64,000 nucleotides of DNA. It comes from a virus. Location: positions 55,267 to 119,266 of IMG/VR virus record IMGVR_UViG_3300033153_010139. One strand, given 5' to 3'. Position 1 is the first letter of the stretch. Each line of letters starts with the position of its first letter. The notes beneath the pieces were generated by a model. The model was not told the origin of the DNA, made no database searches, and saw only the letters and a list, made by a program, of their open reading frames with translations. A program made the position numbers and the translations under genes. Below are positions 1 through 64,000 of the stretch, in pieces.

Positions 1-19
1 ACCTGTTCAGGAGCCTGCC

Positions 20-709
20 GTGCGAGGAACTCTCATTGTCAGCGATCTTCACTTAGGGGCGCCCAGCCGTTACCCGCAGGCCGACGGCGAACTGTGCCGG
101 ATCCTCTGGCAGCCCTGGGAGCGCATTATCCTGGCCGGCGACGTCTTCGACCTGTGGCGCTCGTCCTACTGGGCGATCCGCAAGGTCCACACGACCGTGC
201 TGGAGACCATCGCAGCGGCCAAGTGCCCGGTAATCTTCATCCCTGGGAACCACGATGACGTATACCGCGGCGTGACCGACCTCGAAGGCATGGAAGTCGT
301 GTGGCCCAGCTACACGTTCACCAGCGGCGGGAAGAAGGTCACCGTCTGCCACGGCGATACCTACGACACCGCCAGCCCGGCGCTGTCGGGTTTCGGGGCT
401 TGGCTGGGTAACGCGGCCGACCGGATCGCGACCTGGCTCGCCGGTCCGGGGGCGTCGATCCAGCGGTCGGTGCGCCACTCATTCGTAGACCGTGGCCCAG
501 GGCGCGAGCGCTACGCCAGACCAATCCTGGAGGCCGCGGCGCGCGATATTGACGCCGATCTGGTGGTGCTCGGCCACACGCACCTCCCGAGCGGGCCGGA
601 GGAGATTGCCGGCAAGATCGTAGTCAACTCGGGAGACTTCGGCTCCGAGCACATGACCTACGTGGTGGTTTCTGAGGGAAAGGCAGAGCTTCGTGACCTA
701 CAGGCATGA
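20..709 (+). CDS. Calcineurin-like metallophosphoesterase (LpxH-like)
   Basis: Motifs SDLHLG, GDVFD, GNHD, CHGD, GHTH. Confidence 0.85.
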   Translation: MRGTLIVSDLHLGAPSRYPQADGELCRILWQPWERIILAGDVFDLWRSSYWAIRKVHTTVLETIAAAKCPVIFIPGNHDDVYRGVTDLEGMEVVWPSYTFTSGGKKVTVCHGDTYDTASPALSGFGAWLGNAADRIATWLAGPGASIQRSVRHSFVDRGPGRERYARPILEAAARDIDADLVVLGHTHLPSGPEEIAGKIVVNSGDFGSEHMTYVVVSEGKAELRDLQA

Positions 710-745
710 TGCCGTAGAATGTCGTGGAGATAGGCGAGGGAGCTG

Positions 746-2722
746 ATGACGACTACCAAAGCGGTCCTCGACATTCAGTCGGATCTCGACCAGCCCAACG
801 CCCCGTCGGTCGCGACCGACGTGGCGAACAAGGGTTACGTGGACTCGGTCGCGGGCGGCGTGGACGCCACTTCCGCATCTGGCGGCGGAATCAAGGGCAA
901 GGCCACGTACGACGAGGACAAGGGGCTTCTCGTTGCGGCGGGCATCGCCGAGGTCAAGGTCGATACGGCGGCCGGCGTCGAATTCAACGGCTCGGGCGCG
1001 ATCAGGGCCAAGGTCTCGCCGACAGAGGCCATCGAGTTCAACGGCAGCGGGGAGATCAGGACCAAGATCGACGGCAGCTCGGTCACCTTGAACGGCTCTG
1101 GCCAGCTGGCCGTCCCAGAGGCTGCCGCGGCGTCCGGTGGCGGGGCCAAGGGGCTGGCGACCTACGATTCCGATAAGGGCATTGCCGTGACGTCTGGGGT
1201 CGCCGAGGTCAAGCTCGACTCGACGCTCCACTTCGACGGTCTGGGCCGAGTGGGAATCGTCGGCGCCGGAGGCGGTGGCGGCGCGATCGGCACCGTGTCG
1301 CAGCGGGCGCAGGTCATTCGGACCATCACAGCCATTACCCCGGCCACGCCGATCACGATCGGAACCGGGATCGACGCCCTGTCGCACCCGAACGGCTCGA
1401 TCACGGGACAACGAATCGAGGTGGCTGTTCCGCCCGACTACTACACGGGTACGCTGGACCTGCGGCTGACCTACCGCATGTCGTCGGCAGTCGGAGGTCC
1501 GAACAACCAGGTCCGGTTGAGCCTGGCAGCCGAGATCGCCCAAGTGACCACCGGGCTGATCGACTTCACGTCGTACCCAGACACGGGCCAGGATCTCATC
1601 ACGCCGACGAACACCGACATCGTGCGGCAGTTAGTGATGTCGCTGACCGCCGGCTCGTTCGATACCGGGGCCACGATCGCGTTCTACGTGAAGCGTCTGG
1701 GCACGCACGCGAACGACCTGCACACGGGCGCCCTCGACATCATCGCCTACGAGTGGGCCTACACGTCGATCGTCGATTCGCGGATGGCTACCCAGACCCT
1801 TGACGTGCTCGTGGCCGCGCCGCCCGAGGCGGCTACCACGCCCAACACGCTGGGCTCCGGGATCGACGCGTGGGACTTCGTGACCGGCACGGACAACTCA
1901 CTGAAGGGCTCGTTCATCGTCCCGGAGAACTGGGACGGGGTGACCGACGCGATCATCTACGCCACCTACGCGATGTCCTCCGGGTCCGCTTCGGTGGTGC
2001 GGCTGGAGACGAGCGGGGAGATCGCCAACGTCACGACCGGCGCCATAGACGTGGTGGTGGCCCAGAACTACGACGTGGGCACAACGGCGGACACGAACGT
2101 CCACAAGGCCGCGATCCGTTCGATTCCGGCGTCGGCGCTCCAGACCGGGAGCCATATCACTGCGAAGCTCGTGCGGCGCGTGTCCGTGGGCAGCAACCAC
2201 CCCGGCAGCTTCCAGCTGATCGGGCTGTCCGTCGCCTTCAGCACGGCGCCGGTCTCCGGCTTCACGGCGATCACGACCGAGGAGCACTTCATCGACGAGT
2301 TCGGGTTCAACATCATCACGACCGACGGCGTCTGGGGCGACTCGGAGTATCCGAGCTTCGCTACAACCTTCGACCAGTACGTCAAGATGAACTCGACCGT
2401 CTCGTCCGGCCGACTCGACGTGGCCTTCTCCGGCCGACTGATGAGTGCGCAGGCCACGGTCGCCCAGGTGAAGATGAACATCATGGGCGTCGGGGCCACG
2501 CCGAGGCACAAGCTGCTGATCTACGCGGAAGGTTCGGGGGCCACGGCCGTCTACGACTCCGGCCTTGTGCCGTCGCCGGTCGCGCCGACCGAGTACGTCA
2601 TTACGGCTGCTATGATGTCGGCCCAACCGCTCGTGCAGAAGCGTTTTCACGTGGTCGTGGAGGCGTATATCGACTCGGGCGAGGTGGTCAAGTGTAGCCT
2701 TCCGTTCGTGCGGCAGGAGTAG
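746..2722 (+). CDS. Virion structural/tail-associated protein
   Basis: 658 aa G/A/T/V-rich; 'DVANKGYVDS' tail-fibre-type motif; internal repeats; paralogous to 8432..9919 and 6273..6740. Confidence 0.65.
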   Translation: MTTTKAVLDIQSDLDQPNAPSVATDVANKGYVDSVAGGVDATSASGGGIKGKATYDEDKGLLVAAGIAEVKVDTAAGVEFNGSGAIRAKVSPTEAIEFNGSGEIRTKIDGSSVTLNGSGQLAVPEAAAASGGGAKGLATYDSDKGIAVTSGVAEVKLDSTLHFDGLGRVGIVGAGGGGGAIGTVSQRAQVIRTITAITPATPITIGTGIDALSHPNGSITGQRIEVAVPPDYYTGTLDLRLTYRMSSAVGGPNNQVRLSLAAEIAQVTTGLIDFTSYPDTGQDLITPTNTDIVRQLVMSLTAGSFDTGATIAFYVKRLGTHANDLHTGALDIIAYEWAYTSIVDSRMATQTLDVLVAAPPEAATTPNTLGSGIDAWDFVTGTDNSLKGSFIVPENWDGVTDAIIYATYAMSSGSASVVRLETSGEIANVTTGAIDVVVAQNYDVGTTADTNVHKAAIRSIPASALQTGSHITAKLVRRVSVGSNHPGSFQLIGLSVAFSTAPVSGFTAITTEEHFIDEFGFNIITTDGVWGDSEYPSFATTFDQYVKMNSTVSSGRLDVAFSGRLMSAQATVAQVKMNIMGVGATPRHKLLIYAEGSGATAVYDSGLVPSPVAPTEYVITAAMMSAQPLVQKRFHVVVEAYIDSGEVVKCSLPFVRQE

Positions 2723-2726
2723 GCCG

Positions 2727-3182
2727 ATGAGCGCCTTCGAGGACTTTGTTGCTCTTGAGCTGCCCAGGCGCTCGACGCTGCTCACCAAGGCGATCACCTC
2801 CTACGATGCCGATCCGAACCTCGGCGGCGCGCCGGCCATCGTCCAGAGCGCGCCGCTCGGCACCTGGTTCTACGAGGAGACCGCAAACAAGTGGTGGCGA
2901 AGGCGCGGGGCGGCGCCGACGACGTGGTCCGACCAGACGTCCGGTGGCGCTGCGACCTTCGACCGCCGAGAGGAGACCTTCGTTCCGACGCTTGGGCAGA
3001 CGGTGTTCACTTTGTCGGCCACGCCGGCAACACCGAACGACACGAGCGTGTTTGTGAACACGGTCAAATACATCTACGGGACCGACTTCTCGGTCGCCGG
3101 CAATCAGGTTACTTGGATCCCCGGCGCCGCCGGGTTTGCGCTGGACGCGCTGGACGTGGTGGAGATCATCTACTTCGTCTAA
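2727..3182 (+). CDS. Virion-associated protein
   Basis: 'GQTVFTL...VFVNTVKYIYGTDFSV' beta-domain typical of tail proteins; operon context. Confidence 0.6.
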   Translation: MSAFEDFVALELPRRSTLLTKAITSYDADPNLGGAPAIVQSAPLGTWFYEETANKWWRRRGAAPTTWSDQTSGGAATFDRREETFVPTLGQTVFTLSATPATPNDTSVFVNTVKYIYGTDFSVAGNQVTWIPGAAGFALDALDVVEIIYFV

Positions 3183-3229
3183 CGGACGGCGGCTTTCGCA
3201 ACACACCACGCAGGGAGTTTTAGGAAGAC

Positions 3230-5698
3230 ATGGCAATCCGAGCAAAGCAAATGCTGTCGAGCACTTTCGACAGCACCCAGGTCACCCGGCTGTTCGCGGC
3301 ACAAGCAATCGCCGGCTCCAAAATCGCCAATGGCGACATCACCGGAACGCAGTTAGCGACGTCGGTGGCCGGCTCCGGCCTGACCGGCGGCGGCGGTTCG
3401 GCGCTGGCTGTCGAGCCCAACGTTACCGACAACGGCCAGGTTCCCGGGCTGGAGGCCGCGGCCAACGGCGTACGGATCGCGGCTGCGGCAGCTGGCAATG
3501 GCCTCGCGGGCGGCGGTGGCACGGCGCTGTCCGTGGATGTGGACTCGGAGACGGGTTCCAACATCCAGCCGGCCAATCTCACCGCCAACGGCGTGGGCGT
3601 GGACATCAACGCCATCGCCGGCACCGGTGTCGAAGCCGACGGTTCCGCCAACCTGCGCCTCGCAACCCAAGGCAACGGTATCGCCGGCGGCAACGGTTCG
3701 ACCCTGAGCGTGGACCCGGACTCCGAGAGCGGCGGCAACACCGAGCCAGTGTCCGTGGGCGCCAACGGCGTCGGGCTCAACGTGTCCGGCATTGCCGGCA
3801 CCGGCATCGAGGCCGATGGGTCGGCGAACCTGCGCCTCGCCGCACAGGGCAACGGCATTACCGGTGGCGCCGGTTCGACCTTGTCGGTCGATCCTGACAC
3901 CGGCATTGCTGTTGGCGCGAGCGGCGTTGCCGTCGATGTCGGATCGACGGTGGACTTCTCCGGCGACACTCCAGTCTGGACATTCGGCAACGAGACCACG
4001 GCCGAGGGGCTATTCGTCACAGGTACGCCGCAAGACGCCAACCACGTGCCCAACAAGAGCTACGTGGACAACGCAATCACTGGACTCACCTGGCTGCCGC
4101 CGGTGCATGTCAAGGAGATGATCGGCTCGGACGCTGCGCTGGACATCGAGGGGTTCTCCCCAGCTGCCGGCGACGCCTACGTGATCGACACGGCCAACGG
4201 CGCCGGCGTGCTCGCCGGTGCGACAGTGGGCGACATCTGGGAGTACAGCGGATCCGCGTGGGCGCTGATCATCGCCGGCGACGGCGGCTATGTAGCCAAC
4301 GGCTACCGAGCACTCGCCTCGATCCAGACGGCGCTCAACGGTTCCATCGGGTTGGTGAACGACACCGACGACGGCAAGGTGTTGGAGTGGGATGGCACGA
4401 GCCTGACCCCGGCCAAGACCTCGCCGTCCAGTGGCGACGCGGCCCTGATCACAGATCAGGACGCGGACGGCGACTCGATCTACGCCAACAGCGCCTTCAC
4501 GTTCGAGGGCGCGGTCCCGACCGGAACGTGGATCCAGTTCTCTGGCGCGGGGTCGATCAACGCTGGCGCTGGCCTCAGCAAGGACGGCAACACGATCAAC
4601 GTTGGCGACGCCAACAAGGGCGTCCAGGCTAACGCGGACGACCTGGAAATCGCCGCCAGCGAGATCGTCAGCAACGGTCTTGGCGTAGGCGCCAGCTCAC
4701 ACCTGCTGGCCGTCAAGCCGAACACCGCCGACAACGGTGGTGTTCCTGGCGTGGAGGTCGCGGCCAACGGGCTGAGGCTCGCGGCTGCGGCAGCTGGCGA
4801 TGGCCTGGCCGGAGGCGCGGGCGACGCGCTCTCGGTGGATTCCGACACGGAGACCGGCGGAAACATCCAGGGCGTCAACGTCACAGCGAACGGCGCTGGG
4901 CTCGATGTCTCGGCCGTTGCCGGTACTGGCGTTGAGGCGGACGGTTCCGCGAACCTGCGCCTCGCGACGCAGGGCAACGGCATCGCCGGCGGCAACGGTT
5001 CGACGTTGAGCGTCGATTCCGACACGGAAACTGGCGGGAATGTCCAGGGCGCCAACGTCACGGCCAACGGCGTAGGTGTAGACATCAACGCAATCGCCGG
5101 CACCGGTCTCGAAGCCGACGGCAGCGCGAACCTTCGTCTGGCGACGCAGGGCAATGGCATCTCCGGCGGCAACGGTTCGACGTTGAGCGTGGATCCCGAC
5201 ACCGGCATTGCCGTCGGCGCCAGCGGCGTCGCTATCGATGTCGGCTCGACGGTGGACTTCTCCGGCGATACGCCGGTTTGGACCTTCGGCAACGAGACCA
5301 CTGCTGAGGGGCTATTCGTCACCGGCACGCCGCAAGACGCCAACCACGTGCCCAACAAGAGCTACGTGGATACCGCTGTCGGGAACGTCAACACGGCGGC
5401 CCTGACCGCATCCGACAAGGCCAGGATCCCGTCGTCCGCGACGTCCGGGAACTACTCAACGACTGGCCTCACGATTTCGGCCACGCCGCTCGGCTGGGTC
5501 GGGATCTACGTCAACGGTATCCTCTACGAGCTGGGCGCCGACCGCACGAAGGCGTGCTACTTCAGCTCGGACGGCGGCACGACCGCCAAGGCGATTGCGG
5601 CCATCGCCAGTGGCGACACGCTCTACTGGAACGGTTCGATCATTGGCTGGGAACTCGACGACTCCACCGACGTGGTGGACATGGTTTACGAGACCTAG
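3230..5698 (+). CDS. Tail fibre-like protein with internal repeats
   Basis: 822 aa Gly/Ala/Asn-rich; repeated 'AGTGxEADGSANLRLAxQGNGIxGGxGSTLSVD'; 'NKSYVD' twice; 'WIQFSGAGSINAGAGLSKDGNTI'. Confidence 0.75.
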   Translation: MAIRAKQMLSSTFDSTQVTRLFAAQAIAGSKIANGDITGTQLATSVAGSGLTGGGGSALAVEPNVTDNGQVPGLEAAANGVRIAAAAAGNGLAGGGGTALSVDVDSETGSNIQPANLTANGVGVDINAIAGTGVEADGSANLRLATQGNGIAGGNGSTLSVDPDSESGGNTEPVSVGANGVGLNVSGIAGTGIEADGSANLRLAAQGNGITGGAGSTLSVDPDTGIAVGASGVAVDVGSTVDFSGDTPVWTFGNETTAEGLFVTGTPQDANHVPNKSYVDNAITGLTWLPPVHVKEMIGSDAALDIEGFSPAAGDAYVIDTANGAGVLAGATVGDIWEYSGSAWALIIAGDGGYVANGYRALASIQTALNGSIGLVNDTDDGKVLEWDGTSLTPAKTSPSSGDAALITDQDADGDSIYANSAFTFEGAVPTGTWIQFSGAGSINAGAGLSKDGNTINVGDANKGVQANADDLEIAASEIVSNGLGVGASSHLLAVKPNTADNGGVPGVEVAANGLRLAAAAAGDGLAGGAGDALSVDSDTETGGNIQGVNVTANGAGLDVSAVAGTGVEADGSANLRLATQGNGIAGGNGSTLSVDSDTETGGNVQGANVTANGVGVDINAIAGTGLEADGSANLRLATQGNGISGGNGSTLSVDPDTGIAVGASGVAIDVGSTVDFSGDTPVWTFGNETTAEGLFVTGTPQDANHVPNKSYVDTAVGNVNTAALTASDKARIPSSATSGNYSTTGLTISATPLGWVGIYVNGILYELGADRTKACYFSSDGGTTAKAIAAIASGDTLYWNGSIIGWELDDSTDVVDMVYET
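3415..5370 (+). repeat. Intragenic duplication (~3415-4070 vs ~4715-5370)
   Basis: Near-identical peptide blocks, e.g. 'DPDTGIAVGASGVAxDVGSTVDFSGDTPVWTFGNETTAEGLFVTGTPQDANHVPNKSYVD' twice, with synonymous DNA differences. Confidence 0.85.
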
Positions 5699-5728
5699 CA
5701 GAGCGGGTTAGGGTAGAGGTCCAAGCGC

Positions 5729-6262
5729 ATGAAACAGCTGAAACCTGGACAACGCGGGCTCAAAGCTGCGCAGATTCGCAACGCACCGGACTTCCCGGTG
5801 CAGAACCTCTACCCGTGCGCCCAGGGGCCGGAGCCGTTCGTGGCCTGGCTCCTGGGAGATCTGCAGCTCGCCGAAGGCATCCTGTTCCGCTCGGACGGCT
5901 ACGTCTCTTACGTTCCGGCAATGATCGCCAGAATGAAGATCAAGCGTGTTCTCGTCATCGCCCATGTCGATGGTTTCGACGAGGAATGCGAGTACCGGCT
6001 TCGGCTGGTCTACACGAGCAAGACGGGTGAGTATTTCGAGATCGTTTCGGTCGTGCTTCGTGCCGCCGAAACCGAGCGCTTCCCGTTCGAGATTCCGCTG
6101 GAGCACGTGGATCCGGCAGGCTGGCTCACATGCGCGCTCAACGTCGAGCTGCTCACGCCCATGCCGGCTGGACCCGCCTATGACGCTGCTGTCGCCATCG
6201 GCTGCGAGGCTCCCCATATGCCTGTGAGCATTCGCGGTTCTTACTTGGAGATCACCGGATGA
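5729..6262 (+). CDS. Hypothetical protein (structural module)
   Basis: 177 aa ORF collinear with neighbours. Confidence 0.6.
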   Translation: MKQLKPGQRGLKAAQIRNAPDFPVQNLYPCAQGPEPFVAWLLGDLQLAEGILFRSDGYVSYVPAMIARMKIKRVLVIAHVDGFDEECEYRLRLVYTSKTGEYFEIVSVVLRAAETERFPFEIPLEHVDPAGWLTCALNVELLTPMPAGPAYDAAVAIGCEAPHMPVSIRGSYLEITG

Positions 6263-6272
6263 GGAAACGGTA

Positions 6273-6740
6273 GTGCCAGGTCCAAGGCAAAAGCAGCTCC
6301 GCGTCCAGCACTACCTGCCATTGGGCATTTACGGCATCGTTTCGGAGAGCGGCATCACCGTCGATTCGCAAGCTCCGAGCTTGGCTGGCGACTTCGAGAT
6401 CTACGACCGCTTCACGGCCACAGAGGACTCTCGCCGGGCTGATGTCTACTACCAAGGGAGTCTTGAAGCGAGCGAGGGGAAGATCGCCGAGATCAAGATC
6501 CCGATCAAGGGCAGCAGCACCAACGCGCAGTACCGTGTGCTCGTCTACGCCGAGGGCTCTGGCGCTTCGGCGGTCTACGACAGCTCACTGTCGGCGGCGT
6601 CAGTCACACGGACGGTCACGACGATCACGTCATTCTCCGCGCCTCCCACCGGGGAGAAGCGTTACCATATCAAGGTCGAAGCGCACCTGGACACCGGCGA
6701 GATTCTCTACGTCGGCCGACCGCGCGTCAGGCACGGGTGA
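6273..6740 (+). CDS. Stand-alone copy of the C-terminal domain of 746..2722/8432..9919
   Basis: 'YRVLVYAEGSGASAVYDS...KRYHIKVEAHLDTGEILYVGRP' matches the paralog C-termini. Confidence 0.7.
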   Translation: MPGPRQKQLRVQHYLPLGIYGIVSESGITVDSQAPSLAGDFEIYDRFTATEDSRRADVYYQGSLEASEGKIAEIKIPIKGSSTNAQYRVLVYAEGSGASAVYDSSLSAASVTRTVTTITSFSAPPTGEKRYHIKVEAHLDTGEILYVGRPRVRHG

Positions 6741-6744
6741 TCAC

Positions 6745-8133
6745 ATGCCGCTTACCGTAGGGAACCAGAACATCCGCACCAGCCGCATGGTCTCGGCCAA
6801 CATCACCGAGGCCACGCACGGGTTTACCGTTGGCGAGCCCGTCTCCTACGACGGCTCCAACTGGGTCCAGGCTAAAGCGGACGACGTCACCACAGAGGCC
6901 CTCGGCCTCGTCTACGAGGTAGTCGATACCAACACGTTCACCTACCTCAGTCGCGGGAGCTTCTCGCGCACAACGCCGCAGTGGGACGCGCTCGTCGGCA
7001 CGACCGGCGGCCTGGTCGCCGGCTCGGACTACGCCGTGTCGCAAACCACGGCTGGCCAGTACGAAACGACGGAACCGACGTCGGGCGTCATTCAGTTCAT
7101 GTTCCGCGCGATCAGCACGACCGAGGTCGAGGTCTATTGCGCCACGCCGAGGTTCAACTCGTGGACCGGTGCGCACGTCCACGACGCGAATCTCGGCGGC
7201 TTTTCGACCGTGCTTCCGGCGGGCTCCTCGTACGCCGAGGTGCAGGCGGCGCTGGACGCCTACCAGATCGTCTACCTGCAACAAGGGGAATACAACACCT
7301 GGGGGACCGGCTACCTCCGGCTCCGCATCCCGAGCTACACACACCTGATCGGCCTGTCCCTCGGCTACCAGTACATAACCAGCAGCTACACGCCTCGGAT
7401 AACCTTGTCCGGGTCCAACCAGGGCGTAGAGCTGCAAGCCGGTGCGTCGATCAGGAACGTAGGCTTCTACTGCAGCTACAGCGGCACGTCGTCCGCGTCA
7501 GCCCTCTTCACCTGCAGCTACAGCAGCCGGAACTTGATCAAGAACTGCTGGGCGGACTTCGCCAACCAGTGCGCACAGAACTTCCTTACGGCGAATGGGC
7601 CGTGCCGTGTGGAGGACTGCACGGCTTACCGGCTTCCGAACACCTCTAGTCCGGGCGGCTACGTGATCAGCATAGCGGGTTACAGCGCCGCGACGCTGGT
7701 TCCGTACCACGGCGTCCACAACTGCCGCATTTACTTCACCAGCTCGCCGACGCTCGGGAGCAGGGGCGGGATCAGCTGCACCTACGGCGGGCAGATCAAG
7801 GACACCCTCGTATTCAATGCCCCAGGTCACGGGTTCTACATGACCTCGTCCAACGGGTACCAGCCGGGCCAGATCAACGGCTGTTACGCCTACAACTGTG
7901 GGGTTTCCACCGCCTACCACGGGTTCTATATGCTCGGCGCCGGGGATGCGAGCTGGCTTACCTGTATCAACAACAAGGCGGCTGATTGCAACGGTTGGGG
8001 GTTCTGGTTTCCGTCCGGTTACTCCGGTAGCCACGGCGGCGCTGCGACCAACAACCACTCACATCAATGCCCGGCCGGCGCTTATCAATTCAGCGGCAGT
8101 TTCCTAAACAATAACGGGAACCACAGCAACTAG
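6745..8133 (+). CDS. Tail spike-like protein with probable right-handed beta-helix
   Basis: ATG 6745 (MPLTVGNQ); N-terminal 'HGFTVGEPV...ALGLV' domain; C-terminal Asn/Cys/Gly pectate-lyase-like repeats. Confidence 0.6.
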   Translation: MPLTVGNQNIRTSRMVSANITEATHGFTVGEPVSYDGSNWVQAKADDVTTEALGLVYEVVDTNTFTYLSRGSFSRTTPQWDALVGTTGGLVAGSDYAVSQTTAGQYETTEPTSGVIQFMFRAISTTEVEVYCATPRFNSWTGAHVHDANLGGFSTVLPAGSSYAEVQAALDAYQIVYLQQGEYNTWGTGYLRLRIPSYTHLIGLSLGYQYITSSYTPRITLSGSNQGVELQAGASIRNVGFYCSYSGTSSASALFTCSYSSRNLIKNCWADFANQCAQNFLTANGPCRVEDCTAYRLPNTSSPGGYVISIAGYSAATLVPYHGVHNCRIYFTSSPTLGSRGGISCTYGGQIKDTLVFNAPGHGFYMTSSNGYQPGQINGCYAYNCGVSTAYHGFYMLGAGDASWLTCINNKAADCNGWGFWFPSGYSGSHGGAATNNHSHQCPAGAYQFSGSFLNNNGNHSN

Positions 8134-8137
8134 GGGA

Positions 8138-8428
8138 ATGGGCATGAGTACATTCGCTTGCCACTGCGGCGGGATCGTCACGGGAACCTCCGATCCCGAC
8201 CCGGAACGCGACGACAACCCTACCTGGACCTTCGCCTGCAACGATCACCGGGGCGCCGGTCCGCGCGAACTGCTCATTGTTCGCGTCAGCGGAACGCCGA
8301 CCGGCGAGAGGGCTCTTGCGCTGACCGAGGAAGATCGCATGGCGGTCATGAAGGACGCCATCGACGTTAACGGGCAGTGGTTGCTCGACAACCCGACGAC
8401 TCCGCTCACATCAGACGTGATACTGTGA
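8138..8428 (+). CDS. Small hypothetical (possible fibre chaperone)
   Basis: 96 aa directly after the spike-like gene. Confidence 0.5.
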   Translation: MGMSTFACHCGGIVTGTSDPDPERDDNPTWTFACNDHRGAGPRELLIVRVSGTPTGERALALTEEDRMAVMKDAIDVNGQWLLDNPTTPLTSDVIL

Positions 8429-8431
8429 CAC

Positions 8432-9919
8432 ATGCCCAGACTTGTTGTTGACGGAACGATCCCAGGCAGCGGTGGCGCCGGCAGCGTACAGGTCACCGGC
8501 TCCATTTCGCACCTCGTGCCGTTCACCGAGAACATCCCGACGGTTTCGGCACCGACCCTGGGGACAGCGGGAACCGCTACCGGTACGTTGGACCACCCAG
8601 ACGCTGCCACGACGGGCCAGAAGTTCGAGATCACCGTCCCGGACGACTACGATTCCGGCAATCTGACCGTCAGCATCACCTACGCCATGTCCACGTCGTA
8701 CTCCGGCAACGTGCGGCTGGAGACGACCGCCGAGATTGCGCAGGCATCAGCGGGCACGATCGACTCGGCCTCCTACCCGGCCACCGGCGTCACGATCACG
8801 CCGCCGACGGACACGGCCATCGCGAAGGAGGTGCTGCTCACCATCGACGAGGGCGACATCCAAGCCGGTGACCAGATCGTCGTCTTAGTCAAGCGCATCG
8901 GGGCCGACGGCCTGGACTCGCACACGGGCGACTGGCGCCTCATCGCCTACACCTACACCTACACGGGCCAGCTGGCCGCCAGGAACGTCTCGCAGTTCAT
9001 TGCGCTGTTCTCGGACACCGACGAAACGCGACCGCCAGCCGGTCTCATTGGCAATATCTCGACCCTGGACTTCAATCCTTCCGTGGACCGCGAGCAGAAA
9101 TTCGAGGTGCTGGTCCCCGAGCACTGGGACAGCTACTCGGATGGCCACGTCCGGTTCGTCTTCGCGATGTCCACGGCGGTAGACGCGTTCGTCAAGCTGG
9201 AGACCGAGGTCGAGATCGCGAACGCTACGGACGGCACCTACGACCTTTACTCGGCTGAGGCGCAGATCCTCGATCTCGATGCAGACACGAACCCGCACCG
9301 CACGGTCACGGTCCGGTCCATTCCCGTGGCTGCCATGCACAAAGGCGACCACGTCACGATCAAGATCGCCCGTCGGGGAACGTCCGGCGACGACACGCAC
9401 TCGGGCGCGTGGCGGCTCATGTCTGCGCACTTCGCGACCGGCATTTCGCCGACGTCCGGCGCAATCGTTTCACCGACGGCCTACTACATCCAGATCCACG
9501 ACTTCGAGGAGGTCTCCGGCACGGTCTATGGCGATCTCCTGTCGCCCGACTTCGCCGGCGACTTTGAGACCTGGACGAAGATGTCGTCGGACTCGGCCGG
9601 CGGCCGGATCGACGTTGCGTTCCAAGGCAAGCTCCGCGCCGACCAGACGACGCTCGCGGAGTTCCAGCTCGCCATCAAAGGCAACCTGGCCACGGCGCAG
9701 TACCAGGTCAAGCTCTACGTCGATGGCTCGGGCGCGACGCAGAAGCTCACTCCGTCAGCGCTGACCTTCGCCCCGACGTCGCGCACGAAGCTCATCTACA
9801 GCGCGTCCGACTTCTCGGCTCAACCAACAGGCGACGGGCGATACTTCATCGTGGTCGAGGCGACGCTCGACACTGGTGAGATCCTTTACGTCGGCCGGCC
9901 CTACGTGAAGCAGGAGTAA
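8432..9919 (+). CDS. Virion structural protein, paralog of 746..2722
   Basis: Two repeats 'VPDDY/VPEHWD...YAMST...VRLET.AEIA...VKR.G..DSH.G.W.L' plus shared C-terminal domain. Confidence 0.7.
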   Translation: MPRLVVDGTIPGSGGAGSVQVTGSISHLVPFTENIPTVSAPTLGTAGTATGTLDHPDAATTGQKFEITVPDDYDSGNLTVSITYAMSTSYSGNVRLETTAEIAQASAGTIDSASYPATGVTITPPTDTAIAKEVLLTIDEGDIQAGDQIVVLVKRIGADGLDSHTGDWRLIAYTYTYTGQLAARNVSQFIALFSDTDETRPPAGLIGNISTLDFNPSVDREQKFEVLVPEHWDSYSDGHVRFVFAMSTAVDAFVKLETEVEIANATDGTYDLYSAEAQILDLDADTNPHRTVTVRSIPVAAMHKGDHVTIKIARRGTSGDDTHSGAWRLMSAHFATGISPTSGAIVSPTAYYIQIHDFEEVSGTVYGDLLSPDFAGDFETWTKMSSDSAGGRIDVAFQGKLRADQTTLAEFQLAIKGNLATAQYQVKLYVDGSGATQKLTPSALTFAPTSRTKLIYSASDFSAQPTGDGRYFIVVEATLDTGEILYVGRPYVKQE

Positions 9920-9924
9920 GCCGC

Positions 9925-11373
9925 ATGGCCATCAGCTTTGGTGACGCCTCTGTTCTGCCCGCTGCCGATGCCGTTCCGACGCCCGATGTCTGGGGTGTGC
10001 GTGAGCACACGTTCACCGGCACGCTGAACCTGCTGGACACGGACAAGACGGTTCAGATCCTCGACGGTTCCAGTACGCCGGTCGTCAACCTGCCGACGAG
10101 TACGGTAGACAACCCGTTCTTCGTGCTGATCAACGCTGGCATAGAAGAATTCCTGGTCGGTATGCCAACCAGTGGCCGCTCGTTCACGCTCGCCGTTGGT
10201 GAGGGCGTCCAAGTCTTCTCTGACGGGTCGGTCGAGTGGTATGGTTCGCCGGACAATCTCAAAACGCAGACCGGGCTGGCGGTCCTTCACTACGGTGGCA
10301 GATGCTACACCATCGGTGGCAATCCCTACGGCCCCCCTGCAGGCTACTGGGTGGACACGCAGATCACGCAGATCACCACCACAGAAACGGTCACTTCTTG
10401 GTCGATGCCGGTGTCTGGGAGACTCGTCGGGTTTGCCTGTCGGTATCAGACTTCCGTGATCTTCAGTTTGAAGATTTACAAGAACGGCATCCTCTCTGAG
10501 TCGAAGACAGAACTCGCGAGCACCACGTCCCGATACTACGGTGACGAGTTCTTTACGACGTTTGTCGCCGGGGATCGGTTGTCGGTCGCCAATAGCGGTA
10601 CCGTCTCGACCGGCGAGGGGGGTTATCAGTACTTTGTTGAGCTGTACGGTATCGACGCGGTCCTTGACTTCACCAGCATCATGAGTACCTCCTACCGCTG
10701 GCCAATCGTCAATACGCCCTACACGCTCCAAGGGTCCTCGACTTATGTGACCTACAACTGCGATCACATTGTGCCGATTGCCCTGACGATGCGCGGCGTC
10801 TCCTACGATTTACAGAATGCGGGGGTACACGTCTTCGAGATCGTCAAGAACGGCACCGATTCTGGCGTGACTTTCACGACGGACGCGTTGCTGAAGGTCG
10901 GTACCGCCCCATTGTCCGGCGCGCTGTCGTTCGCTGCTGGTGATCGCATCGCGCTTCATCTGACCAGCGCTACCAACCCAAATCAATCAAGAGTCACCTG
11001 CCTGTTCGCCGCTACGCCCACGAAGTTCTATCGGTGGGGCGGTGCCGCCGGCAGCGCCAGCTACTACTACATGCCGTTTGCGTATCCTTCCAGGAGCATC
11101 AGCAACTCGGCGATTGGCTACAGAACCTCGATTTACATGCCTGTTGCCGGTACCGTGGTCGCGCTTGCGCACACGAGGCGTTACACGGGAACATTGGGCG
11201 TTCAGCTCTACAAGAACGGTATGCTCTCAGAGGTCGTCACCACTGTGACCGCCCCTGGTGGCGTAGATTCTTCCATGAGCACGACCGTAGTCCCCGGCGA
11301 CTACTTAGACGTCAAACATCCTGCTTCGGGCACCTCACCTGGAGCATCCTCAATCATCGTGGCCATAAGGTAG
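9925..11373 (+). CDS. Virion structural/receptor-binding-like protein
   Basis: Three repeated beta modules with 'IYKNG/IVKNG/LYKNG...AGDRL'. Confidence 0.6.
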   Translation: MAISFGDASVLPAADAVPTPDVWGVREHTFTGTLNLLDTDKTVQILDGSSTPVVNLPTSTVDNPFFVLINAGIEEFLVGMPTSGRSFTLAVGEGVQVFSDGSVEWYGSPDNLKTQTGLAVLHYGGRCYTIGGNPYGPPAGYWVDTQITQITTTETVTSWSMPVSGRLVGFACRYQTSVIFSLKIYKNGILSESKTELASTTSRYYGDEFFTTFVAGDRLSVANSGTVSTGEGGYQYFVELYGIDAVLDFTSIMSTSYRWPIVNTPYTLQGSSTYVTYNCDHIVPIALTMRGVSYDLQNAGVHVFEIVKNGTDSGVTFTTDALLKVGTAPLSGALSFAAGDRIALHLTSATNPNQSRVTCLFAATPTKFYRWGGAAGSASYYYMPFAYPSRSISNSAIGYRTSIYMPVAGTVVALAHTRRYTGTLGVQLYKNGMLSEVVTTVTAPGGVDSSMSTTVVPGDYLDVKHPASGTSPGASSIIVAIR

Positions 11374-11377
11374 ATCA

Positions 11378-11899
11378 ATGGAAACCAGGACAGCATGGCT
11401 CATTACAGAGAGCGGCACGCCTCACTCGCTCTCCTTCGGGAACTACAAGAACCCGTCCCAGGAAGCGGACGAGAGTAAGCGCTCTTGGGCCGCAGCGCTT
11501 AACGAAACACAAGAGGCTGACCCGAACTTCGATGCCACGATGACGGCCTGGAAGGCCGCGTCAACTATCCCCGGGCGCATGGGCCACGCGAGCGCGGGCG
11601 CCGGCCTCACTGGGCGCACGCTCACCATAGCCGGCGTCACTTGGGATCTCGACGACGCCGGGCGCGCCCAAGGCGCAGGCATGGAAAACTTCCCGCCAGA
11701 CGGCACGCTCATCGATGCAACGGCGGCTGTTACCTTTGCGGAAGCCCTCGAAGGGGATCTCGAATTTGTCGAGGCGACGACGCTGAAGCGGGTCAAGGTC
11801 TGGTGCACCGAAGACCCGGCCGATCCATACGAGGGCGGCTTCGATTCCGCACTGTATCGCCAGGACTCGGACGAGAGCGTCGTTCGCGTAGACGCGTAG
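11378..11899 (+). CDS. Hypothetical protein
   Basis: 173 aa, collinear. Confidence 0.55.
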   Translation: METRTAWLITESGTPHSLSFGNYKNPSQEADESKRSWAAALNETQEADPNFDATMTAWKAASTIPGRMGHASAGAGLTGRTLTIAGVTWDLDDAGRAQGAGMENFPPDGTLIDATAAVTFAEALEGDLEFVEATTLKRVKVWCTEDPADPYEGGFDSALYRQDSDESVVRVDA

Positions 11900-11908
11900 G
11901 AGACTGCC

Positions 11909-14464
11909 ATGGTCGTTAGCGTAGGAGACGTCGGTCCCGGTCTCTCGGTTGTCTGCCAAGTGCGGCGCACGACAAACTACACCGTAACCGGGGCGTGGGC
12001 CGACATCGCGTTCGACGCCGTGGACGTCGAAACGAACGACGCTGAGATCGAGCACGACTACGGCGGCGGCGGGACCGACCGGATCTACGTGAAGACGGCC
12101 GGCACGTACAGAGTCTCCATCCAAGGCCATTACTACGCGGGCGCGACCGGCGCCGCTTATGTACGTCTGCGGGTGAACGACACTACGGTCGTGAACGGTT
12201 CCACCTGGCGTACCTACCAACAGAACGTGGATGATCCTTTCGCCCGCTCGGTCGAAGTGCCACTCAGCGCTGGTGATTTCCTGACGTGGCAGGCTTACGA
12301 CTCTGTCACAGGGGCCTCCTTTACGGATCCTCTGCTCTTTACTGTCAGCCACTACACAGGCTCGACCGGAGCAGACGGCGCCGATGGCGACATCGTCTGG
12401 GCCAACGCCTGGACCTCGCAGAACTACACGATCAACCAGGCCGTCTCCTACCTGGGCTCGTCCTACGTCTGCAAGCTGGACACGGTCTCGTCGGAGGTGC
12501 CGACGGACACGACCTATTGGGACGTGCTCGCCGCGAAGGGCGAGGTGGGAGATGCCGGCGCGCCGAACGTGCCGATGGTCCAGGCTCGCGAATCGTCCGC
12601 GATCACGCTCGGGGCTTCGTGGGCTGACATCCCGTTTGACACCACCGACGTCGAAACGGCCGACACAGAGATCAAGCACCACGACAGCAACACCGACCAA
12701 ATCCACGTCTACACGACTGGCGTCTATGACGTGACGGTCGAGGGGACTGCGAGCTTCAACAACACCGGGATCGAGCTGCGGGTCAGGAGTAACGACACTA
12801 CGGTGATTCCCGGCTCCGTGATCGAGAAGCACTGGGGAGCCGGGACCACGAACGCATCCTTCAGCAAGTCCTTTTTGGTGACACTTACGGCCGGCGACTA
12901 TCTCACGGTGCAGGGACAGTACGCGACCGCCCCCCGTGGCATTCTGGCTGACATGCTGTTCTCCGTCCGCCGCTACGTCGGCATCGAAGGCGAGAAGGGC
13001 GACACCGGCGACACGGGGTTGACCGGCCCAGCTGGCGCCGCCGAGCCCACCGCCGGCGGCTTCGGCTACAACGCCGCGACGATTACGACCGACAAGACGC
13101 TCACCGATTCCGACGACACGATCCAGACGCTCACGTGCAACACTGCCGACCTGAAGGTGCTTCTGCCGACGATTACCGAAGACACGCCATTCTTCTTGTT
13201 GGTCAACCCGGCCACATCTTCGTACTCCTACGACATCGCCGACGCGAACGGCGTTACTCGCGTCACATGCGAGCCGGGCCAGCAGGTCAAGGTCCAGACG
13301 GATGCCGTGGACTCATTCCTGACGGTGCTCGATAACGTCCCGTCCACTGTTGGCTTCATCACGTTCCCGTTCGGCGGCTACTGCCATTCGTCCTACGTCG
13401 GTCGCTACTACCAGACGAACTACGAGTATTACGCCCAAGCCGTCACCTCCGGTCTCACCTATGCGAACGAGTACACCGTCCCCGTCGATGGCACGATCAA
13501 GTACATAACCTTCGCTTGCCAATCCGCTGTGGATTCGACATTCAAGATTGTTATCAACGGTACGCCCGGCGCGGGAATAACGCTTGCCGGCACGTACTTC
13601 GCGAATGAGGAAATTGATATTGCCGTGTCTGCTGGCGACACCATCGCGTTGGAGTTCGACGCATACGCGTCGGCGCCGAACTACTCGGTGGCCTGTCTCT
13701 ACATGGAGGCTGACTCGGGCGCGGGCTACACCAGCAAACCGTTCGGAGCGTACCTGCAGAGCGTGAACTACTTCCACGAGGCGGGTGGGCGCGCTACCAG
13801 CAGCCAGCTTTCGTCTGAAGCCTCGAACGGGGCCAGAACGACGCTGAACAACTGCACGCTGAGCGAAGTTAGCTGGCGTACAGAGAACACCATGGCGACC
13901 CAAGAGCTTTCAGCCTTCAAGAACGGCATCTTGTCTGAGACCAAAGCCTACGGAACAGGTACGTCTGGCGTTATGACAGGCTGGGCGACGCATTATGCCC
14001 CCGGAGATGACTGTGCCTTCCGCGCGACCACGGCCGCCCCTTTTCGCGTGCAGCTGCTTGCCGCCTTCTCTGGTAGTGGATCTACCGCTCTAGAACACTA
14101 CGGCTCCGCGGTGACTACCAACTACTGGCAGTACAACAGGTACAACCAGAAGACGAACAATGGAGGAAGTAATCCCGCACTGAATATTCGGTACGAGTAC
14201 GTTCACGTGATCCCCCAGACCGGCCTGATCACCGGTTTCACGCTCAGCGCTGGCCTGAACTCCGGCAGTAAGCCTATGACCGTGGCGGTTGTTGGGAGTG
14301 GCGGCAGTGAGTCCGCCACCGTAGTACTGGTGGATTACCGGGGTTACGCGGAGTTTGACGCGCCCATTCCCGTGGTGGCCGGTGACTACGTCTACATCTA
14401 CCCCGCCGATACGACGAACCTCTCCTCTGGAACCTTCAGCTTGATGTACAAGATCATCGACTAG
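11909..14464 (+). CDS. Tail fibre protein with C1q-like domains and short collagen-like repeats
   Basis: Two 'WADI.FD..DVET...EI.H' domains; Gly-X-Y runs (GEKGDTGDTGLTGPAG); 'VSYLGSSYVC...YWDVLAAKG' module. Confidence 0.7.
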   Translation: MVVSVGDVGPGLSVVCQVRRTTNYTVTGAWADIAFDAVDVETNDAEIEHDYGGGGTDRIYVKTAGTYRVSIQGHYYAGATGAAYVRLRVNDTTVVNGSTWRTYQQNVDDPFARSVEVPLSAGDFLTWQAYDSVTGASFTDPLLFTVSHYTGSTGADGADGDIVWANAWTSQNYTINQAVSYLGSSYVCKLDTVSSEVPTDTTYWDVLAAKGEVGDAGAPNVPMVQARESSAITLGASWADIPFDTTDVETADTEIKHHDSNTDQIHVYTTGVYDVTVEGTASFNNTGIELRVRSNDTTVIPGSVIEKHWGAGTTNASFSKSFLVTLTAGDYLTVQGQYATAPRGILADMLFSVRRYVGIEGEKGDTGDTGLTGPAGAAEPTAGGFGYNAATITTDKTLTDSDDTIQTLTCNTADLKVLLPTITEDTPFFLLVNPATSSYSYDIADANGVTRVTCEPGQQVKVQTDAVDSFLTVLDNVPSTVGFITFPFGGYCHSSYVGRYYQTNYEYYAQAVTSGLTYANEYTVPVDGTIKYITFACQSAVDSTFKIVINGTPGAGITLAGTYFANEEIDIAVSAGDTIALEFDAYASAPNYSVACLYMEADSGAGYTSKPFGAYLQSVNYFHEAGGRATSSQLSSEASNGARTTLNNCTLSEVSWRTENTMATQELSAFKNGILSETKAYGTGTSGVMTGWATHYAPGDDCAFRATTAAPFRVQLLAAFSGSGSTALEHYGSAVTTNYWQYNRYNQKTNNGGSNPALNIRYEYVHVIPQTGLITGFTLSAGLNSGSKPMTVAVVGSGGSESATVVLVDYRGYAEFDAPIPVVAGDYVYIYPADTTNLSSGTFSLMYKIID

Positions 14465-14650
14465 GTCTTCACGCGGCCTGCCGTAGCGAAGACCGCGGTC
14501 CCGACGGTAGAATCGACCTACGTGCCGAACCGAGCGACCAAATACCCCATTTCCACCACACGCTGCGGTCGTCTTTCGCAGCTTGACCGTCTACTCTGAC
14601 GAGCCTAGAATGTCAGCCGACGCACGAGGTTTCGTCCCAAGGAGATTCCA

Positions 14651-15262
14651 ATGAGCATTGTCAACCGCGCACAGTTCGCCAAGTCTGTCACGGTGTCCTT
14701 CCCGAACGTGACGGCGACCACCTTCGACGTGCCTCGTCCCGTGACGACGCCCGCCGAGCCCGCCTACTGCGAGGGATCGGATCACGTCATCAAGCCCACT
14801 TCGCTGGAAGAGGACTTCGCTGGCGAGGTCGTCGTTCGCCTGCCCACCACGCTGGAACTCGCGACCGTGTTCCTGCGGAGCGTGGAAGTCCGCAAGCTGC
14901 TCCCCGCCGCCCAGAAGGGTCTCGCGGGACCGTCCTCGACCTTCCCGCACCCTCCCGGCGCCGTCTCTCCCATCTTCCCCTCCGGTGCCCCCACGGACAG
15001 CGAGCACGTCCGCTTCCTGGTGGAAGAGGCTGGCAACACGATCGAGATGTCGCAGGGCGCCGGCCACGCGCTCCTCGGTAGCCCCGATCCCACGAACCTG
15101 GCCGCTGGCGGCCTGACGCGCTCCTACCCCGGCATCACGCTGCGGGCCGGCGAGTACGTGCGGCTCACGTTCTACAACAACTCGGGCGGCGATCTCAACA
15201 ACCAGATCATCACGGCCAACTACAACATGGGCCAGTTCCACGGCGACGTGGGCCGTCCGTAG
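14651..15262 (+). CDS. Hypothetical protein (probably virion)
   Basis: AAGGAG RBS; 203 aa. Confidence 0.65.
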   Translation: MSIVNRAQFAKSVTVSFPNVTATTFDVPRPVTTPAEPAYCEGSDHVIKPTSLEEDFAGEVVVRLPTTLELATVFLRSVEVRKLLPAAQKGLAGPSSTFPHPPGAVSPIFPSGAPTDSEHVRFLVEEAGNTIEMSQGAGHALLGSPDPTNLAAGGLTRSYPGITLRAGEYVRLTFYNNSGGDLNNQIITANYNMGQFHGDVGRP

Positions 15263-15320
15263 TCAGCGCCGTCCGGCGTAACAAGACCACAGAGCAGAAA
15301 ACACCAGCAGGAGATCAATC

Positions 15321-15782
15321 ATGCACGGCGACGCACTCATCGACGCGGATGTCACCCTCACCGGCATCACCGCCTTCAACCACGCGACTGGCGCCAGTCT
15401 CGTCAAGAGTCTCAAGTTCGGGGTCGAAGAGGAGGAGATGCTCGTGGATCTCAAGGTGCTCTGCACCTTGCACCACAGCGTCGCCGACGAAGTCCTCGAC
15501 TACACCCTGTTCCTCGACGGCACGGACCTCGCGCCGCTGGCCGCCGGGCTGGGCCGTCTGGCCATGCCCTCGACGGCGGACGATCCGACCCAGCTCGCGT
15601 TCGAGCGGACCATGCGGATTCCGCAGGGCGAGCACCAGCTGCAGCTCCACCTGCGGACCGCGGCCGGCAACATCATCGTGGACGGCGCGACCTGGAACGG
15701 TTGGCTCACCGCCACGCGGCACAGCCACCCGGCGACGCTGGCGCAGGGCGTCAACAGCAAGAGCGTCGGCGGCAGCTTCTAG
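15321..15782 (+). CDS. Hypothetical protein
   Basis: AGGAG RBS; 153 aa. Confidence 0.65.
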   Translation: MHGDALIDADVTLTGITAFNHATGASLVKSLKFGVEEEEMLVDLKVLCTLHHSVADEVLDYTLFLDGTDLAPLAAGLGRLAMPSTADDPTQLAFERTMRIPQGEHQLQLHLRTAAGNIIVDGATWNGWLTATRHSHPATLAQGVNSKSVGGSF

Positions 15783-15849
15783 CCTTCGGGCTCGGGATCG
15801 GAATCTCCGCAACGGGGGCGCCATCGTGCGCCCTCGTTGTCATCCCCGG

Positions 15850-16410
15850 TCAGCGCTGACTCTGGAGGCGCTTGATCCGCCCGCGGCGCTCGCGGATCTC
15901 CCGCTTGAGCTTCTTGACCGCAGACTCGGCGCGCTTCCGCTTCTTCTCCCATGCGGCTAGCTTGGCCTCGGCCTTCGTGATCTCGGCCTTCTGGTAGGCC
16001 ACGCCGGTCAGCTTCTCGGGCTCCGACGGCAGCGGCTTGATCCGCACGCGCCGGCCCTCGGCCCACTTCGGGACCGTCTTGTACCACCGGCACTTCTCCT
16101 TCGTGCCCTGGACGTACCACGAGACCAGAGAGCAGAGGTCGATGAGGACCGGCTGCGGTATCGCGGCGCCGCCGCTGGCGAGGCCGCCCAGCTGATCGAT
16201 CGCGTCCACGGCGAGGCGCTCGGTGCGAATGATCTTCAGCGTGTTGCCGTGCGCGGTGACGGAGTGCTGGCGCGGGGCGTAGTAGACGACGCTCAGCGTG
16301 AGGTTGCGGAGGGGCCCGCCAGCCATGCTGACGCCCGAGTAGCTCGCGCACGCGCAGAACAGGCCCCGGATGTCCCTCCCATCGTAGCGGGTCTCGTTCT
16401 GGATCTTCAC
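15850..16410 (-). CDS. Hypothetical protein with internal tag (DAIDQLGGLA) and C-terminal coiled coil
   Basis: GTG at 16410 just after the upstream stop; the longer ORF-track start overlaps 16419..16955. Confidence 0.6.
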   Translation of the reverse strand: MKIQNETRYDGRDIRGLFCACASYSGVSMAGGPLRNLTLSVVYYAPRQHSVTAHGNTLKIIRTERLAVDAIDQLGGLASGGAAIPQPVLIDLCSLVSWYVQGTKEKCRWYKTVPKWAEGRRVRIKPLPSEPEKLTGVAYQKAEITKAEAKLAAWEKKRKRAESAVKKLKREIRERRGRIKRLQSQR

Positions 16411-16418
16411 CGGGCGGG

Positions 16419-16955
16419 CTACTCCCCGCGCTGGATCCGACCGAAGAGGCTGCCCAGGAGCGCCCCGGCCCGCAGCTCGGGCGGGGGGATCGCCGGGCGA
16501 TCCTCGGGCACCGGCTTCGCGGGCGTCGTCGGGCAGGTGATCTGAGCCGCCAAAGCCATCTCGGGCTCCTGGGCGGGCTCCTGGGGCTCCTGGGGGGCCT
16601 CTGGTGCCTGGGCCGCGGGCTCGATCCCGGCCTCGGGGAGCGTGACCGGGTCCGCCTCCGGGCGGGGCACCGGCTTGGGCTTCGGCTTGGGCTTGGGCGT
16701 CGCCTCGGCCTTGCCCTCGACCTGATCGAGCAGGCGCTGGATGGCCTTCCTGCGCTTGGGGGTTGGGCCCTCGTCGATCAGGCCCCGAAGCACGCCGGCC
16801 AGCGCAGCCAGCTCCTCGGTGTCGCCGTCCGGCAGATTCCACCGGACCTGGACCTTCCACTTCTTCGCGTAGGCGTCGAGCCAGGCGGACAGCTCCTCGG
16901 ATGCCGCGTCGTGGATCGCGTTGTAGAGCTTGTAGGACGTGAGCAGCAGTTTCAT
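16419..16955 (-). CDS. Hypothetical protein, Pro/Lys/Glu-rich tail
   Basis: AAGGA RBS; GGGTAGAAC motif upstream. Confidence 0.7.
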   Translation of the reverse strand: MKLLLTSYKLYNAIHDAASEELSAWLDAYAKKWKVQVRWNLPDGDTEELAALAGVLRGLIDEGPTPKRRKAIQRLLDQVEGKAEATPKPKPKPKPVPRPEADPVTLPEAGIEPAAQAPEAPQEPQEPAQEPEMALAAQITCPTTPAKPVPEDRPAIPPPELRAGALLGSLFGRIQRGE

Positions 16956-17025
16956 GGCGTAGTCCTTTCTCTGTGTTCTACCCGGCTGTGCGGGGTCAGG
17001 TGTTGCGCGCTCAGAATCTGGCGCA

Positions 17026-17958
17026 TTAGGCCGCCGCCCCGTTGTCGTCGGTCTTGGGCTTGGTCCGCAGGCTGTCCAGCGAGACGGGCGCGGACTTGGG
17101 CTGCTGGAGCAGGAGACCCTGCACCAGAGCCGCGATCGTGCTGCTGCTCGTCTCGGGGAGACCGGCGGCCTCGACCAGGGCGGAAATCGCCGCGTCGATG
17201 GGGTGGGGCGGGAGCTTGGCGGCCGTCTTGACCTCGACGACCGTCTTGGGCTCGGGCGCGGGCTCGGCGACCGCGAGGATCGTGACCGGCATCTCCTCTG
17301 CTATCTCGGCAGCTTGCTTGAGGACGCTCTTGACGACGTCATCGGGCATCGAGCCGCTCGGATCCATCTCGACCGGCGCCAGGGCCGCGAGCTTCTCGAT
17401 CGTGCTGACCTTGACGTTGGCCATCTCGACGCCCAGGAGCTTCGCGCAGACAGGCCCGAGGCCGGTCTTGATCGAGGCGGGCACCGTCAGGGGAGCGGCG
17501 CAGCGACCGCAGATCCCGCGCTGCCAGACCTGGATCTTGTGACCGGCTTCCTTGCCGTCCACGAGCCAAGCGATCACGTCGCCGATCATGTTGATGTTGA
17601 CGGCGGTGGCGTGCTGGTTCTTCTTGGTGCCCTGCGTGGTGCGGAACCGGCGGGCGCCGTGCGTGTCGTCCACGCAGCCGAGGTACTTGTAGGAGCGCGT
17701 GTTGTCATCGCCGCAGAGCAGGTAGACGAACCAGCGATCCTTCTCGACCTGCTCGACGGTTCCGTCGGCCTGCTTGACGTCGTCCACGGCCCGCTTGATG
17801 TAGTAGGTGTGGCGGACGCTGCTCGCCTTCTCGACGAGGGTAGTGACCGCGTGCCCGGCCAGCATGAACTTGAGGCAGTTCGGTCCCCAGGGGAGGGCCA
17901 TGCCCGGGTCGAGCGTCTTCTTCGCCAGATTCTTCGTGCTTACGTGCTTGAGTGCCAT
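17026..17958 (-). CDS. DUF6011-like zinc-binding protein with tag (STIEKLAALA)
   Basis: 'CGRCAAPLTVPASIKTGLGPVC'; AAGGA RBS. Confidence 0.7.
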   Translation of the reverse strand: MALKHVSTKNLAKKTLDPGMALPWGPNCLKFMLAGHAVTTLVEKASSVRHTYYIKRAVDDVKQADGTVEQVEKDRWFVYLLCGDDNTRSYKYLGCVDDTHGARRFRTTQGTKKNQHATAVNINMIGDVIAWLVDGKEAGHKIQVWQRGICGRCAAPLTVPASIKTGLGPVCAKLLGVEMANVKVSTIEKLAALAPVEMDPSGSMPDDVVKSVLKQAAEIAEEMPVTILAVAEPAPEPKTVVEVKTAAKLPPHPIDAAISALVEAAGLPETSSSTIAALVQGLLLQQPKSAPVSLDSLRTKPKTDDNGAAA

Positions 17959-17981
17959 GTGGGTTTCCTTCCTTCCACTGG

Positions 17982-18011
17982 CGCCAACAACGCTGGCGCG
18001 AAGTTCTACAC
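17982..18011 (-). promoter_or_regulatory. Copy of long conserved intergenic element (inverted)
   Basis: Reverse complement GTGTAGAACTTCGCGCCAGCGTTGTTGGCG. Confidence 0.7.
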
Positions 18012-18099
18012 GATGTTCCGAGAAACATCTTGGAATCGTTCTACCCCCGTTCTGGCAATGGGTTACGGCTTGTCGCCGCCAAAGGCTTTACGGAATTCC

Positions 18100-18138
18100 G
18101 TGTAGAACTTTCGGCCAGCGTTGTTGGCGGGGTTGGAG
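18100..18138 (+). promoter_or_regulatory. 39-bp conserved intergenic element
   Basis: GTGTAGAACTTTCGGCCAGCGTTGTTGGCGGGGTTGGAG; 38/39 identical to 29568..29606. Confidence 0.8.
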
Positions 18139-18185
18139 AAGATCCTCGGGAGAACCGGGGGTAGAACAACCACGAGGAGAACACG

Positions 18186-18449
18186 ATGAACCAAGACACG
18201 GTGAGAGCCGTAATCCTGGGCGCCGCCTGCGGCGATCTGATGAAAGCTGTGGAGCTGGTTCTCGCACCGCTTGCGTGCGTCGAGTCCAATCCGGCTTCGG
18301 CCAGTGCCGCAGGACGATTCGCGGTAAGGGTTCCGATTGCCGATCTTCGCGACCTCAAAGCCAAGCACGATGGGGTGAAGCGCAGTGCTAGGATGACGGG
18401 AGCGGCCGACTGTGCCAACAGCCGACCGCGCCCTAACCCCGAGACCTGA
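18186..18449 (+). CDS. Short ORF whose N-terminus copies the ADP-ribosylglycohydrolase start (possible remnant)
   Basis: GAGGAG RBS; TVRAVILGAACGD vs TCQAVILGAGCGD in 19338..20363. Confidence 0.45.
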   Translation: MNQDTVRAVILGAACGDLMKAVELVLAPLACVESNPASASAAGRFAVRVPIADLRDLKAKHDGVKRSARMTGAADCANSRPRPNPET

Positions 18450-18450
18450 G

Positions 18451-19341
18451 ATGGAGGTCACCGTGGCTGGTACACGTTCTACCCCGAAGCTCTACTCCTA
18501 CCAGGGTCGCCAGTGGCCGCTGCGCGATCTGGCCGAAGCGCACGGCATGGACGTGGGCACGCTCAGGAGCCGCCTCTACCGCGGACTGTCCTTGGAGGCG
18601 GCGCTGGCGCGGCCGGTGGGACCGGCGAACAACCCGAGGCGCAAGCAGGCACCGCACCACAAGACCGCCAAGCGGCTGCTCGGCAACACGTACGGCGAAC
18701 TGACTGTCGTTGGCTACGAGACCGGCCCCGGCTGGAAGTGGAAGTGCCGGTGCTCGTGCGGAGCCGCGGTTCTGCGCGGCCAGAGCGACATGCTGCAAGT
18801 CGCCAGGAACAGCGTCGGCGCGTCCTGCAGCACGGCCCAACACCGCGGCGGGCTACCGCCATTCGAGACCATGCCCGAGTACTCCGTCTGGGGTTCGATG
18901 CGCGCAAGGTGCAACAACCCGAACAACAAGCGCTATCCGCGCTACGGCGGACGCGGCATCAAGGTCTGCTCTCGGTGGAATGAACCGTACAACGGCTTCC
19001 TCCGGTTCGTGCGCGACATGGGCCGCAGGCCGTCGCCGGAGTTGACCATCGAGCGCGTTGACAACGACGGTGATTACGAGCCGGACAACTGCGAGTGGGC
19101 AAGCCGGAAGCAGCAGGCGCGGAACCGCGCAACCAACCGCCACCTGACCATCGACGGTGAAACGCGGACGCTGGCCGAGTGGAGCGAGTTGCACGGAATC
19201 CACTCGGCCACCATCAGCAACAGGCTGGTCCGGGGCTGGCCACCGCGTGTTGCCGTGTCAGCGCCGCCGATGAGCCCACGCGAGATGCAACAACTGAGCG
19301 CCGCAGTGCGGCGCGAGAAACGGAAGAGGGGCGAGACATGA
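18451..19341 (+). CDS. HNH homing endonuclease
   Basis: 'YGGRGIKVCSRW...F..DMG.RPS..LTIERVDNDGDYEPDNCEWA'. Confidence 0.85.
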   Translation: MEVTVAGTRSTPKLYSYQGRQWPLRDLAEAHGMDVGTLRSRLYRGLSLEAALARPVGPANNPRRKQAPHHKTAKRLLGNTYGELTVVGYETGPGWKWKCRCSCGAAVLRGQSDMLQVARNSVGASCSTAQHRGGLPPFETMPEYSVWGSMRARCNNPNNKRYPRYGGRGIKVCSRWNEPYNGFLRFVRDMGRRPSPELTIERVDNDGDYEPDNCEWASRKQQARNRATNRHLTIDGETRTLAEWSELHGIHSATISNRLVRGWPPRVAVSAPPMSPREMQQLSAAVRREKRKRGET

Positions 19342-20363
19342 GCATCAGCAGGGAGACGTGCCAGGCGGTCATCTTGGGAGCAGGTTGTGGCGATGCTCTC
19401 GGAGCGCCGACCGAGTTCCACCACATGGACAGCATTCGGCGCCAGTTCGGCCAGGACGGGATCCAGGAGCTGGTGCAGACGTCCGGCCGGTACACCGACG
19501 ACACGGCGATGTTGATCGCGCTGGCCGAGGGCCTGCTCGATGCGCACGGAGGCGCCCAGAGCTGGCGCGGCTACCCCGAAGCCCCAATGACCAGCCCGGA
19601 CTTCGTGATGCCCTACGTCGCCAGGAGTTTCGTCGAGTGGTCCAACTCCGACCAGACCGGCCGCGCTCCCGGCAACACCTGCCTGGGCGGCTGCCGCAAC
19701 ATGGAGAAGGGCATGTCCTGGCGCGAATCCGGGATCGCCCGCTCGAAGGGCTGCGGCGGGATCATGCGGGTGGCCCCCGTCGGGCTGGTCTACTCCGACG
19801 CCGGGGATGTCCTGAAGATCGCCCAAGCGCAGTGCACCTGCACACACGGACACCCGTCCGCCTACCAGGCTGCGCAGCTCGGGGCACTCGCTGTCCACCT
19901 GCTCGCGCGTCGCGGGCTCCCGGCATCCGACCTGCTCGAAACGCTCCGCGAGACGCTGGCCGTGATGCCCGACCCCGACCCCACGCTGACCGACCTGCTC
20001 TGGCGCGTCCGCGGGGCCCTCGATCTGGTCCACACAGGCAAGGCCGGGCCGCACGAGGTCCAGCAACACATGGCCGGCGGCCCCAAGAACCTGGGCGAGA
20101 GCTGGCACGGCGACGAGGCGCTGGCGTCGTCGCTGTTCTGCTTCCTGCTCGCGCACGAGGCCGGCGAGGGCTACATCGAGACCGTGCGCTACGGCGCCAA
20201 CACCGACGGCGACAGCGATTCGATCGCAACGATCGCGGGCGGCATGGCCGGAGCCTACTGGGGGCTGGGCGAGAAGGGCGTGCCCCAGAGCTGGATCGAC
20301 CAGGTCGAGAGTGCCGACTACCTGCTGACGCTGGCCGACCGGCTCCACGCGGCGGCGCTGTGA
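19338..20363 (+). CDS. ADP-ribosylglycohydrolase (DraG/ARH family)
   Basis: GDALGAPTEF, YTDDT, G.IMRVAP, THGHP, GDSDSIATIAG. Confidence 0.9.
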   Translation: MSISRETCQAVILGAGCGDALGAPTEFHHMDSIRRQFGQDGIQELVQTSGRYTDDTAMLIALAEGLLDAHGGAQSWRGYPEAPMTSPDFVMPYVARSFVEWSNSDQTGRAPGNTCLGGCRNMEKGMSWRESGIARSKGCGGIMRVAPVGLVYSDAGDVLKIAQAQCTCTHGHPSAYQAAQLGALAVHLLARRGLPASDLLETLRETLAVMPDPDPTLTDLLWRVRGALDLVHTGKAGPHEVQQHMAGGPKNLGESWHGDEALASSLFCFLLAHEAGEGYIETVRYGANTDGDSDSIATIAGGMAGAYWGLGEKGVPQSWIDQVESADYLLTLADRLHAAAL

Positions 20364-20773
20364 AGCTGATCGACCTCACCGGCTCGGATCGCCGGTTGCG
20401 CGTCCGACGCGTGAACGAGGAAAGCCTGGCGCGCTACGTGGCTGCCGAGGCGCGCAAGGATGACACGTGGGTCGTCGATGTCCGGCACGGCGGCACGGTG
20501 GCCAACGCCTACGGCTACCCCGCCGAGACCGAATGCGCGCTGGCGGTCGCCAGCCCGGCCGGGTTGGTGATCGTCTGGCTCGCGCGGGCCAGCGCCAACG
20601 CGACGACCGAGCGGGGTGCGGCCGAAGCGTGCCTGCTGGGCGCCGGTGACCTGTGGGACGGCCGCGTCAAGCGCGAGGAGCGCAAGGACGCGGCGTGGGA
20701 GCTGATCAAGGCGACCTTCGCCGAGGAGATGCCGGTCGTAGACCAGCTCGCATCGCTCGTGGGGGCGGCATGA
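20360..20773 (+). CDS. Hypothetical protein with C-terminal tag (PVVDQLASLV)
   Basis: GTGA overlap with upstream stop. Confidence 0.65.
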   Translation: MKLIDLTGSDRRLRVRRVNEESLARYVAAEARKDDTWVVDVRHGGTVANAYGYPAETECALAVASPAGLVIVWLARASANATTERGAAEACLLGAGDLWDGRVKREERKDAAWELIKATFAEEMPVVDQLASLVGAA

Positions 20774-20949
20774 AGCGCGAACGGTGCGGTACTGCGCTCG
20801 TGGTCGAGCGCTACGGCGGCGGTCAGCGCTGGCACTGCCCAACCTGCGACAAGCGCTGGAACGACCGCCACATGACGGTAGTCACGTGGACCAACAGCGC
20901 GCCGCCGGCCGGCCGCCACTGCGCCAACTCGCGAAGGAGCTACCGGTGA
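20770..20949 (+). CDS. Small Cys-containing hypothetical protein
   Basis: ATGA overlap; CPTC. Confidence 0.5.
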   Translation: MKRERCGTALVVERYGGGQRWHCPTCDKRWNDRHMTVVTWTNSAPPAGRHCANSRRSYR

Positions 20950-21293
20950 CCGGGCCCGGCGAGACTGTGGAGCTGCTGCCCCCGTGGCCGCACGGCGCGA
21001 CCGGAACGGTGGTACGTGCCGAGGACGATGGGCGCATCGCCGTGCGGTTCGACTGCCGGTCAGCGCTGCCGCCCGACAAGCAGGTCATCCTGGTCTACCC
21101 CCAGGACATCAGGCCATGCCTCGATCCGCGCAAGAACGCCCGCCGGTTCGAGCTGATCAACAAGGAGATGGACGACGGGGAACTGACCGCCGAGGAGGCG
21201 ACCGAGCTGGAGAGCCTGGAGCAGTGGTGCGACGAGGCGATGGACAAGATCTGCCCGCTGCCCGAGCCGCCAGCGATTGGAGGAGAGGAATGA
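20946..21293 (+). CDS. Hypothetical protein (SH3/KOW-like N-terminus)
   Basis: GTGA overlap; 'GATGTVV'. Confidence 0.55.
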   Translation: MTGPGETVELLPPWPHGATGTVVRAEDDGRIAVRFDCRSALPPDKQVILVYPQDIRPCLDPRKNARRFELINKEMDDGELTAEEATELESLEQWCDEAMDKICPLPEPPAIGGEE

Positions 21294-22114
21294 CCAAGGT
21301 CGCAGTCATCGGAGATGTCCACGGGCACGCCACCCAGCTGCTGGCCGCGCTCGATCGCGTGGAGACCGAAGGCGTGGATCGCATCATCCTGCTGGGCGAC
21401 TTGATCGACCGGGGCACCGGCTCGATGGCGTGCCTACGGCTCGCGCAGACGCGAACCTTCCGGGCGCGCAACGGACGGCGCTACAGCCTGGAGATCGTCA
21501 AAGGCAATCACGAGGACGCCTACGTCCGACTCGCGGACGGAATCCCCAAGCCGGGGCGGGATCGCGTTTCGCCGGCAGAATCGCACCCGTTCTACGGGCG
21601 CCTGACCGCGGACGATCTGGCCTGGATGCGCGGCCTGCCGCACTACATCCGCGTTGACGAGCTGAACGTGACCTGCCTGCACGGCGGCGTCACGCCCTTC
21701 CAGTTCGATCTGGACGTGGCCGGACCTTGGGTCCTGCGCGCACGCTACCTGAGCGACGAGGGCCACGCGCTGGTCTCGACCATGTCCAGCGAATGGTTCT
21801 GGGCCGACACCTACAACGGGCGGTTCGGCACGATCGTGTTCGGCCACGAGGGGCACACGCTGCCGACCCGCTACCCGCACGCCATCGCGCTCGACGGCGA
21901 GGGCTTCGGGCGGCTGCACGGCGTGATCCTCTCCGACGAGCCGAACGACAAGCCGGAGGCCGCTTTCACGATCGCCTACGGCTCGCGAAGGGTCGTCAAC
22001 CACAAGCGCCTGTCCGAGCGCCCCATGCGGGTGCACGGCGGTTGGCGCCGAGACGCTCGGCTGCGGGAAGCGCAGAAGCGCACAGCACAACGCCTGCTCT
22101 GGGGGAATGCGTGA
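21290..22114 (+). CDS. Metallophosphoesterase (PPP/PrpA-ApaH-like)
   Basis: GDVHG, GDLIDRG, GNHE, HGG. Confidence 0.85.
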   Translation: MTKVAVIGDVHGHATQLLAALDRVETEGVDRIILLGDLIDRGTGSMACLRLAQTRTFRARNGRRYSLEIVKGNHEDAYVRLADGIPKPGRDRVSPAESHPFYGRLTADDLAWMRGLPHYIRVDELNVTCLHGGVTPFQFDLDVAGPWVLRARYLSDEGHALVSTMSSEWFWADTYNGRFGTIVFGHEGHTLPTRYPHAIALDGEGFGRLHGVILSDEPNDKPEAAFTIAYGSRRVVNHKRLSERPMRVHGGWRRDARLREAQKRTAQRLLWGNA

Positions 22115-22650
22115 CGAGAAGGTACCGGAAGCCGAAGATCTTCACCGAAGACCCTGACCAAATGGCGGCCATGCGCCGCTGCGGCCAGTGCACGGCGTGC
22201 TGCACGTGCCCGAGCTTGAGCGTGCCCGACTGCAAGCGCCTCGACGCGCACTGCGTGCACCTGCGCCGCGGGCGCGCGAAGGCGAGATGCCCAGGGTGCG
22301 CCATCTACGACGCGAAGCCGGGCAACTGCCAGGACTACGCCTGCTTCTGGCGGCTGGGGATGCTCGGCCGACACGAGCGCCCGGACAAGCTGGGCATCAT
22401 CTTCGACACGGCGGCGCCGACGGTGCAGAAGGTGATCGCGGCAGCTGGCGTGCCGGTCGTGCTCGCGCGAGAGACCTACCCGGGCTCGTCCAACAACTCG
22501 CGCACGAAGATAGCGATCCTCGCCATGGCGGACAGCTTCGGCGTGATCCGCGTCGGCGTTGCGGCCGGTCCGATCGTTCACGCGGCGACGCAGGAGATTA
22601 CCGACAAGGTCATCGCGGCCATCGAAGCGGTGGAAGCGGAGAGCGCATGA
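22111..22650 (+). CDS. YkgJ-like Cys-cluster protein
   Basis: CGQCTACC ... C.IY..KP..C.DY.C.W. Confidence 0.7.
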   Translation: MTRRYRKPKIFTEDPDQMAAMRRCGQCTACCTCPSLSVPDCKRLDAHCVHLRRGRAKARCPGCAIYDAKPGNCQDYACFWRLGMLGRHERPDKLGIIFDTAAPTVQKVIAAAGVPVVLARETYPGSSNNSRTKIAILAMADSFGVIRVGVAAGPIVHAATQEITDKVIAAIEAVEAESA

Positions 22651-23039
22651 TCGAGCGCCGGGTGATCTACGACGAGACCGACGTCAAGCTCGTGATGCGC
22701 TTCGCGCAGGAGAACAAGAAGGGCGAGGTCGTCGAGCGCCGTTACGCCGCCCGGCGCAGCGCTGGCGGGAAACACGAGTGGTACGTCACCTTGACCCCCT
22801 CTCGGGCGTACGGGTTCGATGACGTGGCCTGGGCGCGGCGCTACTCGAAGATCGTCAAGCGGTTCAAAGAGTTCGCGGAGGGCGCCCACGGCAAGGGCTG
22901 GAGGACGGAGGTCGTCGAGATGACCGACCGCCGCGTCAGGACGCGCGAGATCAAACAGCTCTACCCGGTCGTAGACGCGATCGAGGCTCTGGCGGACCTG
23001 GGACGCGCGACGAACAAGAGAATCGCAGGAGGAGTCTGA
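22647..23039 (+). CDS. Hypothetical protein with tag (DAIEALADLG)
   Basis: ATGA overlap. Confidence 0.65.
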   Translation: MIERRVIYDETDVKLVMRFAQENKKGEVVERRYAARRSAGGKHEWYVTLTPSRAYGFDDVAWARRYSKIVKRFKEFAEGAHGKGWRTEVVEMTDRRVRTREIKQLYPVVDAIEALADLGRATNKRIAGGV

Positions 23040-23572
23040 TGGGGAGGCGTATCGGTCGTGGCACGAAACGACTGCGCGAGCGGCAACGAGCGGAGCGCGT
23101 CGCGTGTCGCACTAAGCACGACGCGTGCATGAAGGAACTGGCAGAGAGGGACAAGCGAGACAGTGAGGCCGCGCGAGTTGCCCAGGTGAAGGCCGCCGCT
23201 CAGGCGAAGATAGATCGGGCAAGGGCTAAGGAACTGACCGACCGGCTCGGGGCCTTGGGCTTCAAGATCGGCGTGATCCGGGCGTGCGCTTTGCCCGACC
23301 TCTCGCCTCGCAACATCTACACTCTCGATGAAAGCGAGCTGGAGAGGCTGGTTGCCGCGCTAATCGAGCGCCGCACGCCGCGCGGCGGTGTGATGCGGCT
23401 CCCGCGGGCGCTGGCGCCGCGCGTCGGCACCAGGCCGGGGATGATCGGCCGGTTCATCTGCAAGCTCGCTGGACACCCGCCAGGTCCGGTCTGGCGGGGA
23501 GTTCCGCCGGACGGGGAGGGCGCCGACCTCCGATGCCGGGCTTGTGGGGGCGTTGTCCGCCAACCGGGGTAG
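23039..23572 (+). CDS. Hypothetical protein
   Basis: GGAGG RBS; TGATG overlap. Confidence 0.55.
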   Translation: MGRRIGRGTKRLRERQRAERVACRTKHDACMKELAERDKRDSEAARVAQVKAAAQAKIDRARAKELTDRLGALGFKIGVIRACALPDLSPRNIYTLDESELERLVAALIERRTPRGGVMRLPRALAPRVGTRPGMIGRFICKLAGHPPGPVWRGVPPDGEGADLRCRACGGVVRQPG

Positions 23573-23592
23573 AACAACTGCGGAGGCCGACC

Positions 23593-24276
23593 ATGAGCAA
23601 GCCACGCGTTCTCGTCATTGGCGGTAAGCGTAAGAACATTCCGGCTTGGGCCGATGCCGCCTTCGAGATCGTGCTGTTAGAGCAGGAGGGGCCGAAGGCG
23701 CGTATCGAGCCGCCCGAGGCGCCGTGTTCCGCGATCGTGATCTACACGGGGGCCGTCTCGCACCAGCACTCCGGGCAGGCGCACGAGATGGGCTCCACGT
23801 GGGACGTGCCGGTGCTCAAGGCGCGCGACGGTTGGAGTACCGCTGTCCAGCAGGCCGCGCAAATCGGCGCTACGTGGTTCGTGGACGCCGTGCAGACCGG
23901 CGCCGCGGCCATCAGCGACAAGAACCCGCCGCGCGCTGAAGAGGCCGCCAAGATCGTGGACAACGCTTGGCGCGATCACGCCGAGCAGGAGGCCGCCAGG
24001 AGCGACGGCCTGGAGAAGCGGCTACGCAAAGTTCAGGTCAAGCTCGACAAGGCCAACGAGGTGATCGCCCGCCTGCGGTCTGGCGCAGAGGAGCGGATCC
24101 TCTCCGAGATCAGGCGGCGTGCGGCAGAGGTGCGCCAGGAGCGGGAAGGGCTGAAGACCGAGAAGCGCATCGTGCACGGCATCACGCAGGATTTGGCCAG
24201 CTGGCTCGGCAAGGCCGCCGACCTGCACGCTCATCTGAAAGAGGTCGAGGCGCGCTTGCAGGACGAGGTAGACTGA
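23593..24276 (+). CDS. DUF2325-like protein with coiled-coil tail
   Basis: 'VLVIGG...IVIYTGAVSH...WDVPV'; GGAGG RBS; GGGTAGAAC upstream. Confidence 0.6.
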   Translation: MSKPRVLVIGGKRKNIPAWADAAFEIVLLEQEGPKARIEPPEAPCSAIVIYTGAVSHQHSGQAHEMGSTWDVPVLKARDGWSTAVQQAAQIGATWFVDAVQTGAAAISDKNPPRAEEAAKIVDNAWRDHAEQEAARSDGLEKRLRKVQVKLDKANEVIARLRSGAEERILSEIRRRAAEVRQEREGLKTEKRIVHGITQDLASWLGKAADLHAHLKEVEARLQDEVD

Positions 24277-24283
24277 CCCGACC

Positions 24284-26647
24284 ATGGGCGAGCCTTACCT
24301 GAACGTTGTTGGCGTCGGAGACGCTCTGGAGTACCTGCGTCGCGTTCCCGACAGTTCCATCGACTCGTGCGTGGCGGACGCTCCGTACGGATTGGGCACG
24401 CCGCCGATACCGCAGGAGGTCATGTTCTTCTGGATGCGGGGCAAGGACTATAACGCCAAAGGCACCGGCTTCATGGAGGCGTCGTGGGACGCGTTCGTTC
24501 CGGGACCGCCGATCTGGAAAGAGGTCTACCGCGTTCTGAAGCCCGGCGCCTGGTGCCTGGTGTTCTTCGGCACGCGCACCTACGACTGGGGCGCGATGGC
24601 GATGCGGTTCGCCGGGTTCGAGGTGCAGGACTGCGCCTCTTGGATCTTCGGATCGGGCTTCCCCAAATCGCTGAACGTCTCGAAGGCCATCGACGCGCAC
24701 CTGGTCTCCGGCTACAGCGACTCCCATGCGCTGAAGCACGCGAACGACAACGTTCGCACCGGCGAGGGCCGGGAGCGCGCGAGCACGCACAACCGCGGAA
24801 TCTCAAGCCACGACGAGCGCGGCGGCAGGACCATTCGCGACGAGCCCGCGACTGAGGACGGCAAGCGCTGGCAGGGCTGGGGCACGGCAATGAAACCGGC
24901 CCAGGAGCTTGTCGCGATGGCGCGCAAGCCGTTCGACGGTACCTACGCCGAGCACGTGCTGGAGCACGGCACGGGCGCGTTGAACATCGACGCGAGTCGC
25001 ATTGCCGCCAGCGATCCGGTGAACTTCCAGTTCGGACCTTCCGAGAGCTTGGGGCATGGCTCGTTCAAGATGGCCGACTCGACGGACGCCAAACGCGCGA
25101 ACACGCTGTGGGAGAACACGCAGGGGAGGTGGCCAACGAACGTCCTCTTCCAGCACCTGCCCGAGTGCCAGCTGGTCGGCACGAAACGCGTGGCGACTGG
25201 AACGGCGGTGAAGCGGAATCTGCCACCCGAGGGCGCGAGCCGGCGGGTCGGCAACAAGGCACGCACGCAACGCGGCGATGACATTACCTACGCCGACGCG
25301 GACGGCAAAGAGGCCATCGAGGAATGGGACTGCGCGCCGGGTTGCCCGGTCGGCGAGCTAGATCGGCAGAGCGGCGTCAGCAGCTCAACCGGCGGTACCG
25401 GCGAGGCCAGCAAACGAACCGCGGGCAGCGGTAGCGTCTTCCAGCGCCCGAGTAACACGGGCGGATTTGGCGATACCGGCGGCGCCAGCAGGTTCTTTCT
25501 GACGCTGCCAGCGACGGTTGACCAATCGGGTTCTTCTATGCACGATGAAGCACAGGAGACGCTATGCAACGATCGTGCGAGCAGTGCGCCGGAACGTTCG
25601 ACGCCAGGCCGTCGGCAGTTGCACGAGGTTACGGGCGGTTCTGTACCAGGCAATGCGCCGGACTCGCGCGACGCGGTCGAGGGCGAGTTGACGCCTGGAG
25701 ATATTTCAGCAAGCGCGATGGGCGCTGGTACCGAAAATGGCGGGAACCCGGCTCGCGGAAGCTCCGCTCCCAGCTCGAAAACCGCTGGATCTGGGAGCAA
25801 GCGCACGGCGCTATCCCCGAGGGGCACGAAGTCCATCACCGGAACGGGCGCCAAACCGACAACACCCCCTCCAACCTCCAGCTCGTCACAGAAGCATGGC
25901 ACGACAACTATCACCAGCGACGACGAGAGGCGCACCGTAACAAGAACGGGCACGAGGAGAGACGCTGCCAGTGCTGCAAGCGATGGAAGCGCCTCAACCA
26001 CTTCAGCATTCGCCGGGCCGGAACCTACCATGGCTACTGCAAGCCCTGCGCCCGCCGGAAGCTCCAAGAGTGGCGTGCCGCGAACCGAGAACACCACAAC
26101 GCCTACATGCGAGCCTACCGTCGAAGACAAGCTCGCCTCTAGCCCCCGCTTCTTCTACCACGCGAAGGCGGCGAACAAGGAGCGCTGGTCCTACTGCCGC
26201 ACCTGCAAGATCGCGTTCCAGCACAGTCGCGAGCGCTTCAAGGAGCACGAAGCGCACAAGGACGAGGTCATCTCGCACCCAACTCAAAAGCCGCTCAAGC
26301 TCATGGAGTACCTGGTCCGGCTGGTCACGCAACCCGGCGGCGTCGTGCTTGATCCTTTCTGTGGTACCGGATCGACGCCGGTGGCAGCCAGACGGCTCGG
26401 GCTCAACTTCGTGACCTGTGACCTGGACGAGGACTACACGCACATCGCGCGCGCCAGGCTGGGGCAGATCGGTCGAGAGGCCGAGTCAGCGCTTACCTCC
26501 GGCGCCTACTTCTGCCCCGGCTGCAAGGCAAAGGGCGAGATCAAGCTGATCGCCCGGGAGGCCGTAGAGCGCATGCGCAAGCGCGGCAAGAAGACGACCT
26601 GCGTGAAGTGCATGGAGCGATACACCTACGAGGAGCTGGTCACGTGA
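24284..26647 (+). CDS. N4/N6 DNA methyltransferase carrying a ~219-codon in-frame insertion
   Basis: DAPYGL (motif IV variant), GSGFPKS, HPTQKP, VLDPFCGTGST. Confidence 0.85.
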   Translation: MGEPYLNVVGVGDALEYLRRVPDSSIDSCVADAPYGLGTPPIPQEVMFFWMRGKDYNAKGTGFMEASWDAFVPGPPIWKEVYRVLKPGAWCLVFFGTRTYDWGAMAMRFAGFEVQDCASWIFGSGFPKSLNVSKAIDAHLVSGYSDSHALKHANDNVRTGEGRERASTHNRGISSHDERGGRTIRDEPATEDGKRWQGWGTAMKPAQELVAMARKPFDGTYAEHVLEHGTGALNIDASRIAASDPVNFQFGPSESLGHGSFKMADSTDAKRANTLWENTQGRWPTNVLFQHLPECQLVGTKRVATGTAVKRNLPPEGASRRVGNKARTQRGDDITYADADGKEAIEEWDCAPGCPVGELDRQSGVSSSTGGTGEASKRTAGSGSVFQRPSNTGGFGDTGGASRFFLTLPATVDQSGSSMHDEAQETLCNDRASSAPERSTPGRRQLHEVTGGSVPGNAPDSRDAVEGELTPGDISASAMGAGTENGGNPARGSSAPSSKTAGSGSKRTALSPRGTKSITGTGAKPTTPPPTSSSSQKHGTTTITSDDERRTVTRTGTRRDAASAASDGSASTTSAFAGPEPTMATASPAPAGSSKSGVPRTENTTTPTCEPTVEDKLASSPRFFYHAKAANKERWSYCRTCKIAFQHSRERFKEHEAHKDEVISHPTQKPLKLMEYLVRLVTQPGGVVLDPFCGTGSTPVAARRLGLNFVTCDLDEDYTHIARARLGQIGREAESALTSGAYFCPGCKAKGEIKLIAREAVERMRKRGKKTTCVKCMERYTYEELVT
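25564..26142 (+). CDS. HNH endonuclease nested in an alternative frame of the methyltransferase gene
   Basis: AGGAG RBS; 'GRFCTRQC', 'HHRNGRQTDNTPSNLQLVTEAWHDNYH', CxxC pairs. Confidence 0.8.
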   Translation: MQRSCEQCAGTFDARPSAVARGYGRFCTRQCAGLARRGRGRVDAWRYFSKRDGRWYRKWREPGSRKLRSQLENRWIWEQAHGAIPEGHEVHHRNGRQTDNTPSNLQLVTEAWHDNYHQRRREAHRNKNGHEERRCQCCKRWKRLNHFSIRRAGTYHGYCKPCARRKLQEWRAANREHHNAYMRAYRRRQARL

Positions 26648-26835
26648 GGCTGCGGTGTGAGGGTTGCGGTACGGAGAACTCCTACAGCGGGTGGCACGAG
26701 CATGGGACGCTGCCGGGCGCCGTACTCTGCACATGCTGCCACTACGCGAGCTGGCCGGAACCGTGCCCGTGCGGCGACTGCGGACCGGCGAACGCCATCG
26801 ACGCTCTTGGCGATCTTGTGAGGACCGGCGCGTGA
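26644..26835 (+). CDS. Small Zn-finger protein with C-terminal tag (NAIDALGDLV)
   Basis: GTGA overlap; several CxxC. Confidence 0.6.
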   Translation: MRLRCEGCGTENSYSGWHEHGTLPGAVLCTCCHYASWPEPCPCGDCGPANAIDALGDLVRTGA

Positions 26836-27599
26836 GGAAGCGGACAGAGGCTCAACGGACCGAGGCGCTTGAGACGGGGATTTACCACGGCAATGCTCTG
26901 CAGCTCCTCAAGCACCTGCCGCCGAACAGCATCGATCTGTTGCTTACGGACCCCCCGTACAACACGTCCAAGGCGAACAACTTCCACACGATGGGCCGCA
27001 CCGGCATCAACTTCTCGTGGGACGGCGGCTTCGACCAGGTCACGTGGCTGCGGCTCGCCGACCCGGCGCTCAGGCCCGGCGCCAACGTGGTGATCTGGAA
27101 CGACTGGAAAAACCTCGGGCTGATCGCCGCCGCGCTGGAGCAGCTGGGCTACGACATCAAGCGCGACATTTCCTGGTGGAAGAGTAATCCGATGCCGCGC
27201 AACATCAGGCGGTCGATGGTCCAGCGAAACGAGCACGGCTTTTGGGCCGTGAAGCGAGGAGCTAAGTGGACCTTCAACCCGGAGCCCGGTCGGCCATACG
27301 AAGACGGCGTGTATCGCTACCCGATCCCGCGCGGATCTTCCGGCGCGGGCCGCGAACGGCACGAGACGAAAAAACCGGACGACATGTTCCGGGCGATCAT
27401 CCGACTCTTGAGCAACCCGCTCGACCGGGTGCTTGATCCGTTCGTCGGCGGTGGCACAGCCGCGTACGCGGCAGAGGCCGAAGGGCGCAGACACATCAGC
27501 TTTGAGCTTTCGGCGAAGTGGTACGCCGAGGCGCGCATACACCTGCTGGGGGCTCCGTCGGTTTCGGCGGTAGACCAGCTCGCTCAGATCGCACTGTAG
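26832..27599 (+). CDS. N4/N6 DNA methyltransferase (beta class) with C-terminal tag (SAVDQLAQIA)
   Basis: TDPPY, HETKKP, VLDPFVGGGT. Confidence 0.9.
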   Translation: MRKRTEAQRTEALETGIYHGNALQLLKHLPPNSIDLLLTDPPYNTSKANNFHTMGRTGINFSWDGGFDQVTWLRLADPALRPGANVVIWNDWKNLGLIAAALEQLGYDIKRDISWWKSNPMPRNIRRSMVQRNEHGFWAVKRGAKWTFNPEPGRPYEDGVYRYPIPRGSSGAGRERHETKKPDDMFRAIIRLLSNPLDRVLDPFVGGGTAAYAAEAEGRRHISFELSAKWYAEARIHLLGAPSVSAVDQLAQIAL

Positions 27600-27610
27600 A
27601 GGCACCATCC

Positions 27611-28348
27611 GTGGACAACAACCGCCAGCTCATTCAGGAAATCGACATCAACGCCGTCATGGCGGCACTCCCCCATCTGCGCGATGCCCGTGGCAAGTTC
27701 ATCGGTATCGAGGCCAACATCGGCGCTGGAAAAACAGAGGCTTGCAACATGCTCTCGCGCATCCGGCAGGCGCACGACGGGCCGGCGATGGTCCTGTTCG
27801 AGCCGCTCATGGGCCGGTTCAAGGAGCTGCTCGGGCGCTACTACCAGGACCCGGCGCGCTGGGGTTTCACCTTCCAGATGCACGCGCTGCAAGCGCGGTT
27901 CCGGCAGCACACGCTCGCGGCCGAGCTGACCGCCAACGGCATCGACGTGGTGCAGGACCGCACGATCTACGCTGACGGGTGCTTCGGCATGACGGTCCGC
28001 GAAGACCACAACATGGACGAGGAGGAGTGGGGGATCTACGCCGACACGTTCGGGTGCATGAAGCGCAACCTGCGCTACCCGGACATCATCGTCTACCTCC
28101 GCACCGACCCCGAGACCTGCCATACGCGCATGAAGCGCCGCGCCCGTAGCGAGGAGGCTGGCGTGCCGCTCGACTACTTGCGGAGGATCCACGACAAGCA
28201 CGAGATGCTGGCCGCAGCGATGTCGCGCTACACGCGCGTTCTCATCGCGGACTGGGATGAGTACGGCGACATCGAGTCGCTGAACAGTAAGATCAACCGC
28301 GTCCTTCAGGAAGACCGACCTTTTCTTCGCGACTGGAACGGCGTATAG
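27611..28348 (+). CDS. Deoxynucleoside kinase
   Basis: IEANIGAGKT, FQ...R, QDRTIY.D, PDIIVYL...R..RRAR.EE. Confidence 0.9.
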   Translation: MDNNRQLIQEIDINAVMAALPHLRDARGKFIGIEANIGAGKTEACNMLSRIRQAHDGPAMVLFEPLMGRFKELLGRYYQDPARWGFTFQMHALQARFRQHTLAAELTANGIDVVQDRTIYADGCFGMTVREDHNMDEEEWGIYADTFGCMKRNLRYPDIIVYLRTDPETCHTRMKRRARSEEAGVPLDYLRRIHDKHEMLAAAMSRYTRVLIADWDEYGDIESLNSKINRVLQEDRPFLRDWNGV

Positions 28349-28357
28349 GAGGCCGAG

Positions 28358-28927
28358 ATGACCACGATCGTCCGCGGCGGGCACGTTCCCGTCATCTTCA
28401 CCTACCGACGCGTGACGAAGCGCCCGGAGATCAAGAGAAGCAAGAGCTTCATCGGCTGGAAGCGTATTGTCGGAACGCTCGTGCACCGGGCGCTCGAATG
28501 GGTCGAGGACTTGGCCTACGAGGCCAACGACGAGGTGCTCGACGCCGGGCGCGAAGAGTCTGTTCACTGGGCGCTGCAGGTCGATGACCCCTGGGGCCCG
28601 CACGAGAACGGGCAGCTGGTCGTGACCCGCGTCCCGGAGAATTTCCGCGGCGGCATGAACTTCGAGATGATCAGGATCGAGGAGCCGCAGACGGAGCAGG
28701 AGCAGGACGAGCGCGCCCGACGGCCCGCCAACTTCGAGCAGGCGCGCTCGCGCATGCGCGACATGATCCAGCGCGAGCAGCAGTTCGTGCCGCCACCGCC
28801 GCCTCAGCAGCCGCAGCCGCAGCGGCCGGAATTCGAGCAGCGGTTCGTGCAGCCGCCGCAGCAGGTACCGCAGTCTCCCGGCTTTGCCCCGCCGGCGCCG
28901 GGCGGCGACGGCAACGGGCGCTCGTGA
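28358..28927 (+). CDS. Hypothetical protein, P/Q-rich tail
   Basis: GGAGG RBS. Confidence 0.6.
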   Translation: MTTIVRGGHVPVIFTYRRVTKRPEIKRSKSFIGWKRIVGTLVHRALEWVEDLAYEANDEVLDAGREESVHWALQVDDPWGPHENGQLVVTRVPENFRGGMNFEMIRIEEPQTEQEQDERARRPANFEQARSRMRDMIQREQQFVPPPPPQQPQPQRPEFEQRFVQPPQQVPQSPGFAPPAPGGDGNGRS

Positions 28928-29550
28928 GCCTGCGCAAGCTCCTTGTCGTCTTCGCCGGTCCCACCCACGCCGAGAAGTCCACCGGCGCCATCCAGGCAGC
29001 TGGCAGACTCAAGCGGCTCGGCAAGCGCGTGGTCCTGATCCGGCCCACGCAATCGATCAGGCCGCTCGACCCGAAGGACCCGGACCCGACGGAAGGGGAT
29101 CGGCCGGGGGCGCTCGTCACCAAGCGCGACGAGGAATGGCCCAGCATCGATCTTGAGTCGGCCGCCGACATCGTCGCGGCGTTCGAGGCGAGTGGTGGTG
29201 ACGTGCTCTGGCTCGACGAGCCGGGACTTTGGCCGGACGACCACCTGGCCATCCCCGCTGTTCGGCAGATCCGGCAGCGCGCGGACGTCATCGTCTCGAC
29301 CATCGTGACCGACTCCGAGGGCGAGCCGTTCCGCACGGCCCCGCCGTGGCTCTGGGCCGCCGCGGACGTGCCCTCCTGGCGCAAGGCCGACTGTGACGCC
29401 TGCGCGTCGTTCGGCACCGCGACCCGCTCGGTCTACATCGGCGATGCGCCCAAGGTCGGCCAGGTGAAGGTCGGGGGCGTCTCGGACTACGCCGCCTTCT
29501 GCCCCAACTGCGACATTCGTCGCGCAAGGGCCTGCGCACAGGCCGTTTAG
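28924..29550 (+). CDS. tdk: Thymidine kinase-like protein (TK1 type, divergent P-loop)
   Basis: GPTHAEKST, WLDE, C..C, VGG..DY...C..C lasso/zinc motifs. Confidence 0.7.
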   Translation: MSLRKLLVVFAGPTHAEKSTGAIQAAGRLKRLGKRVVLIRPTQSIRPLDPKDPDPTEGDRPGALVTKRDEEWPSIDLESAADIVAAFEASGGDVLWLDEPGLWPDDHLAIPAVRQIRQRADVIVSTIVTDSEGEPFRTAPPWLWAAADVPSWRKADCDACASFGTATRSVYIGDAPKVGQVKVGGVSDYAAFCPNCDIRRARACAQAV

Positions 29551-29567
29551 GGCAATCTGATTTTGGG

Positions 29568-29606
29568 GTGTAGAACTTCCGGCCAGCGTTGTTGGCGGGG
29601 TTGGAG
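29568..29606 (+). promoter_or_regulatory. 39-bp conserved intergenic element
   Basis: GTGTAGAACTTCCGGCCAGCGTTGTTGGCGGGGTTGGAG; followed by CCGGGTAGAAC at 29644. Confidence 0.8.
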
Positions 29607-29678
29607 GGCTGAAATGGTCAGCTCGACAACCGACCCGGAGAAGCCGGGTAGAACAACAACCGGAAGGAGGCCCCACTC

Positions 29679-30809
29679 ATGAGCGGCTTCAACGATCTTG
29701 CCGAGCTGATTTGCGAGGACACCCCCGAGGAGGTGCCCGTATTCCTGAAGGGCCCGCCCGGGATCGGGAAGTCGGCGCTCTGTCAGGCCGTGTCGGCCGC
29801 CTTCGCCAAGAAGGCCGAGGCCGCGAACCGGACGTTCGCGTTCGATCGCTGGGAGCTGACGGTGCACCAGCCCGAGGATCTCTCGGGAATCCCGTTCGCC
29901 CACGACGGTTGGATGCGGTTCTGCCCGCCCGAGAGGCTGGCCCCGTTCTGCGCCGGCTCCGGCGTGAACGGCACCGACCCAATCGGTTGCCTGGTCTTCG
30001 AGGACGTCACTCACGCGAGCCAGGCCGTCAAGAACGGCATGCTGCAGCTCGTGCAAGAGCGCACGCTCGGTGCCCTGGTCCTGTCGCCAGACATCCGCAT
30101 TCTCATGACGGGCAACCGCACGAGCGACAAGGCCGGCGCTCGTGACCTGCTGTCGGCGTTGAAGAATCGCGTTCTCGTTCTCGACCTCCAGCCGAATCTC
30201 GAAGAGTGGATGCTCTGGGCCGGCTCGCGCGGGCTCCCCTCGGTGATCGGTGGGTTCCTGAGCTGGAAGCCAGGATCGTTCTCGACGCTGCCCAACAGCG
30301 AGTGCAAGGAGAACGGCCAGTTCGCCACGCCCCGGAGCTGGGCCAACGTCGGGGCCTGCTACAACAAGGTCTTCCGCAACGGCAGCACGGCCGCGGCTTA
30401 CAGCAAGCTGCTCCTGCAGACGTCGGGGCTGATCGGTCAGGGGCACGCGCACGAGTTCGTGGCCTTCGTCCGGCTCAAGGAGGAGTACCCCGACCCCAAG
30501 AAGATCCTGGACGACCCCGAGAACGCGCTGCCCAAGCCGCCGACCGAGGCCGACCGGGTGATCGCGCTCGTCACGGCGCTCGGCGACTACTCCGCGCACC
30601 ACCAGGAGAAGGACAAGGCGATCTACCTCAAGCTGCTGCTGGCGCTCTCGCACGTCTCCGGCAAGAACCGCGAAGGCTGCGCCGCAGGCGTCTCGGTCTT
30701 CCAGGCGTGCGGCGGCGATGTCGCCAAGCTCGTGGACGCTGCCGACAAGAACAAGAAGGATGGCCGGGTTCTGGCGGTGCTGAAGTTCTTCGCCGAGGCG
30801 ACCAAGTGA
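29679..30809 (+). CDS. MoxR-like AAA+ ATPase
   Basis: GPPGIGKS, FEDV (Walker B variant), TGNR, ALKNR, TPRSW. Confidence 0.85.
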   Translation: MSGFNDLAELICEDTPEEVPVFLKGPPGIGKSALCQAVSAAFAKKAEAANRTFAFDRWELTVHQPEDLSGIPFAHDGWMRFCPPERLAPFCAGSGVNGTDPIGCLVFEDVTHASQAVKNGMLQLVQERTLGALVLSPDIRILMTGNRTSDKAGARDLLSALKNRVLVLDLQPNLEEWMLWAGSRGLPSVIGGFLSWKPGSFSTLPNSECKENGQFATPRSWANVGACYNKVFRNGSTAAAYSKLLLQTSGLIGQGHAHEFVAFVRLKEEYPDPKKILDDPENALPKPPTEADRVIALVTALGDYSAHHQEKDKAIYLKLLLALSHVSGKNREGCAAGVSVFQACGGDVAKLVDAADKNKKDGRVLAVLKFFAEATK

Positions 30810-32095
30810 GCGCCAAGGCCAAGCCGGCGCTCGACGTTCGCTACGAGGTGGGTCTGGCGCGCACGCGGTGCGTCGCGCGCCTCCCCCTGATCGGGCGGAT
30901 CGTCATGCAGATGGCGCCTCGGGCCGCACGGCCCGAGGACGGGGTTTCGACGGCGGCGATCTCCCCCGACGGAACGGCGATCTTCAACCCCGACTACCTG
31001 GCGACGCTGAACAACAAGCAGCGGGCCGGCGTAGTTGCGCATGAGGCGTTCCACCCGGCGCTGCTGTTCTGGCAGCGCAAGGGTACGCGCAACATGCTGC
31101 TCGCGAACATCGCGCACGACCTGGTGATCAACCCCTACATCGAGGAGCTGTCCTGCGGCGAGATCGAGTTGCCGCCCGGCGCGTTGCTCGACCCCAAGTT
31201 CTACGGCATGGCGATGGAGGAGGTCTACACCTACCTCCAGAGGGGCGACCCGAACACGCCCGGAATGACCAACGTCAAGTGCAAGGGCGGCGGCGAGATC
31301 ACCGTGGACACCACGTCCGGCGGCGATCCCGGCGGCGACGGCAGCGGCATGGGCGGGAGCCTGTGGGGCGACTGCCGTCCCGACCTGTCCGACAGCAAGG
31401 ACGGCAAGAAGGCCGCGAAGGGCGACGCGTCAGCGCAGAAGAAGCTCGAAGGCCAGTGGAAGATGGCGCTCGCCGAAGCGGTGCAGCAGCACGAGGCTCG
31501 CAAGAGCCAAGGCAGGCTGCCGGCCGGACTCAAGCGCTACATCGACGAGCTGCTCCACCCCCAGCTCGACTGGACCGAGGAGCTGGCGCGCTGGTGCGGT
31601 GACAACGGGAAGCGCGAGAACTACTCGTTCCGGCGCCCGCACCGTTGGTCCTGCTCGCTCGGCACCGTGCTCCCCAGCCAGTGCCTCGGCGGATTCGCTG
31701 ACGTCGTGTTCCTGCTCGACACGTCCGGCTCCATGAGCAAGCACGAGATCAGCCGCGGCATGTCCGAGTGCGGTGGAATCCTCGAAGCCATGGGGTCCGA
31801 GATCCGCGTGTTGATCTGCGACGCTGACGTGCACGTGGACATGACCATCGAAGACGCGCTCGACGTCGAGATCAAGGGCGGCGGGGGGTCCAACTTCATC
31901 CCGGCCTTCGATCTGCTCGAAGAGAGCGGCTTCGACGGCGCGGTAATCGCCTTCACCGACGGAATGATCAGCGTGCCCCACGAGAAGCCGCCCTCCCTGA
32001 AGGGCTGCCTGTGGGTCACCACCGGCGACTACGATCCGCCGAGCGAAGGCGAATGGGGCGAGCACATCAAGATGCCGCCGGAGACCGACCAGTGA
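30806..32095 (+). CDS. DUF2201-type metallopeptidase + VWA protein
   Basis: HEAFH, NIAHDLVIN, DTSGSM, GGGGS.F, FTDG. Confidence 0.85.
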   Translation: MSAKAKPALDVRYEVGLARTRCVARLPLIGRIVMQMAPRAARPEDGVSTAAISPDGTAIFNPDYLATLNNKQRAGVVAHEAFHPALLFWQRKGTRNMLLANIAHDLVINPYIEELSCGEIELPPGALLDPKFYGMAMEEVYTYLQRGDPNTPGMTNVKCKGGGEITVDTTSGGDPGGDGSGMGGSLWGDCRPDLSDSKDGKKAAKGDASAQKKLEGQWKMALAEAVQQHEARKSQGRLPAGLKRYIDELLHPQLDWTEELARWCGDNGKRENYSFRRPHRWSCSLGTVLPSQCLGGFADVVFLLDTSGSMSKHEISRGMSECGGILEAMGSEIRVLICDADVHVDMTIEDALDVEIKGGGGSNFIPAFDLLEESGFDGAVIAFTDGMISVPHEKPPSLKGCLWVTTGDYDPPSEGEWGEHIKMPPETDQ

Positions 32096-32409
32096 GCGAG
32101 TGGGCGCCGGGCGACAGGGTAGCGGCCAAGCACGACTGCATCGGGCTCTACGCTCCCTACAGCGACGACCGGCGCTTCGAGATCGGCAACGTCAACACGT
32201 CCTACCCGGCGAGGCGCGGCGACACGGGCACAGTGGTCGAGTGGGCCCAGGGCTACTCCAAGGCCGGACCGACCGGGCACCCGAACGACATGTGGCGAGT
32301 CCGCTTCGAGATCCACGGGCTGTGGGCCGTCGGCCGGAACGGCATTAGGCCGGTGACCAAGCTCGAACGCCAGGGATACCGAACACCGCGGGGAGCGCGC
32401 GGTGCCTGA
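32092..32409 (+). CDS. Hypothetical protein
   Basis: GTGA overlap; 'GDTGTVV'. Confidence 0.55.
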   Translation: MSEWAPGDRVAAKHDCIGLYAPYSDDRRFEIGNVNTSYPARRGDTGTVVEWAQGYSKAGPTGHPNDMWRVRFEIHGLWAVGRNGIRPVTKLERQGYRTPRGARGA

Positions 32410-32653
32410 GCTGGAAGGAACCCACATCCGCTTTGTCTCGGCGCCGCCCAAGCCCAAGACGGCGGTCTGGTGGGTAGTGAACAAGCACGACGACGTTCAA
32501 CTCGGATGCGTGGGCTGGTTTGGCAGGTGGCGCAAGTACGCCTTCTACCCCAAGCCGGACACGGTCTACGAGCAGGTCTGTCTGCGGGAAATCGCGGACT
32601 TCTGCGAAACCGCTACCCGGGAGCACAGGAAGAGGTCCAGTGACGAAGCGTAA
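32402..32653 (+). CDS. Conserved-looking small phage protein
   Basis: 'LG.V.WFGRWRKYAFYP...CLREIADF'. Confidence 0.65.
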   Translation: MPELEGTHIRFVSAPPKPKTAVWWVVNKHDDVQLGCVGWFGRWRKYAFYPKPDTVYEQVCLREIADFCETATREHRKRSSDEA

Positions 32654-33413
32654 GACTGGCACGCGCGAATGGGCGGCCAGGAATTTGAACATCGCCACAG
32701 GGTGTTCGCACGACTGCAGATATTGCTACGCCCGCCACGACGCCGTCAAACGCTTCAAGCGGATTGAACCGGCCGACTGGACGACCATGGTCGTGGACCA
32801 GGCGCGCGTCGCCAAGGGCTACGGCAAGCGCAAGAACGAAGACGACTCCGTCTACGACATCATGTTTCCGACGGCTCATGATGTTACGCCCGAGATCGTG
32901 GGCGACTGCATCACCGTGCTCAAGAAGGTGCTGGACGCCGGCAACACCGTGCTGATCGTGACCAAGCCGCACCTGGCGTGCGTGGCCAAGATGATCAGCG
33001 CGCTCGGCCAGTGGAAGGCGCAGGTGGCCTTCCGCTTCACCATCGGCGCCGACACGGACGAGATCCTGTCGGTCTGGGAGCCGGGGGCGCCGCCGTTCGC
33101 GGAGCGCCTGGCCGCACTGAAGACCGCGTTCGATCACGGCTGGACTACGAGCGTCAGCGCCGAGCCCATGCTCGACCCGGCGAACGTCGATCGGCTCGTG
33201 AACCAGCTGCTCCCGTTCGTCAACGAGACCTTGTGGCTCGGCAAGATGAACAAGATCCGCTCACGCTGTACGGGCTTGCCCGAGTCAGCGCTGACCGCGC
33301 TGGAAGCCGAATACACCGACGACAAGATCCTGCAGATCGTCGATCGCTGGGACGGCACGCCGCAGATCGAGTGGAAGGATTCGATCAAGCAGGTGATCGA
33401 GGCGCGGGGGTGA
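32640..33413 (+). CDS. Radical SAM protein (Gp37/Gp68- or SPL-like)
   Basis: GCSHDCRYCYA (CxxxCxxC), TK, S.EP. Confidence 0.85.
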   Translation: MTKRKTGTREWAARNLNIATGCSHDCRYCYARHDAVKRFKRIEPADWTTMVVDQARVAKGYGKRKNEDDSVYDIMFPTAHDVTPEIVGDCITVLKKVLDAGNTVLIVTKPHLACVAKMISALGQWKAQVAFRFTIGADTDEILSVWEPGAPPFAERLAALKTAFDHGWTTSVSAEPMLDPANVDRLVNQLLPFVNETLWLGKMNKIRSRCTGLPESALTALEAEYTDDKILQIVDRWDGTPQIEWKDSIKQVIEARG

Positions 33414-33658
33414 CCCGCGAGGAGTGCGAAGAAGGCGTCGCTGTCATCGTCTCGCGCGGGTGGCTCCGAGGGCGCGTCGGGAGGATCCGCCAGGAGGGGC
33501 TTTGGGACATGGAGACCACCGTGTGGGTCTACTTCTCCGACTGCGCGGTGAACATCCAGCCCAAGCGGTTGGCCTTCGCGTCTGCGGTAGACCTGTTAGC
33601 GGACGTGGCCCGACGGTGGCCGCACGTGCGGGGCACCATACGGTTGGCGGTGTCGTGA
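33410..33658 (+). CDS. Small KOW/SH3-like protein with tag (SAVDLLADVA)
   Basis: GTGA overlap; 'GWLRGRVGRI'. Confidence 0.6.
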   Translation: MTREECEEGVAVIVSRGWLRGRVGRIRQEGLWDMETTVWVYFSDCAVNIQPKRLAFASAVDLLADVARRWPHVRGTIRLAVS

Positions 33659-33903
33659 GCGACAACATCAACGAGCCGACCTACCCGATCGGTGCCCGAG
33701 TGCGCGTGTTCTGGACGTTCGGTGGCGACCCTCTGCCAGGCGGCTACACAGGCGTAATCGTTCAAGCGCCACGGTGGACGGCGATCGGCTGGGAAGCCTG
33801 CGTCCGCCGCGATGATCTGCCGGGGCAGTTCGACAAGTGGATCCAGGCGGATCACGTCTCTGCTCTCAGCGCCGTGGAATTGCTCGCGGAGCTGTCGCCA
33901 TGA
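33655..33903 (+). CDS. Small SH3-like protein with C-terminal tag (SAVELLAELS)
   Basis: GTGA overlap; 'YPIGARV...TGVIV'. Confidence 0.65.
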   Translation: MSDNINEPTYPIGARVRVFWTFGGDPLPGGYTGVIVQAPRWTAIGWEACVRRDDLPGQFDKWIQADHVSALSAVELLAELSP

Positions 33904-34091
33904 GCTTCAAGCTGGGCGACCCTGTCGAATTCGAGGACGATCACGGCAACAAGCGCAAAGGCAAGGTCGTGAATCCAGGTCACGGAGAGCCGGAAGGCAT
34001 CGGCGTCGAGTGGACGGAGATGGCCTACTTCTCATCGCACGAGCTGCGGCACGTTTCTGCCGTAGACCGACTCGCGGAGCTGGCGTCGTGA
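33900..34091 (+). CDS. Small SH3-like protein with C-terminal tag (SAVDRLAELA)
   Basis: ATGA overlap; 'FKLGDPV...KGKVV'. Confidence 0.65.
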   Translation: MSFKLGDPVEFEDDHGNKRKGKVVNPGHGEPEGIGVEWTEMAYFSSHELRHVSAVDRLAELAS

Positions 34092-34492
34092 TCGTCAACG
34101 TCGAGACGGCCGAGGGCAACCGCGAGTTCATCGTACCGTCGCAGTGGCACGGTGCGGTGCTCTCACTGCTGGAGACCATCGACAGGTGGGTCATGTCCGG
34201 GGTCGGCGAGATGGTCCAACCGCGGCTGATCGACAGGGGTGTCAGGTCAATCGCGGTGATCAAGGTACTGCGGACCTACTACGAGATTACGCTCATGGAG
34301 GGGAAGCGCTACGTGGACCGCGCGCCGATTACGCTCCCCCCGCTCCCGCACATCAAGGCGCAGAAGATGCTCATCGAGCTGGAGAGCGTAGGCGCAAAGG
34401 CCGAGCTGCCCAGCGCCGTGGATCGCCTGGGAGCACTCGCAAAACACGACGCTGACGCGGCACGGGCCATGTCGGCACTGAACGGAGAATGA
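34088..34492 (+). CDS. Ribosomal protein L7/L12 C-terminal-domain protein with tag (SAVDRLGALA)
   Basis: 'L.DRG...IAVIKVLR....TLMEGKRYVDRAP......AQKMLIELESVGAKAEL' resembles the bL12 CTD. Confidence 0.75.
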   Translation: MIVNVETAEGNREFIVPSQWHGAVLSLLETIDRWVMSGVGEMVQPRLIDRGVRSIAVIKVLRTYYEITLMEGKRYVDRAPITLPPLPHIKAQKMLIELESVGAKAELPSAVDRLGALAKHDADAARAMSALNGE

Positions 34493-34493
34493 G

Positions 34494-34910
34494 ATGACGA
34501 CGCCAGCGAAGTTCTTGAAGAAACCCGACACCGATCTAAGCGAGCTGAACGAGGCCGAGCTGCAGAAGCTCGGGAGCGGCCTGGTCAAGCGCACGATCAA
34601 GCTCATGTTGGCCGCTTCCGAGGAGCCAGCTGAGGCATGGGAGGAGCCGGTACTGGAGTTCCTCCGGGCGTGCTCGCACATCGGGCTGAAGCACCCGCAC
34701 CTGGCCGGCGCCATGTGCGGCATCTTCCAGAAGGATGGGCCGCCGCAGGCGCTCGACGCGCTGCTGGGGCTCGCCGAGAAGCACAGGAACGACGACAAGG
34801 AGATCGGCGAGTACCTCACGCTGATCCGCAGCGCGATGAACGAGGGCGGCGAAAAGGCGCTCGCGTTCAAGGCCAAGTGCGACCAGCTGGAGAGTGTTCT
34901 ACAGGCGTGA
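34494..34910 (+). CDS. Hypothetical protein
   Basis: GGAG RBS; helical 138 aa. Confidence 0.6.
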   Translation: MTTPAKFLKKPDTDLSELNEAELQKLGSGLVKRTIKLMLAASEEPAEAWEEPVLEFLRACSHIGLKHPHLAGAMCGIFQKDGPPQALDALLGLAEKHRNDDKEIGEYLTLIRSAMNEGGEKALAFKAKCDQLESVLQA

Positions 34911-34943
34911 TGTGATCGCGGGCCCGGCCCGCGGGAGGACGTC

Positions 34944-35246
34944 ATGCCTGAACAGCACGACCCGATGTACGCGGCCACGATGGTGGCCAAGTCGCAGCTC
35001 CGGCTGGGGCGACTGATGGAAGGCAACGCACCGCCGGTCCTGATCGAGCGCGAGGAGAAGCTGCTCGCCGATTGGCGGGAGCACCTCAAGCACGCCGTTG
35101 CGGTCGCGGCAGACCTGCCGCCGCGCGACAGCCTGCTCGGGGCACTGGCAGCGGTCGGTGGTGTCGAGACGACGGAAGACGCGCAGCGCATAATGGCCGC
35201 CGTCGCGTTTCTGGATGCAGCCTACCCAGACGGAGCAGCGACATGA
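34944..35246 (+). CDS. Hypothetical protein
   Basis: GGAGG RBS. Confidence 0.6.
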   Translation: MPEQHDPMYAATMVAKSQLRLGRLMEGNAPPVLIEREEKLLADWREHLKHAVAVAADLPPRDSLLGALAAVGGVETTEDAQRIMAAVAFLDAAYPDGAAT

Positions 35247-35458
35247 AGATCAAGAAGATCCTGAGCCAGGCTCGTCGAGACTTCAAGGCCGTCTACGAGT
35301 GCGAGCACTGCGGCGCAACGCACGAGGATGTTGGCTACGACGATCGCCACTTCCACGCGTCCGTCGTGCCCGACATGGCGTGCAAGAAGTGCGGCAAGAA
35401 AGCGTCGGGGGACTACGTTGCCAGGGCCACCAAGTACCCGGATGCGGAGGTCGTGTGA
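35243..35458 (+). CDS. Small Zn-ribbon phage protein
   Basis: 'RRDFKAVYECEHCG...GYDD..FH..V.P...CKKCG'. Confidence 0.7.
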   Translation: MKIKKILSQARRDFKAVYECEHCGATHEDVGYDDRHFHASVVPDMACKKCGKKASGDYVARATKYPDAEVV

Positions 35459-35919
35459 GCAAGCTCACGCCGCAGCAGATTGTGGAGACCCTGAGCACAC
35501 CGCTCGGACGGAACTACTTCATCCAAGACGAGACGGTGCTCGCCGAGCGCAAGAGGATCCGCGCCAAGTACGAGGAGCTGCAGTCCATACCGATCTGGTG
35601 CCCCGGCCGCGGCCCCAAGGGCGAGCACGATGGCCCGGGAGCGATGCTGACCCCGGGATTCGAGTACGCCTCGATCGAGGCTCGCGCCTGGTGGCTCCAA
35701 GAGAACGTGCTGGGGAAGGTGGACGAGGTGGAGGCCGAGCTTCTGCGCTTCCGCGCGGACGTGACGGGAGAGATGGACGAGATGAAGGCCGAGCTTCTGC
35801 ACTTTCGCGCAGTCGTCTACCCGTCCACGCGCGAGCTGTTGAACAAGGCGCGCAGGGAGCGGGACGAGCTGGCCGCCAAGGTCGAGGAGCTGGAGGCAGA
35901 GCTGCGGGAGGCGCAGTGA
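35455..35919 (+). CDS. Hypothetical coiled-coil protein with PolA motif-A-like peptide
   Basis: GTGA overlap; FEYASIEAR; internal repeat DEVEAELLRFRA/DEMKAELLHFRA. Confidence 0.55.
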   Translation: MSKLTPQQIVETLSTPLGRNYFIQDETVLAERKRIRAKYEELQSIPIWCPGRGPKGEHDGPGAMLTPGFEYASIEARAWWLQENVLGKVDEVEAELLRFRADVTGEMDEMKAELLHFRAVVYPSTRELLNKARRERDELAAKVEELEAELREAQ

Positions 35920-36134
35920 CCGACGTCTGGTGCGTGCGGCACCGCAACGGCTGGTGCGCGACCTACGCCGGCCGTCGGCCGAGCGCCGAAGCCTGGAGCG
36001 ACCGCACGCGCTGCGGCCACTACGTGCTCCTGCGTTGGGGTTCTGCGCGCCGGATGCCAGACTGCCAGGACTGCCTGAAGAGGATTCGTGGACGATCGAA
36101 TGCGGCGCCTGGAGCGCCAAGCCGCGCAAGGTGA
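35916..36134 (+). CDS. Small Cys/His hypothetical protein
   Basis: GTGA overlap. Confidence 0.45.
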   Translation: MTDVWCVRHRNGWCATYAGRRPSAEAWSDRTRCGHYVLLRWGSARRMPDCQDCLKRIRGRSNAAPGAPSRAR

Positions 36135-36747
36135 CGCTCGGGCGCGTGACCAGCTGGTCGCCGCGCGCCTGCGCACAGGTGATCTGGATCGAGAGCGCGT
36201 GAAGCTCGCGGCGCACTTGAGCGATCCGCTCGCGGAGCAGCTCACCTCGGAGGCGCCGCCGTCGCTCAAGTGCTCGTGCGGTGGCTCTCGCGCGTGCATG
36301 AGGTGCGGCGGTACCGGGCGCAGGCCGCTGCCGACAGATCTGGTGCCGTTCGCGCGTTCAGCGGAAGTCCCGGGCGACGTCCTGCGCGAGTGGGCGTGCG
36401 ACTGCGCCGCGCACGTGCTTCCGCTCGTTACCGAAGATGAGCGCGAGCCGCTGCGCAACCTGATCGCCTCGGCCCGTGCCCTCGACGGCGCTCTGGCGTC
36501 CGGCGGGAGGAGCACCCAGCTGCGGGGGAACGTGCTGAGGCGCGAACCGGCGCCGGCGGACCAGCGCGTCAGCGAGGCTGTGCAGCTCCTGGTCAACGCG
36601 GCGGTGTTCCAGCGCAACCTGCAGCCGCCGCATCGCTGGCGTACGGCCTACGCCGGCGTGGTGACCTGCGCCTACCGGGCGGCGGGGAACGGTCGGGACG
36701 AGCGAGACTGGCAGCGCCGAGCACTCTCCGGTCGGCTGCTGGCATAG
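36088..36747 (+). CDS. Hypothetical protein with Imm5-like helical segment
   Basis: 'WACDCAAHVLP...ERDWQR'. Confidence 0.55.
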   Translation: MDDRMRRLERQAAQGDARARDQLVAARLRTGDLDRERVKLAAHLSDPLAEQLTSEAPPSLKCSCGGSRACMRCGGTGRRPLPTDLVPFARSAEVPGDVLREWACDCAAHVLPLVTEDEREPLRNLIASARALDGALASGGRSTQLRGNVLRREPAPADQRVSEAVQLLVNAAVFQRNLQPPHRWRTAYAGVVTCAYRAAGNGRDERDWQRRALSGRLLA

Positions 36748-36858
36748 CCCCTCGGGCTCCAGGGAGCCCCGTGGCGCGATGATCTGGGGAAACGTGGAGC
36801 AGGACGCGCCCCGCCCCGGCCTGGCCGGGCGTCTCGGTCATCGGACTGCCGCGTCCGC

Positions 36859-37083
36859 TTAGGCGGCGCCTGTCTGCTGGCAGACACCGTCCTGGCAGCA
36901 CGGGCACAATCCGCGGGCGGTGCACGATCCGCAGACGAACACCCACTCGACCTCGGGGTCGATGGCCAGTTCGGGCGAGCTGGCGAGGATCTCCCGCACC
37001 CGCTCCTCGAACTCCTCGGGCTGGTATTCTCCACAGACTGTGCAAACAGCCGGAACGTACGTGATCTGATCGCTACTACTCAT
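36859..37083 (-). CDS. Cys-rich Zn-finger protein, paralog of the 37451..37933 C-terminus
   Basis: C.VCGE...VCG.C...GLCPCC. Confidence 0.6.
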   Translation of the reverse strand: MSSSDQITYVPAVCTVCGEYQPEEFEERVREILASSPELAIDPEVEWVFVCGSCTARGLCPCCQDGVCQQTGAA

Positions 37084-37275
37084 TGGTCCATGTCCTACTC
37101 CCAATAGTGCCCCCGGCTGTCGGTAAAAGCAAGGGTTACGCGTGGTCGGCGGGTCTGGGGAGCCAAACCGCACCCGTGATAGGGGCACCAGGAGTCCCCC
37201 AGCGTTCCAGCACAACAGCCGCTAACGCAATGGCTTACGCCAACCGGCCGTGCGATGTCACGACCTGCGCCAGTG

Positions 37276-37470
37276 TCAGGAATTTCTTGGTAACTCGGCG
37301 GCGCGCGCGAGGTTGCCGAGGAGGTCCACGGCGCTCGGGTCCAGCGCGCGGTGAAGCTCGGAGCCCTCCTCGACGCGGACCCAGTTCGATCGGGACTTGA
37401 TGGTGCGCTCGTAGATCTCGTTGGAGGCGCGAGTGATGCGCTCGATCAGGTCAGGATCGGGCGACGTCAT
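37276..37470 (-). CDS. Small protein with tag (SAVDLLGNLA)
   Basis: 64 aa; overlaps upstream stop. Confidence 0.6.
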   Translation of the reverse strand: MTSPDPDLIERITRASNEIYERTIKSRSNWVRVEEGSELHRALDPSAVDLLGNLARAAELPRNS

Positions 37471-37933
37471 CGCGGTCGTGCCCGCAGTCTTTCGCTCCGC
37501 AGCACGGGCAGAGCCCGAGATCGCCGCACCGACCGCAGACGGGCTTGAGGAACTTGTCGGGGTCCTCGGCGATGTGCGGCCACATGCGAAGGAACTTGGT
37601 CACAGCCGCTTCGGAGCAGGCCGCCGGCTCGCCGCATACCGAGCACACGAGTTGCGCGCCCAGCTGCCTAGCTTGATCGGCGACGGCCGCGTAATCGGGG
37701 TGCTCGTACTGGAAGACGGCCGACACGACTCCTCCGTCGTTCGTTTTCGTTGCTGCCGTAGCGCCGGTGTGCCGAACACCGCAGCGTTCGCACGTCGGCA
37801 TTGGCGTCGGGTCCTTACGCAACGGCACGAGGTTCTGGGTGCTCTCGTACACCAGAATCATCCTGCCGTTGGCAGGCTGGTCCTCACAGAATAGGCACCA
37901 GGTCGGCTCGACCACGCTTTGATTGTAGGGCAT
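37451..37933 (-). CDS. Cys-rich Zn-finger protein
   Basis: Multiple CxxC; start uncertain. Confidence 0.55.
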   Translation of the reverse strand: MPYNQSVVEPTWCLFCEDQPANGRMILVYESTQNLVPLRKDPTPMPTCERCGVRHTGATAATKTNDGGVVSAVFQYEHPDYAAVADQARQLGAQLVCSVCGEPAACSEAAVTKFLRMWPHIAEDPDKFLKPVCGRCGDLGLCPCCGAKDCGHDRDDVARS

Positions 37934-37962
37934 GCGGCTGCACCAGGAACACGGACTACGCG

Positions 37963-46495: not shown

Positions 46496-46761
46496 GCGTG
46501 CTGGACAACAACTGGCGCATCTACAAGGACCCAACGTACTCGCGCGCCGATAACCTCCCGCTCATGTTCAAACCGCGGCTGCCGCCGTCCGCCGTAGAAC
46601 GCTTGGCCGCTCTCGAAGATCCTGTGATCGCAGAGCGCATCAAGAAGTGGGACGAGGCACGAGCGCTGGGGGACAAGTTCGAGCTGCGCTCGATCGACTT
46701 CGTAGCCGACGAAGCGTGCCCGAGGGCTTACCCAATGCCGCGCCCGCCGAGCCTGGCGTAA
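46492..46761 (+). CDS. gp23-like fragment + tag
   Basis: VLDNNWRIYKDP + SAVERLAALE. Confidence 0.65.
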   Translation: MSVLDNNWRIYKDPTYSRADNLPLMFKPRLPPSAVERLAALEDPVIAERIKKWDEARALGDKFELRSIDFVADEACPRAYPMPRPPSLA

Positions 46762-46772
46762 GCGGCTCGCCG

Positions 46773-47108
46773 CTACCCGGATTCGGCCGGCGGTGGCTTC
46801 ACGGCATAGTCCATCAGGTCGATGTCGATCGGGAAGTAGCGGTCCCTGTGCGGCGGCAGCAAGCTCTCCGGCCTGCTGCTCTCGATCCTGACCTTGACCG
46901 TCCAAGGGAAGAGTCGGAACACCAGCTTGCAGCACTCGCCAGTGACGATGCCCTGCGCGTCGGCGTCTTCCCAGTTGATGATCCGCTTGCACTTTGGGCA
47001 CATGCACCGCAGCGCGTGGTAGTTGACGAGGTGCGCACCGTCCGTCAGCGGCACCGCCGGGCGGCGGCGGCAGAGGTCTTCTAGCGCGCGGCGCCGAGCT
47101 GCATCCAT
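46773..47108 (-). CDS. Cys-containing hypothetical protein
   Basis: CPKC...CC. Confidence 0.55.
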   Translation of the reverse strand: MDAARRRALEDLCRRRPAVPLTDGAHLVNYHALRCMCPKCKRIINWEDADAQGIVTGECCKLVFRLFPWTVKVRIESSRPESLLPPHRDRYFPIDIDLMDYAVKPPPAESG

Positions 47109-47118
47109 GCGCCCGATT

Positions 47119-47493
47119 CTACACGTCGCAGGTTGCGGCCAATCGCGAGATCGCGTCGTCGTCGAACCCGTCCGTCGATGTCCAGGTCATCGTGAGCAGG
47201 AAGGCGCCCTGGAGGAGCAGCGGCGTGGGACCTTTCCAGCCGGGTCCGGCGGTACCCATCAGCGACAAGAACCGACGCCAGGACATCCTGAGCTGGTGCT
47301 TGTCGTCGTCGTCCCAGAAGTCCCTCTTGATGCGGTAGCGATCATGCCCGTCGCCTTTGGTCCGGTACATCAGGAACGTGACCGAGCGCGGCGTTGCCGA
47401 GAACCCCCACTCGCCCTCGACCACGCCGTTCCGCGCGAGCTTCGCGAGCTTCTGGATGTCGGCGGGATCCTTTGGCTTGAACGGTGCTCTCAT
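47119..47493 (-). CDS. Hypothetical protein with C-terminal tag (DAISRLAATC)
   Basis: ATG at 47493 directly after the tRNA-like gene. Confidence 0.55.
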   Translation of the reverse strand: MRAPFKPKDPADIQKLAKLARNGVVEGEWGFSATPRSVTFLMYRTKGDGHDRYRIKRDFWDDDDKHQLRMSWRRFLSLMGTAGPGWKGPTPLLLQGAFLLTMTWTSTDGFDDDAISRLAATCDV

Positions 47494-47494
47494 A

Positions 47495-47568
47495 AGGGGC
47501 TGACGGGAGTCGAACCCGTGGTCTCGATGTTCTTCACGCATCGCGCTTTGCCGATAAGCTACAGCCCC
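47495..47568 (-). tRNA. tRNA-like gene with 9-nt anticodon loop (central GAA, Phe?)
   Basis: GGGGCTG TA GCTT ATCGGCA AAGC G CGATG CGTGAAGAA CATCG AGACC ACGGG TTCGACT CCCGT CAGCCCC T; all four stems pair perfectly. Confidence 0.8.
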
Positions 47569-47656
47569 AGATCCCCCCAGGGCCGTTTCCGGGGGGCAGG
47601 CAGGTGGTATCCGACCATGAGCAACGAGCCCATGGCCGAAACTGCCCACACACGTT

Positions 47657-48082
47657 CTACCCGGCAGCGCGGACTTCCTCGGACTCGTCCAGCTCGAACG
47701 GCTCGGCGATACACTCGGCCCACTCCAGCTGGTCTTCCAGCGAGATGCTTTCGAGCCCCAGGTCTTCCAGCGTCTCCGTCTTCGTGTTCGGCGAGAAGTG
47801 TGATCTCCCGCGCATGGACGCGCGCAGGGCGCAGAGACGGGTGAAGTAGAGGGAAACCCCTCCCCACAGCCAGTAGCCGTTGTGCGATGACCGAAACGCG
47901 CTCAGCCTGTACTTGGGCTGGAACACGACTTCCAGTTCTTTGAGCAGTTCTTCGGACGGCGCCAAGCCCCAGGGCTCGCGCCGCTCGCGCTGGGCCCGCT
48001 TGAAGGCGGCGCTGTTCTCGCGCAGCGCGCGAGAGAGGAGGCGGATCTCGGTCTTGATCTTCTTCACGTTCAGCTTCGTCAT
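47657..48082 (-). CDS. Hypothetical protein
   Basis: ATG 48082 after purine-rich RBS. Confidence 0.6.
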   Translation of the reverse strand: MTKLNVKKIKTEIRLLSRALRENSAAFKRAQRERREPWGLAPSEELLKELEVVFQPKYRLSAFRSSHNGYWLWGGVSLYFTRLCALRASMRGRSHFSPNTKTETLEDLGLESISLEDQLEWAECIAEPFELDESEEVRAAG

Positions 48083-48186
48083 GTCGATTTCTTCTTCCTC
48101 TTCTTCGGCAACAGATCGGACAAGTGGTTTCGGTTGCGGTCTTGCGGGACCAATCAGAATTCGTCGCAGCAGTTTCTTGAACACGG

Positions 48187-48477
48187 CTACTCCAGCAGGT
48201 GCAGGCGCCCGAGAACGCGGGCTACACGTTTCCGGTCGCGGGTTGGGGGGAGCGCGAGCGCCGTAGCCTCACCGAGGAACGGCGGGTCCGGCTCGCGTAC
48301 GAGATGGAATTCAAGCCCGCGCCGGTCCAGACGATCGGCTACGCGCAGCAGCGCGCGCTCGTCGGGAACGCCGAGAACGACGGCGCGGGTGCCAGGTAGC
48401 GGGAGTGGGGTGGCGCTTTCGCCGGCCGCGTGGACGGCCTGGACGACCTGCACCGGGCGCGGCAGGTCACCGCGCAC
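48187..48477 (-). CDS. PTH2-like peptidyl-tRNA hydrolase domain
   Basis: VR.DL....VQAVHA, VVL.V.DE..L, VREPD...GEATALAL.P; start uncertain. Confidence 0.7.
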   Translation of the reverse strand: MRGDLPRPVQVVQAVHAAGESATPLPLPGTRAVVLGVPDERALLRVADRLDRRGLEFHLVREPDPPFLGEATALALPPTRDRKRVARVLGRLHLLE

Positions 48478-48566
48478 GACAACGAAATGAACCGCCGGGT
48501 TACGTTCGAGGTCGAAGCATGACTTTGTTATACCTCAATGCAGCAGCACGAACAGCGGAGATCACG

Positions 48567-49442
48567 ATGCCCGAGCCAACTTCCGCTCCTCAGCCACCAG
48601 AGCCGTCCGACCCGACGCCGCCCGACGCTTGCGGCAACTGCGGCACCAAGGTCAGCGCTGACGGCGCATTCTGCTCCTCGTGCGGGAAGGGAGTCACGCG
48701 ACCGGCCGGACCCCCAGGTCCAGCAGCCGCCCCTGCGACATCCGCGACTGCTGCTGCCGCAGCAGTCGCCGCGCCGGGACTCATCGGCGGGCTTCTGCGG
48801 CGGGCGCTCGGTACCACCGCGTCCGGTACACACCGCAAGCTCACCGACATGGACGCTGACGAGCTAGGGGCGTTGGCCAAAGTCATCGAGGCGAAGCGCA
48901 GTCCGCTCGACCGTTGGATCACGCGCGGCTTGATCCCGGTGATGCTCCTGATCGCCGGCCCGCTCGTGACCTACTACTTCACGACGCGTGCTGATCAGGC
49001 CGCCGAGGTAATGCAGGCCACGAACGACGAGATCGCTCGCCTGTCCGGCGCTACCGACAGACTGGAAACGCTCATCACCGACGCAGGCGCACGGGTCGAA
49101 CAGATGGACGATGCGCGCGCGCACGAGCTGCAGGCACTACGTGTGATCGTGCAGCGGCTCGAAAACGCGCTCCGGCTGGTTGTGCTACAGACCGCTATCA
49201 GGGAGGCCGCGGCGGTTCAGCTGGCGGCGGCGGTAAAGGAAAGGCCGATGATGTTCAGCGGTTCAGATTTCAAGCCTTCGATGACGGCTCTGCTGCGCGA
49301 CAAGCGCGACAAGATCGTGCGCCAGGTACAGGAGCAGTCGCAACAGCAATTCCCGGGCATCGACGAGGACGACAGTTTGGCCGAGGTCGAGACGGCCTTC
49401 GACCGCTACGTCCAACAGCAGGTCCAAGCGCAGCAGGAATAG
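48567..49442 (+). CDS. Zinc-ribbon + single-TM coiled-coil protein
   Basis: CGNCG....AFCSSCG; hydrophobic LIPVMLLIAGPLVTYYF. Confidence 0.65.
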   Translation: MPEPTSAPQPPEPSDPTPPDACGNCGTKVSADGAFCSSCGKGVTRPAGPPGPAAAPATSATAAAAAVAAPGLIGGLLRRALGTTASGTHRKLTDMDADELGALAKVIEAKRSPLDRWITRGLIPVMLLIAGPLVTYYFTTRADQAAEVMQATNDEIARLSGATDRLETLITDAGARVEQMDDARAHELQALRVIVQRLENALRLVVLQTAIREAAAVQLAAAVKERPMMFSGSDFKPSMTALLRDKRDKIVRQVQEQSQQQFPGIDEDDSLAEVETAFDRYVQQQVQAQQE

Positions 49443-49534
49443 CGCTCGGGCGCATGTGGACATGTGGGCGGCCTGCTGGTGCACCTACCATAGGGGCACT
49501 TCGCGCCGATTCTGTCCGGGTTATGCAACGCCGG

Positions 49535-49694
49535 CAGTTGGTTCTCGATGTGGCAGGGGTGAGCGAGCTATAAATTGAGAAGCCCGGCACGGTGCCGGGC
49601 TTCTCTGCCTGATCGCTCTACCAACTGGAGGACATCGTCGCCCAGTAACCGACTCGACCGACTGGGTGACAGTCAACCGGGCCAGCTCGCTCAC
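49535..49694. other. Structured intergenic element (nested inverted repeats)
   Basis: 11-bp outer IR 49559-69/49684-94; 14-bp IR 49577-49605; 10-bp IR 49637-46/49661-70. Confidence 0.55.
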
Positions 49695-49772
49695 AGGGTA
49701 CCACAACCCGCCGGACACGGTCAAAGGGTGATGTACCTTCCCGGGGCTGCTGGATGAAACCCTGGGGTTCCT

Positions 49773-50117
49773 GTGAACATTGAAGAAGAGGCGCGCTACC
49801 AGATCCGACTGGGCGCGTGCTCGCCCATCATGCTCCCGACCGAGCTGGTGCGCGACGTGGTATCGGGCGCCGTAAGTAGTGGCGCATTTGCAACTTACGC
49901 AGTGCTTTACTGCATCAACGATGGCGGTCTGGGGAGGCCGCTGCACGAGATCGCCGCCGCCCGCGGCCTCCGCGTGCCCAGTTTCAGCCGGCACCTCGAC
50001 CAGCTGGAGGAACGCGGGTGGCTCGACCGCGGCGTCGCCGAGACCGACCAGGCCGGTGATCCGACGCTCCGCGAGTTCGTGCTGCAGCAGAAGCGCCGAG
50101 AGGCGGTAGACGCATGA
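49773..50117 (+). CDS. Winged-HTH protein
   Basis: 'AFATYAVL...LHEIAAARGL....FSRHLDQLEERGWLDR'. Confidence 0.65.
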   Translation: MNIEEEARYQIRLGACSPIMLPTELVRDVVSGAVSSGAFATYAVLYCINDGGLGRPLHEIAAARGLRVPSFSRHLDQLEERGWLDRGVAETDQAGDPTLREFVLQQKRREAVDA

Positions 50118-51454
50118 GCGCTCGCGACAAGACGCCGATCGCTATCCGCTGCGCGCAGTGGGAGTACTGCGCCGTCCCGTCCGGCATGCTCGTTGACGTG
50201 CTAGAGGGCAAGCTCTCCAAGTCGCAGGTCTTTACCTACTACGCGATGCGCGTTTGGGGTCGAACGAACGGGCGCGTCTGGCGTAATCGCGACGATCTCG
50301 CGGCCGAGATCAAGTTCAACTCGAAGCGACCGCTCATAGATCACCTCAAGGCGCTGGTCGAGACGGGCTGGATCGACCGGTCCTATGAACCGCCGGATCT
50401 GGACCACGCCTACCCTCTCTACGTGTTGACACTCAGAGACGCAAAGCGCGAAGAAGAAGATTCGTGCCAGTGCTGGTTCAAGTGCATCTGCGGAAAGCGT
50501 CGGAAGCGTTCCACGAATCCCGAGCCGCGCGGTCCCGACCAAGGCCCCGATTCTCGCGCGCAAAAGGACCAGTGCCGCAAAAGAGGCACTCAGGGGGTGC
50601 CGCAAAAGAAGCACCCAAAGGAGACCAAGAGAAAGGTAGAAACCTTCGGAGAAGGTTTCCCCCCGGAAAATCGGGAGATCGAGGTCACGGATAGTGGCGT
50701 AAAAAACAGGGGAAGCACGGGGGACGAGGAACCTGAGACGAATGAAAGCGCGATAGAAGATTTCCACGCTGCGCCGGTCATCGCGATCCCGGACACCGAC
50801 GAGCTGCCGGAGCACGGCGACGGCTACGGGGACGTGACGCGCTACGGCGATGAGCCGGTGAAGACGCCTCGGGCGCAGAAGCCGAAGGAGCGACCGGGGG
50901 AGAAGTTCGCCGGCGACGGCCCGCCACCGCCGAAGAAGAAAAGGAAGAACCCGGAGACGCCGGTCCCCATGCACATCAAGCACGGCAAGCCCCAGTGGCC
51001 GCCGCGCGCCGATTACCACAGCGGCTATGACGTGACCGCCAAGTGGATCGAGGAGATGAAGCTGCGGCACCCCAAGTTCCAGACGGAGGTGCCCCGAGGG
51101 GAGCACGTGGGCCAGGCCAGGCACATCTTCAATCAGATCCAGGACCCGGACAACATTCTAGCCATCATCCGGCTGGCGATCTGGGACTGGCCGGCGATCC
51201 GGGAGACGGTCGAGACCTGGTACACGGCGAGCAAGCCGTTGCCGAACCCGACGCATATTCTCAAGATCCTGGACCAGCTGGCCGGGCGTCTCGATCGTGG
51301 CTTCATCTCGCCTGCACGCCGCAGGTCCGTCTACGTTGCGCGCTGGATAGACGGCACGTGGGTCGATCCGCGCGCGCCGCGTCCGCCCGGCCCGAGTTTG
51401 GCCGAGGCAGCTCGCGCCAGGCGGCGGAAGAAGCAGCACGGACTGACCGGCTAG
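50114..51454 (+). CDS. Putative replication initiator (N-terminal wHTH)
   Basis: 'DDLAAEI....LIDHLKALVETGWIDR'; upstream of clamp/loader/helicase. Confidence 0.6.
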   Translation: MSARDKTPIAIRCAQWEYCAVPSGMLVDVLEGKLSKSQVFTYYAMRVWGRTNGRVWRNRDDLAAEIKFNSKRPLIDHLKALVETGWIDRSYEPPDLDHAYPLYVLTLRDAKREEEDSCQCWFKCICGKRRKRSTNPEPRGPDQGPDSRAQKDQCRKRGTQGVPQKKHPKETKRKVETFGEGFPPENREIEVTDSGVKNRGSTGDEEPETNESAIEDFHAAPVIAIPDTDELPEHGDGYGDVTRYGDEPVKTPRAQKPKERPGEKFAGDGPPPPKKKRKNPETPVPMHIKHGKPQWPPRADYHSGYDVTAKWIEEMKLRHPKFQTEVPRGEHVGQARHIFNQIQDPDNILAIIRLAIWDWPAIRETVETWYTASKPLPNPTHILKILDQLAGRLDRGFISPARRRSVYVARWIDGTWVDPRAPRPPGPSLAEAARARRRKKQHGLTG

Positions 51455-51472
51455 CCGGGTAGAACAGGCACC

Positions 51473-52588
51473 ATGAGACTCCGCGCGCCGTCCATCAAGC
51501 TCAAGCCGTTCGTGAACGCGACCGCAAGCCTCGCCCCGGGGTCCGGCAAGCGCCCGCAGCTCGAATGCACGCGAATCGACGTGCTCGGCGACAAGGCGAC
51601 CTTCTCGGCCACCAATCTCAGCGAGACCGTGCGTCTGGTCCTTTCGGACGACGAGATGACCGGGGAGGACGGTTCCGTCTACCTGCCGTCCGTCAACCTG
51701 CAGCGCGTCGTGCGTGAGGCGAAGCGGGAGGACGTGGAAATCTCGTGGAACGGGAAGGCCCAGAAGGCGCTGGTGCAGTTCGGTTCGGTGCGCGTCTCGC
51801 TGCCCATCGAGCCGCCGGACAACCTCCCCCGGATCCCCAAGTTCGACGCGAAGGCGCCGTTCGTGACGCTCACTGGCGCCGCCCTGGCCGGCACGCTGGC
51901 GCGTACCACGTTTGCCGTGCAGTCGAACTTCATGGCGCGCGCGCTGGGCGGCGTGAGCATGAAGCTCAAGCCGGGCCAGCTGGAGGCGGCGGCGACCGAT
52001 GGAACCGCAATCGCGATCGTGCGCGTGCCCGTGTCCAACCCGTCGGCTGTTTCGGCGGAAGCCATCCTGCCTCCGATCTCCCACAAGACGATCGCCTGGG
52101 TCTGCGCTGACGACACCGCCAACGTTGACCTGCAGTTCGCCGAGAACTCGCTCAGGGTGCGCGGGCCGGACGGCGAGCTGACCTGGCGCCTGATGGTCGG
52201 CAAGTTCCCCGACTACGACGGGCACGTGCCGGAGAGCGCCCCTAAGACTGTCGAGGTCGAGCGGCGCAAGTTGCTGCTGTTCCTCGATAAGGCGCGGCTG
52301 CTCAAGTACGCCAGCTTGCCCGAATACACGTTCACGGCGCGGCGGGGTGAGCTGGAGATGGTGGCGACCGCCGGGATCGATGGGACCGTGCAGGCCACGT
52401 TGGAGATCGACTGGGTGTGGGAGGAGCTGGTGACGTCGCTGGATCCGCTCCTGCTGGAAGTGGCCGTCAAGGCGATGGGCGAGGACACCATCACAGTCGG
52501 CTTCGAGGCCGGCGACAAGCCGGTGCTCTTGCGCGAAAGCGGAGCGCTCCTCGAAAACCGCTACGCCGTTAGCCCCAGATTCAAGTGA
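51473..52588 (+). CDS. dnaN: DNA polymerase III beta sliding clamp
   Basis: 371 aa; SATNL, FAV, L.GV, ATDG, RL..GKFPDY, KPVL. Confidence 0.85.
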   Translation: MRLRAPSIKLKPFVNATASLAPGSGKRPQLECTRIDVLGDKATFSATNLSETVRLVLSDDEMTGEDGSVYLPSVNLQRVVREAKREDVEISWNGKAQKALVQFGSVRVSLPIEPPDNLPRIPKFDAKAPFVTLTGAALAGTLARTTFAVQSNFMARALGGVSMKLKPGQLEAAATDGTAIAIVRVPVSNPSAVSAEAILPPISHKTIAWVCADDTANVDLQFAENSLRVRGPDGELTWRLMVGKFPDYDGHVPESAPKTVEVERRKLLLFLDKARLLKYASLPEYTFTARRGELEMVATAGIDGTVQATLEIDWVWEELVTSLDPLLLEVAVKAMGEDTITVGFEAGDKPVLLRESGALLENRYAVSPRFK

Positions 52589-52595
52589 GGTAATC

Positions 52596-53210
52596 GTGTA
52601 CCGCGCAGTCCTACGACCAGAACCAGACGACCGCAAGCTCACCCCTGCCCATTTGCGGGGGGCCAACATCGACGTTCGTTACGCCGAAGCAACGCTCGGC
52701 GAGATTCCAGACGACGCGACGCACAAGGCGCCCGTGCTTGCCTTTGCTCGGAGCATGCACCAGACGGAGAAGGACGGCCTTGGCCTGGTCATCTCCGGGC
52801 TGGTCGGCACCGGCAAGAGCACGATCGCTTGCCAGTTGCTGATGCGCGCGATGTTGAGCAGTCCGGCGGGCTGCTGGTACGTGGACGCTGCCGAGATCCC
52901 CGGCATCGCGATCGAGAGACCCATGACCGACGACGGCGAGTCGGTGTGGGGGCTGTTGCGCGGCGGGGCGCAGTTTCTCGTGATCGACGATCTGGGGAAC
53001 GACAACGGGACCAAGTGGAACGACACATCGTTCCGGCGGGTACTGAACGCGCGATACGGCAAGAAGATTCCAACCTACATCACCACGAACCTGTCGCGCT
53101 CGGAGCTGTTCGAGCGCGTCGCCCGACTGGGCGAATTGTTCGGCGACAGCTACTCGTGGCTCGACGTGGTCGGTCCTGTGTGGCGCACCGGCGCCGAGGA
53201 GTGCTGCTAG
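52596..53210 (+). CDS. DnaC/IstB-like ATPase (helicase loader)
   Basis: GLVGTGKS, LVIDDLG, RY...PTYITTN. Confidence 0.85.
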   Translation: MYRAVLRPEPDDRKLTPAHLRGANIDVRYAEATLGEIPDDATHKAPVLAFARSMHQTEKDGLGLVISGLVGTGKSTIACQLLMRAMLSSPAGCWYVDAAEIPGIAIERPMTDDGESVWGLLRGGAQFLVIDDLGNDNGTKWNDTSFRRVLNARYGKKIPTYITTNLSRSELFERVARLGELFGDSYSWLDVVGPVWRTGAEECC

Positions 53211-53271
53211 ATGTCAGACGCTGACGCTTCCGGCGAGGCCGCTGCCAACATGGACATGGATACGACGCCCC

Positions 53272-53889
53272 GTGCGCGCTCTTGATCTCGCGGGCGAGCG
53301 GTTTGGGCGCCTTGTTGTACAGAGGCGGGCCGATGTTTCCGGCAAAACTGCCTGGCACGTGCGCTGCGACTGCGGTGCCGAGAAAGTCGTGGCGACCGAC
53401 GCGCTTCGCCAAGATCGCACGCGGAGTTGCGGTTGCCTTCTGGCCGACGCCAACCGCCGATTACGGACGACGCACGGCATGCGTCGCACGCCGGAGTACA
53501 AGGCGTGGTGCGATATGAAATCGCGGTGCGGGCGCCCGTCCGACAACCGCTTCCACCATTACGGTGCCAGAGGTATTGCGGTTTGCGGCGTGTGGCGGGG
53601 GAGCTTTGCGTTGTTTGTTGAGCATGTCGGGGTGCGGCCATCGCCGGAGCACTCGCTTGACCGTATTGACAACGACGGTGACTACGAGCCGGGTAATGCG
53701 CGATGGGCGACGCGCAGCGAGCAGCGCCGCAATCGTCGTGACTTTGTGCTGATCGAGTTCCTCGGCGAGAGGTTGTGCATCTCCGAGTGGGCGGCTCGCA
53801 CGGGCATCGGCCGGCTTACGTTGCGCGGCCGATTGGAGGCCGGCTGGTCCGTGGAACGGGCACTGACAGTACCAGTGAGGGGTAAGTGA
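53272..53889 (+). CDS. HNH homing endonuclease
   Basis: G.RFGRL.V, CDCG, SCGC, YGARGI.VC..W, SLDRIDNDGDYEPGN.RWAT. Confidence 0.9.
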   Translation: MRALDLAGERFGRLVVQRRADVSGKTAWHVRCDCGAEKVVATDALRQDRTRSCGCLLADANRRLRTTHGMRRTPEYKAWCDMKSRCGRPSDNRFHHYGARGIAVCGVWRGSFALFVEHVGVRPSPEHSLDRIDNDGDYEPGNARWATRSEQRRNRRDFVLIEFLGERLCISEWAARTGIGRLTLRGRLEAGWSVERALTVPVRGK

Positions 53890-55436
53890 CTGTGGACGAC
53901 ACGACTGAGCCTGCTATGGACAGTACGACTTTAGAGAGAGCGCTGCTCTACGGGGTGCTGCAAGGCGGCGTTGACGCCTACTTCAAGGCGTGCGAGATCG
54001 GAATCACCGCCGAGTTCACCGAGGACAAGGTCACCAAGGAGAAGAAGTACCGGTTCTTCGAGGAGGCCGAGGACGCCGGGGTGTTCGCCTTCTTCAAGCT
54101 GTTCCTTCGCAGAGAGAAGCGGCTGCCGTTGCCGCCGGAGATCAAGGCCGGCACAGGTGTTGCCCTTGTCGTGCCCGAGCAGCCCTACTCGGTTACGGTG
54201 TTCGCCGAGCGGCTGGTCAAGTGCGCGCTCCGTAACGCGATTAGCGAGCGGCTCGGGCGACTTGCCGAGCTGCTGGTCACGGACCCGGAGAAGGCTCGCA
54301 AGGCCATGGCCCAGCTGGTGCGCGACACGGCCTGGAGCTTGGGTCGGATCACGTCCTATACGGACCCGGGCACGGCGAAGGAGCTGCTCGCCGACTACGA
54401 GCGCGCGAAGGCGAGCACGGGCGAGCTGATGGGTCTCAGTTCGCCGTGGCTGGAGGTGGACAGGTACAGCCTCGGGCTCCAGCCGGGCGAGCTGACCGTG
54501 CTGCTGGCGAAGCGCAAAGTCGGTAAGACCTGGCTGCTGCTGGCCTGGTTCATGCACATCTTGCGCAACGATCTGAAGGCCGGCGAGTGCCTGCTGCTCG
54601 TGTCGATGGAGATGCCCAAGAAGCAGATCTACCGACGCATGGCGGCTATCGACATGAAGCTCAACTACGAGGACTTCCGTAGTGGGCGGCTGACCGTGGA
54701 TGAGGAGGCGCGGCTGTCGGCGTGGGCCGAGGAGATGCAGACGCCGGACCCGGATAGGCCGACGATCCACGTCGCCACGGCGGCCGAGGTTCGAGACGTT
54801 GCCGACATCTGCGACAAGGTCGCGGAGCTGAACCCGCGGGCGGTCGGCGTTGACGGTATGTACATCCTGGGTCGCGACCGCCGCATGGGGATGTGGGAGC
54901 GCACGATCCAGAACTGCTCTGAGATCAAGCTCGACCTGTGCGCGGAGATGGACATTGCGGTCCTGGCGACTACACAGCTCAAGGGGACCAAGGACAAGTA
55001 CTCGCTGGAGGCCGACGCTGATGACGCGGCCTACGCCAAGGCGATCGGCGATTGGGCGGACGCCATGCGCGGGCTGTTCATGTCCAAGAACTTCGAGCGC
55101 GACGGCATGCGGATGTTCACCTTCATGGAGAGCCGCGAGTTCCGGGGCATCGACTTCGAGATCTTCTTCAAGCTCACGACCATGAACTTTGGGTTCTCGC
55201 GCGTCGCGGACAAGCCGGCCGAGGAGGGCGAAGGCGAGGGCGAGAAGAAGGAAGACGAAGAAGGCGGCGACGCGAAGCCGCTGATCGACGGCACCGGCGA
55301 CGCCGCCCCGGAGGTGTCCATCGAAGGCGCTGCCGCCGAGGTCCCGGAGGAGGCGCCGGAGGCGGACGAGTCCGACGACGACGACGACGACGACGCCGGA
55401 GAGGATACCGGCGAGGTGGGGGTGGTGACCTTCTAG
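53886..55436 (+). CDS. dnaB: DnaB-like replicative helicase with acidic tail
   Basis: GLQPGELTVLLAKRKVGKT, SMEM, VDG.Y, TTQL. Confidence 0.85.
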   Translation: MTVDDTTEPAMDSTTLERALLYGVLQGGVDAYFKACEIGITAEFTEDKVTKEKKYRFFEEAEDAGVFAFFKLFLRREKRLPLPPEIKAGTGVALVVPEQPYSVTVFAERLVKCALRNAISERLGRLAELLVTDPEKARKAMAQLVRDTAWSLGRITSYTDPGTAKELLADYERAKASTGELMGLSSPWLEVDRYSLGLQPGELTVLLAKRKVGKTWLLLAWFMHILRNDLKAGECLLLVSMEMPKKQIYRRMAAIDMKLNYEDFRSGRLTVDEEARLSAWAEEMQTPDPDRPTIHVATAAEVRDVADICDKVAELNPRAVGVDGMYILGRDRRMGMWERTIQNCSEIKLDLCAEMDIAVLATTQLKGTKDKYSLEADADDAAYAKAIGDWADAMRGLFMSKNFERDGMRMFTFMESREFRGIDFEIFFKLTTMNFGFSRVADKPAEEGEGEGEKKEDEEGGDAKPLIDGTGDAAPEVSIEGAAAEVPEEAPEADESDDDDDDDAGEDTGEVGVVTF

Positions 55437-56542
55437 TGGACGAGTCGGGTGTGGCTGACGTTTGCGATCACCTCGGACTGAGGCGGGGCAGGCCGTACAC
55501 CAACAGGCACGGGCAGCAGCAGATGATGATCGGCTGCCCGCTCGCGCCATGGCACCACGATGACCCGACGGACCGCAACAAGAGCTGCTCGGTGCTGCTC
55601 GTCCCAGATGGCCCAAGCTACGCCAGGTGCTTCTCGCTCGCGTGCGACTACAAGGGGAGCTTCTTCCGTCTGGTCCAGAAGGTCGTCATCAGCCACAAGA
55701 ACGCGCCGCCGGATCTGATTGAACTGCTCAAGTGGGTGGCGAAGGTTGACGAGGACACGATCGAGAAGCGCATCGGCCGTGTGCAGGTGAAGGTCGAGGC
55801 GGACAAGCAGGCGTGGCACCATGTCGAGGGCGCTCGCGCCGGGAACAGGCTGCACGAGCGCGACGTGCTCGACGAGTCTGTATTCGCGCCGTTCTCTGGG
55901 AAGTTGCCGCCCTACGCTGTGAACACGCGCGGCATCTCGATCAAGGCGGCGAAGGCGTGGAAGCTCGGTCACGACGTTGAGCGCGGGCGGCTCGTGTTCA
56001 CCGTGCGGCGCAGCGATGGCAAGCTGGTCGGGCTGACGGGGCGAATCCTTCCGACCGTGGAGGCCCGGCTACGGAACCAGGGCTACGAGCCGACGAAGTA
56101 CCACAACTACTCGGGGCTCGACAAAGGGCGCTACCTCTACGGGACGCACACCTGGTCGAAGGGGCTGCCGGTCGTCCTGGTCGAGGGGCCGATCGATGCC
56201 GTGCGCACGTGGCAAGCGCTGCACCCGCGCGCGAACATCGGCGCGACGCTCGGCGAAGGCTTCTCACAGGAGCACAGGCGGACGATCAACTCGGCCTGGC
56301 CGGAGGAGGTCTACCTGTTCCCGGATGGCGATGTCGCCGGTCGGCGCATGGCCGAGAAGCTCCATCACATCCTGAAGGGGTTCCGCGTGATCAGGCTCAT
56401 GCGCTGCCCTGTGCGTTACGTTGAGGACGACGAGACCGGCGAGTTGCACGAAGTGGCGAGCGACCCCGGCGAGATGACGAACGAGGAAATCGTGCACGCG
56501 TTCGAGACCGCGGACGTGATCCTGCACAAGATCAGGTGGTAG
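55436..56542 (+). CDS. DNA primase (Zn-binding + TOPRIM)
   Basis: CP...H.D...C...C; LVEGPIDA; PDGDVAG. Confidence 0.85.
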   Translation: MDESGVADVCDHLGLRRGRPYTNRHGQQQMMIGCPLAPWHHDDPTDRNKSCSVLLVPDGPSYARCFSLACDYKGSFFRLVQKVVISHKNAPPDLIELLKWVAKVDEDTIEKRIGRVQVKVEADKQAWHHVEGARAGNRLHERDVLDESVFAPFSGKLPPYAVNTRGISIKAAKAWKLGHDVERGRLVFTVRRSDGKLVGLTGRILPTVEARLRNQGYEPTKYHNYSGLDKGRYLYGTHTWSKGLPVVLVEGPIDAVRTWQALHPRANIGATLGEGFSQEHRRTINSAWPEEVYLFPDGDVAGRRMAEKLHHILKGFRVIRLMRCPVRYVEDDETGELHEVASDPGEMTNEEIVHAFETADVILHKIRW

Positions 56543-56559
56543 AAGTGGCAGGAGCGACG

Positions 56560-57837
56560 ATGACGAAGAAGACGAGGCCCACCGCGCACGAGGTGATCGC
56601 GCGGCTCGGCGCTGCTGCGGTGACCTCTACATCGGTGCCGCCGAAACCGGCTGTCGCTGCGCCCAAGGCCAAGGCCGAGCCTAAGCCTAAGCTCGGGGCG
56701 GTGCCGCCGCTGCCGACGGCCGGGTTGGGCGACTTCCTGGTCGCCGGCGCGAACATTGTAGTCGCGCCCGATGTCGCGGAGCGCGCCGTCGAGCGCGCCG
56801 TGGCGAGCGGAGAGATCCTCACCTTTGCCGAGCTGGGGTGTGACGAGACCGGGATGGCCGGCGAGGCGATGCTCGTGCACCCCGCCTTTGTGCGTGCCGC
56901 GGCGCGGCGAGGCTTCGCGTTCTACGCGGGGCCGAGCGGTCGTGTGCGGCGATTCTCTCTCGCGTCCGATGGGCAGGCGCCGGTTGCAGCGCCGAAGGCC
57001 GCCAGCGTCGAGGGCGCGTTCTATCTGAAGCCGGCTTGGTTTGACGACCTGGCCGACTTCGTGGAGCGCGGCGAGACGGTGCTGTTGATCGGGCCAGCTG
57101 GCGCCGGCAAGTCCGAGTCCGTGGAGCGGCTGTTTGCCGAGCGCGGGCAGCAGCTCCGCATCGTGCCCTGCCACCAGCGCATGACGGCGAATGACCTGGA
57201 AGGCGGGATCGATTTGGTTGTCGAGGATGGGCACCAGGTCACCCGCTTCACGCCCGCCGACCCGGCAACAGCCTCGACGGAGGGGCACGGGCTGCTGCTC
57301 GACGAGGCGGACGCGGCGCCGGCCGAGGCCATGTACGCGGTCTACCGGTTGATCGACGGCAAGCCGATGCACATCCTGCGTAAAGGCTTGGACGCGGTGA
57401 TCCCGCGCGACGACGCCTTCCGGGTGGTTGGCACGCAGAACACCGAGGGCCGTGGCGATGACCGCGGGCTGCACCATGGGAGGAGCTACCAGGACGAGGC
57501 GTTCCTGGACCGGTGGCAGAACACGATCCGCGTGGACTACCCGAAGAAGGCCGATGAGGTGCTGATCCTGCGCAAGCGGTGCGGGATCTCCGGCGTTCAG
57601 GCCGAGCGGATTGTGGACGCTGCCTCCTCGTTCCGCAATGCGCTCAAGCACGACGAGATCCAGCTGGTCTGCTCGCTCAGGCGTACGCTGTCGGTCGCCG
57701 GCAACATCGCGGCTGGCAGGAGCCCGGCGGCGAGCTGGGGGTTCGCGGTGCTCAACCGGGCGACGCGCGAGGATGCGGACAAGCTCCCGGAGACGCTGCA
57801 TAGGATCTACGGCGACAAGTGGCGAAAGACGTCGTGA
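56560..57837 (+). CDS. CobS/CbbQ-like AAA+ ATPase
   Basis: GPAGAGKS, LLDEAD, TQNT.GRG, AFLDRW. Confidence 0.85.
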   Translation: MTKKTRPTAHEVIARLGAAAVTSTSVPPKPAVAAPKAKAEPKPKLGAVPPLPTAGLGDFLVAGANIVVAPDVAERAVERAVASGEILTFAELGCDETGMAGEAMLVHPAFVRAAARRGFAFYAGPSGRVRRFSLASDGQAPVAAPKAASVEGAFYLKPAWFDDLADFVERGETVLLIGPAGAGKSESVERLFAERGQQLRIVPCHQRMTANDLEGGIDLVVEDGHQVTRFTPADPATASTEGHGLLLDEADAAPAEAMYAVYRLIDGKPMHILRKGLDAVIPRDDAFRVVGTQNTEGRGDDRGLHHGRSYQDEAFLDRWQNTIRVDYPKKADEVLILRKRCGISGVQAERIVDAASSFRNALKHDEIQLVCSLRRTLSVAGNIAAGRSPAASWGFAVLNRATREDADKLPETLHRIYGDKWRKTS

Positions 57838-58130
57838 AGCGGTTTCGGGCCAGCGTCCACTTCGTGGACAACACCTATTGGGACGATGGGAACCGCTACA
57901 CCAGGCGCTACCACGAGTTCGCGACGCTTGCCGGGGCTGTCGAGTTCCGGCGGAAGACGTTGAAGGCGAAATGGTACGAGGCCACGAGCTACGAGACCGG
58001 CGAGACGGACAAGTTCTTCCTGCACGACGAAAGCCACGTCCATCTCGATCGACTGGACGGGGATGGCAAGTGGCAGCGGATCAAGAGCCCGGACGTCATC
58101 ACGCTGCTGGGCGGGGTCGCTGATGATTGA
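57819..58130 (+). CDS. Hypothetical protein with tag variant (DVITLLGGVA)
   Basis: 103 aa between the AAA and VWA genes. Confidence 0.6.
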   Translation: MAKDVVKRFRASVHFVDNTYWDDGNRYTRRYHEFATLAGAVEFRRKTLKAKWYEATSYETGETDKFFLHDESHVHLDRLDGDGKWQRIKSPDVITLLGGVADD

Positions 58131-58341
58131 CGGCGTGCGGGCGAACGAGTTTTCGGCGCCTCTCGACTCTGACGACTGCGATCACGGGAGCTGGGTGCGC
58201 ATTGTCGGCGAGTCGTGGAACGAGGGCATGGTCAAGATCGTCTGCGCGGGGTGCGGCTGGGCGCCGCTTCGCCCCTTCCCTGAGCGCGAGCGGCGTGACG
58301 CGGTGACCCGGCTTGCGGCTGTTGCAGGTACCGGTGATTGA
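58123..58341 (+). CDS. Small Zn-finger protein with C-terminal tag (DAVTRLAAVA)
   Basis: CDH...CAGCG. Confidence 0.55.
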   Translation: MIDGVRANEFSAPLDSDDCDHGSWVRIVGESWNEGMVKIVCAGCGWAPLRPFPERERRDAVTRLAAVAGTGD

Positions 58342-60055
58342 CCGTCGGGCGCTGATGAACGCGCAGCAGTCGGTGGTTGCCGGGCTGCTCGACGAGGAGA
58401 TCACCGTCGTCTTCGATGCCGAGACGCCGCACGCCGATCTGCGCGGCCGGGTGATGCACGCTCGCCCATTGCCGGAGGACGTTTCCGAGGAGGATCTCCT
58501 GCACCTGCGCGCGGACACCGATCACGAGATGGGCCACTTCGCGTGGTCGGACCCGGACGTGTTGGCGCGGTCCGCGAAGCGCCCGCTGTTGGCGTTGGCG
58601 CACAACGCTGTCGAGGACGGCTTCATCGAGCGCAAGCTGTCCGAGCGCTGGCTCGGCGTCGCGCAGACGCTCGCCAAGTCGAACGACAAGGTGTCGGCCG
58701 AGATCAAGGCGGCTGCCAAGAACACGCCCAGGAGCCGTCAAGAGCGCCTGCTGCACGCGCTGCAGTTCCTGGCGTTGGGCGAGACCGGCAAGCAGGTCTG
58801 CGACCGCCTTGGCGATGACATCGCGGACGGCGTCGCCGAGATCGCCGACCTGCTGCCGGCGCTGGCCGCTGTGGACGGCTCGGAGTCGGCCCTGCAGGCC
58901 GCGCGCGCCGTCCTGGCGCGCTGGCAGTGGGGTAGCAAGTCGCGCGGCAAGAGCAAGAAGAAGAAAGGGAAGGGGAAGGACAAGGACAAGAAGGGCAGCG
59001 CTGCCCCAGAGCAGGCGAGGGATGAGAAGTACCGCGAGCGCGAGGATCGCGTGGCCAAGCGGATCAAGAAGCGCGCGTCGGTTTCGGACGCGCGCAAGAA
59101 GCTCATCCGCGAGATGAAGTTCGAGGGCGCCGTTACCTACAACCCGCGCACGGACGCCGACGTCGTGGAGCGGCTGGTGGTCAAGCGCAAGGTGCGGGAG
59201 GCTGCGCCGGCGTTCCTGCGCTCCGTGCGTGCCGTGGCCGCGCCGCTGCGGCGCAGGCTCCTGATGGAGTTCCGAGGTCTCGGGCAGCGTACTGAGCACG
59301 CGCACGCGTCCGGTGATCTGGACCGTAGTGTCCTGCACCAGGTGGCGCTCGGCAGCACGAACGTCTTCACACGCGAGATCCCGACGACCGTCGTCGATGC
59401 CGACGTGACCCTTCTGGTGGACGTGTCCGGTTCGATGACGAGCTATCACGACGACGTGCCGCGCATCTTCACGGCCGCGCAGGCCGCAGCCGCGTTCAGC
59501 CTGGTGCTCGACGCGCTGCGTATTCCGCACGAGTGCCTGGCGTTCACGACGGCCACGAAGGTTTCGACGGCGGCGCAGGCGAGCTTCTACGACGGCACCT
59601 ACCAGCGCGTGCGCCCGCTTCGGCACCTGATCGTGAAGTCGGCCGACCAGTCGTTCCGCCAGGCGCTTCCCAACTTCGTGGCGCTGGCGTGCTTCCGCGG
59701 GTGTTCGGAGAACGTGGACGGCGAGGCGGTGCTCTGGGCTGCGCAGCGGTTGGCCAGCCGCTCCAGGGCCGGCCGTAGGCCGTTCCTGTTCGCCTTTTCC
59801 GACGGCGAGCCCGCGAGCGTGCCCGAGCGCAGCCGGCTGCTCGAATGGCACCTCAAGCGCGCATTGGCGCGGGTCGAGAAGGCCGGGATCACGGTGCTCG
59901 GCGTCGGGATCGCCACCGATTCGGTGGCGCAATTCTACGAGCGCCACCTCGTGATTGACGAGCTAACGGACCTAGTTGGAACTAGTTACAACCTGATCCG
60001 GCAAGCGCTGCGATCTTCCACGAAAACCCCGTCAAGAGTCAGAGGGGCGGGGTAG
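58334..60055 (+). CDS. CobT-like VWA-domain protein
   Basis: HEMGH, N.VED..IE, DVSGSM, ENVDGEA, SDGEP, GVGI. Confidence 0.85.
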   Translation: MIDRRALMNAQQSVVAGLLDEEITVVFDAETPHADLRGRVMHARPLPEDVSEEDLLHLRADTDHEMGHFAWSDPDVLARSAKRPLLALAHNAVEDGFIERKLSERWLGVAQTLAKSNDKVSAEIKAAAKNTPRSRQERLLHALQFLALGETGKQVCDRLGDDIADGVAEIADLLPALAAVDGSESALQAARAVLARWQWGSKSRGKSKKKKGKGKDKDKKGSAAPEQARDEKYREREDRVAKRIKKRASVSDARKKLIREMKFEGAVTYNPRTDADVVERLVVKRKVREAAPAFLRSVRAVAAPLRRRLLMEFRGLGQRTEHAHASGDLDRSVLHQVALGSTNVFTREIPTTVVDADVTLLVDVSGSMTSYHDDVPRIFTAAQAAAAFSLVLDALRIPHECLAFTTATKVSTAAQASFYDGTYQRVRPLRHLIVKSADQSFRQALPNFVALACFRGCSENVDGEAVLWAAQRLASRSRAGRRPFLFAFSDGEPASVPERSRLLEWHLKRALARVEKAGITVLGVGIATDSVAQFYERHLVIDELTDLVGTSYNLIRQALRSSTKTPSRVRGAG

Positions 60056-60102
60056 AACAACCGCACGGCAGTCAAGGACGATGCCGAGCAAAGGAAGTCT
60101 AC

Positions 60103-60915
60103 ATGGGTTCTTCAGACGGTTTTTCGGGTGACGGCGGCGCACCTCCCCCTCCCGGGAGTGGCGGCGGATACACAAAGAACGACGCGATGTATGGTTTCGA
60201 CGAGACCATCACGAAGGAAGTGAAGGGCGAGACCAAGAGCTATCCCAGGCGGGTGAAGCTCTGGTACCTTCCGCCCGGCGCCAAGGACAAGCCGTGCACG
60301 GTGCTCGATCGCAAGGGCGACCGCTACACGGTCCTGGTCCACGAGTTCGTCGGTCCCGACGGCAAGACCAAGCCCAAGTGCATGGTCCGCTGCATTGCCA
60401 AGAAGGAGCTGGAGAAGGGCTGCCCCATCTGTGAGGCGCTCGGACAGGAAGGTCGCTGGTTCTGGGCCCTTACGGGCATCGATGGCAGCAAGTTCACGCC
60501 CGACAAGGGCCAGAACAAGGGCAACGTCTACACCAACTTCCGTCGCCTGATCCTGATCACCAGCCAGCACTACGAGTACATGCGCGACATCGAGGGCAAG
60601 GGCGACGAGGGCTGGCGCGGGCGCCGCTTCGACGTGAGCCGCGACGTGGACACCAAGTCCCCGAAGATCGGGAACCTCTGGTACCCCAACGCCAAGAAGG
60701 GCATCGTCACTGACGAGGAGATGCTGAGCGAGTTCGAGGAGGCCGCGGGCACCTACGGGCTGCCGGCCGAGCGGTTCTCCGAGCCCTTCGATTACGATCG
60801 GGTCCTGAAGGCCCCGACCTTCGAGGAGGCGCAGAAGATCGCAGCGGCGATCAAGGGCACCACGGCGGACGGCGTCACGGTTCCCGAGGGCGATCAGCAG
60901 TCCATCAGCTTCTGA
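60103..60915 (+). CDS. Putative single-stranded DNA-binding protein (gp32-like)
   Basis: H...C...CPICE zinc site; acidic tail ending in F; replication context. Confidence 0.6.
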   Translation: MGSSDGFSGDGGAPPPPGSGGGYTKNDAMYGFDETITKEVKGETKSYPRRVKLWYLPPGAKDKPCTVLDRKGDRYTVLVHEFVGPDGKTKPKCMVRCIAKKELEKGCPICEALGQEGRWFWALTGIDGSKFTPDKGQNKGNVYTNFRRLILITSQHYEYMRDIEGKGDEGWRGRRFDVSRDVDTKSPKIGNLWYPNAKKGIVTDEEMLSEFEEAAGTYGLPAERFSEPFDYDRVLKAPTFEEAQKIAAAIKGTTADGVTVPEGDQQSISF

Positions 60916-60928
60916 GACCAGGTGCTGC

Positions 60929-61519
60929 GTGAAGCCTCACACGATGGCCGAACGCGCCAAGTTCTACGCGGATGGTGTGCCTGGTAAGAAGTGGCCGGCG
61001 TCGGTCCCAACTGTTGGGGCCGACGGTCGGTTGCAGGCCGTCTGGCTTCTCGGTAACGACTACCGGAACAAGACGCCCTACCATGGGGCATTCCCCCCGA
61101 ATTACTTGACGCGAGTCACTGCGCTGTTCCCGGACGCTGAGCGGGTGCTGCACCTGTTCTCCGGCTCGATGCCGGCCGGCGCCTACACGCGCTTCGATCT
61201 TCGCGACGACGTGACCTGCGAGGTGCGCGGCGACGCGCACCAGCTGGCGTCGTACTTCCCAGACCGGACCTTCGACATCATCTACGCGGATCCGCCCTAT
61301 ACCGGCGAGGACGCCGCCGCCTACGGGACTCCTATGGTCAATCGGAACACCATAGTCCGCGAGGTCTACAAGATCCTGGAGCCGGGCGGCTATCTCGTCT
61401 GGCTCGACATGGTCCTCCCGATGTACCGCAAGGTCGAGCTGGAGATGGCTGGCATCATCGGCATCGTCCGTTCAACAAACCACCGCTTCAGGTGCGTGAC
61501 GATCTTCAGGAGGCTGTGA
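60929..61519 (+). CDS. Small adenine-type methyltransferase
   Basis: LHLFSG, DIIYADPPY, LEPGG. Confidence 0.75.
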   Translation: MKPHTMAERAKFYADGVPGKKWPASVPTVGADGRLQAVWLLGNDYRNKTPYHGAFPPNYLTRVTALFPDAERVLHLFSGSMPAGAYTRFDLRDDVTCEVRGDAHQLASYFPDRTFDIIYADPPYTGEDAAAYGTPMVNRNTIVREVYKILEPGGYLVWLDMVLPMYRKVELEMAGIIGIVRSTNHRFRCVTIFRRL

Positions 61520-61521
61520 AG

Positions 61522-62805
61522 ATGAGTAATATCACGAATACCGGTGGCGGGCCTGAGCCGGCCGTGCCCGAGGTTGCGATCACCTTCTCCTATTTCATGA
61601 GGGTCGAGCTGATCTACGTGTTCGGGTTCAAGAGCGATAACCCCGCGCTTACCGATTGGGCGGCGACGGATCGTTTCGTCCATGCCAGCAAGGACGTCAG
61701 GGCCGCGGGGTACGGTGAGCTGCACGACGACCGGGTCTACTCGGAACCACCGGAGGAGGAGCGCAACAAGGTCCGCAAGACCTATCTGTGGCCGCTGTGG
61801 GACGTCGGTGACGAGGGCAGCAAGGTGTGCATCCCGATGCCGCGCTGGACGGCGCCGGACCAGGTGCTGAAAGCGAGCGCGGAGGATGCGGCGCGCATCG
61901 TTCTTGAAGCAAAGCCGGATGCTGACGTGGCCGCTGTTCTGGAGGCCATCAGCGACGGCAGGTTCGCGCCGTGCATGAAGCCGCGCGCCACTATGCCAAT
62001 GAAGAAGTGGTACATATTCAACAACCTCCAAATGCGGATGTGGCGACTCAAGCTCCTGGACTACGGAATTGCCCCGAAGTTTGATCGCGCCGCTCCCTAT
62101 ACCATCGACACGGCTGCGTGGTGGATGGACAAGCCGCTCCCGCTTCTGACCGGAAAGGAGGCCGACGATCCGGCGCTCAACCAGTTGATCGCCAAGACCG
62201 GCCGCGAGGTGTCCGGTCGCGATCGGGTGTCTCTTGCCCCTATCCCGGAAGATGGGGTCAGGCCGGGGGCAGAGGCGAAGGCCGAGCCGGAACCCGAGTC
62301 TGAGCCTGCGCCCGAGCCTGTGCCCGAGCCTGTGCCTGAGCCTGCGCCCGAGCCTGTGCCCGAGCCTGTGCCTGAGCCTGTGCCCGAGGGTCTGGCGGCC
62401 GACATGACGGCCGAGGAGCGGGCCGAGTTCTTGGCCGGTCTGACAGCTGAGGAGCGGGACAAGTTCGTGGCCGTCTACAGGGACGAGAACGATCAGCTGG
62501 TCGCCGAGGCTGACCGGACCGCGCGAGCGAAGAAAGCCGCCGAAGCCGCCGAAGCCGCCGAAGCCCAGCGCAAGGAGGCTAGGGTGGCGACGCTGTTTGC
62601 GCTGGCCCGCGGGCTGGCGAGAGCCGACTACGATGCCGAGATCGACGACTCTCCTGAAGCACAGGCGCGCCGTGTTGCTATGGAGGACAAGCACGCTGCG
62701 CGTTCCGAGGCCCGCGATTTGCGGAAGGAGAAGGCCCAGGGTCGGGCGGCGCGTTCCCTGGCAAGCGCGGGAATCGGACCACAATCAACCACCAGCAGCA
62801 AATAA
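61522..62805 (+). CDS. Hypothetical protein with EP-repeat linker
   Basis: GGAGG RBS before ATG 61522. Confidence 0.65.
   Translation: MSNITNTGGGPEPAVPEVAITFSYFMRVELIYVFGFKSDNPALTDWAATDRFVHASKDVRAAGYGELHDDRVYSEPPEEERNKVRKTYLWPLWDVGDEGSKVCIPMPRWTAPDQVLKASAEDAARIVLEAKPDADVAAVLEAISDGRFAPCMKPRATMPMKKWYIFNNLQMRMWRLKLLDYGIAPKFDRAAPYTIDTAAWWMDKPLPLLTGKEADDPALNQLIAKTGREVSGRDRVSLAPIPEDGVRPGAEAKAEPEPESEPAPEPVPEPVPEPAPEPVPEPVPEPVPEGLAADMTAEERAEFLAGLTAEERDKFVAVYRDENDQLVAEADRTARAKKAAEAAEAAEAQRKEARVATLFALARGLARADYDAEIDDSPEAQARRVAMEDKHAARSEARDLRKEKAQGRAARSLASAGIGPQSTTSSK
62284..62388 (+). repeat. 12-bp tandem repeat encoding (EPVP/EPAP)n
   Basis: GAGCCTGYGCCY units. Confidence 0.85.
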
Positions 62806-62817
62806 GGAGGGGGTTTT

Positions 62818-63498
62818 ATGCCACCGAGCGCTGCGATTGCTACGAAGGACGCTTTACACAGGACCAAAGGCTACGCCCGAGTGGAGCAGGAGTTCTACTC
62901 GGGCCAGGCCAAGTCTCGCGAGGGTCGCTACATACAGGCCAAGGCGATCAGCGACCTGTATGACCTGGTTCCGCACTGGCCGGATGTGCGCGTACGAGGT
63001 GTCATGCGCGACTGGAACGGCGGCGCCGCGCCGGGGACCTTGGACACGTGGTCGCTGATGGGCGACCTCTACAAGAAGTACCCGAAGCAGGCTTTCTGGA
63101 TGGCGCTGGCGTGGGGTACGCTCTCGCAGCTCGGTACGGTACGGCCGAGGAACAGGCAGGCCGTCATGGATCACGTCTGCGGTGTTCGGAAAAAGGCCAT
63201 GGGCGGCAGGTGCAAGGAGCCCAGCGGCCACGTCGAGAGGGGCTCGGTTCGCGAATTTCTGGCGGACATCCCGGATCCGGCGGCCGACCGGCTCGCCTAT
63301 AGCGGTCGCGACGGCGGCGCGAAGGGGCAGTACCGGAAGCTGCAGTCCAAGACGATCTCATCGCTCGGTGCCGGGCTTGACGAGCAGTTCGAGAACGGCG
63401 CTAAGGAGCTGCTCCTCGATACCGTACCGCCGGACGTGCGGGAGCATCTGATTGACGAGTACGGTTGGAAGCCGGCCAAGAAGGCCAAGGCCGGCTAG
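62818..63498 (+). CDS. Hypothetical protein
   Basis: AAGGAGG RBS. Confidence 0.65.
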   Translation: MPPSAAIATKDALHRTKGYARVEQEFYSGQAKSREGRYIQAKAISDLYDLVPHWPDVRVRGVMRDWNGGAAPGTLDTWSLMGDLYKKYPKQAFWMALAWGTLSQLGTVRPRNRQAVMDHVCGVRKKAMGGRCKEPSGHVERGSVREFLADIPDPAADRLAYSGRDGGAKGQYRKLQSKTISSLGAGLDEQFENGAKELLLDTVPPDVREHLIDEYGWKPAKKAKAG

Positions 63499-63501
63499 GG
63501 C

Positions 63502-63726
63502 GTGGCCGTCTGCTACGAGTGCAACAAGCGCTTCTATGGGAGCCTTTGCGTGTACTGCGGGTGGGCGGCCGTTTACAAATGTTGGTCGTGCAAGGGTGAG
63601 GTGACTCCCGACGACGACCATTGTCGGCGCTGCGGCTGGTTCGAGTGCCCGGACTGCGGAAAGTGCGGGTGCGACAAGAGCCGGCCGCAGAGCCGCGAGG
63701 AACGTGGCGAGCATCTGGTCAGCTGA
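63502..63726 (+). CDS. Multi-CxxC zinc-ribbon protein
   Basis: Five CxxC pairs. Confidence 0.6.
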   Translation: MAVCYECNKRFYGSLCVYCGWAAVYKCWSCKGEVTPDDDHCRRCGWFECPDCGKCGCDKSRPQSREERGEHLVS

Positions 63727-63737
63727 AAGGAGAGGCG

Positions 63738-63914
63738 ATGAACAAGGACGAGCTGGGCAAACTCGGCGAGAAGATGCGGCGCATTGGCGCGGGGCTACAG
63801 AAAGCTCGCGCGGAGTGCGACGCCTACGACCGAGCGGATGAAGGCCGTATGGACAGGAGCAGCGTCATTCAGGCCATCGGCCTGCTCAACTCGATGGTCG
63901 AGGGCTGCGAGTAG
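63738..63914 (+). CDS. Small hypothetical protein
   Basis: AAGGAGAGG RBS, MNKDELGK. Confidence 0.55.
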   Translation: MNKDELGKLGEKMRRIGAGLQKARAECDAYDRADEGRMDRSSVIQAIGLLNSMVEGCE

Positions 63915-64000
63915 CACTCCGACGGAGCCCGCGCGCTCTTGATGGCCGCGGTGGACTGGCTGAGAGAGGAAGAAGACGATGGACCGCCGACCGCCCTTGG

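Follow-up and report, generated by a model that had tools for sequence, protein, structure and literature searches.

Tagged genes in the window

The window (the whole 64-kb stretch of DNA analysed here) is the last part of a 119-kb contig, itself a piece of the ~275-kb genome of an uncultured T4-like jumbo phage. Genome G+C is 65%, with Ala and Leu frequent in the proteins. Our own gene prediction gave 156 genes for the contig (proteome G000) and 91 for the window. The phage encodes a tmRNA and T4-type head proteins (a gp23-like capsid protein, a gp20-like portal and an S77 prohead protease). Many of its genes share a 10-residue tag with the form of a capped amphipathic helix, [S/D]-A-[V/I]-[D/E]-x-L-[A/G]-x-[L/I/V]-[A/V], of which we found no published description in the literature.

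The window holds 30 tag sites in 29 of the 91 predicted genes and two in ORFs outside the gene prediction (26791–26820 and 44723–44752), matching the total of about 32 in an initial annotation of this DNA. Each of the 16 peptides listed individually there is present, read in frame on the coding strand of an ORF; they had been placed by ORF ends or starts, not by motif positions. The tag always keeps its gene's own frame and direction, and tagged genes lie on both strands, as previously noted.

In gene 15850–16410 (− strand), the tag (DAIDQLGGLA, 16177–16206) is internal, at residue 69 of 186, and sits at the same place in the orthologues of two relatives. STIEKLAALA (17377–17406, − strand) follows a DUF6011 zinc ribbon in gene 17026–17958; five cultured alphaproteobacterial phages have homologues of this protein with untagged ends. 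The next four are on the + strand. PVVDQLASLV (20732–20761) is 3 residues from the end of gene 20360–20773, and DAIEALADLG (22974–23003) is 11 residues from the end of gene 22647–23039, the orthologue of which in the complete relative G003 is also tagged. NAIDALGDLV (26791–26820) belongs to a small ORF (26608–26835) absent from the gene prediction. SAVDQLAQIA (27564–27593) is appended to an N6/N4 DNA methylase (gene 26832–27599).

Four further + strand tags are SAVDLLADVA (33581–33610, gene 33371–33658), SAVELLAELS (33868–33897) and SAVDRLAELA (34056–34085), each 1 residue from the end of its gene (33616–33903 and 33900–34091, the latter encoding 63 residues), and SAVDRLGALA (34412–34441), directly behind a ribosomal L7/L12 C-terminal-like domain in gene 34088–34492. 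SAVDLLGNLA (37306–37335, gene 37276–37470) and SAVEKLGDLV (39463–39492, gene 39460–39816) are on the − strand and SAVEKLGDLA (41257–41286, gene 40855–41289) on the + strand, the last two at the very C-terminus.

The stretch 41309–46761, all of its tags on the + strand, contains 16 sites in 15 ORFs, 14 of them predicted genes; the initial annotation counted 16 ORFs. Gene 41309–42010 carries two tags (SAVDELAALS, 41471–41500; SVVDRLAATV, 41858–41887), followed by SAVDQLAAVV (42118–42147, gene 42007–42285) and DAVTELGDLA (42732–42761), appended to a staphylococcal-nuclease-like enzyme (SNase; gene 42282–42773). Seven tags continue into an extension: the weaker SVVERLAGLE (42841–42870, gene 42766–43029), SAVDRLAALA (43128–43157, gene 43026–43268; extension DP..RV..[W/Y/F]D), which follows a stretch resembling DNA polymerase A motif B, SAVDRLAALA (44275–44304, gene 44026–44376), preceded by a major capsid protein fragment, SAVDRLAALA (45770–45799, gene 45695–45910), TAIDRLAAVA (46036–46065, gene 45907–46257), SAVDRLAAKA (46370–46399, gene 46250–46495) and SAVERLAALE (46588–46617, gene 46492–46761). 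The others are SAVDQLGEVA (43566–43595, gene 43410–43703), SAVDRLAELA (43994–44023), 1 residue from the end of gene 43700–44029, SAVDQMGDLV (45259–45288, gene 44800–45318), PAVDQLADLA (45655–45684, gene 45523–45702) and SAVDALAEIV (44723–44752), in an uncertain, unpredicted ORF (44576–44881) that overlaps another gene.

Beyond this stretch, DAISRLAATC (47128–47157, − strand) is 2 residues from the end of gene 47119–47493. On the + strand, DVITLLGGVA (58092–58121) is in gene 57819–58130, between genes for a CbbQ-like ATPase and a CobT-like VWA protein, and DAVTRLAAVA (58297–58326) is in gene 58123–58341.

Frequency, position and peptide-level conservation

A pattern scan of the 156 contig genes gave 33 matches, compared with a mean of 0.68 and a maximum of 5 in 1000 within-protein shuffles, and none in the reversed proteome; a tighter pattern gave 25 matches over the whole contig, compared with 0.18 in shuffles. 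The frequency is well above background, and the tag is more widespread than initially annotated. The final count is 38 sites in 37 of the 156 contig proteins, 112 sites in 109 of 404 proteins in G003, and tags in 16 of 175 proteins in a further relative, G006, with 0.3 or fewer in shuffles of each. About a quarter of the phage proteome is tagged. Six-frame counts, which are independent of gene prediction, are 40, 131 and 17 for this contig, G003 and G006, compared with 1, 7 and 2 in reversed ORFs. A loose six-frame pattern matches the window 35 times; six loose matches (4753, 14668, 18429, 22713, 30009 and 59743) look like chance, being off-frame or in unrelated contexts.

The reported proximity to stop codons also holds: 12 of the 30 window sites in predicted genes lie within 5 residues of the C-terminus and 17 within 20. 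Sites within 20 residues make up 24/38 in the contig, 77/112 in G003 and 14/16 in G006 (where 12/16 are within 5), compared with shares of 17%, 15% and 23% expected from uniform placement. Many tags nonetheless have 20 to more than 100 residues behind them, or are internal in a polymerase, and some proteins have two or three copies. The longer module, tag plus DP..RV..[W/Y/F]D, defines a sub-family with 169 cluster representatives in 1.84 billion proteins.

Codons vary freely, as the initial annotation stated. Over the 32 sites, Ser is encoded by AGC 8 times and by TCN at least 12 times, and Val/Ile by ATC (9), GTG (8), GTA (8), GTC (4), GTT (2) and ATA (1). Because Ser is spelled by both AGC and TCN, selection acts on the peptide. 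The helix N-cap covaries: with S/T at position 0, position 3 is D/E in 96 cases and S/T in none, whereas D/N at position 0 goes with S/T at position 3 in 24 cases and with D/E there in 23 (Fisher p = 1.4e-14). Neither a repeat in the DNA or RNA nor an effect of Ala/Leu-rich, high-G+C composition explains the motif; both are refuted by the shuffles (and the empty reversed proteome), by the variety of codons (Val alone uses four), by the constancy of frame and direction on both strands, and by a covariation that is meaningless at the DNA level.

Carriers and relatives

When the tag was masked, within-genome BLAST found no links among the 109 carriers of G003 or the 37 of G000. The tag is modular: it is appended, inserted, and gained and lost between orthologues. 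As described initially, it is added to full enzymes, past the domain in both the methylase (domain residues 34–230, tag 245–254) and the SNase (domain 43–144, tag 151–160). In the methylase family it is present in 10 of the 12 closest orthologues and in 0 of 32 more distant ones. RNase H also carries an appended tag, and the family A DNA polymerase of G003 carries three, as insertions of 8, 22 and 13 residues relative to the G007 polymerase. These properties (codons, masked BLAST, gain and loss, terminal bias) bear out that part of the proposed portable signal which concerns a peptide-level module on unrelated proteins.

Pfam, run on 104 of the 109 G003 carriers, named only ResIII helicase, DnaB_C/AAA_25, RNase H, SNase, RVT_3, DUF6011 and a phage DNA-binding zinc finger. 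PHROGs names among carriers are endonuclease, DNA helicase, RNase H, DnaB-like helicase, primase/helicase and RecE-like exonuclease; the G003 polymerase A and the window's methylase and nuclease also act on nucleic acids. The tag had initially not been seen in core replication enzymes, which holds in the window, where DnaB, primase and clamp lack it, but not for the G003 polymerase. Nor had it been seen in the virion module, which is true of window positions 1–15.8 kb, but a tail-module protein elsewhere on the contig (contig 21506–22414) is tagged. A promoter-like box is common to the tagged gene arrays and the clamp and MoxR genes and is almost absent from structural operons. The pI distributions of tagged and untagged small proteins are the same.

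The tag exists in clade-specific variants in this family of uncultured, T4-like jumbo phages. In a sister clade (G007, 89% complete, and G008) it takes a C-terminal form, [V/P]-L-D-x-L-[A/G/S]-x-[I/V/L], with 22 matches compared with 3.0 in shuffles; 16 of the 22 are within 12 residues of the end, where 0.15 would be expected, and a six-frame control gave 18 compared with 1. The polymerase, the methylase and one other orthologue are untagged in the G007 clade. A β clamp was not found there by tblastn, a clamp profile or PF02767. Since a clamp-loader-type AAA+ protein is encoded there, a host clamp could serve in its place, which is a guess.

Candidate receptors and alternative readings

We consider it very probable that the tag is a docking or sorting signal of some kind. 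The proposed element is an amphipathic α-helix of about three turns, capped at its N-terminus and displayed on a tail or surface loop, that would tether its carrier to one shared receptor inside the infected cell. In all copies, the face A1/V2/L5/(A,G)6/L8/A9 would contact this receptor, and the three inserted polymerase copies would provide avidity. If so, the tag is a portable address or docking label on otherwise unrelated proteins. The receptor may sit at the phage DNA-replication machinery, since all carriers whose function can be recognised work on nucleic acids. This enrichment is weaker than it appears, because most phage proteins that are annotated and non-structural act on DNA anyway, and the L7/L12-like domain and the mini-proteins with capsid or polymerase fragments do not fit a replisome role. 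We place an intracellular hub tied to replication or DNA, as a candidate, slightly short of an even chance.

The one receptor that we can name is the phage's own β sliding clamp (51473–52588, + strand, Pfam), a weak candidate and on balance doubtful. It matches β clamps in the PDB (E 5e-31), and a search of 5.8 billion proteins gave just 9 close homologues; it is a real β clamp restricted to this phage's clade. Against this candidate, the sister clade keeps a variant tag without a phage clamp. The bacterial clamp-binding consensus is Q-L-[S/D]-L-F; the tag is unlike it and looks helical, not extended. Competition of ~100 tiny proteins for a two-site clamp is also hard to rationalise. Two AAA+/VWA pairs, both + strand and both suggested initially as hubs, are further candidates. 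A MoxR-type ATPase (29679–30809) is paired with an HExxH peptidase–VWA protein with intact peptidase and MIDAS motifs (30806–32095; pair 29679–32095). This pair, which may be receptor or processing machine, is absent from the G007 clade and widespread in cultured phages. The CbbQ-like ATPase (56536–57837) and its CobT-like VWA partner (58334–60055; pair 56536–60055) are present in both clades.

The helix could instead recognise the scaffolding core of the procapsid or the inside of the capsid shell and so load a large, fast-evolving set of small proteins, along with some enzymes, into the head for ejection with the DNA. It would then do from a C-terminal position what the capsid-targeting sequence (CTS) does in T4. 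The T4-type head genes, a scaffold/capsid receptor class in every clade (G007 included), and carriers that are small, unrelated and clade-specific are consistent with this, and ejection proteins are reported to be able to make up a large mass in the heads of giant phages (PMC7411985). A loosely similar D-x-L..L-A helix occurs in the C-terminal region of the putative scaffold protein; comparison of this tail with the tag profile is not significant (probability 0.95%, E 0.057). We regard capsid targeting as improbable: the tag is C-terminal or internal and not N-terminal, an [L/I/V]-x-E site is not enriched just upstream (31/165 compared with 26.7 expected), and a polymerase with three internal copies, RNase H, helicases and exonucleases are unlikely cargo. 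The tagged arrays moreover share their promoter-like box with replication genes and hardly at all with structural operons, and tagged small proteins are not distinguished by pI.

We also assign a low probability to a degron or handle read by a host protease of the ClpXP, Lon or FtsH type or by a phage AAA+/VWA pair, for scheduled removal of early proteins or delivery of bound host factors by 'bait + tag' mini-proteins. The C-terminal bias is strong, and in the clades of G006 and G007 most tags run to the free C-terminus (12/16 and 16/22, above); endings are hydrophobic (-LA, -LV, -I), one AAA+/VWA pair has an intact peptidase, many substrates are natural for a protease, and the mini-proteins joining a conserved capsid or polymerase peptide to a tag resemble baits. 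Tags far from the end or inside a polymerase argue against a degron, as do the tmRNA tags, unlike the motif at best scores of −11.9 and 1.2 bits. Destruction of a replicative polymerase, methylase or RNase H has no obvious use. The peptidase–VWA pair is missing from the tagged G007 clade and common in cultured phages, in which we know of no such tag.

Still less probable is that there is no common receptor, the helix being a structural or self-association element, such as an oligomerisation helix or a tag-to-tag bundle that builds a condensate, which persists in a very large gene family of extreme divergence and is sometimes moved by recombination. The hydrophobic face carries small residues (A1, A/G6, A9) that suit tight helix–helix packing, some proteins have multiple copies, and one sub-family has the longer module. 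Against this, no similarity is detectable outside the tag among the 109 and 37 carriers, the methylase, SNase, RNase H and polymerase folds are complete without it, and 10 residues are conserved while their surroundings diverge.

Among known systems, bacterial microcompartment encapsulation peptides are terminal amphipathic helices on a linker that address unrelated enzymes to one shell; unlike in those systems, shell genes were not seen among the annotated genes of this phage. Degrons of the ssrA type are likewise short, hydrophobic C-terminal peptides read by AAA+ proteases, and this phage encodes a tmRNA, but many tags are away from a free C-terminus and the tmRNA tags of G000 and G003 differ from the motif. 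The HK97 prohead protease has a C-terminal targeting tail. Encapsulin C-terminal cargo-loading peptides are reported to deliver cargo into an HK97-fold shell and to work on foreign proteins. The targeting peptides of both differ in sequence type from the tag and serve one or few cargo proteins per shell, unlike the many carriers here. Clamp-binding motifs (the bacterial β-clamp motif, the PIP box and the C-terminal tails of T4 gp45 partners) are also short motifs at protein ends, through which a single ring-shaped hub serves polymerases, nucleases, methylases and small regulators, and the contig encodes its own clamp; the tag differs in being helical with a capping box, in its ~100 carriers, and in its persistence as a variant in a clade lacking a phage clamp.

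In T4, the CTS lies at the N-terminus of the internal proteins, and the prohead protease cuts it off. The present tag is found at the C-terminus or internally, with no T4-type protease site before it, and it marks ~25% of the proteome, replication enzymes included, rather than a few proteins per phage. T4 and Mu are reported to use clamps in late transcription (PMC7892883, PMC12867686), and the T4 CTS to be portable to foreign proteins (PMC3012670). As with the T4 CTS, in a phage that also has T4-type head genes, a peptide of ~10 residues is the sole shared part of diverse, fast-evolving small phage proteins.

Abundance and sequence of the tag

The window is the final part of one 119,266-bp contig (65.5% G+C) that encodes tail sheath, tape measure and baseplate proteins; a capsid protein, portal and prohead protease of T4 type are found in the contig's relatives. 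Among the viral contigs, the complete relative G003 (275,101 bp, with direct terminal repeats; sheath identity 70%) is collinear with it: the contig runs along G003 from 196 kb to 275 kb and on from 1 to 40 kb, which indicates that it represents roughly 43% of a jumbo phage genome. The G003 region with the most accessory genes is missing from the contig, as is the DNA polymerase. No close cultured phage was found for the contig, and megablast of the tag-rich region against cultured phages returned no match. Genes were called with our own codon-usage caller.

The tag is a ten-residue peptide, [S/D]-A-[V/I]-[D/E]-x-L-[A/G]-x-[L/I/V]-[A/V] (positions numbered from 0). The 16 peptides listed individually in the initial annotation were all found, each in the frame and direction of an ORF, and its figure of about 32 tagged proteins in the window agrees with our 30 sites in 29 of 91 called genes plus two sites in uncalled ORFs. 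The whole contig (G000) has 38 tag sites in 37 of its 156 proteins, and in the complete G003 genome the tag is on 109 of 404 proteins (27%). The comparison with background proposed in the annotation showed enrichment, with 33 matches to the simple pattern versus a mean of 0.68 (maximum 5) over 1000 within-protein shuffles; the reversed proteome gave 0 simple-pattern matches. A scoring matrix trained on 106 instances (proteins >900 aa were excluded from training) found 38, 112 and 16 sites in G000, G003 and a further relative, G006, with at most 0.3 in shuffles. Six-frame counts that ignored gene calls gave 40, 131 and 17 sites in the same three genomes versus 1, 7 and 2 in reversed ORFs.

Codon usage within the tag varies, as the annotation had claimed: the position-0 Ser has the codon AGC at 8 sites and a TCN codon at no fewer than 12, and Val or Ile at position 2 is written with six different codons. 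When position 0 is Ser or Thr, position 3 is Asp or Glu in 96 cases and Ser or Thr in 0; when position 0 is Asp or Asn, position 3 is Ser or Thr in 24 cases and Asp or Glu in 23 (Fisher p = 1.4e-14). Such covariation resembles that of a helix capping box, and the tag is most likely a capped helix. On a helical wheel drawn from the sequence, A1, V/I2, L5, A/G6, L/I/V8 and A/V9 would share one face, and positions 0, 3, 4, 7 and 10 would form a polar face. A DNA-level or compositional origin of the tag was considered and is excluded by the shuffles and reversed proteome, the codon variation and the covariation of positions 0 and 3.

The hexamer GTCGAC, the SalI site, is absent from the window (0 matches versus 38.75 ± 6.3 expected), so that Val-Asp in the tag appears as GTA-GAC, GTG-GAC or GTC-GAT and never as GTC-GAC. 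The hexamer is present in the relatives G001, G003 and G005, and its avoidance therefore looks specific to this phage and its host.

Placement of the tag and the proteins that carry it

The tag does not behave as one paralogous family or a known domain. BLASTP with the tag masked found 0 links among the 109 G003 carriers and 0 among the 37 carriers of the contig, and only ten pairs across genomes (nine G000-G003, one G003-G006). In 20 window proteins scanned with Pfam the tag matched no family, and a tag profile run against PDB sequences gave a single match (E 0.14).

The tag is also appended to recognisable domains. It comes after a DNA methylase domain and an SNase domain that are both complete, bearing out the annotation's statement that full enzymes are tagged, and in other window carriers it follows a DUF6011 zinc ribbon or an L7/L12 C-terminal-like domain (34088-34492, + strand; ribosomal L7/L12 C-terminal domain at aa 53-107, Pfam E 4e-7, tag directly after). 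In the methylase family the tag is on 10 of the 12 closest orthologues, after the domain's last helix, and on 0 of 32 more distant orthologues, including that of G007, a relative from a sister clade. In five cultured alphaproteobacterial phages the DUF6011 homologues end right after the zinc ribbon, and the motif is not enriched in those five genomes (0-3 matches versus 0-4 in controls). The G003 family A DNA polymerase has three tag-like sites, each of which lies in an insertion (8, 22 and 13 residues) when aligned with the G007 polymerase. Some G000/G003 orthologues are tagged in just one of the two phages.

Proximity to the stop codon, also pointed out in the annotation, is pronounced. Within 20 residues of the C-terminus lie 24/38, 77/112 and 14/16 tags in G000, G003 and G006 (63-88%), where uniform placement would put 17%, 15% and 23%; 77 of 166 tags (18 + 47 + 12 across the three genomes) are no more than five residues from the end. 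The first 30 residues of a protein hold the tag in only 2/38 and 3/112 cases. A free C-terminus does not appear to be required, since for 29 of 166 tags the end is >50 residues away.

Most carriers are proteins of 60-190 residues that belong to no family and are encoded in long same-strand arrays. Carriers with a nameable function all act on nucleic acids, except the L7/L12-like protein and the mini-proteins described below: they include polymerase A, ResIII and other DNA helicases, a DnaB-like ATPase, RNase H, an endonuclease/SNase, a RecE-like exonuclease, a phage DNA-binding zinc finger and the methylase. Only 8 unrelated Pfam families were found over 104 G003 carriers, the Pfam and PHROGs scans having left out 5 of the 109 (two for length, three spanning locus borders). 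Isoelectric point did not separate tagged from untagged small proteins, and an atlas look-up of a conserved 189-aa protein returned nothing. At window 44376-45318 the tagged ORF 44576-44881 overlaps the frame of the tagged ORF 44389/44800-45318, and perhaps just one of them is a genuine gene.

The tagged arrays lie behind a promoter-like box that also precedes the sliding clamp and MoxR genes and is nearly absent from structural operons. This box, GGGTAGAAC, is found upstream of genes in 21-24 of 124 G003 upstream regions versus ~1.8 expected; window examples are at 41295, 51458, 29647 and 23568, and there are many more in G003 (loci L012-L025). Its start often lies exactly 14 nt upstream of the ATG, a spacing suggestive of leaderless transcripts. 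A second box, TGTGAGAAC, lies ahead of TTG starts, and both boxes are rare in structural operons. The T4 late-promoter box is absent from the window.

The window also encodes a GroES-type co-chaperonin (Cpn10; 39813-40238, - strand, E 1e-16) that is 63% identical in G003 and was not found in G007. Auxiliary enzymes are an ADP-ribosylglycohydrolase (19338-20363), a calcineurin-like phosphoesterase (21290-22114), a radical SAM protein (32640-33413), a deoxynucleoside kinase (27611-28348) and a 5'-nucleotidase (38939-39463). G003 has a Ro60/TROVE protein with a vWA domain (L012:17340-19016). Inteins that contain homing-endonuclease domains split polymerase A and the prohead protease in G003 (L014:880-3639, L021:11916-14747) and a class II ribonucleotide reductase in G007 (L146:15304-19386).

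Clade variants, candidate receptors and the role of the tag

The G003 clade has the same tag as the contig. G006 (sheath 52% identical) has a variant mostly ending in -LAELA at the very C-terminus, and G007 (sheath 46%, 89% complete) has a C-terminal variant, [V/P]-L-D-x-L-[A/G/S]-x-[I/V/L]. With the matrix from G000 and G003, G007 had appeared untagged (2 of 229 proteins), a reading overturned by the relaxed pattern that revealed this variant. It gave 22 matches versus 3.0 in shuffles, 16 of the 22 within 12 residues of the end versus 0.15 expected, and 18 matches versus 1 in the six-frame control; G007 is under-called (229 genes in 203 kb), and its counts are lower bounds. The small tagged G007 proteins have no detectable orthologues in the other clades, which implies that the tag is older than its carriers and has drifted in sequence by clade. 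Such drift would be expected of a ligand tracking a receptor, and the variants form a natural co-evolution series for locating the binding site.

We favour the reading of the tag as a docking helix for a shared receptor, which fits all of these facts. That the receptor sits at the replication machinery is a serious if tentative possibility, which we prefer in view of what the carriers do, the three tags inserted into the polymerase and the promoter class in common with the clamp and MoxR genes. The contig itself encodes three candidate receptors. The first is a beta sliding clamp (51473-52588) with three DNA_pol3_beta domains that matches PDB beta clamps at E 5e-31. Its lineage is confined to the clade (nine homologues of at least 47% identity, followed by a drop to 24%); among the viral contigs it occurs only in G001 and G003, and its identity to anything in cultured phages is at most 26%. 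The second is a MoxR ATPase with an HExxH-peptidase/VWA partner whose motifs HEAFH and DTSGS are intact, and the third is a CbbQ-like/CobT-like pair. Neither the clamp nor the VWA-peptidase gave a match when used alone to scan viral contigs. The VWA-peptidase occurs in 457 cultured-phage records and is thus not specific to tagged phages; its pairing with MoxR has been noted in T4-like jumbo phages, with a proposed role in virion assembly, by Iyer et al. (PMC7824862).

G007 and its sister-clade relative G008 lack the clamp and the MoxR/VWA-peptidase pair and keep the CbbQ-like/CobT-like pair. With the G007 variant in hand, the clamp and the MoxR/VWA-peptidase pair no longer match the distribution of the tag. 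We consider the clamp itself an unlikely receptor: G007 has a tag without it, the helical motif is non-canonical, and the carriers are very numerous. A clamp-loader-type AAA+ protein is encoded in G007-G009 (G007 L146:14200-15219; 92-94 bits in the G007 clade) and is absent from G003, so that a clamp may still have a part in those phages, possibly one from the host. The two clades show a complementary split: the G000/G003 clade has the beta clamp and no PF13177 clamp-loader gene, and the G007 clade the reverse.

The T4 capsid-targeting sequence is removed by the prohead protease at [L/I]-x-E. Were the tag a capsid address of this type, its receptor would be present in all clades, and nothing but the tag is common to its carriers, small proteins that otherwise differ widely (0 BLAST links with the tag masked). 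We nevertheless regard capsid targeting as improbable: the tag is not N-terminal, the enzyme cargo and promoter class fit poorly, and [L/I/V]-x-E occurs in the 12 residues upstream of 31 of 165 tags versus 26.7 expected. Comparison of the tag with the scaffold-tail profile was not significant. Of all the readings it has the best precedent, that of T4 as described in PMC3012670.

A degron or handle for an AAA+ machine would account for the C-terminal bias and for there being so many carriers. It does not fit the internal copies or the kind of enzymes tagged, and we think this function similarly doubtful. Unlike what an ssrA-like degron would show, the motif does not resemble the tags written by two phage tmRNAs, whose best PSSM scores are -11.9 and 1.2 bits (threshold 12). 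The tmRNA of the contig (window 38386-38801, - strand; Rfam RF00023, 157.9 bits) has an unusually long tag reading frame of 30 residues, and a called 48-aa gene inside it (38616-38762) is probably spurious. The tmRNA of G003 encodes a tag of 9 residues; this genome also has 36 tRNA genes, G006 has 34 tRNAs, and the G007 clade has almost none. A structural or self-association role for the tag is very unlikely.

Tagged mini-proteins and comparison with known systems

In several of the small carriers the tag is joined directly to a piece of an essential phage protein that precedes it. One (window 44026-44376), a lead from an atlas look-up, is homologous to capsid protein residues 55-124 (E 1e-9), a piece that probably corresponds to the T4 region triggering the Lit abortive-infection protease. 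Another (window 43026-43268) starts like polymerase A motif B (Pfam E 0.022; BLAST against the G003 polymerase, E 0.007). In the G003 polymerase an intein immediately precedes the motif-B piece, and the mini-protein may thus have originated from intein/homing-endonuclease traffic.

Mini-proteins made of such a piece, the tag and an extension (DP..RV..[W/Y/F]D) recur in metagenomes, for example P0155, P0166, P0172, P0176, P0182, P0199 and P0205. The sub-family with tag and extension comprises 169 cluster representatives (E <= 0.001) among 1.84 billion proteins. Among the 150 representatives listed, 140 have the core tag and 138 are no longer than 150 residues; one, P0187, is a repeat protein and a false positive. 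The capsid piece is present in 9 of these 150 and the polymerase piece clearly in 4, with a fifth polymerase-piece pattern match located after the tag; one representative holds both pieces.

The capsid and polymerase mini-proteins are the basis for a further idea, to which we assign a slim chance, that the tag is a universal handle fused to more than 100 interchangeable small bait domains. The baits would include the capsid protein's most conserved peptide and polymerase motif B, and their binders, such as host immune sensors watching those peptides, would be dragged to a sink or machine under phage control. That sink might be the clamp on phage DNA, the AAA+/VWA remodeller or the procapsid. 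Such a bait-and-handle system, if real, would be the phage equivalent of target hijacking by viral adaptors, carried out with one short linear motif on a quarter of the proteome.

One ten-residue helix marks about 25% of the proteins across a family of uncultured jumbo phages and is the first common property of otherwise unannotatable accessory genes. A synthetic tag peptide could fish out the receptor, whose identity would assign a destination to more than 100 proteins. With the receptor in hand, the tag could also be used as a targeting tool, since it is short and portable and enzymes carry it naturally.

The tag resembles the beta-clamp binding motif in that the contig encodes a sliding clamp and in that the tag is found, at termini or in loops, on the polymerase (three times), methylase, nuclease, RNase H, helicases and exonuclease. 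It differs in that it does not fit the beta-clamp consensus (Q-L-[S/D]-L-F or Q-L-x-L-x-L): over 106 instances Gln has no fixed place and the spacing is Phi-[D/E]-x-L-[A/G]-x-Phi. Motif and clamp also do not go together in all relatives, G007 and G008 being variant-tagged without a clamp. To our knowledge, short address labels in phages have been described only on a handful of proteins, such as those with the T4 capsid-targeting sequence and clamp-partner tails, and searches of the literature's main texts yielded no phage in which one tag is described as shared across the proteome. In kind the tag is a sorting or docking peptide; what is new is how widely it is used, where it sits and which proteins carry it.
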